Shown: positions 1 to 64,000 of the stretch, piece by piece
How positions within the stretch are numbered: the first letter of the stretch is position 1
Layout: every line of letters begins with the position of its first letter
Source of the DNA: Aquabacterium sp.
GTDB lineage: Bacteria > Pseudomonadota > Gammaproteobacteria > Burkholderiales > Burkholderiaceae_C
Length of the DNA: 64,000 bases
NCBI RefSeq assembly: GCF_041915145.1
Contig: NZ_JAYSBZ010000003.1
Span: 5,831-69,830, forward strand
Reading direction: 5' to 3'
The notes under the pieces: model-generated
Told to the model about the DNA's origin: nothing
The model's input: only the letters and a program-made list of their open reading frames with translations
The model's database searches: none
Program-made: the position numbers and the translations under genes

Positions 1-2
1 CG

Positions 3-1739
<1,737 letters not shown>

Positions 1740-1755
1740 GATCGCGCCCCGTCAG

Positions 1756-1761
1756 TCAGGA
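1756..1761. repeat. Target-site duplication copy (TCAGGA), glmS-proximal
   Basis: TCAGGA lies immediately outside the left TIR and the identical hexamer lies at 15973..15978. This fits a 5-bp Tn7-type duplication with 1 bp of positional ambiguity. Confidence 0.75.
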
Positions 1762-1790
1762 TGTTCCTTGCCAATAAAGTCGTAGACAGC
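1762..1790 (+). repeat. Terminal inverted repeat, glmS-proximal (Tn7R-like) end
   Basis: A 29-bp sequence matching the reverse complement of 15944..15972 at 27/29 positions. It begins with TGT. Confidence 0.9.
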
Positions 1791-1830
1791 GCAATATAGA
1801 GTCGTATACGCCGCAATTAAGTCGTAGACA
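1778..1830 (+). repeat. Three phased direct copies of AGTCGTA(G/T)AC(A/G), putative transposase-binding sites
   Basis: Copies start at 1778 (AGTCGTAGACA), 1800 (AGTCGTATACG) and 1820 (AGTCGTAGACA), spaced 22 and 20 bp apart. Each is preceded by a GC(C)AAT-type motif. Confidence 0.85.
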
Positions 1831-2081
1831 CGGACAGTGCCTCAACCCGCGCCGAAACTTGCTGGTAGCCTACTGCAGAGGGACATCAAAGGTTGGATGC
1901 ACGGGGCGACCGCTTGGCAGCGAAAGAGGGCCTCCCTGAGCCGCACTGCGAAAGTCGGTCGCCCTCGGAGGCTGATATCGAGCGTACTAGAGCCGCGACG
2001 CGAACCTTTTGACAGCACACATGAGCCATTACCGGAGAGCGAGAAACCGCTCAACTGAATGGTTTGCTCGGAGATCGCCGC

Positions 2082-2678
2082 TCAGTGATGTGGTGGGCTA
2101 ATAACGGCGCCGTAATCCTCCGGCAGAGGAGGAGGCACAAGGCGCGCTTCGCTCTGCGCTCGCGCCGTTTTTTCGGCGGCCTCGCGCTTGGCTGTAGCTA
2201 CTACTAGGTCAGCCCGTAGATGATGCAGCGACAGCATGCCCTCGAAGAGTCCGACCATCTTCACTAGGACGAAGGTCACGCTACCCGCGATGAAAAAGGT
2301 AACTATCGCCGACCAGCTGACGTTGATGAACCAGCGATGCATGAACAGCGGCTTAGCGTCAATCACCACAGATTTGAGCGCGGAACCAACGATTACGACC
2401 ACCAAGGCCCCGATGGTTACCCAAAGTAGACCCATCCAGTAGCGCTGCTGGCGGGTGAGCGATTTGGTGAGGCGTTCGGCTTCGTTGACGGTCAACTTGT
2501 CCGACTGAAGGAAGTTTGCCGTGATCGGCATAACTTGCACCAGCGCAGCCGCCAGGAACCCCAAGAAGGCAATGAGACCTTCTTTCATGTCCGACCAGAA
2601 CGACAAGGGCGTCCAATTGGCCGCGGCGACGCCAAGCAGCAGCGGAGCGATTACTCCCATTAGCTTCATTGGCTTCAT
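2082..2678 (-). CDS. Multi-pass membrane protein, unknown family
   Basis: A 198-aa ORF with several hydrophobic helices (VIAPLLLGVAAA, LIAFLGFLAAALVQV, LLWVTIGALVVVIVGSAL, AIVTFFIAGSVTFVLV) and a charged C-terminal tail. It is the last gene of the minus-strand operon and looks lower in GC than the backbone. Confidence 0.7.
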   Translation of the reverse strand: MKPMKLMGVIAPLLLGVAAANWTPLSFWSDMKEGLIAFLGFLAAALVQVMPITANFLQSDKLTVNEAERLTKSLTRQQRYWMGLLWVTIGALVVVIVGSALKSVVIDAKPLFMHRWFINVSWSAIVTFFIAGSVTFVLVKMVGLFEGMLSLHHLRADLVVATAKREAAEKTARAQSEARLVPPPLPEDYGAVISPPHH

Positions 2679-2744
2679 TGGTGGCTCCTTGTCGATTTCG
2701 CTCGTTCGCAGTCATGATGTCTCATGACTGGCTCGCAGTGTGAG

Positions 2745-4168
2745 CTACTGGGCGACCTCTTGAATTTTCCCATTTCCAACGAATGTGCTGTAGGCCTCAA
2801 ACATGGCTCGAAGCACGTCCGTGGGGTCGAGCAGCGAGCCCACGATTTGGCTGTCACCTTCTTGTGCACGCAACAGGCGGATATCCGCATCTCGCCCAAT
2901 CTCCTTGATGCGCGACTTCACTTCCTTGTCGTTGATCTTGTCGAAGCCAGCGAACACGGCATCGTCACCGCTGTGCTCTTCTTCCAGCTCGGTCATCGCT
3001 GCCAGCGTGCTTTCCAGCTCGGCATTCAGCCGGTCCAGCTCGGCCTGCTCGGCGGCGAAGTGGTGTTGCACCAGCAGCGCCTTGGGCACCAGGTCGCAGG
3101 CCCAGCCTTTGTCCACGGTCTTGCCGGGTGAGCCGTCCTTGTTCTTCTTGGTCTCCAGCACGCGGTAGGGCGTGGCCCTCCAGCCGTCTTCGGCGATCAG
3201 GTAAGTGTCGTCCTGCATCGTCTCGGCCCAGTAGTCCATCAGGTGCTGGTAGATGGCGTAGGGATCGATCAGCTTCTCAGCGGTGGGCTGGTGCTCGTAG
3301 TGGGCCAGCAGGCCCTCGGCACCTTTGATCAGGTCTTTCGGCTGGAAGCTGCCCTTGTCCAGCGACTTCAGGCGCTCCACGGCTGACGCGCGCCATTGGT
3401 CGAAGTGCGCGTTCATGGCCTCTGTGAAGGCCTGGAACTCTGGGTGCTGGTGGATGGTGGGCTTGATGGCCGCCGGCGCGACGGCCAAGTCCAGATAGCC
3501 CGGCCGACGAGGCTTGAAAAGGGCCGCTCGCAACTGCGGGCACACCGCCCAGTAGCGGGCCAGTGCCTGCACGTCCGCCTCCGGGATGCCACCGTTCAGG
3601 TGGGCGTCGATGTCCTGCTGGTCTTCCGGCGTGCTGCTGTCGATGTAGCGCGGCAGGTTCAGGTTGAAGTCGTTCTTTTCGATCTCTTCCAGCCCCACCA
3701 TACGGGCGTAGCGCGGGTCGCTGCCGTCCAGCGTCGTGAAGGCATCGACGATGCGGTGGATGTCGCGCTCGCGCAGCCGGTTCTTGGGGCCGTCCTTCAT
3801 GAAGCCTTGCGCGGCATCTATCATGAAGATGCCCTTGCGGGCGGCAGCGCCGGCCTTGTCGATGACGAGGATGCAGGCCGGGATGCCGGTGCCGTAGAAC
3901 AGGTTGGCCGGTAGGCCGATGATGGCCTGGATGAGGCCACGCCGCACCAGGCTCTTGCGGATCTCGGCCTCGGCATTGCCACGGAACAGCACGCCGTGCG
4001 GCAGGATGCAGGCAGCCCGGCCGGTGCTCTTGAGCGAGCGGACAATGTGCAGCAGGTACCAGAGCCATGCTCGTCGCGGATGCACTGGGCTACGAGTGAA
4101 GACAAGTGCTGCGTATCGATGGACTTGATGACTGCTGCTTCGGCTTGGGGGACATTCAGAGTACCCAT
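2745..4168 (-). pseudogene. hsdM: Type I R-M methyltransferase (HsdM-like) remnant: only the C-terminal half plus a long C-terminal extension; N-terminal catalytic part missing and a frame change near the 5' end
   Basis: Frame B (2745..4085) reads AWLWYLLHIVRSLKSTGRAACILPHGVLFRGNAEAEIRKSLV...IIGLPANLFYGTGIPACILVIDK...NDFNLNLPRYIDS, typical of the post-NPPF part of N6-adenine MTases. I found no FxGxG or NPPF/NPPY motif anywhere upstream. An SD-preceded ATG at 4168 opens a different frame (MGTLNVPQAEAAVIKSID...) that overlaps frame B. Frame B itself has only a GTG start, at 4085. Confidence 0.65.
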
Positions 4169-4229
4169 CGTTTCAACTCCTGTTCGCTGCGCTTTGATCT
4201 TTCGAGTCCGTCTGGTCAGAGCCAGGATT

Positions 4230-4724
4230 TCAGCCAGGAGACCACCGCTGAAGGCGGGCCATCACCTCTGCGCGCGGCAATCGCCGTCGTGGGTGGTTCC
4301 ATATGCGCGAGAGACCCTCATGCAACGTGGCCACGCCAACCGCGCCGGAGGCTTCCATCTGATCGAGGATCCACAGCAGCCCATAGACCGTGCAATGGCG
4401 GGCTTGCGCCTCATTGCGCAGAAGCATGTCCCCTGAAACCAGCGCATGATCCTGACGTCGGGCGCAACTGAGGGCGAAGCAGTCCGGCAACGACAAGCCT
4501 GGCCGCTGCTTGCGAACCTGTTGGGCGTAGTCCACCTCATCCGGGTTGAGAGCCACTACGCCCAGGCCAAGTCGCCGCAGCAGGGGGCCGTTCTCGGATT
4601 CAAGCTCGCGCTGATACAGCAGGTCTGGAACAACCATCGTCAGACCGCATGCGAAGGCCTGCTCCAGGAGCCCGCCTCGCTCCAGGTCGATCAAGACAGA
4701 GGTGTCTGAGACCAGGATGATCAT
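4230..4724 (-). CDS. PIN-domain nuclease-like protein
   Basis: The N-terminus is MIILVSDTSVLIDLERGG (PIN motif with the first Asp), with further conserved-looking acidic positions in LSLPDCFAL and LVSGDMLLR. The start is 6 nt after the stop of the upstream XRE-ImmA gene. Confidence 0.75.
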   Translation of the reverse strand: MIILVSDTSVLIDLERGGLLEQAFACGLTMVVPDLLYQRELESENGPLLRRLGLGVVALNPDEVDYAQQVRKQRPGLSLPDCFALSCARRQDHALVSGDMLLRNEAQARHCTVYGLLWILDQMEASGAVGVATLHEGLSRIWNHPRRRLPRAEVMARLQRWSPG

Positions 4725-4730
4725 GATCGG

Positions 4731-5798
4731 TCAGGCGAATTGACCCATCAGCCGACGATCCAGCTCGCGAACGCTGATGTTCAGTAGCTCTGCAGCTCGT
4801 GCCTCCGAAATCGCGCCCTCGGCAACGGCTCGCATGCAAAGGCGCTCCATCCGTAGTGGTACCTCCGCCTTGAGCGTGCCCGGTTCATTGGACGCTTGAC
4901 TGTTCCACCCCATGTCCTTGATCTGCGCCCACAGGCGCCCGTACACCGCTTTGGTGATGATCCCAAGCTGGGCGCATCGCACAACCAGCGATGCAATGCT
5001 GACCTTGAACAGCTTCTTCAGCTCGGCCAGCTCGCCGATGGAAATGGAGGTACGGTGGGGCCCGAGCAGCCGGAGAACCATATCCTTGGCCATCAAGAAG
5101 GCCCCAGCAAACCGATCGGCGGCCTTCTCTTGCTCGGCGTCGGTAAGACCACTGAAGCGAAGCACCAAGTGGGCAAGCTCGTGGGCCAGCGTAAACCGTT
5201 GGCGCTCCCCGTTGTGCCCTTGGTTTACTACGATCACTGGCACGTCTTGGCGTTCAGGGCGTTGAACGAAGGCCTTGGATCCGGACACGTTTTCCGGCAG
5301 GTCTAAGGCGATCACCTTGACGCCCTTGTCCTCAAGCAACTCGGCCATGAACGGGATCGGGTCAATGCCAAGCTTCCATAGCCGGCGCAAGGCGTCGGCT
5401 GCCTGCTCGGCGTCCTCGATGCTGCCAATTTCGAAAGCTTGGTTGTCCGGCGCAACCCAGAGCTGTTCCACACCGGGCAGTAGCTCCTCCAGCTCCAAGT
5501 AGCGCTCGACCTGGTCCAGTACGGATGCTTCCACGGCACGCTCCTCCTTGGCGCCGGCATGGGGCGCCTTCCGAAAGTCCACGCCCGTCAGCTCGATCTC
5601 GCGCTCACTCAACAGGTACTCAGGCGACACCTGCAAGGCCTTGGCCATCGCCAGCAGGATGGTGGAGCTCGGCATCATTTCGTCGCGCTCATACTTGCCG
5701 ATGGCCTGAGCCGAGACCTGCCCCTGGATGGCGGCCTCCAGTTCGCGCAGCGACAACCCGAGGGCCTCTCGCGCCCTCTTAAGTCGGTTTCCGATCAT
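4731..5798 (-). CDS. XRE-family HTH fused to an ImmA/IrrE-type zinc metallopeptidase
   Basis: It has an N-terminal HTH (IGNRLKRAREALGLSLRELEAAIQGQVSAQAIGKYERDE) and an HEXXH motif (FTLAHELAHLVL) in the central domain. I set the start at ATG 5798, which is preceded by GGAGAG. ORF-track entry 4731..5840 is the longer version. Confidence 0.85.
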   Translation of the reverse strand: MIGNRLKRAREALGLSLRELEAAIQGQVSAQAIGKYERDEMMPSSTILLAMAKALQVSPEYLLSEREIELTGVDFRKAPHAGAKEERAVEASVLDQVERYLELEELLPGVEQLWVAPDNQAFEIGSIEDAEQAADALRRLWKLGIDPIPFMAELLEDKGVKVIALDLPENVSGSKAFVQRPERQDVPVIVVNQGHNGERQRFTLAHELAHLVLRFSGLTDAEQEKAADRFAGAFLMAKDMVLRLLGPHRTSISIGELAELKKLFKVSIASLVVRCAQLGIITKAVYGRLWAQIKDMGWNSQASNEPGTLKAEVPLRMERLCMRAVAEGAISEARAAELLNISVRELDRRLMGQFA

Positions 5799-5891
5799 GG
5801 TGCTCTCCGCGGTGTTTGGTTTACAACTTGACGGCTCCAATTGTAGTTTGTAAACTTCCTCCCGTCAACTTCTTCGAACTGGAGGTTCGTG
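5799..5891. promoter_or_regulatory. Divergent control region with nested inverted repeats (candidate XRE operator)
   Basis: GTTTACAA (5819..5826) pairs with TTGTAAAC (5848..5855), and TTGACGG (5828..5834) pairs with CCGTCAA (5862..5868). An AACTT motif recurs 3-4 times. The region lies between the divergent XRE-ImmA and DUF2188-like genes. Confidence 0.5.
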
Positions 5892-6125
5892 ATGGCCAAC
5901 CGGAAAAACGTTCACATCGTTCAGCGCGAAAACGGCTGGGGCGCCCTCCGCGAGGGTGGGCAGCGCGCGACCCAGGTGTACGACACCCAGGCGCAGGCGA
6001 TCCAGGCTGGCCGGCAGATGGCACGCCAGGGTCAGGGCGAGCTGCTGATCCACGGCCAGGACGGGCGCATCCGGGCGCGTGACTCCTACGGAAACGACCC
6101 CTGCCCTCCGAAGGACAGCAAATGA
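5892..6125 (+). CDS. DUF2188-like small protein
   Basis: The sequence MANRKNVHIVQRENGWGALREGGQRATQVYDTQAQAIQAGRQMARQGQGELLIHGQDGRIRARDSYGNDPCPPKD matches my recollection of the DUF2188 pattern (HV.....GW......., IH..DG.I.....YG.DP.PP.D). GGAGG lies 6 nt upstream of ATG 5892. Confidence 0.7.
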   Translation: MANRKNVHIVQRENGWGALREGGQRATQVYDTQAQAIQAGRQMARQGQGELLIHGQDGRIRARDSYGNDPCPPKDSK

Positions 6126-6343
6126 TCAAGTTCGACATCAAGATGCCCAGCGCTGCCGATCTCATGCGCGCGGCAATGGCAGAGGTTGAGAGCGACATCA
6201 CCAAGAGGGCCCAAAGCGCGGCGGAACCGCACGGCGGCGTGACGGTGAGGTTCGAACGAAGTGCTGAGGGTGCAATCAGCGCCGTCAACTTCCAAGGGTC
6301 CGAGGCTGCCGTCGAGGCAGCCAGGGCTGCGATCGCCGACTGA
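6122..6343 (+). CDS. Hypothetical protein (73 aa)
   Basis: It has an ATGA start/stop overlap with the preceding gene and high-GC third positions. No family recognised. Confidence 0.55.
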   Translation: MIKFDIKMPSAADLMRAAMAEVESDITKRAQSAAEPHGGVTVRFERSAEGAISAVNFQGSEAAVEAARAAIAD

Positions 6344-6357
6344 AGCGGGCGCAGGAA

Positions 6358-6639
6358 ATGAGCGGCTGGCTTGAAGAGTTCTGGATAGTGCTCTGCCACT
6401 CAAGTAGGACACAGCTTGCGATCGCCTCCGGCCTGTTCTTCTTTGTCGGCATCTTGCTGATGGGGCAGGTTTTCGTCGGCAGTCTTGAGTTGCATGGTCC
6501 TTTGGCGGCACTCACCGGCGTTGTCCGGGAGAAGCTCATGCACCGTTACGACAAGGCGGCCTGGGCAGCGCTTGCCAGTTTCGGGCTGCTTGCCGTCAAG
6601 ACTTACCGCAAGGATCGCCGCCACCTTCTCGGGGCCTGA
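6358..6639 (+). CDS. Small membrane protein (about 2 TM)
   Basis: AGGA lies upstream of ATG 6358. Hydrophobic segments are LAIASGLFFFVGILLMGQVFV and AAWAALASFGLLAV. Confidence 0.5.
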   Translation: MSGWLEEFWIVLCHSSRTQLAIASGLFFFVGILLMGQVFVGSLELHGPLAALTGVVREKLMHRYDKAAWAALASFGLLAVKTYRKDRRHLLGA

Positions 6640-6670
6640 CAACCAGCAAACAATCACAAAGGGAGATCTC

Positions 6671-7033
6671 ATGGCCTGCGCAGCTGAACACGCCGCCTTC
6701 AATTTCGTCGCGGTTATGGCCGCAACCGCCGCTGTGCAACAGCACAACGGGCGCCCCGTCGAGGGGTCTGCACTTGCCATGGGGGCGGCAGCAGCGCTGC
6801 TGCCCTCACTTCCTGATGTCTTGGAGCCTGCGATCCATCCGAATCACCGCCGGTTCTTTCACAGTTTGACGTTCGCCATTGCAGTCGGATATGGCCTCCA
6901 CAGGGCGTATAAGTGGGAGGCGCAGGAGCCGTGGGAGCAGTTGGCTAGGATGGTAGCGCTGGTGGCCGGCGCTGCGTATCTGGCGCATCTGGCGCGCGAT
7001 GCATTCACCGCCCGTTCCTTGCCATTGGTTTGA
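6671..7033 (+). CDS. Short membrane protein with a YdjM/DUF457-like metal-hydrolase motif
   Basis: GGGAG lies upstream of ATG 6671. The motif LPDVLEPAIHPNHRRFFHSLTFA resembles the D...H..HR..THS signature of DUF457. The protein is 120 aa, shorter than typical family members. Confidence 0.4.
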   Translation: MACAAEHAAFNFVAVMAATAAVQQHNGRPVEGSALAMGAAAALLPSLPDVLEPAIHPNHRRFFHSLTFAIAVGYGLHRAYKWEAQEPWEQLARMVALVAGAAYLAHLARDAFTARSLPLV

Positions 7034-7090
7034 TCGTTGCTGACCTTCAGGAAAGTTGGCGGCTGCTTCTGACCCAAATAGGAAGTGATC

Positions 7091-7936
7091 ATGGAGTTTG
7101 GCACGTCTTCCATTTCGTTTGTCCGTCGCGGGTTTCGTTGGATTTACGGCGTGGTCGAAAAGATCATGTGCCAGCGGGCCTACGAGATCTCCACGCTCTA
7201 TCACGACCATCGTGAACTGGTTGAGACAAAGCCGCGTCCATTGGGTGAGCATGTCGGCTACCGACTCTACTGGCAGGAGTTTCTCCAGGGACAGCGGCAA
7301 CTGGCACCGACGATCGAAGTGTGCGCCATAGGCAAATCACGGCTCTCCAAGGTCGTCATCGCGGTCACAGCGTCGAATGACATGGTTTGCTTTCAGAATG
7401 AGGTGGTGATGCGGCATGTGGACACACGGCGGCATCGCGCGCCACTCTCGTCAATACCCTTCCGGCGACCGAGAATCGATGGCGGACTGGTCTATACGCC
7501 CTACGATGAATTTCATATCGAACTCATTGAGGTACTCGACGAACGCGGTGGGTGCATAACACCAAGATGGTCGACAAAAGATGTAATCCACCCGATGGAC
7601 CGACTTGAGGTCGCGCTCGGGCAAGAGCGTGATTTCGTCGAAAAATGGGGGCAAACCTACAACCTGAGCTTCCTTGAGATGGAAATTCGGGAAGAGGCTG
7701 TTCGAATGTTTGCCTGGTCTTTCCGCAAATCCCATGTCCTGCGCCTGCTCCTGCGTCCTCTTCAGAGCCACACTATGGCGAAGGCCATCTTTTGGAGTAG
7801 GAACGCACTGCGTGCAGCCCCGCTTGAACGCGCATTCATTCGTCACATCGAAGAGTACAGAGACTATCTGGCGCGACAAGCTGATCGCAGCATGACGCCT
7901 CTCGCTGAAACCGTGGCTGAAACGAATATGTCATGA
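7091..7936 (+). CDS. Hypothetical protein (281 aa), translationally coupled to jetA
   Basis: AGGAAG lies 7 nt upstream of ATG 7091. Its stop TGA (7934..7936) overlaps the jetA ATG (7933..7935) as ATGA. No domain recognised by eye, and it looks lower in GC than the jet genes. Confidence 0.65.
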   Translation: MEFGTSSISFVRRGFRWIYGVVEKIMCQRAYEISTLYHDHRELVETKPRPLGEHVGYRLYWQEFLQGQRQLAPTIEVCAIGKSRLSKVVIAVTASNDMVCFQNEVVMRHVDTRRHRAPLSSIPFRRPRIDGGLVYTPYDEFHIELIEVLDERGGCITPRWSTKDVIHPMDRLEVALGQERDFVEKWGQTYNLSFLEMEIREEAVRMFAWSFRKSHVLRLLLRPLQSHTMAKAIFWSRNALRAAPLERAFIRHIEEYRDYLARQADRSMTPLAETVAETNMS

Positions 7937-9369
7937 CCACGGCATTCTTCATCGGTAAGCGGGAACAATTTTTCCGACCGCTGACCCATGGCGACCGCGA
8001 GTGTTGCGCTGCCGTTCTGCGCAGTCTGTACGACCGCGTGCAAGGCCCGAATGCGGACTACTCCGAGGCGCTGACCCGTGATCTGGTGTTGACCATCGTC
8101 TTTCAGGTCCTGGCTGATCCATCCCTGAGAGCTGTCGTGTTCGAGCCAGGTCGCACGGTATCGGCCGAGGATGAGCGGACCTATGCGGGTGAACTGTTAC
8201 GCAAGCTGAAGGAGCATGGCTGGATCGAGGACTACAAGGACCCGATCGACCTCAAGCCCACGCTGAAGATGACGCGGGCCGGCAAGGAGGTGTCCGAGGT
8301 CCTGTCTAACCTCGACAACTCCCGGGCCCGCACCCGCCAGAGGAACATGCGGTCCGCGAAGAAGGCTCTCGCCGCGTTCGTCGCCAGCCAGGACGTGGAC
8401 GAACTGCTCGATGGCTACGACTTTGCCGCGCGGGTGGTGCAAGACCTGCAGGACGACATCGAGTACTTCCGCCTGCTCATCCAAAGCCTGACGCGCGAGG
8501 CCCTGGAACAGAAGGTCGCGTGGAGCGAATTCAACGAGTTCATCGAGAAGCGCTTTGCCAAGGAATATGCGGTCCGCCTCGTGGCCGACTCTGCGGAGCG
8601 GCACCGCGGACAGATCGTGGAGCTGCTGGACCAGATCCGGTTGATGCCGGAGGCGGCACGCCTGGGCGTGGATGCCAACCTGCTGCAGCGCGCGTCGTGG
8701 CTGGAGGCGCAGGTGCAGTCTCGCAGCCCCACCCTGTGGCTGTGTGATCGTATGGAAAGCATGGTCGAAGCCGCTTGCAACCTGAAGTTGCCCATGCTGC
8801 GGTCCGAGATGAACAACTATGTCCGGCGGTTCACCAGCTTGCTGCGGCAGGCGCTTTCCCTGGACTACAGCGCGACATCACCGCTGGGTCGGGCGATGAG
8901 CTTGCTGAAAGAACAGCCGCAACCGGAGCGCGAAGATTTCCTGGATGCCCTGGCGGCCCGATTGGGGACGGCAGAGCTGAGACTGCCCGGCGCCGCGTTG
9001 CGTTGGACGGTGCGCGACCGCGAGGCCGAACACGGCCCGCTTGCTCCCCTGATCGTGGACGAGGCCAGTCGTATCGAGGCAGCCATGCGCCGGGCCGAAG
9101 CCGAAGCCTTTGCCTTCAGCGACCAGGAAGTGCTGGCTGGATTGCTGCCCCATCTGCGCGACGGACGGGTGTCCCTGGACCAACTGCCCATCAACAATGC
9201 AGTCGAGGCGGTGCGTGTCATGCATGCCGTGGGTGCTGCTCGCTCCAGCGAGGGGAAGCGTTTCCTGAAGGCCCGCAAGAAGGCAGAGGTGTTCGATACG
9301 CCGTACTTCTCCGCAGACAACTTCGAGCTGGAAGCCGATCTGTCGGCGCTGGCCCGTGGTGACACTTGA
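7933..9369 (+). CDS. jetA: Wadjet JetA (kleisin-like subunit)
   Basis: A 478-aa protein, first of four overlapping genes whose sizes (478/248/1225/404 aa) and order match jetABCD. It has no enzymatic motif, as expected for JetA. The call rests on operon context. Confidence 0.7.
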   Translation: MTTAFFIGKREQFFRPLTHGDRECCAAVLRSLYDRVQGPNADYSEALTRDLVLTIVFQVLADPSLRAVVFEPGRTVSAEDERTYAGELLRKLKEHGWIEDYKDPIDLKPTLKMTRAGKEVSEVLSNLDNSRARTRQRNMRSAKKALAAFVASQDVDELLDGYDFAARVVQDLQDDIEYFRLLIQSLTREALEQKVAWSEFNEFIEKRFAKEYAVRLVADSAERHRGQIVELLDQIRLMPEAARLGVDANLLQRASWLEAQVQSRSPTLWLCDRMESMVEAACNLKLPMLRSEMNNYVRRFTSLLRQALSLDYSATSPLGRAMSLLKEQPQPEREDFLDALAARLGTAELRLPGAALRWTVRDREAEHGPLAPLIVDEASRIEAAMRRAEAEAFAFSDQEVLAGLLPHLRDGRVSLDQLPINNAVEAVRVMHAVGAARSSEGKRFLKARKKAEVFDTPYFSADNFELEADLSALARGDT

Positions 9370-10102
9370 TTGGCCGATCCACATGCTGCTATCTCTCCAA
9401 CAGGTCATCGAAGAGCGGCTGAAGACCGAAGGCGCAGGCAACGTCAAGTCGGACCGGTTCGCCGAGCTCGCGGGGCGGCTGATGGCCTCGGGTGTCTTGT
9501 GGCGAGACTATTCCCGCCCCGAGTCTGAGCTGTATGACGACGCCGCACAGTGCGAGCAACTGCTGCGCGAGTACTTCTCAACGATCGGCTTCGTCCTGAC
9601 GCACGATGCCGACGCGACGATATTCCGCCTGTATCCGCCCGGCGAAGGGGGTGACGGCGACGAGGACGGCGTGAAGCGGCTGAAGGCGCGGCTGTCGCGT
9701 GACTTTGTGGCCGCGGCCATTGCCCTGCGCTTCCTGTACACCGAGGCGCTGACCGGCAAGCGTGAGCTGATCAATGAAGTGCTGGTGATCAGTCTGGAGG
9801 AGCTTTCCCAGTCGGTCGTATCGCTGTTGGCGCACCAGCTTCCGTCTTCGGTGGCCGACCGCCTCTCGCTGCTGAGAGACCTGCGCAAGCACCGCATCGT
9901 GCGCTTCAACGATGGTGAAGGTGCCGGCGGCATGGAGATGCTTCTGAGCGTTCTTCGGCCCGTGATGAGCTACGTGAGCGACGAGGCGCTGGAGGATGCG
10001 CTCGCGCTGGCCGCGCAAGCCGTTGCGGGGCGCGCGAAACGTGGACAGTCCGCGGAGACCCGGACTGACGCACCCGAGGTGCCGGCGGAGGAGAGCCGAT
10101 GA
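9356..10102 (+). CDS. jetB: Wadjet JetB (KITE-like subunit)
   Basis: A roughly 240-250-aa acidic protein between jetA and jetC. Its stop overlaps the jetC start (ATGA at 10099). The start is uncertain: GTG 9356, overlapping the jetA end, or ATG 9383. Confidence 0.7.
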   Translation: MVTLDWPIHMLLSLQQVIEERLKTEGAGNVKSDRFAELAGRLMASGVLWRDYSRPESELYDDAAQCEQLLREYFSTIGFVLTHDADATIFRLYPPGEGGDGDEDGVKRLKARLSRDFVAAAIALRFLYTEALTGKRELINEVLVISLEELSQSVVSLLAHQLPSSVADRLSLLRDLRKHRIVRFNDGEGAGGMEMLLSVLRPVMSYVSDEALEDALALAAQAVAGRAKRGQSAETRTDAPEVPAEESR

Positions 10103-13100
10103 AGATCTCCAAGCTCATCACCTGGCAATGGGGTTCGCTGGAGGCCAGGGAGTGGCCATTTGCCGACACGGTGTTGCTGACGGGCGAGTCGGGATCGGGC
10201 AAGTCGACCTTGCTGGACTCGATCCAGACGCTGCTCACAGCGGCGCACCACCACCTGGTGCAGTTCAACATCGGCCAGGACGAATCCACGCAAAGCCGGC
10301 GTGGTGGCAAGGAGCCTCGAACCTTAGCTGCCTACGCACTCGGTCAACAAGCTGACGGCGTCTTCCTGCGCAAGCGTTCGACGAGTTACGTGGCGCTGGT
10401 GTTCGAAGCCTCGGAAGGCGCGGGCGAAGAGGCGCAAGCCCTGACGGCCCTGATTGGCGTTGAGGCACACGAAGACGCTGCCAAGGCGGTGTTGTCACGC
10501 AGTCTCTTCTTCATCGTGCGCCGTGCGCTCGACCTGCAGCAGCTTCTACTGCGCACCGCAGACGGAATGCAGCCCGTTCCTGTGCCGGTCAAGGATCTCT
10601 ACCTGCATCTGCAACACCAACTGCGGGTTGGCCCCGAGGTCGTGCAGCGCTTCGAGGACAAGAGCAGCTACCTCACGCACCTGTACGGCGCCATGATGGG
10701 CAAGACGGCGGTATCGGAGCCTGAAGCCTTCCGTGCCGCGAAGTCGATCGTGAAGGCCATGGCCTACAAGGAGCTCGGAAACGTCAACGACCTGGTTCGA
10801 GACGAGATCCTGGATGCGCACGACTTCAGTCGCGACCTGGACAAGATGCGCGAACTGATGCGATCGATGGCCAGTCTCAAGGCTGAGGCCGAGCGCTTGC
10901 AGCAGAACATCGAGCGACTGGAATCCGTCGAGGCCGCAGCCACACGTGTCATCGACGATGCTCGCCGCTATGTCGTGCACTGCATCGCCCACTCGATCCG
11001 GGCATTGGACGAGGCTGAGACCGATCTGGAGTCCGTGCGTCGGCAGATGAAGTTCCAGCACAAGCGCAATCAGTTGCTGGAAGAGCGGCTGCAGGGCTTG
11101 CGCGAGGGCCAGGCGCAGCTGAATGAACAGTTGGACGGCATCAAGGCCAAACTCGCCGCCAGCGACGTGGCACAACGCAAGTCGGCGTTGGAGAGCGAGG
11201 TACGCACACTCCAGGACCAGTTCCGTCGTCACTGGGCAGCCATAGGTCAAGCCGCCAAAGGTCTGGCCAGCATGGTGGCCCAGATGGAGCGCCTGCTCGG
11301 CTTGGATCTTGCGGAAGCGCCGGCGCTGGAGGCTGCAGTGGCGGCGCTCCGACCGGCGGCCCAGGCCGTTCTGAAGCCGTGGCCTGAACTGTTTGCCATG
11401 TGCAGCCAGGAGGCCAGGCTGGACGCCGTGTTCCCGGCCTTTGACCTGGAAAGCTTCGACGGAGACCTCGGCCGGCTGGAACATGGGATCCGTGGCCATG
11501 ACGAGGCGCTGGCCGGCGCGGTCGTCATGGCCTTGACGACCGCGGGTCAGCAACTGGCCACCCTGGCGGACGACAAGGCGCAGCGCGACGCTGAATTGCG
11601 CCAGCTGCAGGCTGGCAAACCTCCTGCGCCTCCGGATGTGCGCACGGCTCTCGACCTGATCGAGCGAGAGCTGCCGCAGGCGCGGCCGCACATCCTGTCC
11701 CAACTCGTCGAACCCAAGGAGGGCAGCAGCTGGCAGAACGCGATCGAGGGCTACATGGGCGGCGACCGCTTTGCCTTGATCGTGGAGGCGGGATTCGAAG
11801 CGCCTTGCACACGCCTGGTGAAACGCCGGTTTCCTGTCCGCTCACCGAAGGTCGTGCAAGGAAGCAAGGCGATCGAAGACACGCGAGGTCGCTCGCTGGA
11901 TGCGCGAGCGGTGCTGAACGAGTTGGTCTGCCCGCACCCGGTGGCCAAGGCCTTCCTGCTTGCTCAGTACGGCAGGGTGCGCAAAGTGGACTCCGAGGAC
12001 GAGCTCGCACGAACACCCCAAGGTTTGATGGAGGAAGGCATCGGCAGCCGGGGCTACGGCATGTTCTCTTGCCGGGCATCCGACCACGACCTAGCTTTCG
12101 GCGAGGCAACGCGAAAGCGGCGTCTGGCCTGGTGCGAGCAGGAGTTGTCGCGCCTGACCGTGGAGATCCGCAAGATCGAGCATCTCCAGAGCTCGTTGAA
12201 CCTGGTCCTGCGCATGTTCAACGGTGCTGCATTCACAGCCTTGGCGCCCTTGATGGAGGCTGTCCTCAGCAGCCAGCTGCAGTATTCCCATGCCGCACAG
12301 GCGCTTGCAGCGTTGGATCTGTCAGCGATCGAAGACCTGGAGGCGCAGCGGCGCCAGATCGAGGCCAGCATCGGTGAGTCCAAGAAGGCGTACGACACGG
12401 AAATTCTGCAGGTCGGCGAGAACAACAAGACCCTGAAGGACATGGGGGGGCGCGAGAAGATCCTGGTGGACCGAATTCCAGCCCTGCAGTTGGAACGCAC
12501 CAATGCCATGGTCTGGGCCAGCCGCTTCGTCCAGGGCGCGCCGGAACTTGCGACCGAGTCGCAGTTGATCGATGAGGCCAGAGACCTCGCCGACAGTGCC
12601 GAGGTGACACTCGACGCGCTGCGTCATCGGGTCAGCGTTCTCGTTGAACGATTGCCCACATCGTTGCGCGAGCTGTCTTCTTGCGTCCAGACCTACCTGG
12701 TCGGCGTTCGAAATGACCAAGAGCGGTTCCTGTACACCGACCCGCCCAAGAGTTTCGACCGCATCGAGGCACTGCTGCCGCCCGTGATCGGGCTGCGACA
12801 GGTCGTGACCGAGCAGACACGTCGTCAACGGTCCATCGGCCTGGCCGAGAACCTGACGAAACTGAGAGAGGCGGAGTCCAGCTTCAACGCGGTGTTCACC
12901 ACCAGCTTCTGCTTCAAGGTGCGCGATGAAGTTCGCCAGGGGGCATCCACGCTGCAGAAGCTCAACCGGGAGTTGAAGAACATCCGATTCGGCACCGACA
13001 CCTTCGAGCTGGAATGGGCTTGGGTGCCGCGGCTGCAAAAGGTGTTCGAGTTCTTCGAGGCCATGGAAGGATTGGTGGACAGTCTGGAGAAGGACAGCGG

Positions 13101-13776
13101 ATCCATCTTCGACTCACCCAGGCTGAGTGACGAGCACCGGCTGACGGCACAGGACATCCGTCGCTTGTTGCTGGCCAATGACCAAGGCGCCTCGGAGCGT
13201 GCCCTGAAGGAACTTGCTGACTATCGCAACTACCGCCGCTATGACATCATCCGGCACAGCCCTGTCGGGCAGACCAAGTTGTCCACCTGGGGCACCGGAT
13301 CGGGTGGCGAGCTGGAAACACCGTTCTACGTCATCCGCTCAGCCGTGTTGGCACACGCGCTCGGGCACTTCGGCCGTGATCGCCGCGGCGCGCCGGCCCT
13401 GCGCCTGATGTTGTCAGACGAGGCGTTCTCCAAGATGGATGAGTCTCGGTCCCGCAGCGTGCTTCAGTTCTTGTCGCGGAGCCTGGGCTTGCAGCTGGTG
13501 GTGGCCATGCCGACTTCAAAGTCCGGGGCCGTCAAGCCGGAGTTCGACAAGGAGTTCACCTTCTCCAAGGTGCTGGCTTCCCGTGATGGCGCCGAGCTGT
13601 TCGTCAGCGAGGTTCAGGAGAAGACGCTCAAGCGTGAGCCCTTGGCCAGGCTCTGGGCAGCCCACGCGGAGCAAGCCCGGGAATCCGGGCGACTGGCTCA
13701 CGAAGCCATGCAACGAGGGAACGCGCCGTCTGAAATTTCGGACATGCCGAGACCGGTGACAGGCGGAGATGACTGA
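10099..13776 (+). CDS. jetC: Wadjet JetC (SMC/MksB-like ABC ATPase)
   Basis: It has an N-terminal Walker A (LLTGESGSGKSTLLDSIQ), a roughly 900-aa predicted coiled-coil middle rich in E/Q/L/R, and a C-terminal Walker B (LRLMLSDEAFSKMDE). Length is 1225 aa. Confidence 0.9.
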   Translation: MKISKLITWQWGSLEAREWPFADTVLLTGESGSGKSTLLDSIQTLLTAAHHHLVQFNIGQDESTQSRRGGKEPRTLAAYALGQQADGVFLRKRSTSYVALVFEASEGAGEEAQALTALIGVEAHEDAAKAVLSRSLFFIVRRALDLQQLLLRTADGMQPVPVPVKDLYLHLQHQLRVGPEVVQRFEDKSSYLTHLYGAMMGKTAVSEPEAFRAAKSIVKAMAYKELGNVNDLVRDEILDAHDFSRDLDKMRELMRSMASLKAEAERLQQNIERLESVEAAATRVIDDARRYVVHCIAHSIRALDEAETDLESVRRQMKFQHKRNQLLEERLQGLREGQAQLNEQLDGIKAKLAASDVAQRKSALESEVRTLQDQFRRHWAAIGQAAKGLASMVAQMERLLGLDLAEAPALEAAVAALRPAAQAVLKPWPELFAMCSQEARLDAVFPAFDLESFDGDLGRLEHGIRGHDEALAGAVVMALTTAGQQLATLADDKAQRDAELRQLQAGKPPAPPDVRTALDLIERELPQARPHILSQLVEPKEGSSWQNAIEGYMGGDRFALIVEAGFEAPCTRLVKRRFPVRSPKVVQGSKAIEDTRGRSLDARAVLNELVCPHPVAKAFLLAQYGRVRKVDSEDELARTPQGLMEEGIGSRGYGMFSCRASDHDLAFGEATRKRRLAWCEQELSRLTVEIRKIEHLQSSLNLVLRMFNGAAFTALAPLMEAVLSSQLQYSHAAQALAALDLSAIEDLEAQRRQIEASIGESKKAYDTEILQVGENNKTLKDMGGREKILVDRIPALQLERTNAMVWASRFVQGAPELATESQLIDEARDLADSAEVTLDALRHRVSVLVERLPTSLRELSSCVQTYLVGVRNDQERFLYTDPPKSFDRIEALLPPVIGLRQVVTEQTRRQRSIGLAENLTKLREAESSFNAVFTTSFCFKVRDEVRQGASTLQKLNRELKNIRFGTDTFELEWAWVPRLQKVFEFFEAMEGLVDSLEKDSGSIFDSPRLSDEHRLTAQDIRRLLLANDQGASERALKELADYRNYRRYDIIRHSPVGQTKLSTWGTGSGGELETPFYVIRSAVLAHALGHFGRDRRGAPALRLMLSDEAFSKMDESRSRSVLQFLSRSLGLQLVVAMPTSKSGAVKPEFDKEFTFSKVLASRDGAELFVSEVQEKTLKREPLARLWAAHAEQARESGRLAHEAMQRGNAPSEISDMPRPVTGGDD

Positions 13777-14983
13777 GGCCTGGTTCCAACCGACGGGATC
13801 ACCCGGTGACCTTGGTCCGCCACGCGATCCGATGCTCTTGCGTGTCGCCTCCCGGCTGCTCGCCAAGGCCGAGCGTTCAAACGACCCGCGCAGCACGCGG
13901 CTGAGGCTGGATCAGCGCGAGTTGCCCGAATTGCACGGGCAAGTCCATGCAGAGGCCGTCGGCCGCGTGGAATTGCTGCTGCGGGAGTTGTGCGGCACGG
14001 GGTGGGTCCGGTTGATCCTGGCCCCAGAGCGGGAGTTTGCCGGCTTCGTCGATCGCAAGCCACAGCTGGAGTTGATGGATTTCGATGCCCTGGCGGCATG
14101 GGCTGGCTACGCTCGTCGGGCGGACCACTGGCAGCGCCGTCTCGCCGCGCATCTCGAACAACACTGGGTAGATTCCGACGATGGTGCGAAGCGGTCGCTG
14201 ATCGACTACCTGAACCGCAGCCCTCTCTCTGCGCTGTCGACGGTTTCCACCGAGGAGGCCGCGCGCTGCCTTCACGACCTCCGAGAGCTGTGCCTGTCCG
14301 GGGCGGCCATGCCGTTGCGCGAGGCATCGGCGCGTGTGTTCCACGGCAGATCGAAGGTGCTCGACACCAGAGACGAACTGCTGCGGCTCCTGGGTGCGAC
14401 ACCCGGGCAGTTTTGGGAGGCGCCCATACAGTTGCTGATCGATGTTCCTGCCTTCTTCGACGAGGCGCTGTTCATCGAGAACCTGGTGACCTTTGAACGG
14501 ATGGCGGACGCGAGAGCGCCCGAATGGCAGCACAGCCTCCTGGTCTATGCCGCCGGCTTCAAGGGGAGTGCGAAGCGTCTTCGACATCGCGGTGGTTGTC
14601 GGGTTTACCTCCGGACGGCGATGACCGGTGCGCTGTCGGTGGACCCGCCCTCGGCACGAGGTCTGGCTGTTGTCAGCGATTGGCTGTTTGATCGCGCAGA
14701 TCTTCCTGTACGGTTCTTCGGCGACCTGGACTACGCCGGCATGCAGATCCTTGCCAGCCTGAGAGAGGTGTTTCCCGATGCGATGGCTTGGCAGCCGGGC
14801 TATGCAGACCTCCTGGCGGTCCTTGCTTCAGGCGGAGGGCATATCCCGGAGACGGCGAACAAGGAGCGGCAGGCAGACCCTGAAACCACGGGGTGTGCTT
14901 ACGCAGACGAAGTTCTTCTGACCGCACTTCGCGGTGCTGGGCGGTTCGTTGACCAGGAGGCGTTCGGGGCGGATCGGCAGTGA
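13769..14983 (+). CDS. jetD: Wadjet JetD (Toprim-type nuclease subunit, DUF2220-like)
   Basis: It overlaps the jetC end by 8 nt. The C-terminal motif VRFFGDLDYAGMQILASLR is the GDxD Toprim signature typical of JetD/MksG. Length is 404 aa. Confidence 0.85.
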   Translation: MTEAWFQPTGSPGDLGPPRDPMLLRVASRLLAKAERSNDPRSTRLRLDQRELPELHGQVHAEAVGRVELLLRELCGTGWVRLILAPEREFAGFVDRKPQLELMDFDALAAWAGYARRADHWQRRLAAHLEQHWVDSDDGAKRSLIDYLNRSPLSALSTVSTEEAARCLHDLRELCLSGAAMPLREASARVFHGRSKVLDTRDELLRLLGATPGQFWEAPIQLLIDVPAFFDEALFIENLVTFERMADARAPEWQHSLLVYAAGFKGSAKRLRHRGGCRVYLRTAMTGALSVDPPSARGLAVVSDWLFDRADLPVRFFGDLDYAGMQILASLREVFPDAMAWQPGYADLLAVLASGGGHIPETANKERQADPETTGCAYADEVLLTALRGAGRFVDQEAFGADRQ

Positions 14984-15034
14984 TTTTCGGTCGCTGCTGA
15001 CGAACCGGTCGGTGATGCCTCCGCATTGAACGTG

Positions 15035-15070
15035 GCGAAGCGCGACCGTCTCCGGCCGCTTCGCTGTTTG
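15035..15070 (+). terminator. Possible weak intrinsic terminator after jetD
   Basis: GCGAAGCG (15035..15042) pairs with CGCTTCGC (15057..15064) around a 14-nt loop, followed by TGTTTGTGT. The T-tract is poor. Confidence 0.35.
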
Positions 15071-15132
15071 TGTGGGGCATCAGCCAGCGCATCCATGCGC
15101 CAGGGCTGAGCCATCTCGTCGAGAGGTGCGCC

Positions 15133-15822
15133 ATGGCAGCAAGCGGTGTGACGTTCAAGCGCTTCCTGGATTCACGACGGAAGGACTTGCGCCGCATCGC
15201 CGCGCAGACCTGCGGCGAGTGCATGATCGACGACGTCTGCTCCGAGGCCTGGCTGGTCGCCGACGAGATTTCCAGGAAGCGCGGCTTCGCAGTCGACTTT
15301 CTGAACACGGACGACCAGGAGCAGTTGCTGTCCTGGCTTTATGTTCGCCTGGTGCGCTACGCGGACAAGAGCGTTCGCTACGCAGTCAAGCTGGATCGGG
15401 ATTGGGACTCTGAAGATGCGGACTCTGCCGCTGGGGCGCTCGCCCGCCTGTTGACGGCCCCCGAGCAATTCGATCCGCTGAAGCGGCTCATTGAGGAGGA
15501 AAACCGGTTCGACCCGATGGCGCTGATCCAGTACAGCTACTCCCAGGCCTCTGCGTACGTGATCCTCCTGCATCGGTTCGATTGGGACTTGGCAAACCTG
15601 GCCGATCATCTGCGCGTCGTGGTGGCGACGCTCAGAACCAAAGTCTGTGCGAGCGGTGCCTGGATGGCCAACCAGCCATCGCTTTTCGACCGGATCAACA
15701 CCGTCGAGTTGGACTTCTCGCCGAGGCTGGCCAAGCGCTACGCACCGGGCAAGAATGTTGAATCCAGCCAAGCCCAACTGGCTTGGTGTACGCCGGACTG
15801 GACCCCAGCCATCGAGGCGTAG
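15133..15822 (+). CDS. Hypothetical protein (229 aa) with faint ECF-sigma/HTH-like features
   Basis: GAGAGG lies upstream of ATG 15133. DDVCSEAWLVADEI...LLSWLYVRLVRYADKSVR resembles sigma region 2, and ANLADHLRVVVATLRTKV resembles a region-4 HTH. The resemblance is weak and unverified. Confidence 0.5.
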   Translation: MAASGVTFKRFLDSRRKDLRRIAAQTCGECMIDDVCSEAWLVADEISRKRGFAVDFLNTDDQEQLLSWLYVRLVRYADKSVRYAVKLDRDWDSEDADSAAGALARLLTAPEQFDPLKRLIEEENRFDPMALIQYSYSQASAYVILLHRFDWDLANLADHLRVVVATLRTKVCASGAWMANQPSLFDRINTVELDFSPRLAKRYAPGKNVESSQAQLAWCTPDWTPAIEA

Positions 15823-15832
15823 CGATTGGGCT

Positions 15833-15956
15833 TGTCTACGACATCCCTGCTGATCGGGCCTCAGGCCCTCGAGCGCGTCGTGGACTGTCTACGACTTCGC
15901 TGTTGATGGCCCACCCGAAACGCTGTGTCGCTTACCTGGCGGAGCTGTCTACGACT
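15833..15956 (-). repeat. Three spaced copies of TGTCTACGAC(T), the inverse of the left-end motif, at the distal (Tn7L-like) end
   Basis: Copies lie at 15833..15842, 15886..15896 and 15946..15956, spaced 53 and 60 bp apart. The latter two are exact reverse complements of AGTCGTAGACA. Confidence 0.85.
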
Positions 15957-15972
15957 CTATTGGCAACGAACA
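15944..15972 (-). repeat. Terminal inverted repeat, distal end
   Basis: Its reverse complement, TGTTCGTTGCCAATAGAGTCGTAGACAGC, matches 1762..1790 at 27/29 positions. Confidence 0.9.
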
Positions 15973-16958
15973 TCAGGAGCAATCAAGCCGCCGGCCCGTA
16001 GCCAGTCTTCCGTGCGGGCCATGCCGACAGCCAGATCGATCGCCGGCCGGTAGCCCAGCACGGATCGCGCCTTGTCGATGCTGTAGCCCGCCTCTCGAGC
16101 CAGCATGGCCAAGGACGACGCGCTGACTTCTGTCTGCCGTCTGCAAACGTCGTGCAACCACCACTCGGTCAGGCGCGTCAGGCCTTGGGCCAGCGGCGTG
16201 GCCAATTTGACGGGCCCCCTGCGACGACGCAGCCAGCGGTGGTGATGGGCAAAGAACTGCTCGCAAGGCGTGTCGGTTCCGTCGGTCAGATTGAATATCT
16301 GGCCCGCGGCGCGCGCGCTCGCGGCGGCCGCCACGATGCCGTCGAGCAGGTTGTCGATGTAGACCGGGCTGAACACGCCGCGACCGTGGCGCGGGAGCAG
16401 GAACAGGTTCTTGCGAATCAGCTCCAGCGGGATCAGCACCCAGGGGCGAGAGCCCGGCCCGTAGACGTCGCCCGGGCGGATGATCGTGCAATCGATTTCG
16501 CCCGCGGCGTGCGCGGCCAGCACGGCGTGTTCGCTCGCCGCCTTGGCGTCGCAGTAGGGGTGGCCGCTCAGGGTGACGATCGGCGACGATTCGTTGCGCG
16601 TCGTGGTGAAGTCCAGACCATACGCCGCGATGGACGAGATGTGCACGAAGCGCGAGGCGCCGCCTTGCATGGCCGCGTCCAGCACGTGGCGCACGCTGCC
16701 GACGCTGACGCTTTGATAGAGATGCGCGGGCGCGCTGTTGGACACCACGGCCGCCGCATGCACGACCAAGTCGCAGCCGCGCGCCTGCCGCTGCCACGAC
16801 CCCGGCTGCGCGACGTTCCCGGCGCACACCTGGCGTGACGGGTCGGCATGGAGATCGATGCCGCAGACCTCGCTGCCCAGCAACTGATAGCGCACCATCA
16901 GCGCGCGCCCGATGAAGCCGTTGGCTCCGGTGATGCAGATTTTTCGGGGAGCGCTCAT
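15957..16958 (-). CDS. NAD-dependent epimerase/dehydratase family protein (3' end supplied by the transposon TIR)
   Basis: The N-terminal Rossmann motif is KICITGANGFIGRAL. The last 4 codons and the stop (15957..15971) lie inside the element's TIR. Confidence 0.85.
   Translation of the reverse strand: MSAPRKICITGANGFIGRALMVRYQLLGSEVCGIDLHADPSRQVCAGNVAQPGSWQRQARGCDLVVHAAAVVSNSAPAHLYQSVSVGSVRHVLDAAMQGGASRFVHISSIAAYGLDFTTTRNESSPIVTLSGHPYCDAKAASEHAVLAAHAAGEIDCTIIRPGDVYGPGSRPWVLIPLELIRKNLFLLPRHGRGVFSPVYIDNLLDGIVAAAASARAAGQIFNLTDGTDTPCEQFFAHHHRWLRRRRGPVKLATPLAQGLTRLTEWWLHDVCRRQTEVSASSLAMLAREAGYSIDKARSVLGYRPAIDLAVGMARTEDWLRAGGLIAPDVRCQ
15973..15978. repeat. Target-site duplication copy (TCAGGA), distal
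   Basis: Identical to 1756..1761 and immediately outside the TIR. Confidence 0.75.
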
Positions 16959-16961
16959 GGG

Positions 16962-17798
16962 TCAGCGTGCGATGGCGCGGTCAACCACGAAGTCGCTGAT
17001 CTTGCGGAGTGCGCCGGGCATGTGGCGGGCGAACCAGGCCGACAGGCGGGGCATCAGGCCGGGCACGATCATGAAACGGCGGCGCGCCATGCCCGCCAGC
17101 ATTTCGGCGCAGGCGGCTTCTAGCGGCATGGTGCCCACGAAGTCCTTCAGGGCGGCGGCGGCCGGGTGCAGGGTCTTGCGTTCCTCGGTCACCATGGGGG
17201 TGGGCAGTTCGGCCGGGCAGCACACGCTGATGTCGATGCCGCGCAAGCGCTGCTCGATGCGCAACACCTCGGCCAGCCCGACCACGCCGAACTTGGAGGC
17301 CCCGTAGGCCGCGTACGCGAAGCTGCCGACCAGGCCGGCCATCGAGGCGATCAGCGTCAGATGCGAGCCGCGCCGCATGTGGCGCAGCACGGCCGACGCG
17401 AAGTGGCGCGCGCCGATCAGGTTGACGCCGATCACGCGGGTGAAGGTGGCGCCGTCGAGCTCCTCGAACGGCGCCGCGGCCAACACGCCCGCCGAATGGA
17501 TGCACAGGTCGGGCGAGCCGAGATCGGCCACCGCGCGCTCCACGGCGCTGGCGATGGCGGCCTCGTCGGATACGTCGGCCGCGTAGCAGCGAATGCGCTG
17601 GTCCGGCCGGATGGCGTGCGCCCGAATGGCCGCGACGGCGCCCGGCGCCAGCGAGCGGTTGAAGATGGCCACGTCGGCTCCGCAACGCGCCAGCAGGATG
17701 CCCAGCTCGCGGCCGATGCCGCTGCTGCCGCCGCTGATGAACACGCAGCGCGGCACGCCGTGGGCCCAGGCGCGCGGTGAGGGCGCAGCGAACGTCAT
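16962..17798 (-). CDS. Short-chain dehydrogenase/reductase (SDR)
   Basis: It has the motifs [14 protein letters not shown] (TGxxxGxG type) and YGASK (YxxxK). Its start overlaps the stop of the upstream GMC gene by 4 nt. Confidence 0.85.
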
Positions 17799-19393
17799 GC
17801 GCCGGCCTCTTGCAGGATCAGGTCGGCGGCTTTCTCGGCGATCATGATCGTCGGCGCGTTGGTGTTGCCGCCGATCAACGTGGGCATGACGGATGCATCC
17901 ACCACCCGCAGCCCGGTCAGGCCGTGCACGCGCAGCCGGGCATCCACCACCGCCATCGGATCCGAGCCCATCTTGCAGGTGCCCACCGGGTGGTAGATGG
18001 TTTCCGCGTGCGAGCGGATGTAGGCCGCGATGGCGTCGTCATCTCGCCGCCGGGCGCCGGGCAGAAGCTCCTCGCCGCGATGCGGGCGCAGCGCCGGCAT
18101 CGACAGGACTTCGCGGCACAGGCGCACGCCGGCGATCATCACCGGCAGATCGCGCGGGTCGCTCAGGTAACGGGGCTGGATGGCTGGCGCCTGGGTGGCG
18201 TCCGGCGAGACCAGGCGGATGTGCCCGTGGCTCCAGGGGCGCAGCTGGCACATGTGCAGGGTGTAGCCGTAGCCCAGAACCTGCCGCGCGCCGTGGTCGC
18301 GCATGATGGCCGGGATGAACTGCAGCTGCACATCGGGCCGCGGCAACTCGGGCGATGTCTTGAGAAACCCGCCGACTTCGACCGGGCCATTGCAGATGAT
18401 GCCGCGGCGGCGCAGGTTGTAGTCCCACAGCGCCTTGATGCCGCGCGGCACCATGGCCAGCCCCAGCCCGTGGGTGCGTTTGGAGACGCAGCGGTGCTGC
18501 ACCATCACGTCGAGATGGTCGAGCAGATGCTTGCCCACCCCGGGCAGCTCGTGGGCCGGCGCCACGCCAGCCTCGCGCAGCTCGGCCCCCGCCCCGATGC
18601 CCGAGAGCATCAGCAACTGCGGCGAGCCGATCGCGCCACCGCTGACGATGACCTCGCGGCGAGCGCGCAGGCTCAGGCGTTGCCCCTCGTGGACGAGATC
18701 GACGCCGGTGGCGCGGCGCCCTTGCAGCTCGATGCGCGTGGTCAGCGCCTTGACGAAGACCCGCAGGTTGGGCCGGTCGCGCGCGGGCTCCAGAAAGGCC
18801 CGGGCCGCGCTGCAGCGCTGGCCGTGGCGACGCGTCATCTGATACCAGCCCCAGCCCTCCTGCTCGGGCCCGTTGAAATCGTCGGTCGGCGCGTGCCCGG
18901 CCTGCAACCCTGCTTCGAGCGCGGCCCGACTCACGTCGTTCACGTCGCCCAGATCGCTGACCGTCAACGGGCCGCTGTCGCCGTGTTGCGCGTCGGCGCC
19001 GCGCAGTTGCCCTTCGGAGCGCCTGAAGTACGGCAGCACTTCGGCGTGGGACCACCCTTCGTTGCCCAAGGCGGCCCAGTCGTCGTAGTCGGTCGGGTGG
19101 CCGCGCGTGTAGAGCATCGCGTTGATCGAGCTGCTGCCGCCGAGCGCCTTGCCGCGCGGCCAGAAGAGGCGCCGCCCGCCCAGCTCGGCTTGCGGCTCGG
19201 TGTGGAAATGCCAGTTGTAGGTCCGCCCGGGCACGAGCAGGGCCAGCCCGAGCGGCGCGCGGATCAGCGGCGAGTCGTCGGGCCCACCGGCCTCGACCAG
19301 CGCCACGCGGCATCGCGGGTCGGCGCTGAGACGGTTGGCCAGCACGCACCCGGCTGATCCGGCCCCGACGATGACGTAATCGAAATCCAGCAA
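17795..19393 (-). CDS. GMC-family FAD oxidoreductase (choline dehydrogenase-like)
   Basis: It has the FAD motif [21 protein letters not shown] and GMC signatures ([14 protein letters not shown]; C-terminal HPVGTCKMG). I prefer the TTG start at 19393, preceded by AGGAG 7 nt upstream. The ORF track extends the ORF to 19516. Confidence 0.85.
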
Positions 19394-19524
19394 AGAAGCG
19401 CTCCTGGGCAGTCCATGATCCGCGTCCGGCTCGACCGCGATCGACACGAACACGGCCGCAACCTTATGGGCTTCGGGTACGCGTCGTCTTGACCTTTTTG
19501 ACGGCGAATTTGACAATTTCGACC

Positions 19525-20562
19525 ATGAAGCCGAGCGAACTCCAGCGTCTGCAAAGGCGCGATGTCGTCCATGGCCGCGTCCCGCTGACCTTCGTCCATT
19601 TGCTGGCGGCCTACCTGCACGAGCGCGGGGTTGCGCTCGACCGCGTGCTCGACAGCCCCTACCGCCAGGCCGCGATCGGCGACCTGGAGCAGTGCCCCGC
19701 CGAGGGCTTCTGCCAGATGCTGCTGCGGGCCGCGGTGCAGCTCGACGACCCCTTGCTGGGGCTGCATCTGGGCCAGAGCGCCCGCATCGCGCAGTTCGGC
19801 GCGCTGGGCTACGTGATGCAGTCGTGCGAGAACCTGGGGCAGGCCTTGATCCGCCTGGAGAAATACCACCGGCTGATCCACGACATCAACCCGATCGAGC
19901 ACCGCGTCGAGGGGCCGAACGTCGAGGTGTGCTGGGGCATCGCCCACGGCAGGCCCGGAGCGCTGTTCGACGAGGCCGGCATCGCGGCCATCGTCAAGCT
20001 GTCGCGCGATCTGTGCGGGCAGGCGCCGCCGCTGGTGCGCGTCGATTTCGTCAACCCGCGGCCCAGCCAGATCCGCCCCTATCAGACCTTCTTCGGCTGC
20101 CCCTTGCGTTTCGACCAGCCCGTGTCGCGCCTGATCTTGCCGCTCGACAGCCTGGGCATGCCGCTGGCCAAGCCAGACCCGATGCTGCGCAAGCTCATGG
20201 AAGACCAGGTCGACTCGGCGCTGTCGCATCTGCCCGAGGCGGGCGATCTGGTCGAGGTGACGCGTCGCCTGGTCGCCAATCTGGCCAAGGACGGCATGCC
20301 CGAGCTGGATCAGGTCGCTCGCGCCATGCGTCTGGGCCCGCGCATGCTGTATCGCCGGCTGGCCGAGCAAGGGCTGAGTTTCAGGAGCCTGCGCGAAGCG
20401 GTGCTGCGGCAGATGGCCGAGCAATACCTGCGCGACCCCAACCTCTCGTTTGCCGACATGGCGCAGCTGCTGGGTTATTCGGACCAGACCGCTTTCACGC
20501 GGGCCGTCAGGCGCTGGACGGGAACCACCCCCACGCGCTGGAGGGCGCTCGGCGGCCGGTGA
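19525..20562 (+). CDS. AraC-family transcriptional regulator
   Basis: The C-terminal AraC HTH is LSFADMAQLLGYSDQTAFTRAVRRWTGTTPTRWR. The start is uncertain: ATG 19525, or the ORF-track start at 19489. Confidence 0.8.
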   Translation: MKPSELQRLQRRDVVHGRVPLTFVHLLAAYLHERGVALDRVLDSPYRQAAIGDLEQCPAEGFCQMLLRAAVQLDDPLLGLHLGQSARIAQFGALGYVMQSCENLGQALIRLEKYHRLIHDINPIEHRVEGPNVEVCWGIAHGRPGALFDEAGIAAIVKLSRDLCGQAPPLVRVDFVNPRPSQIRPYQTFFGCPLRFDQPVSRLILPLDSLGMPLAKPDPMLRKLMEDQVDSALSHLPEAGDLVEVTRRLVANLAKDGMPELDQVARAMRLGPRMLYRRLAEQGLSFRSLREAVLRQMAEQYLRDPNLSFADMAQLLGYSDQTAFTRAVRRWTGTTPTRWRALGGR

Positions 20563-20595
20563 CGCCAACTCGACGACCCGGCCGCGCGCCCGCGC

Positions 20596-21366
20596 TCAGG
20601 CTGCGGGCTTGCGCGAGCCCTTGTCCGCCAGCATGGCCCGCACGCCATGGCGAACGGCGTAGGCCAGATCGAGCGGAATCGACCATCGAATGCGGCGGAT
20701 GACGCTGGCGCGCACGGCACGCTTGGTCGCGGCATGGGCGCGCATGTCGAGCTTGCCCAGCTGCCGCGCGAGTTGATACGCCCGGGGCAGCAGATCGGGC
20801 GCATCGACCAGCTCGTCGAAGAACCCGGCCGCCAGCGCTTCTTCGGTGGAGAAACACTTGGCCAGGTTGACCGCCGACTGGAACGCGTGGGGCGCCAGAC
20901 GCTGCCGCAGCACGGCCGCCCCCACGCGAGGCATGTTCATGCCGAGCTCCACCTCGTTGGCCGAGATGCGGCCGTCGCCGCGCGTGCCGATCACGTAGTC
21001 GCCCGACACCATCAAGAAGACCCCCATGGCCAGCGAGTGCCCGTTGCACGCCATCACCACCGGGTAGGGGTGCGCCAGCAGCCGCGCCGTCAACGAATAC
21101 CCGGCGACGAGCATTCCCAGCCCGCGCCACCCGCCGGCCTTGACGATCTTCAGGTCGTATCCCGCCGAGAACGTCCCCTCGCGGCCCGTGATCACCACCG
21201 GCACCCGATCGGCCAAGGCGCGATCCAGCGCGGCGTTCAGCCCGGCCAGACGCTCGGGCGGCAACGCGTTGCGCTTGCCGTCGTCCATCTGGATGACCGC
21301 CACGCCGTCTTGCAGCGAGTAAGACACGCAGGTATTGCTTTGATTCGCCATGGTTTCCTCAGTCAT
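20596..21366 (-). CDS. Enoyl-CoA hydratase/isomerase (crotonase) family protein
   Basis: It has a crotonase-like pattern: VAVIQMDDGKRNAL...VVITGREGTFSAGYDL...ACNGHSLAMG. Confidence 0.8.
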   Translation of the reverse strand: MTEETMANQSNTCVSYSLQDGVAVIQMDDGKRNALPPERLAGLNAALDRALADRVPVVITGREGTFSAGYDLKIVKAGGWRGLGMLVAGYSLTARLLAHPYPVVMACNGHSLAMGVFLMVSGDYVIGTRGDGRISANEVELGMNMPRVGAAVLRQRLAPHAFQSAVNLAKCFSTEEALAAGFFDELVDAPDLLPRAYQLARQLGKLDMRAHAATKRAVRASVIRRIRWSIPLDLAYAVRHGVRAMLADKGSRKPAA

Positions 21367-21416
21367 GCCTCATGTTGCTTGATTCTTGTCTCTGGTCTTT
21401 GCGTCGCGCGACGCCA

Positions 21417-23597
<2,181 letters not shown>

Positions 23598-25892
23598 TCA
23601 AGCCGCCTGACGCAAGGCGCGGGCCGCCGCCACCATGTTCGCCAAGGCCGGGATCACCTCGGCCCACTGACGGGTCTTCAAGCCGCAGTCGGGATTGACC
23701 CACAAGCGTTCGGCCGGGATGCGCTCGGCGGCCTTCTTCATCAGGTGCACGATGTGCTCTTGCGTCGGGATGTTCGGCGAGTGGATGTCGTACACGCCCG
23801 GGCCGATCTCGTTGGGGTAGTTGAAGTGGTCGAACGCATCGAGCAGCTCCATGTCGGAGCGCGAGGTCTCGATGGTGATCACGTCGGCATCCATGTCGGC
23901 GATGGCCTGGATGATGTCGTTGAACTCCGAGTAGCACATGTGGGTGTGGATCTGCGTCTCGTCGGCCACGCCGTTGGCGGCGATGCGAAACGACGCCACG
24001 GCCCAGTCCAGATACACAGGCCATTGAGCCTTGCGCAAGGGCAGGCCTTCGCGCAGCGCGGCCTCGTCGATCTGGATCACGCGCACGCCAGCCTTTTCGA
24101 GATCCAGCACCTCTTCTCGAATGGCCAGGGCCAGTTGGTAGCACGACACCGAACGCGGTTGGTCGTCACGCACGAACGACCAATTCAAGATCGTGACCGG
24201 GCCGGTCAGCATGCCCTTCATCGGACGCGAGGTGAGCGACTGCGCATACCGGCTCCAGACAACAGTCATCGGCTGGGGGCGGCTGATGTCGCCGAACAAG
24301 ATGGGCGGCTTCACGCAGCGCGAACCGTAAGACTGCACCCAGCCGAACTGGCTGAAGGCATAGCCGTCGAGCTGCTCGCCGAAGTACTCGACCATGTCGT
24401 TGCGTTCGGCTTCGCCGTGCACCAGCACGTCCAGCCCCAGCGCCTCTTGCTCGCGCACGCTGCGCGCGATCTCGGCTTGCATCGCGGTTTGGTAGCCGGC
24501 TTCGTCAAGCCGCCCCGCCTTGTACTCGCTGCGCGCATGCCGAATCTCTGCCGTTTGCGGGAACGAGCCGATGGTGGTGGTCGGGTAGGCCGGCAGCTTC
24601 AGCCAGGCGGCCTGCTTGGCGGCGCGTTGGGCGTGGGGGCTCTTGCGCTGGCCCAGCTCGGCAGTCAGCTGGGCCACCACCGCCTGGACCGCCGGGTTGT
24701 GCACGCGCCGCGAGTTGCGGCGAGCCTGAATCGCGGCCTGGTTGGCGTCGAGCTCGGTCTGCACCGCCGAGCGGCCGAGCTTCAGGGCGGTGGCCAGCAC
24801 CTGCAGCTCGTCCAACTTCTGCACGGCGAAAGCGAGCCACGACTTCACGTCGGCGTCCATCAGCTGCTCGCTGTTCAGATCGACCGGCACATGCAGCAGC
24901 GAACACGACGGCGCCATCCACAAGCGCTCGCCCAGGCGCGCGGCCAGGGGTTCCAGCCAACCGAGTGTCGCGATGAGATCGGTCTTCCAGATGTTGCGCC
25001 CGTTGATCACCCCCAACGACAACACCTTGTGCGTGGGCAGCAGGTTGAGCAAGGGCAGGACGTCGTCGCGCCCGCTGATCGCGTCCAGGTGCAGGCCCGC
25101 CACGGGCAGGTTGGCGGCCAGATAGAGGTTCTCGGCCAGCGGGCCGAAGTACGTAGTCAGCAGCAGCTTGACGCGGCAGCTCTTGAGGTGGTGATAGGCC
25201 AGGTTGAAGGCGTGTTGCCACTCGGCAGCCAGCTCGGTCACCAGGATGGGCTCGTCCACCTGCACCCACTCCACGCCCTGCGCGGCCAGCGCGTCCAGCA
25301 GCTCCGCGTAAACGGGCAGCAGCCGCTCCAGCAAGGCCAGCTTGTCAGACGCGTCCTTGGCCTTGCCCAGCGCCAGATACGTCACCGGGCCGATGATCAC
25401 GGGCTTGGCGTTCAAGCCTTGCTGCCGCGCCTCGGCCAGTTGGCTCAGCAGACGCGAGGCATCGAGCTGAAAGGTGGTTGTCGCCGAGAACTCGGGGACG
25501 ATGTAGTGGTAGTTGGTGTCGAACCACTTGGTCATCTCACCCGCTGCGACCCCGCCGCCACAACAGCCGGCATGGGCTTCGGCCGTTTGAGCCGACCGAC
25601 CGCGCGCGACGCGAAAGTAGTTGTCGAGCACGTCGCCATGAAAGCCCCGCACACGCTCAGGCAGGTTGCCCAGCGTGAAACTCATGTCGAGCATCTGGTC
25701 GTAGAACGAAAAGTCGCCTACCGGTGTGAGATCGAGTCCGGCCTGATCGGCCCAGTGGCGTTGGCGCAGCCGCGCCCCCAAGAGCAGCAAGTCATCACGG
25801 GTGGACGCGCCTTTCCAGTAGGACTCCAGCGCGAACTTCAATTCACGCTGCGCGCCAATGCGAGGGAAGCCGAGGTTGTGTGTCGTGGTCAT
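23598..25892 (-). CDS. metE: Cobalamin-independent methionine synthase
   Basis: It reads [28 protein letters not shown]... with the C-terminal motifs [10 protein letters not shown] and [10 protein letters not shown] set the start at ATG 25892. Confidence 0.95.
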
Positions 25893-25996
25893 GAGCAATG
25901 CGATAGCTGTTTCAACAATGAACGCAAGGCTACGCACGCACACCCATGAAGTAAAATGGTATTAATTCAACAATCAATGAAATCCACTCATTCATC

Positions 25997-26890
25997 ATGT
26001 TGGAGCGCATGCACCTGGCCATCGTGCAAGAGGTCGAAAAGCAAGGCTCGTTGACCGCCGCCGCCGAGGTGTTGTGCCTCACGCAGTCGGCGCTCAGCCA
26101 CTCGATGAAGAAGCTTGAGCAGCAATTGGGCATCGACATCTGGTTGCGCGAAGGCCGCAGCCTGCGGCTGACGCAGGCGGGGCAATACGTGCTGGCGGTG
26201 GCCAACCGGGTGCTGCCGCAACTGGCTCTGGCCGAAGAACGCCTGCACCAGTTCGCGCAGGGCGAACGCGGCACGCTGCGCATCGGCATGGAATGCCACC
26301 CTTGCTACCAGTGGCTGCTGAAGATCGTCTCGCCATACCTTGCAGCGTGGCCCGACGTCGATGTGGACGTGAAGCAGAAGTTTCAGTTCGGCGGCATCGG
26401 CGCGCTGTTCGGCTATGAGATCGACCTGCTGGTGACGCCCGACCCGCTGCACAAGCCGGGGCTGCACTTCGAGCCGGTGTTCGACTACGAGCAGGTGCTG
26501 GTGGTGAACCGCGACCATCCCCTGGCCGACGCGGGCTACATCAAACCGAGGCAGTTGACTGGCGAGGTGCTCATCACGTATCCCGTGCCCACCGACCGGC
26601 TCGACATCTACACCCGGTTCCTGATGCCAGCCGGCATCTCACCCCGGCGGCACAAGGCCATCGAGACCACCGACATCATGTTGCAGATGGTCGCCAGCGG
26701 CCGGGGCGTGGCCGCGCTGCCGCGCTGGCTGGTGCAGGAATACGCCAAGAAGATGGGCCTCGTGGCCGTTCGCCTGGGGCCGCGCGGCATAGGCAAGCAA
26801 ATACACCTGGGCGCCCGCGAGGCGGATCTCGACATCGACTACCTCCAGGCCTTCATCGACCTGGCGCGACGCTCGGCCCGGCAGCCTTAG
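25997..26890 (+). CDS. metR: LysR-family regulator, MetR-like (divergent from metE)
   Basis: It has an N-terminal LysR HTH (LAIVQEVEKQGSLTAAAEVLCLTQSALSHSMKKLEQQLG) and is arranged divergently from metE. Confidence 0.85.
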   Translation: MLERMHLAIVQEVEKQGSLTAAAEVLCLTQSALSHSMKKLEQQLGIDIWLREGRSLRLTQAGQYVLAVANRVLPQLALAEERLHQFAQGERGTLRIGMECHPCYQWLLKIVSPYLAAWPDVDVDVKQKFQFGGIGALFGYEIDLLVTPDPLHKPGLHFEPVFDYEQVLVVNRDHPLADAGYIKPRQLTGEVLITYPVPTDRLDIYTRFLMPAGISPRRHKAIETTDIMLQMVASGRGVAALPRWLVQEYAKKMGLVAVRLGPRGIGKQIHLGAREADLDIDYLQAFIDLARRSARQP

Positions 26891-26896
26891 CCTGGT

Positions 26897-27313
26897 CTAC
26901 CGACACCCCTCGTCCGTCGCAGTCAGTTGCGGCCCGATGAGCGGGTAGCGCCACATCTGACCAGCCATCGCCTTGGCCAGCGCGAACATGCCGCACAGCA
27001 CCAACGCGCCGTGGATGCAGACGAAATAGGTGAGCACGACCACCCATGTCCACGGCCAATGCAGCCCACCGAGGGCAACCAGGCCGGCCGACAGGCACAC
27101 GATCAACCCGCCGCCGACCACGCTGACGTAGGTGGCCTGACGCAAATGCTGACGCGCCAGCGGCGGCGCGGCGTCCTTGTGCCTGAACCACAGCCAGACC
27201 AGCGCCGCGAAGGCGATGCCGGGCGCCAGCAACAGATTGGCGAGGTACAGCGCTTCGGCAATCACCGCCAAACGCTGACCGTCGGGTTCGGCTGCCCCAG
27301 CCATGGCATTCAT
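26897..27313 (-). CDS. Membrane protein, unknown function
   Basis: A 138-aa protein with 3-4 hydrophobic helices and high GC3. Confidence 0.6.
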   Translation of the reverse strand: MNAMAGAAEPDGQRLAVIAEALYLANLLLAPGIAFAALVWLWFRHKDAAPPLARQHLRQATYVSVVGGGLIVCLSAGLVALGGLHWPWTWVVVLTYFVCIHGALVLCGMFALAKAMAGQMWRYPLIGPQLTATDEGCR

Positions 27314-27332
27314 GCGTTTGAACGCCAGCGCC

Positions 27333-27569
27333 TCAGCACCGACCCGAGCGCCGGCTGCGCGGCTGCAGCTTGTCGAGCTCGGCCAGTTGCTGCCTGAGCA
27401 GGATCAGCAAGGTGCGCGCGTCGTCCACCGGCAGCGACAGGCAACTGGTGACGCCATCGTCGTCTCGCGCCGAACGCGGCTGCACCAGCACGTCCACGCC
27501 GAGCTCGATCAGGCCCTTGAAATGCCTGGCTGATTTCAGGCGCTGGATTTCGATGTCGTAAGTCTTCAT
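27333..27569 (-). CDS. Hypothetical small protein (78 aa)
   Basis: It has an ATG start and codon usage consistent with the host. No family recognised. Confidence 0.45.
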   Translation of the reverse strand: MKTYDIEIQRLKSARHFKGLIELGVDVLVQPRSARDDDGVTSCLSLPVDDARTLLILLRQQLAELDKLQPRSRRSGRC

Positions 27570-27650
27570 GTGCGTTCTCTCGCGTCGCTAGCCACACAGG
27601 ATTGTCGGCGCAACACCTGCCAGCCGGCAACGCAACCTGCCAACGCACGA

Positions 27651-29177
27651 TCAACTGCCCATCGCCATCCGCGCCGCGCCCATTCGGGCAACCATGGCGG
27701 GCGCAGCCGGCTCGAAGCGCAGACAGGGGTCTTCGACCGGGCCGTCGCGCAGGATCTTGATGTCGTTGAGGTAGTGCATCTGCATGATCCAGGGCGCGCC
27801 CTCGGTGCCCTGGCGCGGCAGGTGGTCGAGCATGCGCTGCACGTAGCCGGCGCCGAAGTTCAGCAGGGGTTGGGTCGGCATGTCGGACGTGGGCAGCTGC
27901 GGCGTGCAGACCGCGTGGCCGCGCTGATCCATGTGCGCCAGCAGGCGGCAGAAGTGCTCGCCCACCAGGCCCACCTTGAGCGTCCACGACGAGTTGGTGT
28001 AGCCGATCATGAAGGCGAAGTTGGGCAGGCCCGACAGCATCATCCCCTTGAAGGCCACGCACTTCGACATGTCCACCGGCTTGCCGTCGAGCGAGATCTC
28101 GATGCCGCCGAACACCTGCAGGTTGAAGCCGGTGGCCGGCACCACGATGTCAGCCGGCAGCTCCTGGCCCGACTTCAGGCGGATGCCCGTTTCGGTGAAG
28201 GTCTCGATGTGGTCGGTCACCACCGAAGCCTTGCCCTGTTTGATGGCCTTGAACATGTCGCCATCGGGCACGGCGCACAGGCGCTGATCCCACGGGTTGT
28301 AGGGCGGCTTGAAGTGCGTGTCGACCGGGTAGCCATCAGGCAGCATCTTCTTGTTGCCCAGCCGGATCAGCCAGCGCATGAAGTTCGGATAGGTCTGGCA
28401 CAGGTGATACGACACGCGCTGGATGCGGATGTTCTTGTAGCGCGTGGCGGCGTACGCCCACTTGGCAGGCAGCACCTTGTTGAACAGGTTGGCGATGGGG
28501 TCGGCCCCCGGCAACGACACCACATAGGTCGGCGTGCGCTGCAGCATGGTCACGTGCTGCGCCTGCTCGGCCAGCGCGGGCAGCAGCGTGACCGCAGTGG
28601 CGCCGCTGCCGATGATCACGACGCGCTTGTTGCGGTAGTCGAGCTGCTCGGGCCACTGCTGCGGGTGCACGACCGGCCCCTTGAAGCGCTCGAGGCCCGG
28701 GAACGCCGGCATGTAGCCCTGGTCGTAACGGTAGTAGCCCGACGCGGCAAAGAGCCACGCGCAGGTCAGCTTTTTGCGCTCGCCGTCTTGCAATTCGACC
28801 TCGACCGTCCAGCGCGCGTCTGGGCTCGACCACGCGGCGCTGCGCACCTTGTGGCCGTAGCGGATCTTGCGGTCAATGCCGTCCTCGGCAGCCGCCTCGC
28901 GCAGGTACGCCATGATCTCGTCGCCCCCGGCAATGGCCCGACGGCTGCGCCAGGGCTTGAACTCGAAGGCGTAGGTGTGCAGATCGGAATCGGAGCGGAT
29001 GCCGGGGTAGCGGAACAGGTCCCACGTGCCGCCCAGCGACTGCCGGGATTCGAGGATCGCGTAACGCTTGCCGGGCAACTGCTTCTGCAGATAGTGCGCG
29101 AGGCCGATGCCGGAGATGCCGGCGCCGACGATCAGCACGTCGACATGTTCTGCGGATTCAATGGGATGCACTGCCAC
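27651..29177 (-). CDS. Flavin-containing (Baeyer-Villiger-type) monooxygenase
   Basis: It has the motifs VDVLIVGAGISGIG (FAD), a BVMO-like fingerprint (FEFKPWRSRRAIAGG) and VVIIGSGATAV (NADP). I chose the GTG start at 29177, which has GGAGGA 8 nt upstream. Confidence 0.85.
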   Translation of the reverse strand: MAVHPIESAEHVDVLIVGAGISGIGLAHYLQKQLPGKRYAILESRQSLGGTWDLFRYPGIRSDSDLHTYAFEFKPWRSRRAIAGGDEIMAYLREAAAEDGIDRKIRYGHKVRSAAWSSPDARWTVEVELQDGERKKLTCAWLFAASGYYRYDQGYMPAFPGLERFKGPVVHPQQWPEQLDYRNKRVVIIGSGATAVTLLPALAEQAQHVTMLQRTPTYVVSLPGADPIANLFNKVLPAKWAYAATRYKNIRIQRVSYHLCQTYPNFMRWLIRLGNKKMLPDGYPVDTHFKPPYNPWDQRLCAVPDGDMFKAIKQGKASVVTDHIETFTETGIRLKSGQELPADIVVPATGFNLQVFGGIEISLDGKPVDMSKCVAFKGMMLSGLPNFAFMIGYTNSSWTLKVGLVGEHFCRLLAHMDQRGHAVCTPQLPTSDMPTQPLLNFGAGYVQRMLDHLPRQGTEGAPWIMQMHYLNDIKILRDGPVEDPCLRFEPAAPAMVARMGAARMAMGS

Positions 29178-29379
29178 GTGAAGATCCTCCAAACGCGCAA
29201 GAGCCGCGACAACTGCAGCTTGGCGCACCATTACGCACCATTACGCACCAAAACCGCCCCGGCTCACGGGCACGCGCGCCCCGGAATTTCCCTAGCCGCC
29301 CCGGCGTCACACCCGCTTTGCGCAGGCGGCGGCCCAACCGGCCCGCCCCGCCAAAACCGTGCCCTAAACTTGCCGGCAC

Positions 29380-30285
29380 ATGAAGAGCAAGCCCAACGCT
29401 GCCGCTCCAGCGCGCGGCGCCACCTCAGCCGATCACGCACCCCCCGCCGCGCTGCGCGCCCACGACGACACCCGGCTGCACGTGCATCACTGGCCCGTCG
29501 ATCGCCCCAAGGGCACGGTGCAGCTGATCCATGGCATGGGCGAACATGCCGGGCGCTTCGACGAACTGGCCCGCTTGTTGAACCAGGCCGGCTGGGCCGC
29601 CGCCGCCATCGACCACCGCGGACACGGCCGCTCCGAAGGCCCACGCGGCGCGCTCAAGCATGCACACGATCTGCTGCACGACCAGGCCTTGCTCTACGAC
29701 GCCATCGCCCGCGCCTACCCCGACCGGCCGCGCGTCGTGCTCGGGTCGAGCATGGGGGGCGCCGTTGCGGCCCGCCTGAGTTGCTCGCTGTCAGCGGCCG
29801 AGGCGGGCGAACCGTGGGCGCGCCCGTTGCACGGCGCGATCCTGGCCGCACCGGCGCTGCAGCCCACCATGAGCATCACCCAGCGCGCGCTGCTGTCGTC
29901 GCTCGGTCGCCTGGTGCCGGACCTGGCCGTGCCGGCGGGCTTTCGCCACGAATGGATCACGACCAACCCCGACGTGCTGCACGAGATCGCAACCGACCCG
30001 CTGCTGCATGAGCAACTCACGCCGCGCCTCGCGCAATTTCTGCTCGACTCGGGCGAAGCGGTGTTTGCACGCGCCAAACAATGGACGGTGCCCACGCTGA
30101 TGCTCTATTCCACCGCCGACCGGCTCGTGATGGCGGCGGGCTGCGAGCGCTTCGTCCGCCAGGCCCCCGCCAGCCTGGTGCGCGCGCACGTCTACGACCA
30201 TCTGGCCCACGACCTACTGCACGAGCCCGACCGCCAGCGCGTGTTCGCCCACCTGCTGGGCTGGCTCGCCGCGCTGAAGGTATAG
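29380..30285 (+). CDS. Alpha/beta hydrolase (lysophospholipase/monoacylglycerol lipase-like)
   Basis: It has an HG oxyanion motif (VQLIHGMGEHAGRF), a nucleophile elbow (LGSSMGG) and a C-terminal HDLLHE. Confidence 0.8.
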   Translation: MKSKPNAAAPARGATSADHAPPAALRAHDDTRLHVHHWPVDRPKGTVQLIHGMGEHAGRFDELARLLNQAGWAAAAIDHRGHGRSEGPRGALKHAHDLLHDQALLYDAIARAYPDRPRVVLGSSMGGAVAARLSCSLSAAEAGEPWARPLHGAILAAPALQPTMSITQRALLSSLGRLVPDLAVPAGFRHEWITTNPDVLHEIATDPLLHEQLTPRLAQFLLDSGEAVFARAKQWTVPTLMLYSTADRLVMAAGCERFVRQAPASLVRAHVYDHLAHDLLHEPDRQRVFAHLLGWLAALKV

Positions 30286-30287
30286 AC

Positions 30288-30893
30288 ATGGTGCAGCAAC
30301 CCCACGAGACGCCGACCACGCGCACGCTCTTGCTGCAAGCCGCGGCGGCCGAGTTCATCGAATTCGGCTTTGGCGCCACCGACACCAACCGCATCGCCCG
30401 GCGCGCGGGCTTTGCCCCGCAAACCTTCTATCGCTGGTTTACCGACAAGGCCGAGATCTTCATCGAGGTGCTCGGCATCTGGGAAGAAGCCGAGCACGCC
30501 ATCCTCGAAACCATCTTTCTGCAGCCGCCGCTGCCCAGCGAAGAACTGGCCGAAGCCTGCGTCGAAAGCACGCGGTCCTTCTTGATCTTCCGGCGCAACC
30601 TGCGCGCCTTGTCGATCGACCACCCGCAGATCCGCCAAGCCCGCGCCGCCGGCCGCAAACGGCTGCTGCGCCAGCTCAGCCAGTGGAACCCTCACATCGA
30701 CGCCGAAGAGCTCGCCTCGCTGCTGATTCAGTTCGAGCGGCTCTGCGAAGCCTTGGCCGAAGGCGAGTTCGAAGACCTGGGCCTGAGCGGCCGCGCCTCG
30801 CTTAAGGCGCTGGCCCGCATCATCGATGCGATGCGGCATGCGCCAGATGGGCCGAAGAAGAAGCGGGTGGCGGCCAAGAGGGTGCCGCGCTGA
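30288..30893 (+). CDS. TetR-family transcriptional regulator
   Basis: ATG 30288 lies 2 nt after the hydrolase stop. The TetR HTH is LLQAAAAEFIEFGFGATDTNRIARRAGFAPQTFYRWF. Confidence 0.85.
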   Translation: MVQQPHETPTTRTLLLQAAAAEFIEFGFGATDTNRIARRAGFAPQTFYRWFTDKAEIFIEVLGIWEEAEHAILETIFLQPPLPSEELAEACVESTRSFLIFRRNLRALSIDHPQIRQARAAGRKRLLRQLSQWNPHIDAEELASLLIQFERLCEALAEGEFEDLGLSGRASLKALARIIDAMRHAPDGPKKKRVAAKRVPR

Positions 30894-31111
30894 GGGGATT
30901 GGCTGCTGATGCGACAGAGCGGCTGGGGCTGCTGTCAAAAGCAGACACATCTTGGCAATCACTATCAGGCCTCACATCACGCAACCGTCGAGACGACGCC
31001 CGAATCTAAAGATTACATAGCGCGGCCCGCTGCTAAGGACGACGTTGGCTCACATAATTAAAGTAGCAGCGGAGTCTGCTGACCTCGTGAAAAAACCTGA
31101 AGGCCCAAAAC

Positions 31112-32404
31112 ATGATCACGACCCTACTGCTTGATGACTGGAAGAGTTATGCAAGCTCTAGATTGCAGATCGACGCAATAACTGTGGTCATTGGAACCAA
31201 CGCAAGCGGTAAGTCCAATGCTTTAGATGCGTTAGCTTTCCTGAATCGCCTATCGACAGGTGCCCTCTTGAGTTATGCGCTGCAAGGTGACAGCAACCTA
31301 GCACCGTTGCGAGGTGGCGTTGAGTGGGCGGCTCGTAGGCCTGCTAATTCCTTCAGTGTGGGCGTTGTCTGTCAGGCCGATGATCGGCTGACCGAGTTTC
31401 ACTACGTACTTGGCTGCTCGGTACACGATGGTCGATGCGATGTCCTGTCCGAGGAACTTACCAGACGCCGCTTCAAGTTGACCAAGGGTGAGCGGAAAGT
31501 TGAAACCGGTAAGGTGCGTTTGCTCTGGACTGATCCATGCGAGTTGCGCTCGCCCACGATTGTCGTTCGCCTATATAACGGCAAGAGTGGTACGAAGCGG
31601 GATTTGGCGAGAGCGCAGCCGGCGCTATTTCAGTTGTACGGTCAGAAACTTCCTCAGGACACCGATGTGGGCGTCAATGAGGTCATCAGGTCCCTACGAG
31701 ATATCTTCGTTTTGGACCCCATCCCGTCTCATATGAGAACCTACTCTCCGCTCGCAGACAAGCTCGACTCCGACGCGCGCAACATTGCCGGAGTCATCGC
31801 GGCAATGCCTGCATCGCAAAAGGCCGAAATTGAGCGAGTACTGAGCCAGTACGCTGCGAAGCTTCCCGAGCGTGACATCAAGCGGGTCTATGCCGATCCA
31901 GTAGGCAAGTTCGGTTCGGACGCGATGTTGTATTGCGAAGAAGAATGGGGGGGAACCGAGAACCCTCCAACTGTAGATGCGCGAGGAATGTCGGACGGCA
32001 CGTTGCGCTTCCTGGCCATCCTGACGGCACTCCTGACGCGCCCCAAAGGTAGTCTGCTGGTCATTGAGGAGGTGGACAACGGGTTGCACCCATCTCGAGC
32101 GAGCATGCTGCTACAAATGCTCAAGGACGTAGGAGCGACCAGGGAAGTAGACGTTCTCGCAACCACCCACAACCCAGCACTCCTGGACGCTATGGGCAGT
32201 CGCATGGTTCCATTCATCACAGTTGCACACCGCGACCCGACCAACGGGCACAGTGTTCTAACTCCCCTGGAAGACTTGGCAGACCTTCCTCGGTTGCTTG
32301 CGCAAGGGTCGATAGGCCGCCTCTCTAGCCGGGGTTTGATTGAGCGCAGCCTTCAGGAGCAGCTTCCCCTTGAGTTCGCTGATGGCGTGGCAGCTCATGA
32401 GTAA
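31112..32404 (+). CDS. ABC-type AAA ATPase (AAA_15/AAA_21-like, RecF/SMC-head fold), no fused nuclease domain
   Basis: It has Walker A (VIGTNASGKSNALDAL), a signature-like motif (MSDGTLRFLAILTAL), Walker B (LLVIEEVDNGLHP) and an H-loop (LATTHNP). By hand count the first 60 nt are 27/60 G+C, far below neighbouring genes. Confidence 0.85.
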   Translation: MITTLLLDDWKSYASSRLQIDAITVVIGTNASGKSNALDALAFLNRLSTGALLSYALQGDSNLAPLRGGVEWAARRPANSFSVGVVCQADDRLTEFHYVLGCSVHDGRCDVLSEELTRRRFKLTKGERKVETGKVRLLWTDPCELRSPTIVVRLYNGKSGTKRDLARAQPALFQLYGQKLPQDTDVGVNEVIRSLRDIFVLDPIPSHMRTYSPLADKLDSDARNIAGVIAAMPASQKAEIERVLSQYAAKLPERDIKRVYADPVGKFGSDAMLYCEEEWGGTENPPTVDARGMSDGTLRFLAILTALLTRPKGSLLVIEEVDNGLHPSRASMLLQMLKDVGATREVDVLATTHNPALLDAMGSRMVPFITVAHRDPTNGHSVLTPLEDLADLPRLLAQGSIGRLSSRGLIERSLQEQLPLEFADGVAAHE

Positions 32405-32912
32405 ACGTGTTCTGATCATCGACACATCGGTGCTTTGCTGCTGGTTGAAAGTACCTGGCAAGGACACCGCGGGGCCAGATGGGGACACGTGGACCTACGA
32501 GCGAAGCGAACAAGTTCTGAGTCAAGCTATCAAAGACGGGGCTACTCTTGTACTGCCGTTGGCCGCGCTTATCGAGACGGGAAACCACATCGCACAATGC
32601 AACGGTGACCGCTACCTCCTTGCCGGGCAACTTTCCAGACTACTAACTGAATCGGTAAACGGCAGAAATCCTTGGGTGCCGTTCTCCGGGCAGGAAGAAC
32701 TATGGGGCCGTGAAGCGCTTCTAAGGCTCGCCGATTCATGGCCTGCGCTTGCCGCAGGGGGCACCAGCATCGCTGATGCGACGATCAAAGACGTTGCAGA
32801 GTTTTATGCTGAAACAGGGCTCCACGTTGAGATCGTTACTGGCGACCAAGGATTGCGTGCATATACCCCCGCTGCGCCTGTCGTTCGTCCCCGTCGGCGT
32901 GGTGGAATGTAG
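32397..32912 (+). CDS. PIN-like nuclease domain protein
   Basis: ATG 32397 overlaps the ATPase stop (ATGAGTAA). The four acidic PIN positions are plausible: VLIIDTSVL, ALIETGNH, SIADATIKD, IVTGDQGL. The protein is 171 aa from this start; the ORF track's longer version begins at 32340. Confidence 0.7.
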   Translation: MSKRVLIIDTSVLCCWLKVPGKDTAGPDGDTWTYERSEQVLSQAIKDGATLVLPLAALIETGNHIAQCNGDRYLLAGQLSRLLTESVNGRNPWVPFSGQEELWGREALLRLADSWPALAAGGTSIADATIKDVAEFYAETGLHVEIVTGDQGLRAYTPAAPVVRPRRRGGM

Positions 32913-33210
32913 CCATGAGAGTCGACCCCGATGTGCTGAGGCTTCTTGCCCTCTGCTGGCACGAGTGCATGGACGAGACTTCGAACACAACTCATTCATC
33001 AGGCACCAGAAAATGGGCGCCATGACTTAAAGAGTGAAAGGCGGATTGGGGACTTTGGGGCGAAAGAGCAAGCCCCACAACCCCATCCATGAGCACTCCC
33101 GCCCGGATCGCGCAGCCCCTCATGCCTGTTCGTCAACTTCCCCATCCCGTCAGCCCTCGCCGACCAACAGCGACCTGATCAATCACCACAGTGCGTGCTG
33201 CGCAAGAGCG

Positions 33211-34533
33211 ATGCGGTGCCCCACAAGGTCTTGCCCGAGCAACCCGGCAAGGCCCAAGCAGACTCGGCACAATCGAAGCCCGTTTGACTTCGACTCGAAA
33301 GACCCGGCGATAAACCCGCTGCGCGAGGTTTGGGCCCAACGGCCGTTTGTGCGTTTCTGGCTGTCGCGTCTGGCCGGTATCACGGCCAATCAGATGCTGA
33401 TGGTGGCGGTGGGTTGGCACATGTACGACCTCACGTCGAGCGCCTGGGACCTGGGCCTGGTCGGGCTGTTTCAGTTCGTGCCGGCCCTGGTGATGACGCT
33501 GCCCGCCGGGCACGTGGCCGATCGCCACCACCGGGCCCGCATCTTCGCCATCAGCCTGTTTGCCCAGGCCTGCGTGGCCGGGCTGCTGCTGTGGGCCACC
33601 GAGACGGGGCACGCGTCGCGCACCTTGATCCTGGCCCTCTCGGTGGTGCTCGGCTTGGCACGGTCATTCCAGATGCCCGCGCAGCAGGCCTTGACGCCGC
33701 TGCTGGTGCCCAGCCGCTTGCTGCAACAGGCGATTGCGCTGAGCTCCAGCGGCATGGAGATCGCCGTCATCTGCGGCCCGGCCCTGGGCGGCTTGCTCTA
33801 CACCCTGGGCGCCGCGGCGGTGTACCTGACCTGCGCCACCTTGCTGACCGTGGCGGCCGCGCTGGCCTTGACGGTGCGCTATGCCTTCGCGCCCGGCACC
33901 CACTCGCGCTCCTGGCGCGACATCTTTGCCGGACTGCATTTCGTGTGGGAGCGCAAGGTGCTGCTGGGCGCGACCACGCTCGATCTGTTCGCCGTGCTGC
34001 TCGGCGGCGCCACCGCCCTGCTGCCGATCTTTGCTCGCGACATCCTGCACACCGGCCCCGTCGGGCTGGGCCTGCTGCGCGCCGCGCCTGCGGTGGGCGC
34101 CTTGTCGATGTCGCTGGTGCTGACGCGCTGGCCGCTGGAGCGCCGCGTGGGCCCGCGCCTGCTGGCTGCCGTGGCGGTGTTCGGGCTGGCCACGCTGGTG
34201 TTCGGCCTGTCGTCGAGCTTCTGGTTGTCGATGCTGGCCCTGGCCGCCACGGGCGCGGCCGACAACATCAGCGTCGTCACGCGCCTGACGCTCACGCAGC
34301 TCGAAACGCCCGACGACATGCGTGGCCGCGTCGCCGCCGTCAACTCGATCTTCATCGGCGCGTCGAACCAACTCGGCGAGTTCGAATCGGGCTTCACCGC
34401 CGCCCTGTTTGGCGCGGTCGGCTCGGTGGTGCTGGGCGGCGTGGGGTCGATGCTGATCGCCGCGCTGTGGGTCAGGTTGTTCCCGAGCCTGGCTCGACGC
34501 GATCGCATGAGCCACGACGCACCCGCGCCGTAA
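33211..34533 (+). CDS. MFS transporter (MFS_3/EntS-like)
   Basis: It has about 12 hydrophobic segments, with FWLSRLAGITANQMLMVAVGWHMYDLT and PAGHVADRHHRARI motifs typical of this MFS subgroup. The start is uncertain (ATG 33211 chosen; ORF open from 33034). Confidence 0.7.
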   Translation: MRCPTRSCPSNPARPKQTRHNRSPFDFDSKDPAINPLREVWAQRPFVRFWLSRLAGITANQMLMVAVGWHMYDLTSSAWDLGLVGLFQFVPALVMTLPAGHVADRHHRARIFAISLFAQACVAGLLLWATETGHASRTLILALSVVLGLARSFQMPAQQALTPLLVPSRLLQQAIALSSSGMEIAVICGPALGGLLYTLGAAAVYLTCATLLTVAAALALTVRYAFAPGTHSRSWRDIFAGLHFVWERKVLLGATTLDLFAVLLGGATALLPIFARDILHTGPVGLGLLRAAPAVGALSMSLVLTRWPLERRVGPRLLAAVAVFGLATLVFGLSSSFWLSMLALAATGAADNISVVTRLTLTQLETPDDMRGRVAAVNSIFIGASNQLGEFESGFTAALFGAVGSVVLGGVGSMLIAALWVRLFPSLARRDRMSHDAPAP

Positions 34534-35359
34534 CCACCCGCACCAGGCCCGCCCCGGCCGGGTCGGCCAGCGGCTGGCCCTGCAACACGCGGCGCGGGTC
34601 GAGCAGCTCGGCCCGGTCGAACCCTGCCTGATGCAGCGCCGCCGTCGCGGCCGGCGCGGTGTCGAAGTGCCACTGCACGCGGCCCCGCACCACCGCCTGC
34701 AGCACGACGCGAAACGGCCTGATCAGCCAGCTGTGGTCCAACTCGTTGAGGTGCAGGTCTGACAGGTACACCCCGCTCTCGAAGGTCTGCAAGACCTGCG
34801 CGAAGCGGGCCCACAAGTCGAGCACCGCCGGTTTGTTGAGGTACATCAGCAGGCCCTCGGTGATGATGGCCACGCCGATGCGCGGGTCGAGCCGGCTGAC
34901 CACGGCCGACAGCGAGAGCGGGCCCGACGCGGCCGTGGCGTCGAAGGGCAGCACCTCGTGGCCGGCGGCCAGCAGGCCGGCGCCGCGCAACAAGTCGAGC
35001 TTGAGCGCGGCCATGTGCGGCAGGTCGGCTTCGACGTAGCGCAGGCGGTCGCCGTAACGCTGCTTGAAGCGCCAGCCGCGCGGGCTGAGCCCGGACGCCA
35101 CCTCGATCACCTGCCCGACCTCGCCACGCGCGATGGCACGGTCGAGCTCGAGATCGATGGCGCGGTGCCGCGCCAGCAGCAGGCCCTCGACCGATGGCGA
35201 GCCCACGCGACGCGCCAGTGCGTCGATCGGACGCATCAGCGCGACCAGGCGGCGTCCGCGCGGCGTGGCAAAGGCCGGGTGCGACAGCCCGTTGTGAAAC
35301 CACGTGTAGCCGGTGTAGTGCGCGGTCAGGCCGATCTGCGCGCCGTTGTGCTGGGTCAT
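34472..35359 (-). CDS. Class I SAM-dependent methyltransferase-like protein
   Basis: It has a motif I-like VIEVASGLSPRG followed by YVEADLP. The 3' end converges on and overlaps the MFS gene by 62 nt. Confidence 0.55.
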   Translation of the reverse strand: MTQHNGAQIGLTAHYTGYTWFHNGLSHPAFATPRGRRLVALMRPIDALARRVGSPSVEGLLLARHRAIDLELDRAIARGEVGQVIEVASGLSPRGWRFKQRYGDRLRYVEADLPHMAALKLDLLRGAGLLAAGHEVLPFDATAASGPLSLSAVVSRLDPRIGVAIITEGLLMYLNKPAVLDLWARFAQVLQTFESGVYLSDLHLNELDHSWLIRPFRVVLQAVVRGRVQWHFDTAPAATAALHQAGFDRAELLDPRRVLQGQPLADPAGAGLVRVVTARVRRGSCDRVEPGSGTT

Positions 35360-35405
35360 GTGCCTCCTTTGGCCCGCGAGCGCGGCGGGCCGTTGAGCGT
35401 GCGGC

Positions 35406-36689
35406 TCAGCCCGCCAGGGCCTGGTCGAGATCGGCCAGCAGGTCGTCGATGTGCTCGATGCCGATCGACAGGCGCACCGAGTCCTCGCCCACGCCGGCCT
35501 TGGCCAGTTCCTCGGGCGACAGCTGGCGATGGGTGGTCGAGGCCGGGTGCGTGGCCAGCGAGCGCACGTCGCCGATGTTGACCAGGCGAGTGAAGAGCTG
35601 CAGCTTGTCGAGAAAGCGCGCCCCCGCCTCGCGGCCGCCCTTGATGCCGAAGGTGACCAGGCCCGAAGCCTTGCCCTTCAGGTATTTGCGGGCCAGCGCG
35701 TGGTCGGGGTGATCTTCGAGGCCGGCGTAGTTGACCCACGCCACCTGCGGCCGGCTCTTGAGGTGCTGGGCCACCTTGAGCGCGTTGTCGTTGATGCGGT
35801 CCATGCGCAGCGGCAGCGTTTCGATGCCTTGCAGGATCTGGAAGGCGTTGAACGGCGAGATGGCCGCGCCCATGTTGCGCAGCGGCACCACGCGGGCACG
35901 ACCGATGTAGGCGGCCGGGCCGAGCGCCTCGGTGTAGACCACGCCGTGGTAGCTCACGTCGGGCTCGTTGAGGCGCTTGAAGCGCTCTTTGTGCTGCGCC
36001 CACGGGAACTTGCCGCTGTCCACGATGGCGCCGCCCAGCGAGGTGCCGTGGCCGCCGAGGTATTTGGTCAGCGAGTGCACGACGATGTCGGCCCCGTGCT
36101 CGAACGGACGGCACAGGTAGGGCGACGGCACGGTGTTGTCGACGATCAGCGGCACGCCGTGACGATGCGCGATCTCGGCGATCTTGGCGATGTCGGTCAC
36201 GTTGCCGGCCGGGTTGCCCAGCGACTCGACGAACACGGCCTTGGTGCGCGCATCGATCAGCGACTCGAAGCTGTCGGGGTTGCGGTGATCGGCAAAGCGC
36301 GTGGTGATGCCGAACTGCGGCAGCGTGTGCGCAAAGAGGTTGTAGGTGCCGCCGTACAGCGCGGTCGAGGCGACGATGTTGTCGCCTGCCTCGGCGATGG
36401 TCTGGATGGCATACGTCACCGCCACCTGGCCCGAAGCGAGCGCCAGCGCGGCGATGCCGCCTTCGAGCGCCGCGACGCGCTTTTCGAGCACGTCCTGCGT
36501 GGGGTTCATGATGCGGGTGTAGATGTTGCCCGGCACCTTGAGGTCGAACAGATCGGCACCGTGCTGCGCGCTGTCGAAGGCGTAGGCCACCGTCTGGTAG
36601 ATCGGTACCGCGACCGCCTTGGTGGTCGGGTCCGGCTCGTATCCGGCATGCACCGAGAGGGTTTCAAACTTGAACGAAGGGGTCGTCAT
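35406..36689 (-). CDS. metY: O-acetylhomoserine sulfhydrylase (PLP-dependent)
   Basis: It reads [31 protein letters not shown]...[10 protein letters not shown]..., with the PLP-lysine region [11 protein letters not shown]. Confidence 0.92.
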
Positions 36690-36901
36690 GACGCGCGCTC
36701 CTGGTGTGGTTTGGTGAGGTTGCGAATGTAAGCCCGGGCTTCAACGCCGACGGCGCGCGGTCATGCGAGCCGCATGAGTGAAATCCCTCATCCGACCTGG
36801 CTCAACCGGTTGGGGCGGGCCGAAAATTGGAATACGCTGCGCACCGGTCTTGGTTCGCCTCCGTTGCCTGTTTTTCAACCGTGCTCGATCTCGCTCATTC
36901 G

Positions 36902-37654
36902 ATGCCTCGCCATCTCGCTTGCCCATCGACAAACCCACAGCGGCGACGCGTCTGGCGCGGCGTCGCGCGGGGTGCGGTCTGGCTCGCGATGGCGGGGCCG
37001 TTGGCGGCCGCCGCCACACCGGCCACCGGGTTGTGCGAAAGCGGACAGCGGCAGTCGCCCATCGACATCACGCTCACCCAGCCCCAGGCGCTGCCGGCCC
37101 TGCAGACGCTCTACCCGCCGCCCGGCCCGCGCTCGCCGCTGCGGGTGGTGAACGACGGCCACACGGTGCGCGTGCGCTTCGCACCGGGCAGCCACCTGCT
37201 GATCGGGCGCGAGGCGCTGACGCTGCAGCAATTTCACTTCCACACGCCGGGCGGCGACCAGCTTCGCGGCGAGTCCTTCCCGATGGCCATGCATTGGCTG
37301 CACAAGCGCGCGTCGGGCCAACTGGTGTCGATGGTCGTGCTGTTTCGGCTGGGCGCCGACAACGCCGCGCTGGCCGAGCTGCTGCCGCATCTGCCGGCGG
37401 CGGGCGAGCCCGAACGGCCGCTCGCGCTCGGCACCGCGTTCGACCCCACCCGCTTGCTGCCCGCCCACCGGGGCTACTACGCGTATGAAGGTTCGCTCAC
37501 CGCGCCGCCCTGCACCGAGGGCGTGCAGTGGCTGGTGCTAAAAGAGCCGCTGAGCCTGTCGGCGACCCAGTTGCAGCGCCTGCACACGCTGTTTGCCGAC
37601 AACGCGCGGCCCGTGCAGCCACTGCATGGCCGGGTGGTGCGCGAGAGCCGCTGA
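36902..37654 (+). CDS. Alpha-class carbonic anhydrase, secreted
   Basis: It has a signal-like N-terminus, QSPIDI, a His triad region (QFHFHTPGGDQL...MAMHWLH) and YYAYEGSLTAPPCTEGVQWLVL. Confidence 0.88.
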   Translation: MPRHLACPSTNPQRRRVWRGVARGAVWLAMAGPLAAAATPATGLCESGQRQSPIDITLTQPQALPALQTLYPPPGPRSPLRVVNDGHTVRVRFAPGSHLLIGREALTLQQFHFHTPGGDQLRGESFPMAMHWLHKRASGQLVSMVVLFRLGADNAALAELLPHLPAAGEPERPLALGTAFDPTRLLPAHRGYYAYEGSLTAPPCTEGVQWLVLKEPLSLSATQLQRLHTLFADNARPVQPLHGRVVRESR

Positions 37655-37766
37655 AGCGCCGCGTCGCATCAACTGAGGCGCCTCTTGCGTCCCGTCAAGG
37701 CTGGCGCGCACCCATTGCGGCATCGTGCGGCCTCGGCCGAAACCCGGCCCATGAGAGGAACAAGAC

Positions 37767-38894
37767 ATGAAGACATTGCACAAGATCGCCTTGGCGGGCC
37801 TGATGACGGGCGCCGCTGCAGCCGCGTTGGCGGCAGGCGGCCCGGCCAAGGAACCCGGCATCGCCGTCGAGGTGACGCCCGAGATGACCGGCGCCGGCCA
37901 GGTGTCGAGCGGCGTGGCGCTGCCTTCGCCGCCCCCGGTAACCGGCAACCGCCAGCGCCCGGTGGCCTCGTGGGGCAAACCGCTGCCCTACCCGATCGTG
38001 ATCGCCGATCGGCGCAACAACCGCCTGATCGAAATCGCGCCCGACAAGCGCATCGTCTGGGAATTCCCGTCGCCCAACCTCACGCTGTATCGCGGCAATG
38101 AAGACGTGAACTTCTCGCAAGACGGCCGCCAGCTGGCCGTGAGCGAAGAAGACAACTACGACGCGCACATCGTCGATTACGAGCAACGCGCCATCACCTA
38201 CACCTACGGCATCCCCAACCGGCGCGGCCGCACGGGCACGCTGCTCAACTTCCCCGACGACGCGCACCTGCTGGCCGACGGCAAGTTCATGGTGGCCGAC
38301 ATCCGCAACTGCCGCATCCTGATCGTCAACCCGAAAGACAGCCACATCGACACGCAATGGGGCCAGCCCGGGCAATGCCGCCACAACCCGCCGCACCAGC
38401 TGGCCTTCCCGAACGGCGCGACGCCCACCGAGAACGGCGACATCATCGTCAGCGAGATCAGCGGCTCGTGGGTGTCGCGCATCACGCGCGCCGGCAAGGT
38501 GCTCTGGAGCATGCCGGCGCCGCACGTGCGCTACCCGTCCGACACCTTTCCCACCGTGGACGGCAAGCAGATGATCGTGGCCGACTTCAACAAGCCGGGG
38601 CGCGTGGTGATCTTCGACCCCGCCACCAAGAAGGCCACGTGGGAATACTTCTTCACCGAGGGCGACAAGATGCTCGATCACCCCTCGATCGCCCGCGAGC
38701 TGCCTGATACCGGCGACGTGCTGATCGTCGATGACCTGCACGACCGCGTGATCGTGGTCGATCGCCAGACGAAGGAGATCATCTGGCAATACGGCGTGCT
38801 GGGCACCAAGGGCCACGCGCCGGGCTACCTCAACTACCCGGACGGCATCGATCTCGACGTGTTCCGCGACTGGAAGGCCGCCTTGAAGAAGTGA
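37767..38894 (+). CDS. Secreted beta-propeller-like protein, unknown function
   Basis: It has a signal peptide (MKTLHKIALAGLMTGAAAAALAA) and repeated ...NNRLIEI.../...RILIVN.../...DRVIVVD... blade-like motifs. Confidence 0.6.
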   Translation: MKTLHKIALAGLMTGAAAAALAAGGPAKEPGIAVEVTPEMTGAGQVSSGVALPSPPPVTGNRQRPVASWGKPLPYPIVIADRRNNRLIEIAPDKRIVWEFPSPNLTLYRGNEDVNFSQDGRQLAVSEEDNYDAHIVDYEQRAITYTYGIPNRRGRTGTLLNFPDDAHLLADGKFMVADIRNCRILIVNPKDSHIDTQWGQPGQCRHNPPHQLAFPNGATPTENGDIIVSEISGSWVSRITRAGKVLWSMPAPHVRYPSDTFPTVDGKQMIVADFNKPGRVVIFDPATKKATWEYFFTEGDKMLDHPSIARELPDTGDVLIVDDLHDRVIVVDRQTKEIIWQYGVLGTKGHAPGYLNYPDGIDLDVFRDWKAALKK

Positions 38895-38909
38895 CGCGCC
38901 CCGCGACGC

Positions 38910-40313
38910 TCAGTGCGGCGGGCGGGCCATGCCCGCAGCGGCCGCCGCGGCGTCGTGGTGCAGCTTCTTGTGGATGCGCTGCGTGGCCCAGGCGATGGCC
39001 AGCAGCACCACCGGGATGAGCGCCCCGGCCAGCACCTCGGGGTTGACGTGCAGGCCCGCCCCCTTGGCCGCCTTGCCGGCGTAGAGGATGAGGCTGACGA
39101 CGTAGTAGGCGATGGCGGCGATCGACAGGCCTTCCACGGTGGACTGCAGACGCAGCTGCAGCTCTTGGCCGCGCGTGAGCTTTTCGAGCAGCATCTGGTT
39201 TTGCGCCTCGGTGGCAATGTCGACCCGCGTGCGCAGCAAGGCGCTGGCGCGCTCGATGCGCTGCGACAGGCTCGTCAAGCGCTGCGCGGTCGCCTGCACC
39301 GTGGCCATGGCCGGTGACAGCCGCCGCTGCAAGAACTCGCCCACCATCTGCGTGCCCGGAATGGCCGCTTCGCTCAGCTGCTCGATGCGCTGCTGCACCA
39401 GCCCGTAGTAAGCCTGCGTGGCCGAGAAGCGGTACATGTGCGTGGCCGTGGCGCGCTCCACCCCGGCGGCCAGCGCGATCAGTTGGCCGAGCAAAGCCTG
39501 GTCCGTTGCTTCGGCGTTTTCGAGGCCCGCCGTGATATCGGCCAGGCCCGACTCGGCGGCGGCCAGCATCGGCCCCAGCTCCTTGGCCACGGGCAGGCCG
39601 CGCAGCGCCATCAGGCGGTAGGTTTCGAGCTCGAGCAGACGCTGCGAGATGCGGCCGGCGCGCGGCTCGGTGGTGCCCGGCGGCGAGATCACCAGCAGGC
39701 GCTCGAAGCCGCTGTCGCGCAGGCGAAAGTCGGTCATCACGCACGAGCGGCGAATGCCCAGCCACGAGGCCAGCGTCACGCGGCCCTCGAACCACGCGTC
39801 GGCCTGACGGCGCATGGCCTCGGGGTCGTCCACCTCGCCGTCCACCATGGCCATCATGATGGCCGCCACGGTGCGCCCCGGCGTCGCCGCCAACCAGGCC
39901 ACGTCCACGGTCAGCTGGCGAATCAGCTCGGCTTCGTCCTGCCCCTGCAAGGCGCCGTCGGGCAAGCCCTGCACGATCGAGTAGCGGGTGAATTCGGTGT
40001 GCCGCTCCCACTTCAGCGTGTGGTCGGCAAAGCGCAGCCGCAAGAAGTTGCCCGACAACTGCGCCAGCGTCAGCCCGCCCTGCCCAGGCAGCTTGCGCAG
40101 GTGCGCCAGCTCGGCCTCGCGCGAGATGCCATCGTTGAGCACGGCCACGTAGACCACCAAAGCCGGCAGCCGAATGCGCGCCGGCGGGCGGGCGTGCACC
40201 TCGTTGTGCAACTCGGCGCGCAGGCGGTCGTCGGCGGGCAACACGGCAAACCGCGTCTCGGCGGGGTCGAGGGAGGGCGCGTCGGAAGGCGGCATAGTCG
40301 AATCGATGGGCAT
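38910..40313 (-). CDS. DUF3422-like membrane-anchored protein
   Basis: It reads RAELHNEVHARPPARIRLPALVVYVAV...KWERHTEFTRYSIV..., with two C-terminal TM helices. I set the start at ATG 40313; the ORF-track extension to 40829 is antisense to the next gene. Confidence 0.7.
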   Translation of the reverse strand: MPIDSTMPPSDAPSLDPAETRFAVLPADDRLRAELHNEVHARPPARIRLPALVVYVAVLNDGISREAELAHLRKLPGQGGLTLAQLSGNFLRLRFADHTLKWERHTEFTRYSIVQGLPDGALQGQDEAELIRQLTVDVAWLAATPGRTVAAIMMAMVDGEVDDPEAMRRQADAWFEGRVTLASWLGIRRSCVMTDFRLRDSGFERLLVISPPGTTEPRAGRISQRLLELETYRLMALRGLPVAKELGPMLAAAESGLADITAGLENAEATDQALLGQLIALAAGVERATATHMYRFSATQAYYGLVQQRIEQLSEAAIPGTQMVGEFLQRRLSPAMATVQATAQRLTSLSQRIERASALLRTRVDIATEAQNQMLLEKLTRGQELQLRLQSTVEGLSIAAIAYYVVSLILYAGKAAKGAGLHVNPEVLAGALIPVVLLAIAWATQRIHKKLHHDAAAAAAGMARPPH

Positions 40314-40442
40314 AGCTCTGAAAACAACCAATATGCGCTCAATCGTACCCACCTCGGCCGCGAGGCGTTCGCACCCTTTGACGGACGAACGATTTATATC
40401 GTATAAATCGTTTACACCCATTTTTTTGAAGGACGCATCTCG

Positions 40443-40919
40443 ATGAACGCAGTTGTCACCCCCGCCCCCAAGGTGGCCGCCAAGAAGGCCGCATCTCAAA
40501 AGGCCAGCCTGCCGGCAGCCAAGGCTCCGGCCACCACCAAGACGGCTCGGGCCCTCGCCAAGCCCGCAGCCAAGCCTGCGGCCAAGCCCGCAACCAGGCC
40601 CGCCCCGCAAGCCGCCGCCAAATCGGCCAAGGCCAGCAAACCGGCAAAGGCAGCCAAGCCAGTCGCCGCTGCGGCTGCAGCGCCCGCCAGCAACGGCAAG
40701 CAGAAGCTGGTGCGCGACAGCTTCACCATGCCCAGTCACGACTTCGGCCTGATCCACACCCTGAAAGAGCGCTCCCTGGGCTTTCGCCGCCCGACCAAGA
40801 AGAGCGAGTTGCTGCGCGCCGGCCTGCACGCGCTGACCGCGCTGGGCGACACCCAGTTGCGCGCCGTGCTCGATGGCCTGACCCCGCTCAAGTCAGGCCG
40901 GCCCAAGAAGGCCAGCTGA
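40443..40919 (+). CDS. Ala/Lys/Pro-repeat (histone H1-like) protein with a structured C-terminal domain
   Basis: The N-terminal roughly 95 aa are AKPAAKPAAKPA-type low complexity. The C-terminus is KLVRDSFTMPSHDFGLIHTLKERSLGFRRPTKKSELLRAGLHAL. Confidence 0.65.
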   Translation: MNAVVTPAPKVAAKKAASQKASLPAAKAPATTKTARALAKPAAKPAAKPATRPAPQAAAKSAKASKPAKAAKPVAAAAAAPASNGKQKLVRDSFTMPSHDFGLIHTLKERSLGFRRPTKKSELLRAGLHALTALGDTQLRAVLDGLTPLKSGRPKKAS

Positions 40920-40937
40920 GCACGCCGAGCACGCCCC

Positions 40938-42056
40938 ATGTCCCGCCTGCTCGACCTCTACCGCCGCGGCTTCGCACCGTCACCCGAGGCGCCGGGGGTG
41001 CAAGGCGGGGCGGGTGTCTCACCGTACTGGGCCTTGCCGCAGTGCCCGCCCGAGTTGCGCGCCTTGCGCGAGGCGCTCGACGCCGCGCCGCCCGAGGCCG
41101 AGATACGCCAGCTCTGCGAGGTGCAGGCCGGGCCGCAGCGCTTTCCGGTGGTGTCGGTCGCGCTGGGCAACCCCAGTCCGCAGGTGCCCGCCGTGGGCTT
41201 CTTTGGCGGCGTGCACGGGCTGGAGCGCATCGGCGCCTGCGTGGTCACGGCCTACCTGAGCAGCCTGCTGGCGCGCTTGAGGTGGGACGCCCTGCTGCAC
41301 CGCCAGCTCGAATCGGTGCGCCTGGTCTTCATGCCCATGGTCAACCCCGGCGGGGTCTGGATGGGCACGCGAGCCAACCCCAACGGCGTCGACCTGATGC
41401 GCAACGCGCCGGTCGAGTCGGCCGAGCAGGTGCCGTTCATGTTGGGCGGACAGCGCATCAGCCGCTGGCTGCCGTGGTTTCGCGGCCCCCGTGGCGCGGC
41501 GATGGAGCCGGAGAGCCAGGCGCTGTGCGCGGTGGTGGAGCAAGAACTGCTGAGCCGCGCATTCAGCATCGCCATCGACTGCCACTCCGGCTTCGGCAGC
41601 GCCGATCGGATCTGGTTTCCGCACGCGCACACGCCGCGCCCCATCGAGCACCTGCCCGAACTGGCCGCGCTCACCGAGATCTACGAGCAGGCCCACCCGC
41701 ACCACCGCTACATCATCGAGCCGCAAAGCGGCCACTACCTGACGCACGGTGATCTGTGGGATCACCTCTATCTGCGCGCCTGCGCCCAGCCGGGCCGCAC
41801 GCTGCTGCCGCTCACCCTCGAAATGGGCTCTTGGTTGTGGGTCAAGAAGAACCCGCGACAGCTCCTCTCTCGGCAAGGGCTGTTCAACCCCATCGCCTCG
41901 CACCGCCAGAAGCGCGTACTGCGACGGCATCTGCCGTGGCTCGATTTCATGACGCATGCCGCCAGCAGCCACCAAAGCTGGCGCGTGAGCGGCGCCGGCC
42001 GCGAAGCCTTGCGGCAGCGCGCCCTCGACCGCTGGTACCGCCACCCGCCCACCTGA
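40938..42056 (+). CDS. M14-like zinc carboxypeptidase/DUF2817-family protein
   Basis: It has the motifs GGVHGLERIG (HxxE zinc motif), NPGGVWMGTRANPNGVDLMRN and IDCHSGFG. Confidence 0.6.
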   Translation: MSRLLDLYRRGFAPSPEAPGVQGGAGVSPYWALPQCPPELRALREALDAAPPEAEIRQLCEVQAGPQRFPVVSVALGNPSPQVPAVGFFGGVHGLERIGACVVTAYLSSLLARLRWDALLHRQLESVRLVFMPMVNPGGVWMGTRANPNGVDLMRNAPVESAEQVPFMLGGQRISRWLPWFRGPRGAAMEPESQALCAVVEQELLSRAFSIAIDCHSGFGSADRIWFPHAHTPRPIEHLPELAALTEIYEQAHPHHRYIIEPQSGHYLTHGDLWDHLYLRACAQPGRTLLPLTLEMGSWLWVKKNPRQLLSRQGLFNPIASHRQKRVLRRHLPWLDFMTHAASSHQSWRVSGAGREALRQRALDRWYRHPPT

Positions 42057-42107
42057 TGCCCGGCCGCGGCGCCTCGTAAAATCCGCGCCCCAACTCCCTT
42101 GCCGATC

Positions 42108-43100
42108 ATGTTCAAAAGCGCGCTCATCTACCGCATCGACCAGTGGGACCGCCCCGCTCTCGCCGACATCGAAACCCGCCTCGACGCGGCCCGCTTCACC
42201 GAGTGCGGCGCCACGCAGCCGGAGTCGTCGGGCTGGGTCGAGCCCCGCAATGAAAAGCACGCCGCGCTGGTCGAGAACATCGGCGGCCAGCTCATCTTGA
42301 AGCTCTGCACCGAAACCAAGGCCGTGCCGGGCTCGGTCATCAAGACCCGGCTCGACGAGCGGCTCGACAAGATCGCCGAGGAAACCGGCCGCCGCCCCAA
42401 GGGCAAGGCCGCCAAGGAGCTGAAAGAAGAGATCGTGCACGACCTGCTGCCGCGCGCCTTCCCCAAGCGCTCGACGACGCTGGTCTGGCTCGACCCCGAG
42501 GCGCGCTACGTGGTGATCGGCGCGGGCAGCGCCAAGAAGGCCGATGGCGTCGCCACCCGCCTGATCGAGCTGCTCGGCGGCGGCCTGGCGCTGAGCCTCG
42601 TCAACACCGAGCTCTCGCCCGCCACCGCCATGGCGCACTGGCTGGCCACCAAGGAGGCGCCGTCCGGCTTCAGCGTCGATCGCGAGTGCGAGCTCAAGCA
42701 GCCCGACAGCGAAAAGTCCACCGTGCGCTACGCCCGCCACACCCTCGAGATCGACGAGGTGGGCGAGCACATCAAGCAGGGCAAGCTGCCCACGCAGCTC
42801 GCCCTCACCTGGGCCGGCCGCGTGTCGTTCGTGCTCACCGAGGGTCTGGCGCTCAAGAAGATCAAGCTGCTCGACGTGGTGCTCGAAAGCGCGAGCCAGC
42901 AGTCCACGCAAGACGACAACAACTTCGACACCGACGTGGCCATCACCACCGGCGAACTGCGCCAGCTCATCCCGGATCTGATCGACGCGCTCGGCGGCCT
43001 GCTGGACCGCAACCGGTTGATGGCCCCCACCGTGGCGCCAGCCGAACCCGCCGCCACCGCAGACGCCTCGCTCCCGCCCTGGGAAGCCGAAGCGGCCTGA
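42108..43100 (+). CDS. rdgC: Recombination-associated protein RdgC
   Basis: It reads MFKSALIYRI...LDAARFTECGATQPESSGWVEPR..., the typical RdgC N-terminus. Length is about 330 aa. Confidence 0.88.
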   Translation: MFKSALIYRIDQWDRPALADIETRLDAARFTECGATQPESSGWVEPRNEKHAALVENIGGQLILKLCTETKAVPGSVIKTRLDERLDKIAEETGRRPKGKAAKELKEEIVHDLLPRAFPKRSTTLVWLDPEARYVVIGAGSAKKADGVATRLIELLGGGLALSLVNTELSPATAMAHWLATKEAPSGFSVDRECELKQPDSEKSTVRYARHTLEIDEVGEHIKQGKLPTQLALTWAGRVSFVLTEGLALKKIKLLDVVLESASQQSTQDDNNFDTDVAITTGELRQLIPDLIDALGGLLDRNRLMAPTVAPAEPAATADASLPPWEAEAA

Positions 43101-43185
43101 GCCGTCGTCGTTCAAACTGCACTTGCAACCCAACCCCGCCGTCCGACGACATTTGCCAGAATGACGGCATCGCCCGGCATCGGGC

Positions 43186-45219
43186 ATGCTGCTTCATTCG
43201 CCCATGGCCGACGACGCCCCTGCCCTGCCCCTCACGCCGCCCGATCCGCGCAACGCCGCAGCCCCTCTCGACGCCGCCACCGGCAGTGAATGGCGCAATG
43301 GCGTGAGCGAACGCGTGGCGCGCGCCGGGCTGGCATCCAAGCTGCTGACGGTGGGCTGCGTGTTCCTGCTGCTGGCGCTGGCCGCCATCGGCCTCACGCT
43401 GTGGGTGACGTGGCAGATGGAAGGCGGCGCCGCCGCCGTCAACGAAGCCGGCCGCATGCGCATGCGCAGCTACATGCTGACCCTGACGCTGCAGAGCGCC
43501 CCACAGGACGGGCGACCATCGGCCGAGCAGGTTGATCGACAGTTGAAGTCCTTCGACGAAAGCCTCGAGTTGCTGCGCACCGGCGACCCCGCCCGCCCGC
43601 TCACCGTGCCGTGGGACGCCGACACCACCGCGCGCTTTCGCGCCGTCGCCCAAGACTGGGCGGTGCTGCGCCGCCAGGCTCGCGATATCGCGGCGGGGCA
43701 CGCCGCCCCCCTCGACCTCACCGCGCGGGTGGACGCCTTCGTCGCGCGCATCGACGCCTTCGTGTCGGCCATCGAAAGCCATCTCTCGCGCTTCACCACG
43801 CTGCTGCGCTCGTACCAGCTCGCGATGATGGCGCTGGCCGTGTTGAGCGCCATGGCCTTTCTGTACGTGGGCCACGTGATGGTGCTCGACCCCGTCTCGC
43901 GGCTGCAGCGCGGCCTGCGTCGCGTGGAAGAAGGCGACTTTGGCGCGCGTGTGCAGGTCGAGTCCGGCGACGAGATCGGCATGCTGGCGCGCGGCTTCAA
44001 CCGCATGGCCGAGAAGCTGCAGGCGCTGTATGGCAACCTGGAGTCGAAGGTGCAGCTCAAGACCGCCGACCTCGAAACCCAGCAGCAGCGGCTGAGCGCG
44101 CTGTACGAGGTAGCCGCCTTCGCCGCTCGCGCCGACACGCTCGACGAGCTGGCGCGCGGCTTTGCCCGGCAGATTCGCCGCATTGCCCAGGCCGACTCGG
44201 CGGTCATCCGCTGGTCCGACGAGACCAACGAGCGCTACGTGCTGCTGGCCAGCGACTGCCTGCCCCACGCCATGGCCGAGGAAGAGCAGTGCATTCACAG
44301 CGGCGACTGCCACTGCGGCGCCGTGGTGGGGCCAGTGGACGCATCGCGCCTGCGCGTCATCCCGATCCTCGAAGCCTCGTCGCCGGCGACCCGCGCGGCC
44401 GTGCTCGAACATTGCGTGCGCGAGGGCTACGCCACGCTGGTGTCGGTGCCCGTGAAGCTGCACCAGCGGGTGCTGGGCGAAGTCGACCTGTTCTACCGCG
44501 GCAGGCCCGAACTCAGCGAAGACGAACGCGGGCTGTTCGAGGCCCTGGCCAGCCACCTCGCCGGCGCCATGGAAAGCCTGCGCGCCGCGGCGCTCGACCG
44601 CGAAGCCGCCGTGGCGGCCGAGCGGCAGCTGCTGGCGCAGGAGCTGCACGACTCGATCGCCCAATCGCTGGCCTTCCTGAAGATTCAGATGCAGTTGCTG
44701 CGCGACGCCATGGCCAGGCAGAGCCCACAAGCCGTCGCGACCGCCATGGACGAGCTCGATACCGGCCTGCGCGAGAGCTACAGCGACGTGCGCGAATTGC
44801 TGCTGCACTTCAGGGTGCGTACCTGCGCCGAGGACATGGAGCCCGCCTTGCGCGAAACGCTGTCGAAGTTCGAGCTCCAGACCGACGTGTCGGCGCAGCT
44901 CGACTTCAACGGCCAAGGCCTGCCACTGCCGGCCGACGTGCAGATCCAGGTGCTGCACATCGTGCAAGAGGCGCTGTCCAACGTGCGCAAGCACGCCCAC
45001 GCACGCCACGTCTGGGTCGAGGTGCAGACCCAGCCCGAATGGCGGGTCGTGGTGCGCGACGACGGCCGCGGTTTCGATACGCAAGACGACCAGCTCGACG
45101 ACACCCACGTCGGCCTGAGCATCATGCAGGAACGGGCCGCCCGCATCGGCGCCACCGTGAGCGTGCACTCGTCGCCAGAAGGCACCACGGTCGAGCTGCG
45201 CCTGCCGCGTCCGCACTGA
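43186..45219 (+). CDS. narX: Nitrate/nitrite sensor histidine kinase NarX-like
   Basis: It has a TM segment, a P-box-like NEAGRMRMRSYML, a second TM, HAMP, a GAF-like region, a HisKA_3 H-box (LAQELHDSIAQSL) and an ATPase domain (N box EALSNVRKHA; DDGRGF). Confidence 0.88.
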   Translation: MLLHSPMADDAPALPLTPPDPRNAAAPLDAATGSEWRNGVSERVARAGLASKLLTVGCVFLLLALAAIGLTLWVTWQMEGGAAAVNEAGRMRMRSYMLTLTLQSAPQDGRPSAEQVDRQLKSFDESLELLRTGDPARPLTVPWDADTTARFRAVAQDWAVLRRQARDIAAGHAAPLDLTARVDAFVARIDAFVSAIESHLSRFTTLLRSYQLAMMALAVLSAMAFLYVGHVMVLDPVSRLQRGLRRVEEGDFGARVQVESGDEIGMLARGFNRMAEKLQALYGNLESKVQLKTADLETQQQRLSALYEVAAFAARADTLDELARGFARQIRRIAQADSAVIRWSDETNERYVLLASDCLPHAMAEEEQCIHSGDCHCGAVVGPVDASRLRVIPILEASSPATRAAVLEHCVREGYATLVSVPVKLHQRVLGEVDLFYRGRPELSEDERGLFEALASHLAGAMESLRAAALDREAAVAAERQLLAQELHDSIAQSLAFLKIQMQLLRDAMARQSPQAVATAMDELDTGLRESYSDVRELLLHFRVRTCAEDMEPALRETLSKFELQTDVSAQLDFNGQGLPLPADVQIQVLHIVQEALSNVRKHAHARHVWVEVQTQPEWRVVVRDDGRGFDTQDDQLDDTHVGLSIMQERAARIGATVSVHSSPEGTTVELRLPRPH

Positions 45220-45283
45220 GCTGCGCGACGGGTCGCCGAGCCGAGACAACCGGCCCCAAAGACCCCAAAAGATTCCAGGCAAA

Positions 45284-45297
45284 TTGCGGCAACTCAA
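45284..45297. promoter_or_regulatory. FNR/Dnr-type box candidate upstream of norC
   Basis: TTGCGGCAACTCAA fits TTG-N8-CAA, matching 7 of the 10 defined half-site positions in TTGAT-N4-ATCAA. It lies about 136 nt upstream of the norC ATG. Confidence 0.5.
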
Positions 45298-45432
45298 ATT
45301 TGTGCACTGCGTCAGCCCATCCTTAAACCGCTTCAAGGATTAGGACTTTTTACCCTCGGACACTCGCGCCAGCTCATTTTGGGAAGCATCTGCGGGTAGC
45401 GGGTGCGGTGAGCATGACCTGAGGAGGTTTTC

Positions 45433-47341
<1,909 letters not shown>

Positions 47342-47410
47342 AGCCGGTGACGTCAATCTGACCGACACCCTTCAATAACAGAAGCGGCTCGCCCCACGCG
47401 GGCCCTTGCA

Positions 47411-47458
47411 CCCAGCGAATCGGCTCGCTCGCAGCGGCCGCTTCGGCTGGGTTTTTTT
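47411..47458 (+). terminator. Intrinsic terminator between norB and norQ
   Basis: CCCAGCGAATCGGC (47411..47424) pairs with GCCGCTTCGGCTGGG (47437..47451), with one bulge and one mismatch and a 12-nt loop, followed by T7 (47452..47458). Confidence 0.8.
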
Positions 47459-47558
47459 ATCCCCCGAACCACATCGAGGTTTCACCGGATTCCGATGGCA
47501 TGATGGGCCTCGATTCGGTCGAATTTTTGATGTGCGATCAATCTGTTCGGAGCCCATC

Positions 47559-48398
47559 TTGACGGACCTGAAGACCCTCGCGCAGCCCGACGAGCGCGGC
47601 GCCGCCTCCACCGACATCCCCTTCTATGCCCCGCAGGCTCACGAGTGCGAGCTGTTCGAGCGCGCGTGGTCGCACCAGTTGCCGCTGCTCATCAAGGGCC
47701 CCACCGGCTGCGGCAAGACGCGCTTCGTCGAGCACATGGCGGCCAAGCTCGGCCGCCCGCTGTTCACCGTGTCGTGCCACGACGACCTGAGCGCCGCCGA
47801 CCTCGTCGGCCGCCACCTCATTGGTGACGGCAACACCGTCTGGTGCGACGGCCCGCTGACCCGCGCGGTGCGCGCCGGCGGCATCTGCTACCTCGACGAG
47901 GTGGTCGAGGCGCGCAAGGACACCACCGTGGTCGTGCACCCGCTGGCCGACGATCGCCGCGTGCTGCCCATCGAGCGCACCGGCGAGCTGCTGCAGGCGC
48001 CGCCCGAGTTCATGCTGGTGGTGAGCTTCAACCCCGGCTACCAGAACCTGCTCAAGAGCCTCAAGCCCAGCACGCGCCAACGCTTCGTGGCCCTCACGTT
48101 CGACTACCCCGAGCCAGCCGTCGAGCAAGCCGTGGTGCAACGCGAGGCGGGCGTGTCGTCGGACGTCGCAAAGACCATGGTGAAGCTCGGCCAGGCCCTG
48201 CGCCGCCTGAAGAACCAGGATCTCGAAGAAAGCGTCAGCACGCGGCTGCTGGTGTACGCCGCCAAGCTGATCCATGCCGGTTTCACGCCGGCCCAGGCCT
48301 GTCGCGCCGCCATCGTCGAAGCCCTGACCGACGACCGCGAAACAGCCGACGCGCTGTTCGAGGTCGTGCTCGCCGTGTGGGGCGAGAGCGAACGGTAA
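47559..48398 (+). CDS. norQ: NorQ/NirQ/CbbQ-type MoxR AAA ATPase
   Basis: It has Walker A (LLIKGPTGCGKTRF) and Walker B (ICYLDEVVEA). I chose the TTG start at 47559 with GGAG 6 nt upstream, because the longer ORF-track start (47406) would run through the terminator hairpin. Confidence 0.88.
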   Translation: MTDLKTLAQPDERGAASTDIPFYAPQAHECELFERAWSHQLPLLIKGPTGCGKTRFVEHMAAKLGRPLFTVSCHDDLSAADLVGRHLIGDGNTVWCDGPLTRAVRAGGICYLDEVVEARKDTTVVVHPLADDRRVLPIERTGELLQAPPEFMLVVSFNPGYQNLLKSLKPSTRQRFVALTFDYPEPAVEQAVVQREAGVSSDVAKTMVKLGQALRRLKNQDLEESVSTRLLVYAAKLIHAGFTPAQACRAAIVEALTDDRETADALFEVVLAVWGESER

Positions 48399-48428
48399 GC
48401 CGGCGAGAGCACGACACGCGAGCACCCC

Positions 48429-50279
48429 ATGGAAGAACTCGTCGGCCGCGTCTGGCACAAATTGATCACCCGCGTATCGGGCAGCGAGTTCGACGCCGCG
48501 CGCGTTTCGCTCGACGAGATGCGCCGCCCCATCGAAATGATGTTCCGCGCCGGCGGCGGCTCGCCGCTGCTGCGCCTGCGCGAAGCCGCCAACCAGAATC
48601 GCGGCGGCCCACGTGGCTGGCTGCAACGAATTGCCGGCTCCGGCACCGAAGCCGCGCTACCCCAGCTCGACGCCGACAGCCTCGCCCTGCCCGCGTCGCT
48701 GGCGGTGTTCGACACCCGCGAGCTCAACCGGGCGCTCTACTTGTGGCTGGCCGCGCTGGCCGCTTTTCATGACACGGCCGAGGGCTGGCTGGCCGACAAC
48801 ATCCGGGCCACGCGCGACGCGCTTGCCGCCTTCCCCGGCTTGCGGTCGCGCTACCGGCGCCTGTGCGCGGCTCACGTGGCCCAGCGTCCCGACCCCGGCG
48901 CCCTGACCGGCCCCGCCGCGCGCGCCGAGCAAACGGTGCGCGCAGCCTTGAGCGAGCCGGACAACGACGCCTGGATAGACCCGGACGCGGCGCTGCAGCT
49001 GGCCGACGTCGCCCCGGTGTGGCTGTGGCTGAGCCCCAGCGCTGCCGAGCGCACCAGCGCGCAGGCCCGCTCGTCGAGCGACGCGCAAGCCGCCGCGCCC
49101 GACACGAACCAGTCTCAAAAGGACAACAAGCGCCGCCACGCCACCGAGACAGACGACCTGCAAAATCGCGCGCCCTTGGTAATGTTTTTCAAGGCCGAGT
49201 CGATTCTGTCGTGGAGCGAATACGTGCGCGTCAACCGCGACACCGACGACGACGACGATGGCATGGCGTTGACCGCCGCCAACGACATGCAGACGCTGGC
49301 CATTGCGCCCGACGGCCGAACCAGCGCGGCACGCGTCAAGTTCGACCTCGACCTGCCCTCGGCGGCGCAAGACGACATCCCGGTGGTCACGGGCATCCGC
49401 CTGCCCGAATGGAACTGGAAGAAGCAGACGCTGGAGCCCGACCGTTGCAGCGCGCAGTTGCAAGTGGTGCGCAGCGCCGCGCCCTACGTCGCCGCCCCCG
49501 AATTGCGCGCCACGGCCCGGCGCGTGCGGCGTCAGCTCGAAGCGCTGCGAGCCTTGCCCCGCCGCAGTCACGGCGAAACCAGCGGTGACGAGCTCGACCT
49601 GGATGCCTGGGTGCGCCACATCACCAGCGAGCGGGCCGCGCCGCATCGCAACACCGAGGCGCCGGTCTTCAGCCGCCTGCACGACACCGAGCGCAGCCTC
49701 GCCTGCCTGCTGCTGGCCGACCTGTCGCTGTCCACCGCCTCGTGGGCCAACAACGACGCGCAGATCATCGACGTGATCCGCGACGCGCTCTACGTGTTCG
49801 GCGAAGCCCTCACCGGCCTGGGCGACCCTTTCGCCATGCTGGGCTTCAGTTCGGTCAAGCGACACAACATCCGCATGCAGTTGCTCAAGGGCTTCAACGA
49901 GCCCTGGAACGATTCCGTGCGTTCGCGCGTGGGTGCCATCAAACCGGGCTACTACACCCGCATGGGCGCGGCGCTGCGTTTCGCCACGATGGAAATGAAG
50001 TTGCGCCCCGAGCGACAGCGCCTCGTGCTGCTGCTCACCGATGGCAAGCCCAACGATCTCGACGTCTACGAAGGCCGCTGGGGCCTTGAAGACACCCGCG
50101 CCGCCGTCATCGAAGCCCGCGCCGCCGGCCTGCTGCCCTATTGCGTCACCATCGACCGCGAGGGGCACGACTACCTGCCGCACCTGTTCGGCCCGAAGGG
50201 CTACGCGATCGTGCACCACCCGGCCGATCTGGTGTCGAAGCTGAGCACCGTCTACGTCAATCTGGCCACATCCAAATAG
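48429..50279 (+). CDS. norD: NorD (von Willebrand factor A domain protein for NOR activation)
   Basis: It has a C-terminal VWA domain with a MIDAS-like motif (LLLADLSLSTAS...LLLTDGKPND) and follows norQ. Confidence 0.88.
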   Translation: MEELVGRVWHKLITRVSGSEFDAARVSLDEMRRPIEMMFRAGGGSPLLRLREAANQNRGGPRGWLQRIAGSGTEAALPQLDADSLALPASLAVFDTRELNRALYLWLAALAAFHDTAEGWLADNIRATRDALAAFPGLRSRYRRLCAAHVAQRPDPGALTGPAARAEQTVRAALSEPDNDAWIDPDAALQLADVAPVWLWLSPSAAERTSAQARSSSDAQAAAPDTNQSQKDNKRRHATETDDLQNRAPLVMFFKAESILSWSEYVRVNRDTDDDDDGMALTAANDMQTLAIAPDGRTSAARVKFDLDLPSAAQDDIPVVTGIRLPEWNWKKQTLEPDRCSAQLQVVRSAAPYVAAPELRATARRVRRQLEALRALPRRSHGETSGDELDLDAWVRHITSERAAPHRNTEAPVFSRLHDTERSLACLLLADLSLSTASWANNDAQIIDVIRDALYVFGEALTGLGDPFAMLGFSSVKRHNIRMQLLKGFNEPWNDSVRSRVGAIKPGYYTRMGAALRFATMEMKLRPERQRLVLLLTDGKPNDLDVYEGRWGLEDTRAAVIEARAAGLLPYCVTIDREGHDYLPHLFGPKGYAIVHHPADLVSKLSTVYVNLATSK

Positions 50280-50397
50280 CGTTGCGTGCGCGCACCATCT
50301 GGGTTCAGGCCGATTGTCCAAGGCGATACGTCGGCCATTCAACAAAATTGGCCCACACCGCTATTTAGACCGAAACTCTTGCGACACCCCCTAATCC

Positions 50398-50411
50398 TTG
50401 ATATCAATCAA
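50398..50411. promoter_or_regulatory. Perfect FNR/ANR-type box TTGAT-ATCA-ATCAA upstream of the dnr-like gene
   Basis: TTGATATCAATCAA is read directly from the sequence. Its centre lies about 127 nt upstream of ATG 50532. Confidence 0.75.
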
Positions 50412-50531
50412 GTCTGATGTGGCGGCGCTTTTAAAATGCACCCGCGAGCGCGGACCCGGTATCCGCGCGAGCCCGCCCCCCGCCCTGACGCCTGCCGGGG
50501 GCTGCGCGCATCGTTTTGCTGTGAGGATGAC

Positions 50532-51269
50532 ATGAACTTCTTTTCCACCTTCAAGGTGTCGCCGTACCTGGCGCAACTGCCGCTCTTCAACGAGATGCAG
50601 GACGCCGAGTTGGAGCGCCTGGCAGAAGGTTGCATCGTGCGGCGCGCAGCGCGCGGTGAAATGCTGTTTCGCGTGGGCGAGCCTTGCGACGAGTTCCATG
50701 TCGTGATTTCGGGGCAGGTCAAGTTGTTCGCCCTGGCACCCAACGGGCAAGAAAAGGTGATCGAGCTCATCAGCCCGGGGCAGCCATTTGCCGAAGCGCT
50801 AATGTTCATCGGCCGCCCCTACATCGTGAATGCCCAGGCGCTGGTCGAATCGCTCATCCTGACCGTCAAGAAGCAGGCCGTGCTGCGCGAAATCGAAAAC
50901 GACCACCGCTTTGCGCTGCGCATGCTGGCGGGCATTTCCAAGCGCATGCACGGCTTGATTCACGATGTGGAGTCGTACTCGCTGCGCTCGGGCACGCAGC
51001 GCGTGATCGGCTACCTGCTGCACGAAGACACGCCTGAACTCAATGCCGCCGCCAGCGCCGATGCCGCTGAAGCCTCGCAACCCGTTGAACGCACCGTCAC
51101 CCTGCCCGTGAGCAAGGCGACGCTGGCCTCACGCCTGTCGCTCACGCCCGAATACTTCTCGCGCGTGCTGCACGAGTTGATCAACGAAGGGCTGATCGAG
51201 GTCGACAAGCGCCACATCCGCATCCTCGACACGCAGCGCCTGGCCGCCTACCAGATGAACGCCGCCTGA
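50532..51269 (+). CDS. dnr: Crp/Fnr-family regulator, Dnr/NnrR-type (no N-terminal Cys cluster)
   Basis: It has a cNMP-binding-like domain (LPLFNEMQDAELERL...FRVGEPCDEFHVVISGQVKL) and a C-terminal HTH (KATLASRLSLTPEYFSRVLHEL). I see no FNR-type Cys-rich N-terminus. Confidence 0.82.
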   Translation: MNFFSTFKVSPYLAQLPLFNEMQDAELERLAEGCIVRRAARGEMLFRVGEPCDEFHVVISGQVKLFALAPNGQEKVIELISPGQPFAEALMFIGRPYIVNAQALVESLILTVKKQAVLREIENDHRFALRMLAGISKRMHGLIHDVESYSLRSGTQRVIGYLLHEDTPELNAAASADAAEASQPVERTVTLPVSKATLASRLSLTPEYFSRVLHELINEGLIEVDKRHIRILDTQRLAAYQMNAA

Positions 51270-51279
51270 TCGGCGCGCG

Positions 51280-52659
51280 TCAACCGACCCAGGTTCGGGC
51301 GGCCAGTCCCAGCAGGGCACAGGCCGCGATCACGTGGATCACATTGCGCTTGTAGCGAAACAGCGCCACCGCCGCGCCCAGCGCGATCAAGGCCGACACG
51401 CCATCGAACGCTCCGGCAAAACCGCGCTGCCACAGCACGTGGTAGCCGAAGAACAAGGCCAGGTTCAGGATCACGCCCACCACCGCCGCCGTGATGGCGG
51501 TGAGCGGCGCGGTGAACTGGATGTCGTTGTGCGTGCGCTCAACCAGCGGGCCGCCAGCCAAGATGAACACGAATGACGGCAAGAAGGTGAACCAGGTGAC
51601 CAGGCTCGCCGCCACCGCGCCCGCCAAGAACATCGCGTCCGGCCCGAACACGGCCTTCACGTAGCCGCCGACAAACCCCACGAAGGCCACCACCATGATG
51701 AGCGGCCCCGGCGTGGTCTCGCCCAACGCCAGGCCGTCGATCATCTGCGTGGGGGTCAACCAGCCGTAGTGCGCCACCGCGCCCTGGTAGACGTAGGGCA
51801 GCACGGCGTAGGCCCCACCGAAGGTGAGCAACGCGGCCTTGGTGAAGAACCAGCCCATCTGCGTGAAGGCGTGGCCCCAACCGCAAAGCGCCACCAGCAA
51901 GCCCATGGGCACGGCCCACAGCAACGCCCCAGCCACCAGGACCCGCACCAGCCGCATCCAGCTGAATGTGGCGTGCCCGGGCGTCGGGGTGGTGTCGTCG
52001 ATCAGCGCCGGGCCATACGACTGCTTGGCGGCGCCATGCCCCCCGCCCACCGCAAACACCTGCGGCACCACGCGCCCGCCGAAGTAGCCGACCAGCGCCG
52101 CCACCGCCACGATCAGCGGAAAGGGCACGTTCAACGCGAAGATCGCCACGAACGACGCCGCCGCGATCGCCCACAGCGCCGAGTGCTTGAGCGCCCGCGA
52201 CCCGATGCGATGCGCGGCCTGCACCACGATGGCCGTCACCGCCGGCTTGATGCCGTAGAACAGGCCTGCCACCACCGGCACCGTGCCGAACGCGATGTAG
52301 ACCCACGACAGCGCGATCAAGATGAGCAGCGACGGCAGCACGAACAAGCCGCCCGCCACGATGCCGCCCCAGGTACGGTGCATCAGCCAGCCGATGTAGG
52401 TGGCCAGCTGCTGCGCCTCTGGGCCGGGCAGCACCATGCAGTAGTTGAGCGCATGCAGAAAGCGCTTTTCAGAGATCCAGCGCCGGCGCTCCACCAGCTC
52501 GCTGTGCATGATGGCGATCTGCCCGGCCGGGCCGCCAAAGCTGATGAATCCCAGCTTGAGCCAGAAGGCAAAGGCCTGCCAGAAGGTGACCGGCTCAGGG
52601 GCGGACGAGGCCGGCGCGGCTGGCGAAGACGATGCGGGTGAGTTCACGGGGCGCTCCAA
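51280..52659 (-). CDS. chrA: Chromate transporter (CHR family)
   Basis: It has duplicated CHR motifs: ISFGGPAGQIAIMH...MVLPGPEAQQLATYIGW, and a second half with LTFGGAYAVLPYV...GETTPGPLIMV. Confidence 0.88.
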   Translation of the reverse strand: MERPVNSPASSSPAAPASSAPEPVTFWQAFAFWLKLGFISFGGPAGQIAIMHSELVERRRWISEKRFLHALNYCMVLPGPEAQQLATYIGWLMHRTWGGIVAGGLFVLPSLLILIALSWVYIAFGTVPVVAGLFYGIKPAVTAIVVQAAHRIGSRALKHSALWAIAAASFVAIFALNVPFPLIVAVAALVGYFGGRVVPQVFAVGGGHGAAKQSYGPALIDDTTPTPGHATFSWMRLVRVLVAGALLWAVPMGLLVALCGWGHAFTQMGWFFTKAALLTFGGAYAVLPYVYQGAVAHYGWLTPTQMIDGLALGETTPGPLIMVVAFVGFVGGYVKAVFGPDAMFLAGAVAASLVTWFTFLPSFVFILAGGPLVERTHNDIQFTAPLTAITAAVVGVILNLALFFGYHVLWQRGFAGAFDGVSALIALGAAVALFRYKRNVIHVIAACALLGLAARTWVG

Positions 52660-52711
52660 TTGAGCGCCGCAGTCTACGGCTCACCGCCGTTTGCTGCTGC
52701 CAGCCCCCCGC

Positions 52712-54445
52712 TCAGTGCGACGTCCCCTCGGACCGGCTGATCTTGTTCCAGACGTTGTACTTGCCCACCGGCTTGCTCATCGGCAGGCGCTTCACCTCCT
52801 TGAGCGTCTGCGCGTCGTAGACGATCAAGGCGCCGTCCATCTCCCACAGGCTGGCGAGCGCGTAGCGGCCGTCGCGGGTGAATTCGATGTGCGCCAGCGT
52901 CTTGCCCGGCGGGCCTTCGATGGTGGCGGCGGGCTCCAGCGTGGTCTTGTCGATCAGCAGCAGCTTGTTCTTGTTGGCGGGGCTCATCATCGCGTCGACC
53001 CAGGCGTAGCGGCTGGCCTCGTGGCTGCGCATGAAGAAGCCGGGGCCCAGCGTCTTGACCTGCTTGATGGTCTGCCAGGTCTGCATGTCGATGATGCTGA
53101 CCACGCCGTCGCGCAGGTTGGGCGAAGCGAGCACAGTGGTCTGGTGGCCATCGGGCGCCGTCCAGGCCCAGGTGATGCCCGAGCCGAGGTGCGGCATGCC
53201 GGGCAGGTCGATGCTGGTGATGCGGCGGCGCGCGTCCAGGCTCACCACCTGGCCTTGCGCCGCTTCGGTGCCGGCCGCCGGGCGCGTGGCGCCAATGGCG
53301 AAACGGTAGCTCTGGTCGAAGAAGAAATCATCGAGCGGCGCTTCGAGCGGCGTGCGGCGCACGCCAAAGGTGCCGCGCTCGGCAATGGCCTCGCTCATGC
53401 GGTAGTCGTGCACGTAGCCATTGAAGATGGGCGCGGCCTTGGGGTCGTACGAGATCTCCCACAGCTCGGGCACGTCTTTCAGCGCCACCACGAAGCTCTT
53501 GCGCGGCGCGGCGTCGTACACGGCGGACACGCGCGAGCTCTGCGTACCGTCGAGCGTGGTCGCGGGGTAGCTCTTGATGAGTTGCAGGTCGGCGTCGAAC
53601 AGCACCACGCTGTGCGGCAGGTAGTTGCCCGCCATCACGTAGCGGCCGTCGCCCGACACGGCCACGTTGCGCATGTTGATGCCGGCGCGCACCTCGGCCA
53701 CCACTTGCAGGTTGTAGAGGTCGTATTTGGTGATCCAGCCGTCACGCGATCCGAAGTAGACGAAGCGGCCATCGGGCGAGAACTTGGGCCCGCCGTGCAG
53801 CGCAAAGCGCGAGGCGAAGCGGTGGATCACCTCGAACTTGTCGCCATCGACCAGCGAAACATGATGGTCGCCGCCCTCCACCACCACGAAAAGATTGTGC
53901 GGATCGGCCGACCACTGGGGCTTGGCGGGCCATTTGGCCGCGCCCGCTGTTTCAAGGCGCGAGGCGCGAATGTCGGCATCCGTCCACTGCGGTCGAGGCT
54001 CGACCGGCGTGTAGATGAGCTTGACGAGCGCATCGATCTCGGAGGCGCCAAGCTTGCCGGCATCCCCGCCGAAAGGCTGCATCTGCGTGGCCGGGCGACC
54101 GTTGCGGATCACCCTGGCCGCCTCGGCCTTGGGCAAGCGCTCCAGGCTCTCGGGCAGCAGGGCCGGCCCCATGCCACCCAGGCGCTGCGTGCCGTGGCAA
54201 GCGGCGCAATGCTGGCTGAACAAGGCGGCGGCGTTGATGGCCGGGGCACTGGCCGCGGCTGCGGGCAGCGATGCGGCGGTTGCGGGAGCCGACGCTACCG
54301 GCTCGGCCGCACGGCTCATGTCCCACCCCATGAAGACCAGCCCGGCGGCCAAGGCCAGGCGCCACAGCAGGCTCGTGACGCCCGATTTCTTTTCGTCGCC
54401 CACATCAGAGGCGGAGTCGATGCGGCTCATATCAATGCGCGACAT
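52712..54445 (-). CDS. nirN: NirN (cytochrome c plus d1-type beta-propeller; dihydro-heme d1 dehydrogenase family)
   Basis: It has a signal/TM segment, a heme c motif (CAACHG) and a cd1-like propeller region similar in pattern to NirS/NirF. It lies directly after nirJ. The start is uncertain (ATG 54445 or ATG 54430). Confidence 0.8.
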   Translation of the reverse strand: MSRIDMSRIDSASDVGDEKKSGVTSLLWRLALAAGLVFMGWDMSRAAEPVASAPATAASLPAAAASAPAINAAALFSQHCAACHGTQRLGGMGPALLPESLERLPKAEAARVIRNGRPATQMQPFGGDAGKLGASEIDALVKLIYTPVEPRPQWTDADIRASRLETAGAAKWPAKPQWSADPHNLFVVVEGGDHHVSLVDGDKFEVIHRFASRFALHGGPKFSPDGRFVYFGSRDGWITKYDLYNLQVVAEVRAGINMRNVAVSGDGRYVMAGNYLPHSVVLFDADLQLIKSYPATTLDGTQSSRVSAVYDAAPRKSFVVALKDVPELWEISYDPKAAPIFNGYVHDYRMSEAIAERGTFGVRRTPLEAPLDDFFFDQSYRFAIGATRPAAGTEAAQGQVVSLDARRRITSIDLPGMPHLGSGITWAWTAPDGHQTTVLASPNLRDGVVSIIDMQTWQTIKQVKTLGPGFFMRSHEASRYAWVDAMMSPANKNKLLLIDKTTLEPAATIEGPPGKTLAHIEFTRDGRYALASLWEMDGALIVYDAQTLKEVKRLPMSKPVGKYNVWNKISRSEGTSH

Positions 54446-55646
54446 ATTTGAACGGCGTGGTCACCACGCGCTCTTCGCTGCGCTGCTCGGGGTGCAGGCC
54501 GATCTCGTCGTCGGTGAGATAGCAGCCCGGGTCTTCGGCCCAGGGGTTGCCGGTGACCTGCTGGGCGCGCACGCGGGTGTTGCCGTTGCAGATGGCCAGA
54601 TGCTGGCAACCGGCGCAGCGGCCCTCGACCGGGCGCGGGTGCTGCTTGAGGCCGGCCATCAGCGGGTCGGACGTATCGGGCCAGATCGCCGAGAACGGCC
54701 GCTCGCGCACATTGCCCAGCGTGTGATGCCACCACATCGTGTCGGGGTGGACGTTGCCGAGGTTGTCGATGTTGGCCACGTTCACGCCCGATGAATTGCC
54801 GCCCCAGCCGATCAGCGTGCGGCGCACGTCGTCGGCCCACTTCGGCAGGTGGCGTTGCACCCATTGCAGCAGGTAGACGCCATCGGCATCGTTGTTGCCG
54901 GTCACGAACTCGTCGTCGCGCCCGGCCTGGGCCGATTGCCAGGCTGCGTCGAACAGCAGGTCGAGCGCCTGCCGCGTGGCCTCGAAGTGCGCGTCGCGCC
55001 CGCGGTTGAGGTTGCCGCGCCCGGCGTAGTTGAGGTGCGAGAAGTAGAACTTGTTGACGTTCTCGCCGCGCATCAGATCGAGCAGCTTGGGCAGCTCATC
55101 GGCGTTGAGATCGGTCATGGTGTAGCGCAAGCCGACCTTCACGCCGTGGCCGCGCAGCAGGTGCACGCCGGCGAGCGATTTGTCGAACGCGCCGATCAGG
55201 CGGCGGAAGCGGTCGTGCACGGCGCCGATGCCATCGAGGCTCACGCCCACGTAGTCGAAGCCGGCCGCAGCCACGCGCTCGGCCATCGGCGCGTCGATCA
55301 GGGTGCCGTTGCTCGACAGCCCGACGTAGAACTTCAACTCCTTGGCGCGCGCGGCGACCTCGAAGATGTCCTTGCGCAGCAGCGGCTCGCCGCCCGACAA
55401 GATCAGCGCCGGCACGCCGAAGGCGCGCAGGTCGGCCATCACGTCGAACACCTCTTGCGTGCTCAGCTCGCCGGCGTAGTCGGTATCGGCCGACAGCGCG
55501 TAGCAGTGCTTGCAGGTGAGGTTGCAGCGGCGGATCAAATTCCAGATCACCACCGGGCCGCGCGGCTTGCGCGACACGCGATGCGGGTAGACGCCGCTGC
55601 GCTCGGCCTCGGTGAGGTCGCGCATGGTTTCAGAGATGCGGAACAT
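54432..55646 (-). CDS. nirJ: NirJ (radical SAM enzyme of heme d1 biosynthesis)
   Basis: It has the CxxxCxxC motif (RRCNLTCKHCY) and a SPASM-like C-terminal Cys cluster (CAGCQHLAICNG). I set the start at ATG 55646. Confidence 0.88.
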   Translation of the reverse strand: MFRISETMRDLTEAERSGVYPHRVSRKPRGPVVIWNLIRRCNLTCKHCYALSADTDYAGELSTQEVFDVMADLRAFGVPALILSGGEPLLRKDIFEVAARAKELKFYVGLSSNGTLIDAPMAERVAAAGFDYVGVSLDGIGAVHDRFRRLIGAFDKSLAGVHLLRGHGVKVGLRYTMTDLNADELPKLLDLMRGENVNKFYFSHLNYAGRGNLNRGRDAHFEATRQALDLLFDAAWQSAQAGRDDEFVTGNNDADGVYLLQWVQRHLPKWADDVRRTLIGWGGNSSGVNVANIDNLGNVHPDTMWWHHTLGNVRERPFSAIWPDTSDPLMAGLKQHPRPVEGRCAGCQHLAICNGNTRVRAQQVTGNPWAEDPGCYLTDDEIGLHPEQRSEERVVTTPFKYVAH

Positions 55647-55660
55647 GATGAAGCCTCGTT

Positions 55661-56167
55661 TCAGTTCGTGGCAGACGGGTTGCCGGACTGTGCCAGACGC
55701 AAGCCCGTCTTCTTGAGAATGCGGCTGCTGAACAGCACGTCGTGCGCGCGGCACGCCTCGCCCAGCAGCGCCTGGATCTGCGCGGCCTGCTCGAAGCATT
55801 CTTCGCGCGTGTGGCCGTGCACCATGGCAAACAGGTTGTAGGGCCACAGCGGCAGGCGGCGCGGTCGGCGGTAGCAGTGCGACACGAAAGGCAGCGCACC
55901 CACTTGCGCGCCGAGCTCGTCCACCCGCTCGTCGGCCACGTTCCAGACGGTCATGCCGTTGGCGACGTAGCCGAGCCGATAGTGGTTGGGCACGGCCCCG
56001 ATGCGGCGGATCAAGCCGCTTTGCAGCATCGCGCTCAGGCGCTCGCGCACCTGCTGCTCGGTCCAGCCCAGTTGCTGCGCCACGTGTTCGTAGGGGCGCG
56101 GCACCAGCGGCAGGCCGCCTTGCGTGGCGGCGATGAGCTGGCGATCCTGTGCAGTCAAGGCGCTCAT
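55661..56167 (-). CDS. nirH: NirH (AsnC/Lrp-like siroheme decarboxylase subunit)
   Basis: It has the motifs DRQLIAATQGGLPLVPRPYEHVAQQLG and HCYRRPRRLPLWPYNLFAMVHG, and sits after nirG. Confidence 0.82.
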   Translation of the reverse strand: MSALTAQDRQLIAATQGGLPLVPRPYEHVAQQLGWTEQQVRERLSAMLQSGLIRRIGAVPNHYRLGYVANGMTVWNVADERVDELGAQVGALPFVSHCYRRPRRLPLWPYNLFAMVHGHTREECFEQAAQIQALLGEACRAHDVLFSSRILKKTGLRLAQSGNPSATN

Positions 56168-56658
56168 GCCGGCAACCTCAGCTCAACAAAGAACTCGCGT
56201 TCTTTCGGGAAGGCGTACACCGGCAAGCCAGAGAGCGCCTCGATGCGCGTGCAGACCTCGGCCACCAACTCGGGCTTCTCGACGCCGATCACGAACCACA
56301 TATTGAGCGCGTGCTCGCGACGGTAGTTGTGCGCCACCTCGGGCAGCGCGTTGACCAGCGCGGTGACTTCGTCGAAACGCTCCTCGGGCGCGGCCAGCGC
56401 GGCGAGCACGAACTGCCCGCCAGCAGCCTCGATCTGGAACAGCGGGCCGAAGCGCGTGAGCACGCCTGCGTCGAGCAGCGCCTGCAAGCGGGCGATGACG
56501 GCGTCTTCACTCAGGCCGAGCGCGGCGCCCACGTCGGCGTATGGCCGCTCGCTGAGCGGGAAGCCGCCGTGCAGGTGGTTGATGAGCGCGCGATCAACAT
56601 CACTGAGCTCGGCCGGCTGGCCTCGCCCCGCGCGCGCAGGCTGCAAGACGGCGTTCAT
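56164..56658 (-). CDS. nirG: NirG (siroheme decarboxylase subunit)
   Basis: It reads DRALINHLHGGFPLSERPYADVG...VAHNYRREHALNMWFV. It has 4-nt overlaps with nirDL upstream and nirH downstream. Confidence 0.82.
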   Translation of the reverse strand: MNAVLQPARAGRGQPAELSDVDRALINHLHGGFPLSERPYADVGAALGLSEDAVIARLQALLDAGVLTRFGPLFQIEAAGGQFVLAALAAPEERFDEVTALVNALPEVAHNYRREHALNMWFVIGVEKPELVAEVCTRIEALSGLPVYAFPKEREFFVELRLPA

Positions 56659-57671
56659 GCGGCCGCCCGAAAGTAGCGCGCGCCGGTCTGCTTGTAGCGC
56701 TTGGTGCTGAAGAGCACGGCGTGCTCGTAGCCGGTCAGGCCCGCCGCCACGCGGGCCAGCTCGATCAGGCTTTGCGCGTCTTCGCGACTGCGGCCGTGCA
56801 CCATGCAATACAGGTTGTAGGGCCAGCCTTCGTCTCTCGAACGGGCGTAGCAGAGCGTGATGCCGGTCTGACGGGCCAGACGCTCGCCAGCGGCAGCCAG
56901 CTCCTCGTCGGGCACGTTGAACACGGTCATCGCGTTGGCATGCAAGCCCAGCTCGTGGTGGCGCACGATGGCGCCAAAACGCCGCAAGGCACCGTTGGTC
57001 AGCCAGGTCTCCAGACGACGCAGAACCGAGACTTCGTCGCAGCCGGCCTGCTCGGCCCACAACGCGTAGGGCTGATCGGCCAATGGCAAGCCTTGCTCGA
57101 CGGCCGCCGCCAGCGCGTGGTCTTCGGGCGGCAGTGGCGCGCAGCAGCTTTGCGCCTTGGCCGGGCAAGCGCCGGTGTAAAGGTCAAAGCCCAGGTCGAT
57201 GCGAAAGGCGCGGCGCATCGGCAGATGCAAGGCGCGCAGGCCGGTTTGCTGCTCCATCTTCGCCACGGCCGCGTCGCGCTCGACAGCGCTGGGCGCGGTG
57301 ATGACGAACCAGAGGTTCCAGTGGTGCTCGCGTTCGTAGTTGTGGTTCACGCCCGGGCAGGCATTGACGAGCGCCACCACCTCGGCCATGCGGTCGTGCG
57401 GCACGGCGAAGGCGCACAGCATCGCCGAGCCCCCCGCGCCCACGCCGAACACGCCGCCAATGCGGCTCACCGCGCCCGTGGCTTGCAAGCTTCGATATGA
57501 GTCCTGCACCAGCGTGGGCCGCACGCCGTAACGCGCCGCGATCACGTCAAAGGGGCGACTCGTCAGCGGGAAGTCGCGCTGCCAGTCGTTGAGCAAGGCC
57601 ATTTCGAGCGCATGCTCATCCACCGGATCGGCAGCAGGCGTCGATCTCGAAACAGGGGCGGCAACGATCAT
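56655..57671 (-). CDS. nirDL: NirD-NirL fusion (two tandem AsnC-like siroheme decarboxylase modules)
   Basis: It carries two repeats of the motif set: LLNDWQRDFPLTSRPF...VNHNYEREHHWNLWFV, and AAAVEQGLPLADQPY...LCYARSRDEGWPYNLYCMVHG. Confidence 0.85.
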   Translation of the reverse strand: MIVAAPVSRSTPAADPVDEHALEMALLNDWQRDFPLTSRPFDVIAARYGVRPTLVQDSYRSLQATGAVSRIGGVFGVGAGGSAMLCAFAVPHDRMAEVVALVNACPGVNHNYEREHHWNLWFVITAPSAVERDAAVAKMEQQTGLRALHLPMRRAFRIDLGFDLYTGACPAKAQSCCAPLPPEDHALAAAVEQGLPLADQPYALWAEQAGCDEVSVLRRLETWLTNGALRRFGAIVRHHELGLHANAMTVFNVPDEELAAAGERLARQTGITLCYARSRDEGWPYNLYCMVHGRSREDAQSLIELARVAAGLTGYEHAVLFSTKRYKQTGARYFRAAA

Positions 57672-57683
57672 GAGGGCTCCTCG

Positions 57684-58868
57684 TCAAAACCCGATGCGTC
57701 CGGCGCGCGGCGTGAAGAAGACGCCGCTGGGCGCGTCGAGCGGCAGCGTGGCGAGCGTGTCGAAGCTGCTGGTGTCGATCACGCTGACGTGGTTGGCGTC
57801 GCGCGACGAGATCCAGACCTGCTCGCCACGCGGCGTGAATTCAAGATGCAGCACGGCCTTGCCGGGCTCCAGCGTCTTGACGACCTGGTTGCTGGCCGTG
57901 TCGATCACCTGCACGCGGCTGTAGTCGGGCACGGCGAAGTTGACCCACACCTGGCGACCGTCGGGGCGCGCCATCACGAAGACCGGCTGGCCGGCCACCG
58001 CGATGCGTCCGACCTCTTTCCAGCTTTCGGTATCGACCACCAGCACCTCATGGCGCCCGATGGCCGGCAGATAGGCATGACGCCCCGCAACAGCCCAGCC
58101 GCGCAAGTGCGGCATCTTGAAAACAGGCAGGGGCTCCTGCCCCTTGCCGTAGCCCGACAGCACCTTGCGCGCCTGCGGCTGCGCGGCCCACAGATCGACC
58201 AGCGCCAGGCCGTCTTCGCCAAACAGGCCGGCGAGGTAATAGCGGCCATCAGGCGTGATCAGTGCGTCGTATGGCTGGTGGCCGATCTGCTTGAGGCGCT
58301 GCACGCGCGGCGCCTGACCCGGCGTGGCGGGCACGTCGGCGATCCAGATCTCGTCGGCGTCGAACAGCGAGAACACGAAGCGTTGGCCGCCACCCACCGA
58401 GGGCGCGTCGGCCAGGCCGACCACGCGCGACAACTTGCCGCTCTCGTACTCGGCCGGAATGTCGGCCACCAGGGCGAGCGTCTGGGCGTCGAACACCTTC
58501 ACGCCACCCGGGGTGTAGTTCTGCGCGGCCACGAAACGACCGTCTTGCGACATGGCCCCGCCGATGCTGTTGCCGGCCTGCATGACGCGCGACTCGACGC
58601 GGCGCGTGAGCAGGTTCACCTTGCTCAAGCCGCCGTCGCGACCGAACACGTAGGCGTAGAGGCCATCGCGCGAGAACACGACCGAGGCATGCGACAGATC
58701 GCCCAGCCCCGGGATCTCGCCCAGCACAGCCTTCGAGGTGGTGTTGACCACCGCCACGGTGCCCTTGGCCCGCTCGATGACCACGCCCAGGTCGCCGGTG
58801 CCGACTGGCGCTACCGCTGCGCAGCCGCACAGGGCCAGCGCAAGAACTGCGCTCAGGCGCCGCGCCAT
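57684..58868 (-). CDS. nirF: NirF (d1-type beta-propeller protein; lipoprotein-like signal)
   Basis: It has a cd1-propeller-like sequence without a heme c motif and an N-terminus MARRLSAVLALALCGC (lipobox-like). The alternative start is ATG 58886. Confidence 0.8.
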   Translation of the reverse strand: MARRLSAVLALALCGCAAVAPVGTGDLGVVIERAKGTVAVVNTTSKAVLGEIPGLGDLSHASVVFSRDGLYAYVFGRDGGLSKVNLLTRRVESRVMQAGNSIGGAMSQDGRFVAAQNYTPGGVKVFDAQTLALVADIPAEYESGKLSRVVGLADAPSVGGGQRFVFSLFDADEIWIADVPATPGQAPRVQRLKQIGHQPYDALITPDGRYYLAGLFGEDGLALVDLWAAQPQARKVLSGYGKGQEPLPVFKMPHLRGWAVAGRHAYLPAIGRHEVLVVDTESWKEVGRIAVAGQPVFVMARPDGRQVWVNFAVPDYSRVQVIDTASNQVVKTLEPGKAVLHLEFTPRGEQVWISSRDANHVSVIDTSSFDTLATLPLDAPSGVFFTPRAGRIGF

Positions 58869-59034
58869 GCGGGCAGCGCACTCCATCCGGCGCGCCCGCT
58901 CATGGCAGCGCTCCGTCTGCGTCGAATCCATTTTTTCCCCACTTTCACGACTTCGGTCACGCCCCCAAACCGCGAAACGCAAGCAGCTTGCTCAGTCGCC
59001 AGCACATGCCGGCACCCGCCAAGCGCCCCCCGTT

Positions 59035-59469
59035 TCACTCCTTCGGAAAGCCCGCCTGCAACCGCTCGGCGATCCAGCGCGCGTCGGTCGCGCTCAGCAT
59101 GGACTGCCAGCCCGGCATGGGCGTGCCTGGTCGGCCGTGGAAGATGGTGGCTTGCAGACTCTCGACCGGCTTGCCCGCGAGGGCTTCTCGCGTGAGCGCC
59201 GGCCCGAGCCCGCCAGTGAGCTGCATGCCGTGACACGAGCCGCAGTCTTGCCGCACCATGCGTACCAGCTCACGCTGGCGCTCGGGCGTCGGAGGCTCCG
59301 ATTGAGCCGACTGCGCCGCCATGCTCGGCAGCATCGTCACCACCACACCTCCACATGTGACCAACCCGGCCAGCTTGCGAAGGATCCGCAAGAGCCCGTG
59401 CCGCTGCGTCGGCCAACGCTTTGGCGACCCGCTTGCGCGGGTGGGGGACGGGTCTTGCGGAAACTGCAC
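59035..59469 (-). CDS. nirC: NirC (cytochrome c55X)
   Basis: It has a heme c motif (CGSCHG) and GRPGTPMPGW, and lies between nirM and nirF. The start is uncertain: an internal TTG would give MRILRKLAGLV.... Confidence 0.75.
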   Translation of the reverse strand: MQFPQDPSPTRASGSPKRWPTQRHGLLRILRKLAGLVTCGGVVVTMLPSMAAQSAQSEPPTPERQRELVRMVRQDCGSCHGMQLTGGLGPALTREALAGKPVESLQATIFHGRPGTPMPGWQSMLSATDARWIAERLQAGFPKE

Positions 59470-59486
59470 GAATCAACCCGTCGGTC

Positions 59487-59798
59487 TTACGACTTCAGGA
59501 TCGACTCGATCACGGCCTTGAGATCAGCGTCGCTGATCTTCTCGGCGTTGTGCGGCGGCATGGGGATCGGGCCCCACACGCCCGAGCCGCCCTTGCGAAC
59601 CTTGTCGGTCAGCTTGGCAACGGCGTCGCCCTGGCCCTTGTACTTCGCTGCCACGCCCTTGAAGGCGGGGCCCACGACCTTCTTGTCCTTCGCGTGGCAA
59701 GCCACGCAACCGGCCTTGGTCATGGCCTCGTCCACCGTCGCGGCCTGGGCAGCCCAGCCAGCGGCCATCAGGGCACACAGCAATGCAATGCGTTTCAT
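59487..59798 (-). CDS. nirM: Cytochrome c551/c552 (NirM)
   Basis: It has a signal peptide (MKRIALLCALMAAGWAAQA), a CVACHA heme motif and GVWGPIPMPP. Length is 103 aa. Confidence 0.9.
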   Translation of the reverse strand: MKRIALLCALMAAGWAAQAATVDEAMTKAGCVACHAKDKKVVGPAFKGVAAKYKGQGDAVAKLTDKVRKGGSGVWGPIPMPPHNAEKISDADLKAVIESILKS

Positions 59799-59810
59799 AT
59801 ACGGCTCCGA

Positions 59811-62605
<2,795 letters not shown>

Positions 62606-62775
62606 TGCAGCACAAGACTGACCGCATTCGCTGCGCCAGTAGTTCCTTGGAACGATAGCCAACCACCCGGGCGGCCAGCGGCATTGTCCTTTTGGATTCA
62701 CACCCCTCGCCGGGCGAAGGATATTCGCCATCAGGGTGAATACCGACACTGCAAGGCATGGGAAAGGAGTTCACC

Positions 62776-64000
62776 ATGTCTTCCGCCAGTGCTTCCGCAA
62801 CCAAGTCTCCCAAGGCGCTGTCTGTGCTGATCGTCAGCACGCTCGCCTTTACCGTCTGTTTCATGGTCTGGATGATGTTCGGCGTCATCGGCATCCCGAT
62901 CAAGAAGGCTCTCAACCTCAGCGCCACGCAATTCGGTCTGCTGACCGCCATGCCGGTGCTCACCGGTTCGCTGGTGCGCGTGCCGCTGGGCATCTGGACC
63001 GACCGTTTCGGCGGTCGCGTCGTACTTTTCACCATCTTGCTGCTGTGCGTGCCGCCCATCTACCTGATGAGCTACGCCACCGAGTACTGGCACTTCCTGG
63101 TGCTGGGGCTGTTCGTCGGTCTGGCGGGCGGCGTGTTCTCGGTGGGCACGCCCTACGTGGCGCGCTGGTTCCCGAAGAACAAGCAGGGCTTCGCGATGGG
63201 CGTGTTCGGCGCAGGCAACTCGGGCGCGGCGGTCAACAAGTTCGTGGCCCCGGCCATCGTGGTGGCCGCAGGCTGGACAATGGTGCCCAAGGTCTACGCC
63301 GCCATCATGCTGGGCACGGCCATCATCTTCTGGCTGGGCAGCGCCCACGATCCGGCGCACGTCGTGCCGGCCAGCAAGGGCGGCTTCATGGCCCAGATGC
63401 AGGCCCTGAAGGATCCGCGCGTGCTCAAGTACTGCCAGTACTACTCGATCGTCTTTGGCGGTTACGTGGGCTTGGCGCTGTGGATGGTGCAGTACTACGT
63501 GGGTGAGTACGGCCTCGACATCCGCGTGGCTGCCCTGCTGGCCGCGTGCTTCTCGCTGCCGGGCGGCGTGCTGCGCGCCATCGGCGGCTGGCTGTCCGAC
63601 AAGCATGGCGCCCACACCGTCACCTGGTGGGTGCTGTGGGTGTGCTGGATCTGCACCTTCGTGCTGAGCTACCCGCAAACCGACTTCACCATCCTGACCA
63701 CCAAGGGCGCGCAGACCTTCCACATCGGCCTCAACGTGTACACCTTCACGGCCGTGATGGGTCTGCTCGGCGTGGCCATGGCCTTCGGCAAGGCCAGCGT
63801 GTTCAAGTACATCAGCAACGACTACCCGCAGAACATCGGCACCATCTCGGGCATCGTCGGCCTGGCCGGCGGCATGGGCGGTTTTCTGCTGCCGATCATG
63901 TTCGGCTACCTGCTCGACCTCACCGGCATCCGCTCCAGCGCCTTCATGCTGCTCTACGGCGTGGTGTGGGTCTCGCTGATCTGGATGTACTGGACCGAAG
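62776..64000 (+). CDS. narK: Nitrate/nitrite MFS transporter NarK-like, 3' end beyond the window
   Basis: GGAAAGGAG lies upstream of ATG 62776. The frame is open to the window end and so is absent from the ORF track. NNP-family motifs are GAGNSGAAV and GLAGGMGGF. Confidence 0.85.
   Translation, partial: MSSASASATKSPKALSVLIVSTLAFTVCFMVWMMFGVIGIPIKKALNLSATQFGLLTAMPVLTGSLVRVPLGIWTDRFGGRVVLFTILLLCVPPIYLMSYATEYWHFLVLGLFVGLAGGVFSVGTPYVARWFPKNKQGFAMGVFGAGNSGAAVNKFVAPAIVVAAGWTMVPKVYAAIMLGTAIIFWLGSAHDPAHVVPASKGGFMAQMQALKDPRVLKYCQYYSIVFGGYVGLALWMVQYYVGEYGLDIRVAALLAACFSLPGGVLRAIGGWLSDKHGAHTVTWWVLWVCWICTFVLSYPQTDFTILTTKGAQTFHIGLNVYTFTAVMGLLGVAMAFGKASVFKYISNDYPQNIGTISGIVGLAGGMGGFLLPIMFGYLLDLTGIRSSAFMLLYGVVWVSLIWMYWTE

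Follow-up and report, generated by a model that had tools for sequence, protein, structure and literature searches.

Transposons of the Tn7 family use TnsD/TniQ to direct insertion about 25 bp downstream of glmS, with the compact right end placed next to the gene; they normally keep tnsA near that right end and canonically duplicate 5 bp of target. Derivatives that have shed their transposition genes are exemplified by tni-defective Tn402/Tn5053 elements such as class 1 integrons, which have lost tni, have adaptive genes as cargo and can be mobilised in trans by the proteins of a related element. Ends without transposition genes are also used in laboratory mini-Tn7, in which Tn7L and Tn7R flank the cargo and TnsABCD is provided from a helper plasmid (PMC11014353, PMC10304964), and thousands of elements of the Tn7-like kind are reported to carry defence cargo (PMC8649781).

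We analyzed a 64-kb stretch of DNA from Aquabacterium sp. (NZ_JAYSBZ010000003.1), referred to here as the window, and found in it a Tn7-like element of approximately 14.2 kb (1762-15972). The tips, the asymmetric repeats and the glmS site and orientation are those of the Tn7 family, but the Tns genes are absent, and since no Tns proteins are encoded we classify the element as a non-autonomous derivative rather than a full Tn7-family member. Its features and immediate flanks are as follows.

1-1739, plus strand: glmS, with its 5′ end cut by the window (Pfam SIS twice, GATase_6/7)
1740-1761: attTn7-type spacer of 22 nt from the glmS stop to the tip, the last 6 nt of which (1756-1761) are the left TCAGGA copy
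1762-1832, plus strand: right-end-type terminus with a TGT tip and TnsB-site-like cores at 1778-1788, 1800-1810 and 1820-1830
1836-2081: non-coding right-end stretch whose conservation with L054-L056 is 99.4%
2082-2678, minus strand: cargo gene for a 198-aa multi-pass membrane protein, with an identical protein in 4 other contigs
2745-4085, minus strand: 5′-truncated hsdM (type I methyltransferase) fragment (Pfam N6_Mtase, PADLOC MTase_I, TIGR00497)
4230-4724, minus strand: PIN-like/DUF3368 protein of 164 aa, paired with the upstream regulator
4731-5840, minus strand: HTH_3 and Peptidase_M78 regulator-protease, IrrE/RmrA-like (PADLOC RmrA, 2.6e-53)
5892-7033, plus strand: four small genes, namely DUF2188 (5892-6125), a YdjM-like gene (6671-7033) and two others
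7091-7936, plus strand: 281-aa protein whose stop codon overlaps the jetA start
7933-14983, plus strand: complete type I Wadjet operon (Pfam, PADLOC, gene calls in L053)
7933-9369, plus strand: jetA (Pfam JetA, 1e-15)
9383-10102, plus strand: jetB (Pfam DUF4194/MksE, 4.5e-16)
10099-13776, plus strand: jetC, an SMC-like ATPase (Pfam AAA_29 and SbcC_Walker_B)
13769-14983, plus strand: jetD, Toprim/DUF2220 (Pfam JetD_C; PADLOC JetD1, 2.5e-124)
15133-15822, plus strand: 229-aa protein adjoining the left end
15828-15972, minus strand: left-end-type terminus with an ACA tip and cores at 15946-15956, 15886-15896 and 15833-15843
15957-16958, minus strand: NAD-dependent epimerase gene of the flank, convergent with glmS; its product matches an Aquabacterium sp. 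protein at 100% identity
15973-15978: right TCAGGA duplication copy

The element is bounded by inverted repeats of 29 nt each, TGTTCCTTGCCAATAAAGTCGTAGACAGC (1762-1790) and the reverse complement of 15944-15972, which are identical at 27 of 29 positions and end in TGT on the glmS side and ACA on the distal side, as the original prediction had it. The same prediction correctly placed the insertion 22 nt past the glmS stop codon (stop at 1737-1739, tip at 1762); that this gene is glmS is supported by its SIS and GATase domains and by DNA identity of 73-82% to the glmS genes of 10 related loci, and the region recognized by TnsD presumably lies in its 3′ coding end. TCAGGA was indeed present on both flanks (1756-1761 and 15973-15978) as a perfect target duplication, although this is 6 bp long, which is atypical, rather than the 5 bp that had been quoted for the family: the bases touching the tips, CAGGA before TGT and TCAGG after ACA, do not fit a 5-bp reading. 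On the far side, the last four codons and the stop codon of the epimerase gene fall within the left end, and the C-terminal residues VRCQ are thus an element-encoded extension; this extension is absent from 11 homologues, as expected for an insertion. The GC content of the element is 55-65%, lower than the approximately 70% of its flanks, and indicates a foreign origin.

Each end carries an array of TnsB-site-like repeats. With one mismatch allowed, AGTCGTAGACA matched six times in the 64 kb (0.3 expected; none of 100 shuffles reached six), and five of the six matches are located at the two ends of the element, a concentration that speaks against the repeats being a genomic REP family. Three copies of the motif had been predicted at each end; there are three sites at each, two of which are exact while the third is degenerate (AGTCGTATACG at 1800-1810 and TGTCGTAGACA at 15833-15843). 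The expected asymmetry was evident, the cores lying 17/39/59 nt from the tip on the glmS side, with repeats 20-22 nt apart, and 17/77/130 nt from the tip on the distal side, with repeats 53-60 nt apart. Direct comparison with the ends of E. coli Tn7 supports the assignment to a Tn7-type element at the glmS site: the two share the TGT/ACA tips, repeats that are packed near glmS and spread out at the distal end, and a short duplication, and their site sequences are similar (CCAATAAAGTCGTAGACA versus GACAATAAAGTCTTAAACT). In Tn7 the right-end sites lie at 10/30/(51)/71 and the left-end sites at 10/74/130, so that Tn7 has four right-end sites where the element has three, and its gap from glmS is 25 nt rather than 22 nt. 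The neighbouring gene at the right end also differs, being tnsA in Tn7 and a cargo gene transcribed toward the tip in the element, which lacks tnsA, tnsB, tnsC, tnsD and tniQ altogether and has, in this copy, the 6-bp duplication. The left end is 80% identical to an A. soli left end in L004. The right end contains a 2-nt insertion between sites 1 and 2 (approximately 1795-1797) that is found in this copy only and results in a 22/20 spacing, compared with 20/20 in the 17 other right ends of the family alignment. In the adjoining stretch at 1836-2081, neither an RNA family match nor a fold signal was found (z = 0.62).

The absence of transposition genes was established in two ways. A Pfam scan of 105 six-frame stop-to-stop segments returned 21 families, none of them Tns-related and none an integrase or recombinase family. 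Similarly, tblastn of the 64-kb window with 30 Tns probes, comprising 25 Tns proteins from Burkholderiales together with TnsA-E of E. coli Tn7, matched no tns gene or remnant and no helper element, while the positive control gave values of 1e-16 to 1e-56. The claim that TnsA, TnsB, TnsC and TnsD/TniQ are all missing from the element thus held, with no transposase or TniQ match inside it, and we regard it as almost certain that this is a Tn7-family element without any tns genes.

What the element carries instead is related to defence, as had been proposed and as Pfam and PADLOC both confirmed. Roughly half of the approximately 15 internal ORFs counted earlier are real genes, the rest being high-GC shadow ORFs. 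Among the cargo is a type I Wadjet system, an anti-plasmid system whose four contiguous jetABCD ORFs overlap or abut one another. The 281-aa protein encoded immediately upstream matched no family in any library searched and is possibly a Wadjet accessory. The 164-aa PIN-like protein has a weak Pfam PIN match and a weak PADLOC PDC-S70 match, and the identical gene in L053 matches PF11848. The hsdM fragment covers only profile positions 163-310 of 311 in Pfam N6_Mtase, 300-693 of 810 in PADLOC MTase_I, and 346-503 of 515 in TIGR00497, where it scores under the curated cutoff; no HsdS or HsdR family match was found in the six-frame scan. It is a remnant left by deletion, and the type I restriction-modification system is not complete.

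The ends of the element define a family. A search for exact matches to its terminal 21-mer, with genomes covered as species representatives, recovered 10 genome and 11 metagenome stretches. Right ends lie 22-25 nt past the glmS stop at 14 distinct Burkholderiales junctions, and in every case it is the compact end that faces glmS; the tip is conserved across the 22 family ends aligned, and the core offsets are 17/37/57 on the right and 17/77/130 on the left. Conservation drops abruptly past the third site, and while the ends are near-identical across genera, the adjacent spacers and the interiors cannot be aligned, the interiors being unrelated and the cargo different (Wadjet, type I restriction-modification, SIR2-HerA, a DUF4011 helicase, and an ABC-ATPase with a methyltransferase). 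In approximately 57 kb of family interior from about 15 sampled members, including 12 right-end-proximal regions, there were no tns genes; the sampled members are all tns-less, and their cargo is varied and mostly defence-related. One of them, the 6.65-kb element of Rhodoferax OV413, is likewise complete and tns-less, with a clean 5-bp duplication (TCTAG) and an HsdR′-HerA′ fusion fragment. Furthermore, L054 and L055 share the initial 1,120 nt of the Aquabacterium element at 99.4-99.5% identity, next to glmS alleles that differ from its own (88-92% identity over 25 nt) and spacers that cannot be aligned. The occurrence of a 99.4%-identical right-end module at three glmS alleles indicates that the insertions were recent and independent, although contigs of the L054/L055 type end after 2-5 kb, so that these copies are seen in part and tns genes could sit deeper. 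In several other relatives (L003, L010, L012, L014, L021) the arrays are truncated or an end stands alone, including a solo right end beyond which housekeeping genes follow, and the full Wadjet-bearing version was seen in a single host background. None of the 21 stretches carrying the terminal 21-mer has tns genes inside matching ends, as an autonomous partner would. Among autonomous Tn7-like elements nearby, only tnsA-B-C-D-tniQ2 elements (L025-L052) were recovered; their terminus and site class, TGTCGTTGATTGAC...GTTGTGGATA, differ, and no cognate helper was found.

These data suggest that the element is probably a non-autonomous Tn7-family defence cassette that is mobilised in trans. Insertion would be carried out by a TnsABC+TnsD-type machine, in which TnsD would read the 3′ end of glmS, TnsB would bind the AGTCGTAGACA-type repeats and join the CA-3′ ends, and TnsC would bridge TnsB and TnsD; as none of them is encoded by the element, we infer that they come in trans from an autonomous Tn7-like element whose TnsB is compatible. 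The element would then be a mini-Tn7 of natural origin, moving defence systems (Wadjet in this case) from host to host. Like mini-Tn7 it consists of ends without transposition genes and would insert at attTn7 only if the proteins were provided in trans, but it is natural, 14.2 kb long and part of a family diversified across several genera. It resembles the tni-defective Tn402/Tn5053 derivatives of the wider Tn7/Tn5053 superfamily in having kept both repeats while losing the transposition genes; those derivatives, however, have no TnsA, target res sites, typically carry resistance genes and usually retain tni remnants, whereas the element has no tns remnant and carries defence cargo. Terminal repeats, the lack of a transposase, helper-dependent spread and, in some cases, passenger genes are also features of MITEs, mobile insertion cassettes and Tn3-derived TIMEs, but these are usually under 1-3 kb, depend on single-protein transposases and have little target specificity, in contrast to a large element that needs a multi-protein machine and occupies one specific chromosomal site. 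It has what is expected of a non-autonomous derivative, namely intact ends, the lack of a transposase and multiple copies that differ in their flanks, the other copies being seen only in part.

The main competing explanation, to which we give less credence and which we consider rather unlikely, is that a once-autonomous tnsABCD element inserted itself at attTn7 and later lost tns by internal deletion, leaving an immobile, vertically inherited defence island whose ends are intact merely because it is young. Deletion has been at work: both complete copies contain gene fragments, the hsdM remnant here and the HsdR′-HerA′ chimaera in Rhodoferax, and a process active in both could also have removed tns, which counts against mobilisation in trans. 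The truncated arrays and solo right end in relatives, the 2-nt insertion in the right end of the window copy, the lack of a helper in the 64-kb window and the observation of the full Wadjet version in a single host only are likewise consistent with decay. Against this, fragments of cargo genes persist in the family, whereas about 15 members and approximately 57 kb of interior, with the 12 right-end-proximal regions, yielded neither a tns gene nor a fragment of one; the two complete copies, from different genera, both lack tns while keeping an intact duplication; the ends hardly differ between genera, beside spacers and interiors that cannot be aligned; and the right-end module shared by three glmS alleles points to very recent movement of the lineage. 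The original prediction left the choice between a shuttle and a decayed copy open. For the lineage we favour the shuttle, because of the second tns-less copy, the tns-free 57 kb and the 99.4%-identical modules at three alleles, but this particular copy also shows decay in its hsdM fragment and 2-nt right-end insertion; owing to its internal deletion scars and altered right-end spacing, it is probably mobilisable weakly, if at all. The idea that the locus is not a transposon but a recombination hotspot or defence island, bounded by a REP-like repeat or integrated by a recombinase, draws on regions downstream of glmS being known hotspots for islands and on the variation of cargo between conserved flanking repeats. 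It is effectively refuted by the concentration of AGTCGTAGACA repeats at the element ends in 64 kb, the TGT/ACA tips, the asymmetric Tn7 layout, the copy-specific target duplications, a distance from the glmS stop fixed at 22-25 nt despite unalignable spacers, and a six-frame scan free of integrase and recombinase families.

If the lineage is mobilised in trans, a candidate for the helper is the family of tnsA-tnsB-tnsC-tnsD-tniQ2 elements in Hydrogenophaga, Acidovorax, Variovorax and Duganella, provided that their TnsB tolerates AGTCGTAGACA and their TnsD directs insertion to glmS. These elements (L025-L052) share a bacterial order with the tns-less family, encode a TnsD-domain protein and use attTn7 in at least one copy, which lies 24 nt from a glmS stop; their site core is related, with 10 of 13 positions in common (AAAGTTGTGGATA versus AAAGTCGTAGACA), and the two kinds of element are physically stacked in several contigs, ends of the tns-less family or of a sister type lying within 1-6 nt of the tnsA side (L007, L039-46, L041, L027, L047). 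They are autonomous, yet of another end class, their terminal 8 nt and site class being TGTCGTTG...GTTGTGGATA as opposed to TGTTCCTT...GTCGTAGACA, and L052 is oriented oppositely relative to glmS. Diverged TnsB sites generally block cross-mobilisation, and diverged site classes are usually orthogonal (PMC9723613). Moreover, the TnsA P0081 is abutted by arrays of two site types, indicating that adjacency does not reflect co-evolution; insertion beside a resident end speaks against a common target immunity and hence against a shared TnsB; and the window encodes none of the tniQ2-element proteins. We therefore consider this family an improbable source of the helper.

A further interpretation of the trans-mobilised family, which we put forward tentatively and hold to be possible rather than probable, is that elements with AGTCGTAGACA ends form a satellite lineage, obligately transposase-less, that hijacks the TnsABC+TnsD of a distinct autonomous Tn7-like element, and which might persist and spread solely in this way between Burkholderiales genera, hold attTn7 and trade defence cargo. 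Lacking tns genes, such elements escape every survey seeded on them, and gene-based searches for transposons would miss this widespread family. Since surveys of this kind are blind to them, the traffic of defence genes through attTn7 could be substantially underestimated.

The stop codon of glmS (TGA, 1737-1739), a gene identified by its SIS and glutamine-amidotransferase domains, is followed after 22 nt by the tip of the element, TGTTCCTTGCCAATAAAGTCGTAGACAGC, which starts at 1762; the reverse complement of this sequence, with 2 substitutions, terminates at 15972, and TCAGGA is found at both tips. The inverted terminal repeats, the TCAGGA flanks and the insertion 22 nt after the glmS stop codon that were described in the original prediction are thus all present. 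Since the bases that touch the tips are CAGGA/TGT on one side and ACA/TCAGG on the other, the duplication is 6 bp and not the 5 bp that is canonical for the Tn7 family. The 11-mer AGTCGTAGACA, allowing at most 1 mismatch, has six matches in the 64-kb window against 0.3 expected, and five of these are at the two ends of the element. Three motif copies had been claimed for each end, and there are indeed three sites at each, of which only two are exact and the third is degenerate. The proposed asymmetry in spacing was borne out, the core offsets from the tip being 17/39/59 on the compact glmS side and 17/77/130 on the dispersed far side. The GC content of the element is 55-65%, compared to ~70% in the flanks.

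This layout is the asymmetric one of Tn7, nearly in register, with the compact array directed toward glmS in both cases. Tn7 in E. coli has its right tip 25 nt past the glmS stop codon (22 nt in the element), its TnsB sites, GACAATAAAGTCTTAAACT, resemble the repeats of the element, CCAATAAAGTCGTAGACA, and these sites start at 10/74/130 in the left end and at roughly 10/30/51/71 in the right end.

The distal flank carries the mark of an insertion as well. The NAD-dependent epimerase gene, which is convergent with glmS, ends inside the left end of the element (15957-15978), so that the element supplies its stop codon and its four C-terminal residues, VRCQ; all 11 epimerase homologues end about six residues earlier. 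In-silico removal of the element together with one TCAGGA copy places a stop codon directly after ...APD and gives a protein of 329 aa, compared to 326-328 aa in 10 of the 11 homologues (348 aa in the eleventh); judged from these sequences, the C-terminal extension is as an insertion would predict. The predicted empty-site junction is ...GATCGCGCCCCGTCAGTCAGGAGCAATCAAGCCGCC...; there, no more than 12 nt would separate the stop codons of glmS and the epimerase gene, so that the attTn7 insertion point and the end of the neighboring gene overlap. A search with the exact epimerase protein for an empty-site comparison returned only contigs of the same strain (an Aquabacterium sp. protein, 100% identical), the next homologue being 68% identical.

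Cargo of the element (window coordinates)
Adjoining the right end: 198-aa multi-pass membrane protein
2745-4085: type I methyltransferase, a truncated hsdM-like ORF with its first ~300 residues missing
Strand opposite to the Wadjet operon: HTH+M78 (RmrA/IrrE-like) gene and PIN-like/DUF3368 gene
5892-7033, plus strand: four small genes (DUF2188, two without assigned function, YdjM-like membrane protein) between the divergent regulator and Wadjet operons
7091-7936: 281-aa ORF, its stop codon overlapping the jetA start (ATGA)
7933-14983: jetA-jetB-jetC-jetD, a complete type I Wadjet system

The 281-aa ORF had no match in Pfam, PADLOC or NCBIfam and could be an uncharacterized Wadjet accessory gene. 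For the methyltransferase ORF, the matches of Pfam, PADLOC and TIGR00497 are all confined to the C-terminal part, and a look-up of the protein adjoining the left end gave the same contig only. The 198-aa protein was considered as a mobility factor and rejected, since it spans the membrane several times and matched no family. A guide RNA or other hidden RNA component was likewise rejected, because an Rfam scan found no RNA (best E = 0.38, within jetC) and the conserved 246-nt non-coding stretch inside the right end folds no better than its shuffles.

The original prediction held that TnsA, TnsB, TnsC, TnsD and TniQ are missing from the element and proposed a profile search of all frames for these proteins. 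ORF-by-ORF Pfam searches found no Tns family. We also scanned every stop-to-stop segment outside the Wadjet operon with a length of 45 codons or more, together with the four jet genes (105 segments), a design that covers pseudogene remnants; the complete list of 21 Pfam families at E <= 0.01 includes none of TnsA, rve/TnsB, TniB/TnsC, TniQ or TnsD. Furthermore, tblastn with TnsA-E of canonical Tn7 (from an E. coli chromosome) and with 25 Tns proteins from five Burkholderiales elements gave no match in the whole 64-kb window, whereas the E. coli probes, used as a positive control, found independent Burkholderiales tns loci at 1e-16 to 1e-56. A marginal hit of one TnsD probe to the interior of jetC (E = 0.009) was put down to coiled-coil noise. 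There are therefore no tns genes within the element and no helper in the remainder of the window, and the element is a Tn7-family end pair at attTn7 without transposition genes, as had been claimed.

The terminal 21-mer was found in 10 stretches among 185,579 species-representative genomes and in 11 stretches of a metagenome collection, from Aquabacterium, Limnohabitans, Rhodoferax, Thiomonas, Hydrogenophaga and unclassified Burkholderiales; it was absent from viral contigs, and neither the right end nor the Burkholderiales TnsB had a match in a plasmid collection. Right-type ends (17/37/57) lie 22-25 nt past the glmS stop codon at 14 distinct junctions with unalignable spacers. In an alignment of 18 right ends, ~68 nt are near-perfectly conserved and the conservation stops abruptly past the third repeat, and by tblastx the element shares only its ends with the other members. 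The cargo of this family is mostly defense-related: among the relatives, it consists of YgjP and an HsdR type I R-M system (L003 and L054), HerA-SIR2-YgjP (L012 and L010), a DUF4011 helicase (L016; the exact protein was absent from the collection, with a best match of 78%), an ABC-ATPase/methyltransferase (Rhodoferax) or IS elements (L018). The element is thus one member of a family that is defined by its ends and whose defense cargo turns over. A complete 6.65-kb member in Rhodoferax sp. OV413 has both end types and a 5-bp duplication, TCTAG, 18 nt past the glmS stop codon, and contains no tns gene. Tn7-like elements normally keep tnsA near the right end; no tns homologue was found in ~57 kb of sequence from the interiors of family members, a dozen regions next to the right end among them.

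In L018 (417-3136), transposase genes of the IS3, IS630 and IS21 families have inserted at glmS, immediately internal to a family right end. This IS invasion of the cassette agrees with a survey in which IS elements were reported from about 30% of Tn7-like elements (PMC8649781).

At least one lineage inserted recently and independently in several hosts. The 198-aa protein is identical on four other contigs, and three relatives match the first 1,120 nt of the element at 99.4-99.5% identity. Outside the right-end tip, one of these (L056) has the same flank as the window, L054 has a different glmS allele (...GTCGAATGA) and a different, 25-nt spacer, and L055 has a third spacer of 22 nt; the junction-adjacent 25 nt of glmS in L054 and L055 are only 88-92% identical to those of the window, and the spacers are unalignable. 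A near-identical right-end module next to differing glmS alleles and spacers therefore indicates that one lineage entered the attTn7 sites of at least three hosts recently and has hardly diverged since. Past position 2883, copies of the L054/L055 type differ in their genes (a 359-aa gene, YgjP and HsdR). The hsdM-like ORF at 2745-4085 and the unrelated 359-aa gene (L054:2746-3825, also in L055) have only their last 46-47 codons in common, at 98% identity; this is a recombination breakpoint within the gene, beside the conserved right-end module, and the cargo is thus mosaic up to that module.

Several copies also bear marks of decay. The window copy contains, besides the hsdM fragment, a 2-nt insertion between right-end repeats 1 and 2 (1792-1801; CAATATAGAG compared to CAATAGAG), which changes the right-end spacing to 22/20 from the 20/20 found in all 17 other aligned right ends, including that of L056 at the same chromosomal site, and which may impair TnsB loading. 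In Rhodoferax sp. OV413, a 514-codon open frame adjoining the right end (L006:4146-5687) is a chimera of a type I HsdR C-terminus (residues 49-233) and a HerA C-terminus (residues 269-509). This is a deletion scar that links the Rhodoferax element to the HerA-SIR2-YgjP-HsdR cargo found intact in L012, L003 and L054, and the fusion therefore points to an ancestral cargo that was common to family members and eroded by deletions. Repeat arrays are truncated in four relatives (L003, L010, L012 and L014). In L021 (12300-12386) and L022 (3175-3261), a right end with four repeats (17/37/57/77) is immediately followed by housekeeping-type genes (LrgB, FixG-like, aminotransferases) and is a solo end that lacks an element; its outer flank in L022 differs from that in L021.

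Two origins had been proposed for the element, a shuttle mobilizable in trans or a decayed copy, and the data bear on both, since the lineage has inserted recently in several hosts and the window copy has decay scars too. We infer that a machine of the TnsABC+TnsD type, provided in trans, carried out the insertion. A bolder reading, less likely than not, is that the tns-less elements are a satellite lineage of the Tn7 family. In the main rival explanation, every copy was autonomous on arrival and lost its tns genes later by deletion, for which the deletion scars in the copies provide support. However, no member retains a tns remnant although remnants of cargo persist, and the two complete copies, from different genera, are both without tns genes.

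A machine acting in trans might be sought among the tns-bearing elements of the Burkholderiales. In one contig (L007), a family right end lies tail-to-tail with, and 2 nt from, TGTCGTTGATTGACTAAAGTTGTGGATA, which is followed by tnsA and tnsB. Homologues of this TnsA form a large Burkholderiales family with the core tnsA-tnsB-tnsC-tnsD-tniQ2; the organisms named for the TnsA clusters are Acidovorax and Hydrogenophaga, names that do not bear on co-occurrence in the host genomes. One such element lies 24 nt from a glmS stop codon (L052:18107-18225), indicating that this copy uses attTn7 too. There, the left-type end, on the tniQ2 side, faces glmS, an orientation opposite to that of Tn7, which would explain tail-to-tail right-end junctions if insertion adjoins a resident tns-less cassette. 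The terminal sequence and site class of the tns-bearing elements, GTT(G/A)TGGATA, are unlike those of the tns-less family. Sites of the TGGATAA type are confined in them to the region upstream of tnsA, a search for a left end within 10 kb met no site arrays, inverted or direct, and in most copies the TGT of the element tip is missing.

The tnsA side of these elements is abutted, at a distance of 1-6 nt, by ends of the tns-less family or of sister types, an arrangement seen in at least five independent contexts. The foreign Tn7-type ends upstream of tnsA (L039:4200-4330, L041:190-325, L027:7350-7455, L007:40-170 and L047:9870-10000) are arranged tip-first, 1-6 nt from a conserved CGTTGATTGAC block, and belong to four site classes, AGTCGTAGACA, AGTCGTAAACA, AGYCTGAGRCA and GGYCTGTCGGAAAA; arrays of two differing site types are found next to genes for one and the same TnsA protein. 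We read the ends abutting tnsA as the stacking of successive arrivals at attTn7, and such stacking, if it is so, would make shared target immunity, and with it a shared TnsB, less likely. In CAST experiments, diverged TnsB-site classes were generally orthogonal (PMC9723613). Abutting sister-family termini with AAAGTCGTAAACA-type sites were also seen in the outer flanks of three relatives (L010:1493-1535, L014:8095-8200 and L022:3262-3305), which shows that several Tn7-like elements are stacked in tandem at one locus.

The laboratory mini-Tn7 is an ends-only element, and non-autonomous derivatives are known in many transposon families. In the searchable literature, we found no description of natural Tn7-like elements that have both ends and lack all tns genes, and an earlier mention is possible given the partial coverage of that literature. 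Tn7-like transposons are catalogued via their tnsB, tnsC and tniQ genes. A survey of 6,549 elements, for instance, began from HMMs of core Tn7 transposition proteins, and because large surveys are seeded on tns genes, tns-less elements are undetectable in them (PMC8649781); a family that consists of ends only thus escapes gene-based Tn7 catalogues entirely.

If the copies are fossils, they caution that Tn7 ends can outlast the transposition genes and mark attTn7 islands of otherwise unrecognized origin. If they were moved in trans, these cassettes would be a natural counterpart of the laboratory mini-Tn7 and would exploit, as parasites, a multi-protein transposition machine with target-site specificity. 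They would also carry complete defense systems, here an intact Wadjet, into new hosts, at a chromosomal site that is safe and conserved in all of them. A further, testable question is that of pairing: the TnsB that recognizes AGTCGTAGACA has a bearing on the rules for compatibility groups by which orthogonal Tn7 and CAST tools are designed.

Follow-up and report, generated by a model that had tools for sequence, protein, structure and literature searches.

The locus lies in a 64,000-nucleotide stretch of an Aquabacterium sp. genome (contig NZ_JAYSBZ010000003.1, positions 5,831 to 69,830), here called the window, to which all coordinates refer. A low-GC islet inserted between a TetR-family regulator gene and an MFS transporter gene, the two neighbours also named in an earlier note on this DNA, carries two overlapping genes, one for an ABC-type ATPase and the other for a putative PIN-like nuclease. 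The features of the region are the following:

30288..30893, plus strand: resident TetR-family regulator, left flank, outside the module (TetR_N, E 6e-13, Pfam)
30910..33262, no strand assigned: low-GC islet of 2,353 bp, inserted between the TetR and MFS genes of the Aquabacterium genome
30910..31111, plus strand: non-coding leader upstream of the ATPase gene; only about its last 60 nt, from 31053, are conserved in the nearest cassette (L007)
31112..32404, plus strand: PDC-M07A, ABC-type ATPase (AAA_21), 430 aa (PADLOC, Pfam, motifs, Foldseek)
32397..32404, plus strand: ATGAGTAA start/stop overlap, 8 nt (read directly from the sequence)
32397..32912, plus strand: PDC-M07B, candidate PIN-like nuclease, 171 aa (PADLOC, AF2 and Foldseek, invariant residues)
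32913..33262, no strand assigned: downstream non-coding tail of the islet, conserved in no other cassette locus
33310..34533, plus strand: resident MFS transporter, right flank, outside the module (MFS_1 and MFS_3, about 1e-34, Pfam; L090 homology from 33263)

The borders of the islet were drawn from the closest relative, metagenome contig L090, since homology to it ends at 30909 and restarts at 33263, with flanks of about 88-91% nucleotide identity. An islet had previously been placed at 30894-33030; it is indeed there, and its true extent, 30910-33262, is slightly larger. At the same site L090 holds a different low-GC insert of 1,040 bp, encoding a 228-aa protein whose C-terminus, by inspection, resembles a PEP-CTERM sorting signal. 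In close relatives of the Aquabacterium strain the pair is missing from this site, and the hydrolase-TetR gene pair is kept in relatives without the cassette. This empty-site comparison was made through TetR homologues, because the only exact-protein matches were on two short metagenome contigs, both identical to the window.

The GC content of the islet is 56.6% versus 65.8% for the whole window, which agrees with the earlier estimate of near two-thirds, and the GC3 values of the ATPase (0.61) and partner (0.55) genes compare with 0.85-0.92 in their neighbours, the hydrolase, TetR and MFS genes. A recount of the first 60 nt of the ATPase gene gave exactly the 27 G+C counted before. Foreign composition and a variable insertion site bear out the suspected horizontal acquisition, and the two-gene cassette is real. 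No integrase was found at the islet, nor flanking direct or inverted repeats beyond short chance-level ones, and no tRNA gene was found across the whole window. The islet is isolated within the window, with a Wadjet system ~16 kb away.

The two genes are joined by the ATGAGTAA overlap, as had been read earlier, which suggests translational coupling. The partner gene starts at the ATG at 32397; another in-frame ATG occurs at 32382, and homologues begin at the MSKRV position, not at 32382. A consensus scan of the leader found no sigma-70-like promoter, and scans of the islet gave no convincing promoter or terminator. The sole terminator-like site 3' of the PIN stop codon, at 33454-33467, falls beyond the islet, and terminator-like sites were in total no more numerous than in shuffles. 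A 93-aa ORF at 32749-33030 is probably spurious.

The upstream protein is an ABC-clade ATPase, with Pfam matches to AAA_21 (104 bits, cut-off 27) and AAA_15 (54 bits, cut-off 32.1). The complete motif set described in the earlier note was found, comprising Walker A (G28-S35, GTNASGKS), the signature (M293-SDG, residues 293-296), Walker B (L315-LVIEE, then D322) and the H-loop (H353), all of which are invariant in 53 orthologues. Pfam finds no nuclease domain in it, again as first noted, and it has no coiled-coil insertion. Its Foldseek matches include Rad50, at the top, PtuA, OLD and AriA, with probability 1.0, and profile searches gave weak matches to RecF and SMC_N. The predicted model is of moderate confidence (pLDDT 68.7, and below 50 over the C-terminal 40 residues), which is too low for oligomerisation and the partner interface to be read from it.

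The partner contains the four acidic positions of a PIN fold that had been proposed for it, D9, E60, D127 and D150; they are invariant (38 and 53 sequences), and their positions, which in a PIN fold fall at the ends of beta1, beta2/alpha, beta3/alpha and beta4, agree with predicted strands at residues 4-8, 50-52, 93-94 and 143-147. With the AF2 model (pLDDT 88.4, pTM 0.82), the top 25 Foldseek matches in the PDB were all PIN-domain or VapC/FitB-type proteins by their descriptions, with probabilities of 0.96-1.0 in the top 8 and 0.33-1.0 over the 25, TM-scores normalised to the target of 0.5-0.68 and a best E-value of only 5e-3. Structure prediction thus agrees with the proposed PIN/VapC-like fold through a match that is consistent but weak. 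No curated PIN model in Pfam, NCBIfam or PHROGs matched the partner at E<=0.1, and a PDB profile search gave nothing meaningful (a chance-level match, E 0.65); the relationship to PIN proteins is detectable solely by predicted structure. Features peculiar to the family are a conserved insert at about residues 17-33, the motif Cys14(-Cys15)-Trp16 and a C-terminal PRRR tail, which is invariant in the 53 orthologues. The predicted catalytic residues of this candidate nuclease are intact.

Full-length PADLOC matches were obtained for both proteins. The ATPase matched PDC-M07A (model PDLC04391, E 1.4e-159; residues 1-417 of 430, model positions 1-408 of 412) and the partner PDC-M07B (model PDLC04394, E 1.9e-44; residues 3-159 of 171, model positions 2-151 of 154), with A followed directly by B on the same strand, the arrangement by which PDC-M07 is called. 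The pair had been put forward as a candidate undescribed module, and a profile match to a named system had been set beforehand as the finding that would end its novelty. By these profiles the pair is the already catalogued PADLOC candidate PDC-M07, not a new kind of system, and the islet is a routine instance of it, acquired at a variable intergenic site.

PDC-M07 is one of the 145 "phage defence candidates" of Payne, Hughes, Fineran & Jackson 2024 (bioRxiv 10.1101/2024.01.29.577857, Table S8), where it corresponds to cassette CAS_00050 (FAM_00005>>FAM_01367), has a RefSeq count of 406 and was drawn from genes found inside BREX, DISARM or type I RM systems. The searchable literature yielded no published test of PDC-M07, a name absent from the main texts searched, and no description of its partner as a PIN protein or of any phenotype, Table S8 of that preprint (bioRxiv 10.1101/2024.01.29.577857) included. 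The window pair has the same two families in the same order, with no family-level difference, and departs from the catalogued description in being solitary instead of lying inside another system.

The pairing of the two families is conserved, a property that had been named as a check on the module. The ATPase gene lies directly 5' of the PIN relative on the same strand in 86/86 related loci holding a PIN relative, with gaps of -23 to +110 nt, and these loci span at least six phyla: Proteobacteria, Firmicutes, Bacteroidota, Cyanobacteria, Desulfobacterota and Acidobacteria. The pair is patchily distributed, being carried by 478 of 185,579 species representatives, and the representative search returned 760 clusters at E<=1e-3. 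One retrieved protein, P0486 (2,006 aa, nine stretches), was discarded as a false positive, being repetitive and adhesin-like. The ATPase and PIN proteins co-evolve, as their pairwise identity matrices are correlated over 53 pairs (r = 0.80), a value reached by 0 of 999 Mantel permutations. Clustering of 1,141 neighbouring ORFs revealed no gene family common to the loci beyond the pair, and a third conserved gene in the module was therefore rejected.

Several loci place the cassette among restriction genes. Up to 8 of 138 immediate-neighbour ORFs from about 72 loci matched a type I specificity-subunit (HsdS) model; L015 has the complete order hsdM-hsdS-[ATPase-PIN]-hsdR, with homologous arrangements in L055 and L065, and in L012, L021 and L037 a PLD+SNF2 DrmD/BrxH-like helicase lies upstream of the cassette. 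The type I RM embedding of PDC-M07 was thus reproduced independently. These RM-embedded cases, mostly from Betaproteobacteria, may represent few independent events, and the immediate neighbours are non-RM at most loci, including the Aquabacterium window. Elsewhere, one pair sits in a P2-like prophage, flanked by tail gene S and baseplate gene V, and in P. aeruginosa the pair lies between a Pf filamentous prophage and higBA. Carriage was seen in none of 50,697 phage records, in 1 of 72,556 plasmids and on 1 IMG/VR contig, and no E. coli genome had the pair. The idea of a mainly prophage-borne cassette was dropped on the phage, plasmid and IMG/VR counts, which leave the P2-like and Pf-adjacent cases as anecdotes. 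The pair is a conserved, horizontally moving ABC-ATPase and PIN-like module with defence-type genomic associations.

The combination of an ATPase with a PIN protein, which the earlier note had not recognised as a named system, already occurs in HEC-03, where an ABC ATPase (HEC-03A) and a PIN protein (HEC-03B) defend in E. coli, both genes being needed (bioRxiv 10.1101/2024.01.29.577857). HEC-03 is toxic when induced or over-expressed (bioRxiv 10.1101/2024.01.29.577857). HEC-03 agrees with the window cassette in architecture, the gene for an ABC ATPase preceding that for a small VapC-like PIN protein, and in its presumed logic, but the protein families differ: HEC-03B gave an hhalign probability of 0.07% with the window PIN and no HEC-03B model matched at E<=0.1 in PADLOC, while HEC-03A, annotated as DUF3696, aligns with the window ATPase over only 64 C-terminal ABC-core columns (from the roughly 400 residues printed in the supplement). 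Membership in HEC-03 was rejected, since by the published sequences neither the partner nor the full-length ATPase is homologous.

A closer relationship was found with HEC-01/AbiL. The ATPases are homologous over their full length (hhalign probability 97.7%, 367 columns) and share a C-terminal LAQG..G.L...G motif; the window ATPase also matched the PADLOC models HEC-01A (E 1e-39) and AbiLi (E 8e-24), and the HEC-01 and PDC-M07 ATPases are both assigned to FAM_00005 (Table S8, bioRxiv 10.1101/2024.01.29.577857). HEC-01 itself gave no protection in one study (bioRxiv 10.1101/2024.01.29.577857) but protected against at least one phage in another (PMC12881386). These alignments assign the window ATPase to the HEC-01/AbiL-like clade. 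The partner in that clade is a DUF4276 protein, whereas the window partner has no DUF4276 match and a predicted PIN fold instead, so that in PDC-M07 the effector seems to have been swapped, PIN replacing DUF4276.

The same general design, an ABC-clade ATPase with a small nuclease, occurs in PARIS, whose ATPase, AriA, was matched both in PADLOC and by fold. There the ATPase scaffold detects a phage trigger and frees a tRNA-cleaving nuclease. That nuclease, AriB, is paired with AriA as a TOPRIM protein (PMC11464382); it is of the TOPRIM/DUF4435 kind and not PIN, the window partner has no AriB or DUF4435 match, and the similarity to AriA is limited to the ABC core. WonAB, from the WASA-1 prophage of Vibrio cholerae, is likewise a two-gene pair with an ABC ATPase, and its nuclease, of the PD-(D/E)xK type (PMC12137116), has another fold and no sequence relation to the window partner. 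WonAB acts by abortive infection, halting translation without DNA degradation, and its nuclease needs an active ATPase and is predicted to bind the dimerised C-terminal extensions of that ATPase (PMC12137116). It is a plausible template, by analogy, for the action of PDC-M07. The solved folds closest to the partner are the toxins VapC and FitB, which share its acidic tetrad. Unlike VapBC, the cassette has no VapB-like antitoxin, the upstream gene encoding a 430-aa ABC ATPase in which Pfam finds no HTH, AbrB or RHH domain, and the partner family lacks a Pfam PIN match and has its own insert, Cys-Trp motif and C-terminus.

We consider it reasonably probable that the two genes of the islet form a self-contained PDC-M07 module directed against phages or mobile elements. 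This reading draws on the full-length matches to both PDC-M07 models; on the unbroken pairing, with the pair alone conserved, its co-evolution and its invariant active sites; on the RM association, prophage contexts, foreign composition and variable insertion site; and on the working precedents HEC-03, WonAB and PARIS. It is weakened by the isolation of the islet, rare carriage by phages and plasmids, the weak PIN fold match, the few possible independent RM-embedding events and the failure of other PADLOC candidates on testing, which include PDC-M63 and PDC-S04 (PMC12409345) and 4 of 8 candidates in another study (PMC12881386). The defence phenotype, complex formation, trigger and RNA target are taken from analogy, by which the ABC ATPase would be an infection sensor that holds or controls the PIN-like nuclease and would probably form dimers or higher oligomers, as other defence ATPases of the ABC clade do. 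A phage-derived trigger would change the state of the ATPase, and the nuclease, once released or activated, would cut RNA; by the example of VapC-type PINs, its target would most likely be tRNA, rRNA or mRNA. Translation would then halt and the infection would be aborted.

The resemblance of the partner to VapC and FitB also fits a toxin-antitoxin-like addiction module, with a VapC-type PIN toxin and the ATPase as a non-canonical antitoxin, that would persist because cells that lose it die; the DNA that harbours it, such as RM operons or prophages, would thereby be stabilised, and no dedicated anti-phage role would be involved. The overlapping and strictly co-inherited genes, the Pfam text for AAA_21 ("putative AbiEii toxin, Type IV TA system"), the toxicity of HEC-03 on induction and the adjoining higBA in P. 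aeruginosa would all suit such a module. We regard it as unlikely, as the gene order and the 430-aa ABC ATPase are unlike VapB antitoxins, no DNA-binding antitoxin domain was found by Pfam, and the analogous WonAB nuclease is toxic only with its ATPase, simple sequestration being excluded there (PMC12137116); moreover, addiction and abortive-infection roles are compatible with each other. Another reading is that the ATPase guards RM systems as in PARIS, sensing anti-restriction proteins (Ocr- or ArdA-like DNA mimics) or the loss of RM and unleashing the PIN nuclease. Such a role would explain the repeated position of the cassette between hsdS and hsdR inside type I RM operons, and it has a precedent in PARIS (PMC11464382) and a match of the ATPase to the AriA model (PDLC02980, E 3e-29, PADLOC) and fold. 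It appears quite improbable, given the non-RM immediate neighbours at most loci, this window among them, and the confinement of the AriA similarity to the shared ABC core.

The place of Rad50 at the head of the ATPase fold matches, with the weak RecF and SMC_N matches, recalls a housekeeping or repair-type pair, of the Rad50/SbcCD or RecF kind, with the nucleic acids of the cell itself as substrate. Such a pair, or a functionless decaying remnant, is highly improbable: the patchy distribution, the foreign composition, the close relatives lacking the pair at the same site and an ATPase without a coiled-coil insertion speak against the former, and two intact ORFs with invariant catalytic residues against the latter.

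A more specific form of the anti-phage reading, which we hold to be rather unlikely in its entirety, is that PDC-M07 is a working abortive-infection RM guard like PARIS. Its HEC-01-type ATPase would detect anti-restriction factors or another phage cue and free a PIN RNase, which would be latched to the ATPase through its invariant PRRR tail and its Cys14(-Cys15)-Trp16 motif; the PIN family would be one unlinked by sequence to known PINs, and PIN would be the third effector, besides TOPRIM and DUF4276, to have been swapped independently onto one sensor chassis. If active, PDC-M07 would add a PIN family invisible to Pfam to the design of an ABC-ATPase sensor with a swappable nuclease found in PARIS, Septu, Gabija, AbiL/HEC-01, HEC-03 and WonAB. 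PDC-M07 and HEC-01, with homologous ATPases and different effectors, lend themselves to a comparison of how a single sensor chassis is coupled to different nucleases.

The ATPase and PIN-like genes of the low-GC islet belong to a family that is already catalogued. The ATPase matches PDC-M07A (PADLOC-DB v2, PDLC04391, E 1.4e-159) and its partner matches PDC-M07B (PADLOC-DB v2, PDLC04394, E 1.9e-44), both over their full length, so the earlier note's proposal of an unnamed, undescribed system does not hold; a PIN fold, conserved pairing and a defence-like context were borne out. The PDC candidates come from genes found inside BREX, DISARM and type I restriction-modification (RM) systems (Payne et al. 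2024, bioRxiv 10.1101/2024.01.29.577857), and Table S8 of that study lists the cassette as CAS_00050, FAM_00005>>FAM_01367, with 406 instances and the entry 'Assign as candidate PDC-M07'. No paper naming PDC-M07 in its main text was found in the searchable literature, and it is not among the PDC candidates assayed in PMC12409345 and PMC12881386. The Aquabacterium pair is a further member of this candidate family, with a still putative defence role, and the significance of the finding would grow if activity or an RM-guard trigger were shown.

31112-32404, + strand: ATPase ORF, 430 aa, co-directional with its partner
32397-32912, + strand: PIN-like partner ORF, 171 aa, overlapping the ATPase ORF

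The overlap between the two genes, as claimed earlier, was confirmed by direct reading of the sequence and consists of the octamer ATGAGTAA; the genes are probably translationally coupled. An alternative in-frame partner start (ATG 32382, 15 nt upstream) was chosen by one gene caller (database protein P0001, 176 aa), and partner homologues start consistently at the MSKRV position. The ATPase is 100% identical to the NCBI protein 'AAA family ATPase [Aquabacterium sp.]' (P0241).

The pair lies, as described, between a TetR regulator gene on the left and an MFS transporter gene on the right, and the hand count for the start of the ATPase gene (27 G+C in 60 nt) was exact. GC content is 0.50-0.60 across ~30900-33300 versus 0.64-0.74 on both sides, and GC3 is 0.61 for the ATPase and 0.55 for the partner, against 0.85-0.92 for the adjoining hydrolase, TetR and MFS genes. 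An empty-site comparison via TetR homologues led to metagenome contigs L089-L091 of a close relative (TetR 93% identical). Its alignment with the window runs at ~88% identity up to 30909 and resumes at 91% from 33263, which places the islet borders at 30910-33262 (2,353 bp). At the same TetR-MFS site, the relative carries a different 1,040-bp low-GC segment (L090 3402-4441; also in L089 and L091; 55.7% GC versus 69.7% in the flank), encoding a 228-aa protein whose C-terminus reads, by inspection, as a PEP-CTERM sorting signal (PIPEP, a hydrophobic stretch and KRK). Still other genes were found downstream of TetR in more distant relatives, indicating that the cassette sits in a variable intergenic site; the TetR-MFS site is a small hotspot for unrelated cargo. 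At the nucleotide level, only the two coding regions and ~60 nt upstream resemble other cassettes, and in essence the gene pair is the mobile unit. The islet is not marked by a tRNA, an integrase or flanking repeats. The horizontal acquisition suggested previously is upheld.

The MFS start codon, ATG in the close relative (L090), is ATA in the window (33310-33312), so the islet insertion may have changed the 5' end of this gene; alternative starts are GTG 33034 (a 92-aa extension, inside foreign islet DNA) and GTG 33349 (13 residues lost).

The ATPase scored far over threshold for Pfam AAA_21 and AAA_15, and the complete motif set reported for it was located: Walker A (G28-S35), signature (M293-SDG), Walker B with D-loop (L315-D322) and H-loop (H353). 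As the earlier note stated, this protein lacks a nuclease domain. Its AF2 model is of moderate quality (pLDDT 68.7); fold matches at probability 1.0 include Rad50 heads, Septu PtuA, the retron-Eco7 ATPase, an OLD nuclease and PARIS AriA.

Searches of Pfam, NCBIfam, PHROG and PDB gave no sequence match for the partner. AF2 modelled it with confidence (pLDDT 88.4, pTM 0.82), and nearly all of the best PDB structure hits were PIN or VapC/FitB proteins (the top eight at probability 0.96-1.0; target-normalised TM 0.5-0.68), with weak E-values (best 5e-3). The invariant D9, E60, D127 and D150 occupy the expected PIN tetrad positions; model, matches and residues together support the predicted PIN-like fold with four acidic positions. 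Family-specific conserved features are loop 17-33, C14(-C15)-W16, ETGNH (60-64) and the C-terminal PRRR; Cys14 is invariant, and position 15 is Cys or Val (Val in 16/53 sequences). Three of these features were not seen in the matched VapC structures: Cys14-Cys/Val15-Trp16, the 17-residue loop (VPGKDTAGP...W, 17-33) and the invariant P-R-R-R tail (165-168), for which disorder is predicted.

Relatives of the partner are widespread, with >1,000 cluster representatives at E<=1e-3 in a 90% clustered collection, 760 representatives at the 50% clustering level, and presence in 478 of 185,579 species genomes. At 49-60% identity they still occur in Proteobacteria, Firmicutes, Bacteroidota, Cyanobacteria, Desulfobacterota and Acidobacteria, among others. 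The expected pairing was conserved across genomes: in all 86 fetched loci (86/86) the ATPase gene immediately precedes the partner gene in the same orientation, and no third common gene was detected among 1,141 clustered neighbouring ORFs. The identity matrices of the two proteins are correlated (r = 0.80; 0/999 Mantel permutations as high), and the catalytic residues are all invariant in 53 pairs. The pair was absent from E. coli and from 50,697 phage records (0 hits); a single plasmid (Segatella copri) and a single IMG/VR contig carry it.

The association with known defence genes was seen in relatives as RM-operon embedding. A type I specificity-subunit model was matched by up to 8 of the 138 scanned immediate-neighbour ORFs (~72 loci), and the full order is hsdM-hsdS-ATPase-PIN-hsdR, at times with an inserted Schlafen/AlbA_2 gene. 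These loci independently reproduce the embedding signal of Payne et al. 2024, although, as the cases are mostly from Betaproteobacteria, they may go back to few independent events. In three loci a PLD+SNF2 DrmD/BrxH-like helicase is upstream of the pair. One relative carries the pair in a P2-like prophage, flanked by tail gene S and baseplate gene V, and in P. aeruginosa it is flanked by a Pf prophage and higBA.

A second embedded passenger, a Schlafen/AlbA_2 + HATPase_c_4 protein of ~545 aa, is encoded between the PIN gene and hsdR in several RM-embedded loci:

L014 10610-12061: Schlafen/AlbA_2 + HATPase_c_4 gene
L024 2895-4526: Schlafen/AlbA_2 + HATPase_c_4 gene
L025 10545-12185: Schlafen/AlbA_2 + HATPase_c_4 gene
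L068 10592-12289: Schlafen/AlbA_2 + HATPase_c_4 gene

In the P2-like prophage loci, a 406-aa gene without Pfam or PADLOC match lies just upstream of the pair on the same strand (L001 5140-6360; L002 909-2129), and is possibly a further moron or defence gene.

Published HEC sequences were compared with profiles of the two present families. HEC-03 consists of an ABC ATPase and a VapC-like PIN protein, lowers plaquing, requires both genes and is toxic on induction (bioRxiv 10.1101/2024.01.29.577857). Homology of the partner to HEC-03B was ruled out (probability 0.07%), and the similarity between HEC-03A and the ATPase is limited to 64 columns of the ABC core. HEC-01A, which is itself paired with a DUF4276 protein, is alignable with the ATPase over the latter's entire length (probability 97.7%, 367 columns) and has in common with it the conserved C-terminal LAQG..G.L...G motif, consistent with Table S8, where both ATPases are FAM_00005. 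Therefore, PDC-M07 is best described as a HEC-01/AbiL-type ATPase with the DUF4276 effector exchanged for a PIN-like one, converging on the HEC-03 architecture.

The window encodes an intact ATPase-PIN pair of foreign origin, co-inherited and co-evolving, with an RM-operon association in its relatives. By analogy with HEC-03, WonAB (PMC12137116) and PARIS (PMC11464382 and established knowledge), an ATPase oligomer probably senses a phage cue and controls the nuclease, which would then cleave RNA, leading to translation arrest and abortive infection. The nuclease may either be released, as in PARIS, or work only with an active ATPase, as in WonAB (PMC12137116). Speculatively, the ATPase's LAQG..G.L...G motif and the partner's PRRR tail are candidate interface elements. 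That the pair is instead a toxin-antitoxin-like addiction module seems unlikely. A role as RM guard, which would be a specialised form of the phage-sensing reading, is less probable again, and a housekeeping or decaying pair is very improbable.

An apparently complete type I Wadjet system is located ~16 kb upstream of the islet (7933-14983, + strand), with JetC and JetD tentatively assigned by size and position, and defence-island-like remnants adjoin it (2745-5840, - strand):

2745-4085, - strand: type I methyltransferase ORF, probably truncated since it matches MTase_I models only in their C-terminal part (~positions 300-690)
4731-5840, - strand: HTH + M78-peptidase protein, PADLOC RmrA (E 2e-53) and CapP
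7933-9369, + strand: JetA, PADLOC E 5e-176
9356-10102, + strand: JetB, PADLOC E 1.6e-71
10099-13776, + strand: JetC candidate, 1,225 aa, size and position as expected
13769-14983, + strand: JetD candidate, 404 aa, size and position as expected

Low-GC patches near Wadjet were observed at ~2000-2800 and 6800-8000, and unannotated ORFs at 2082-2678, 4230-4724, 5821-6399 and 7085-7936.
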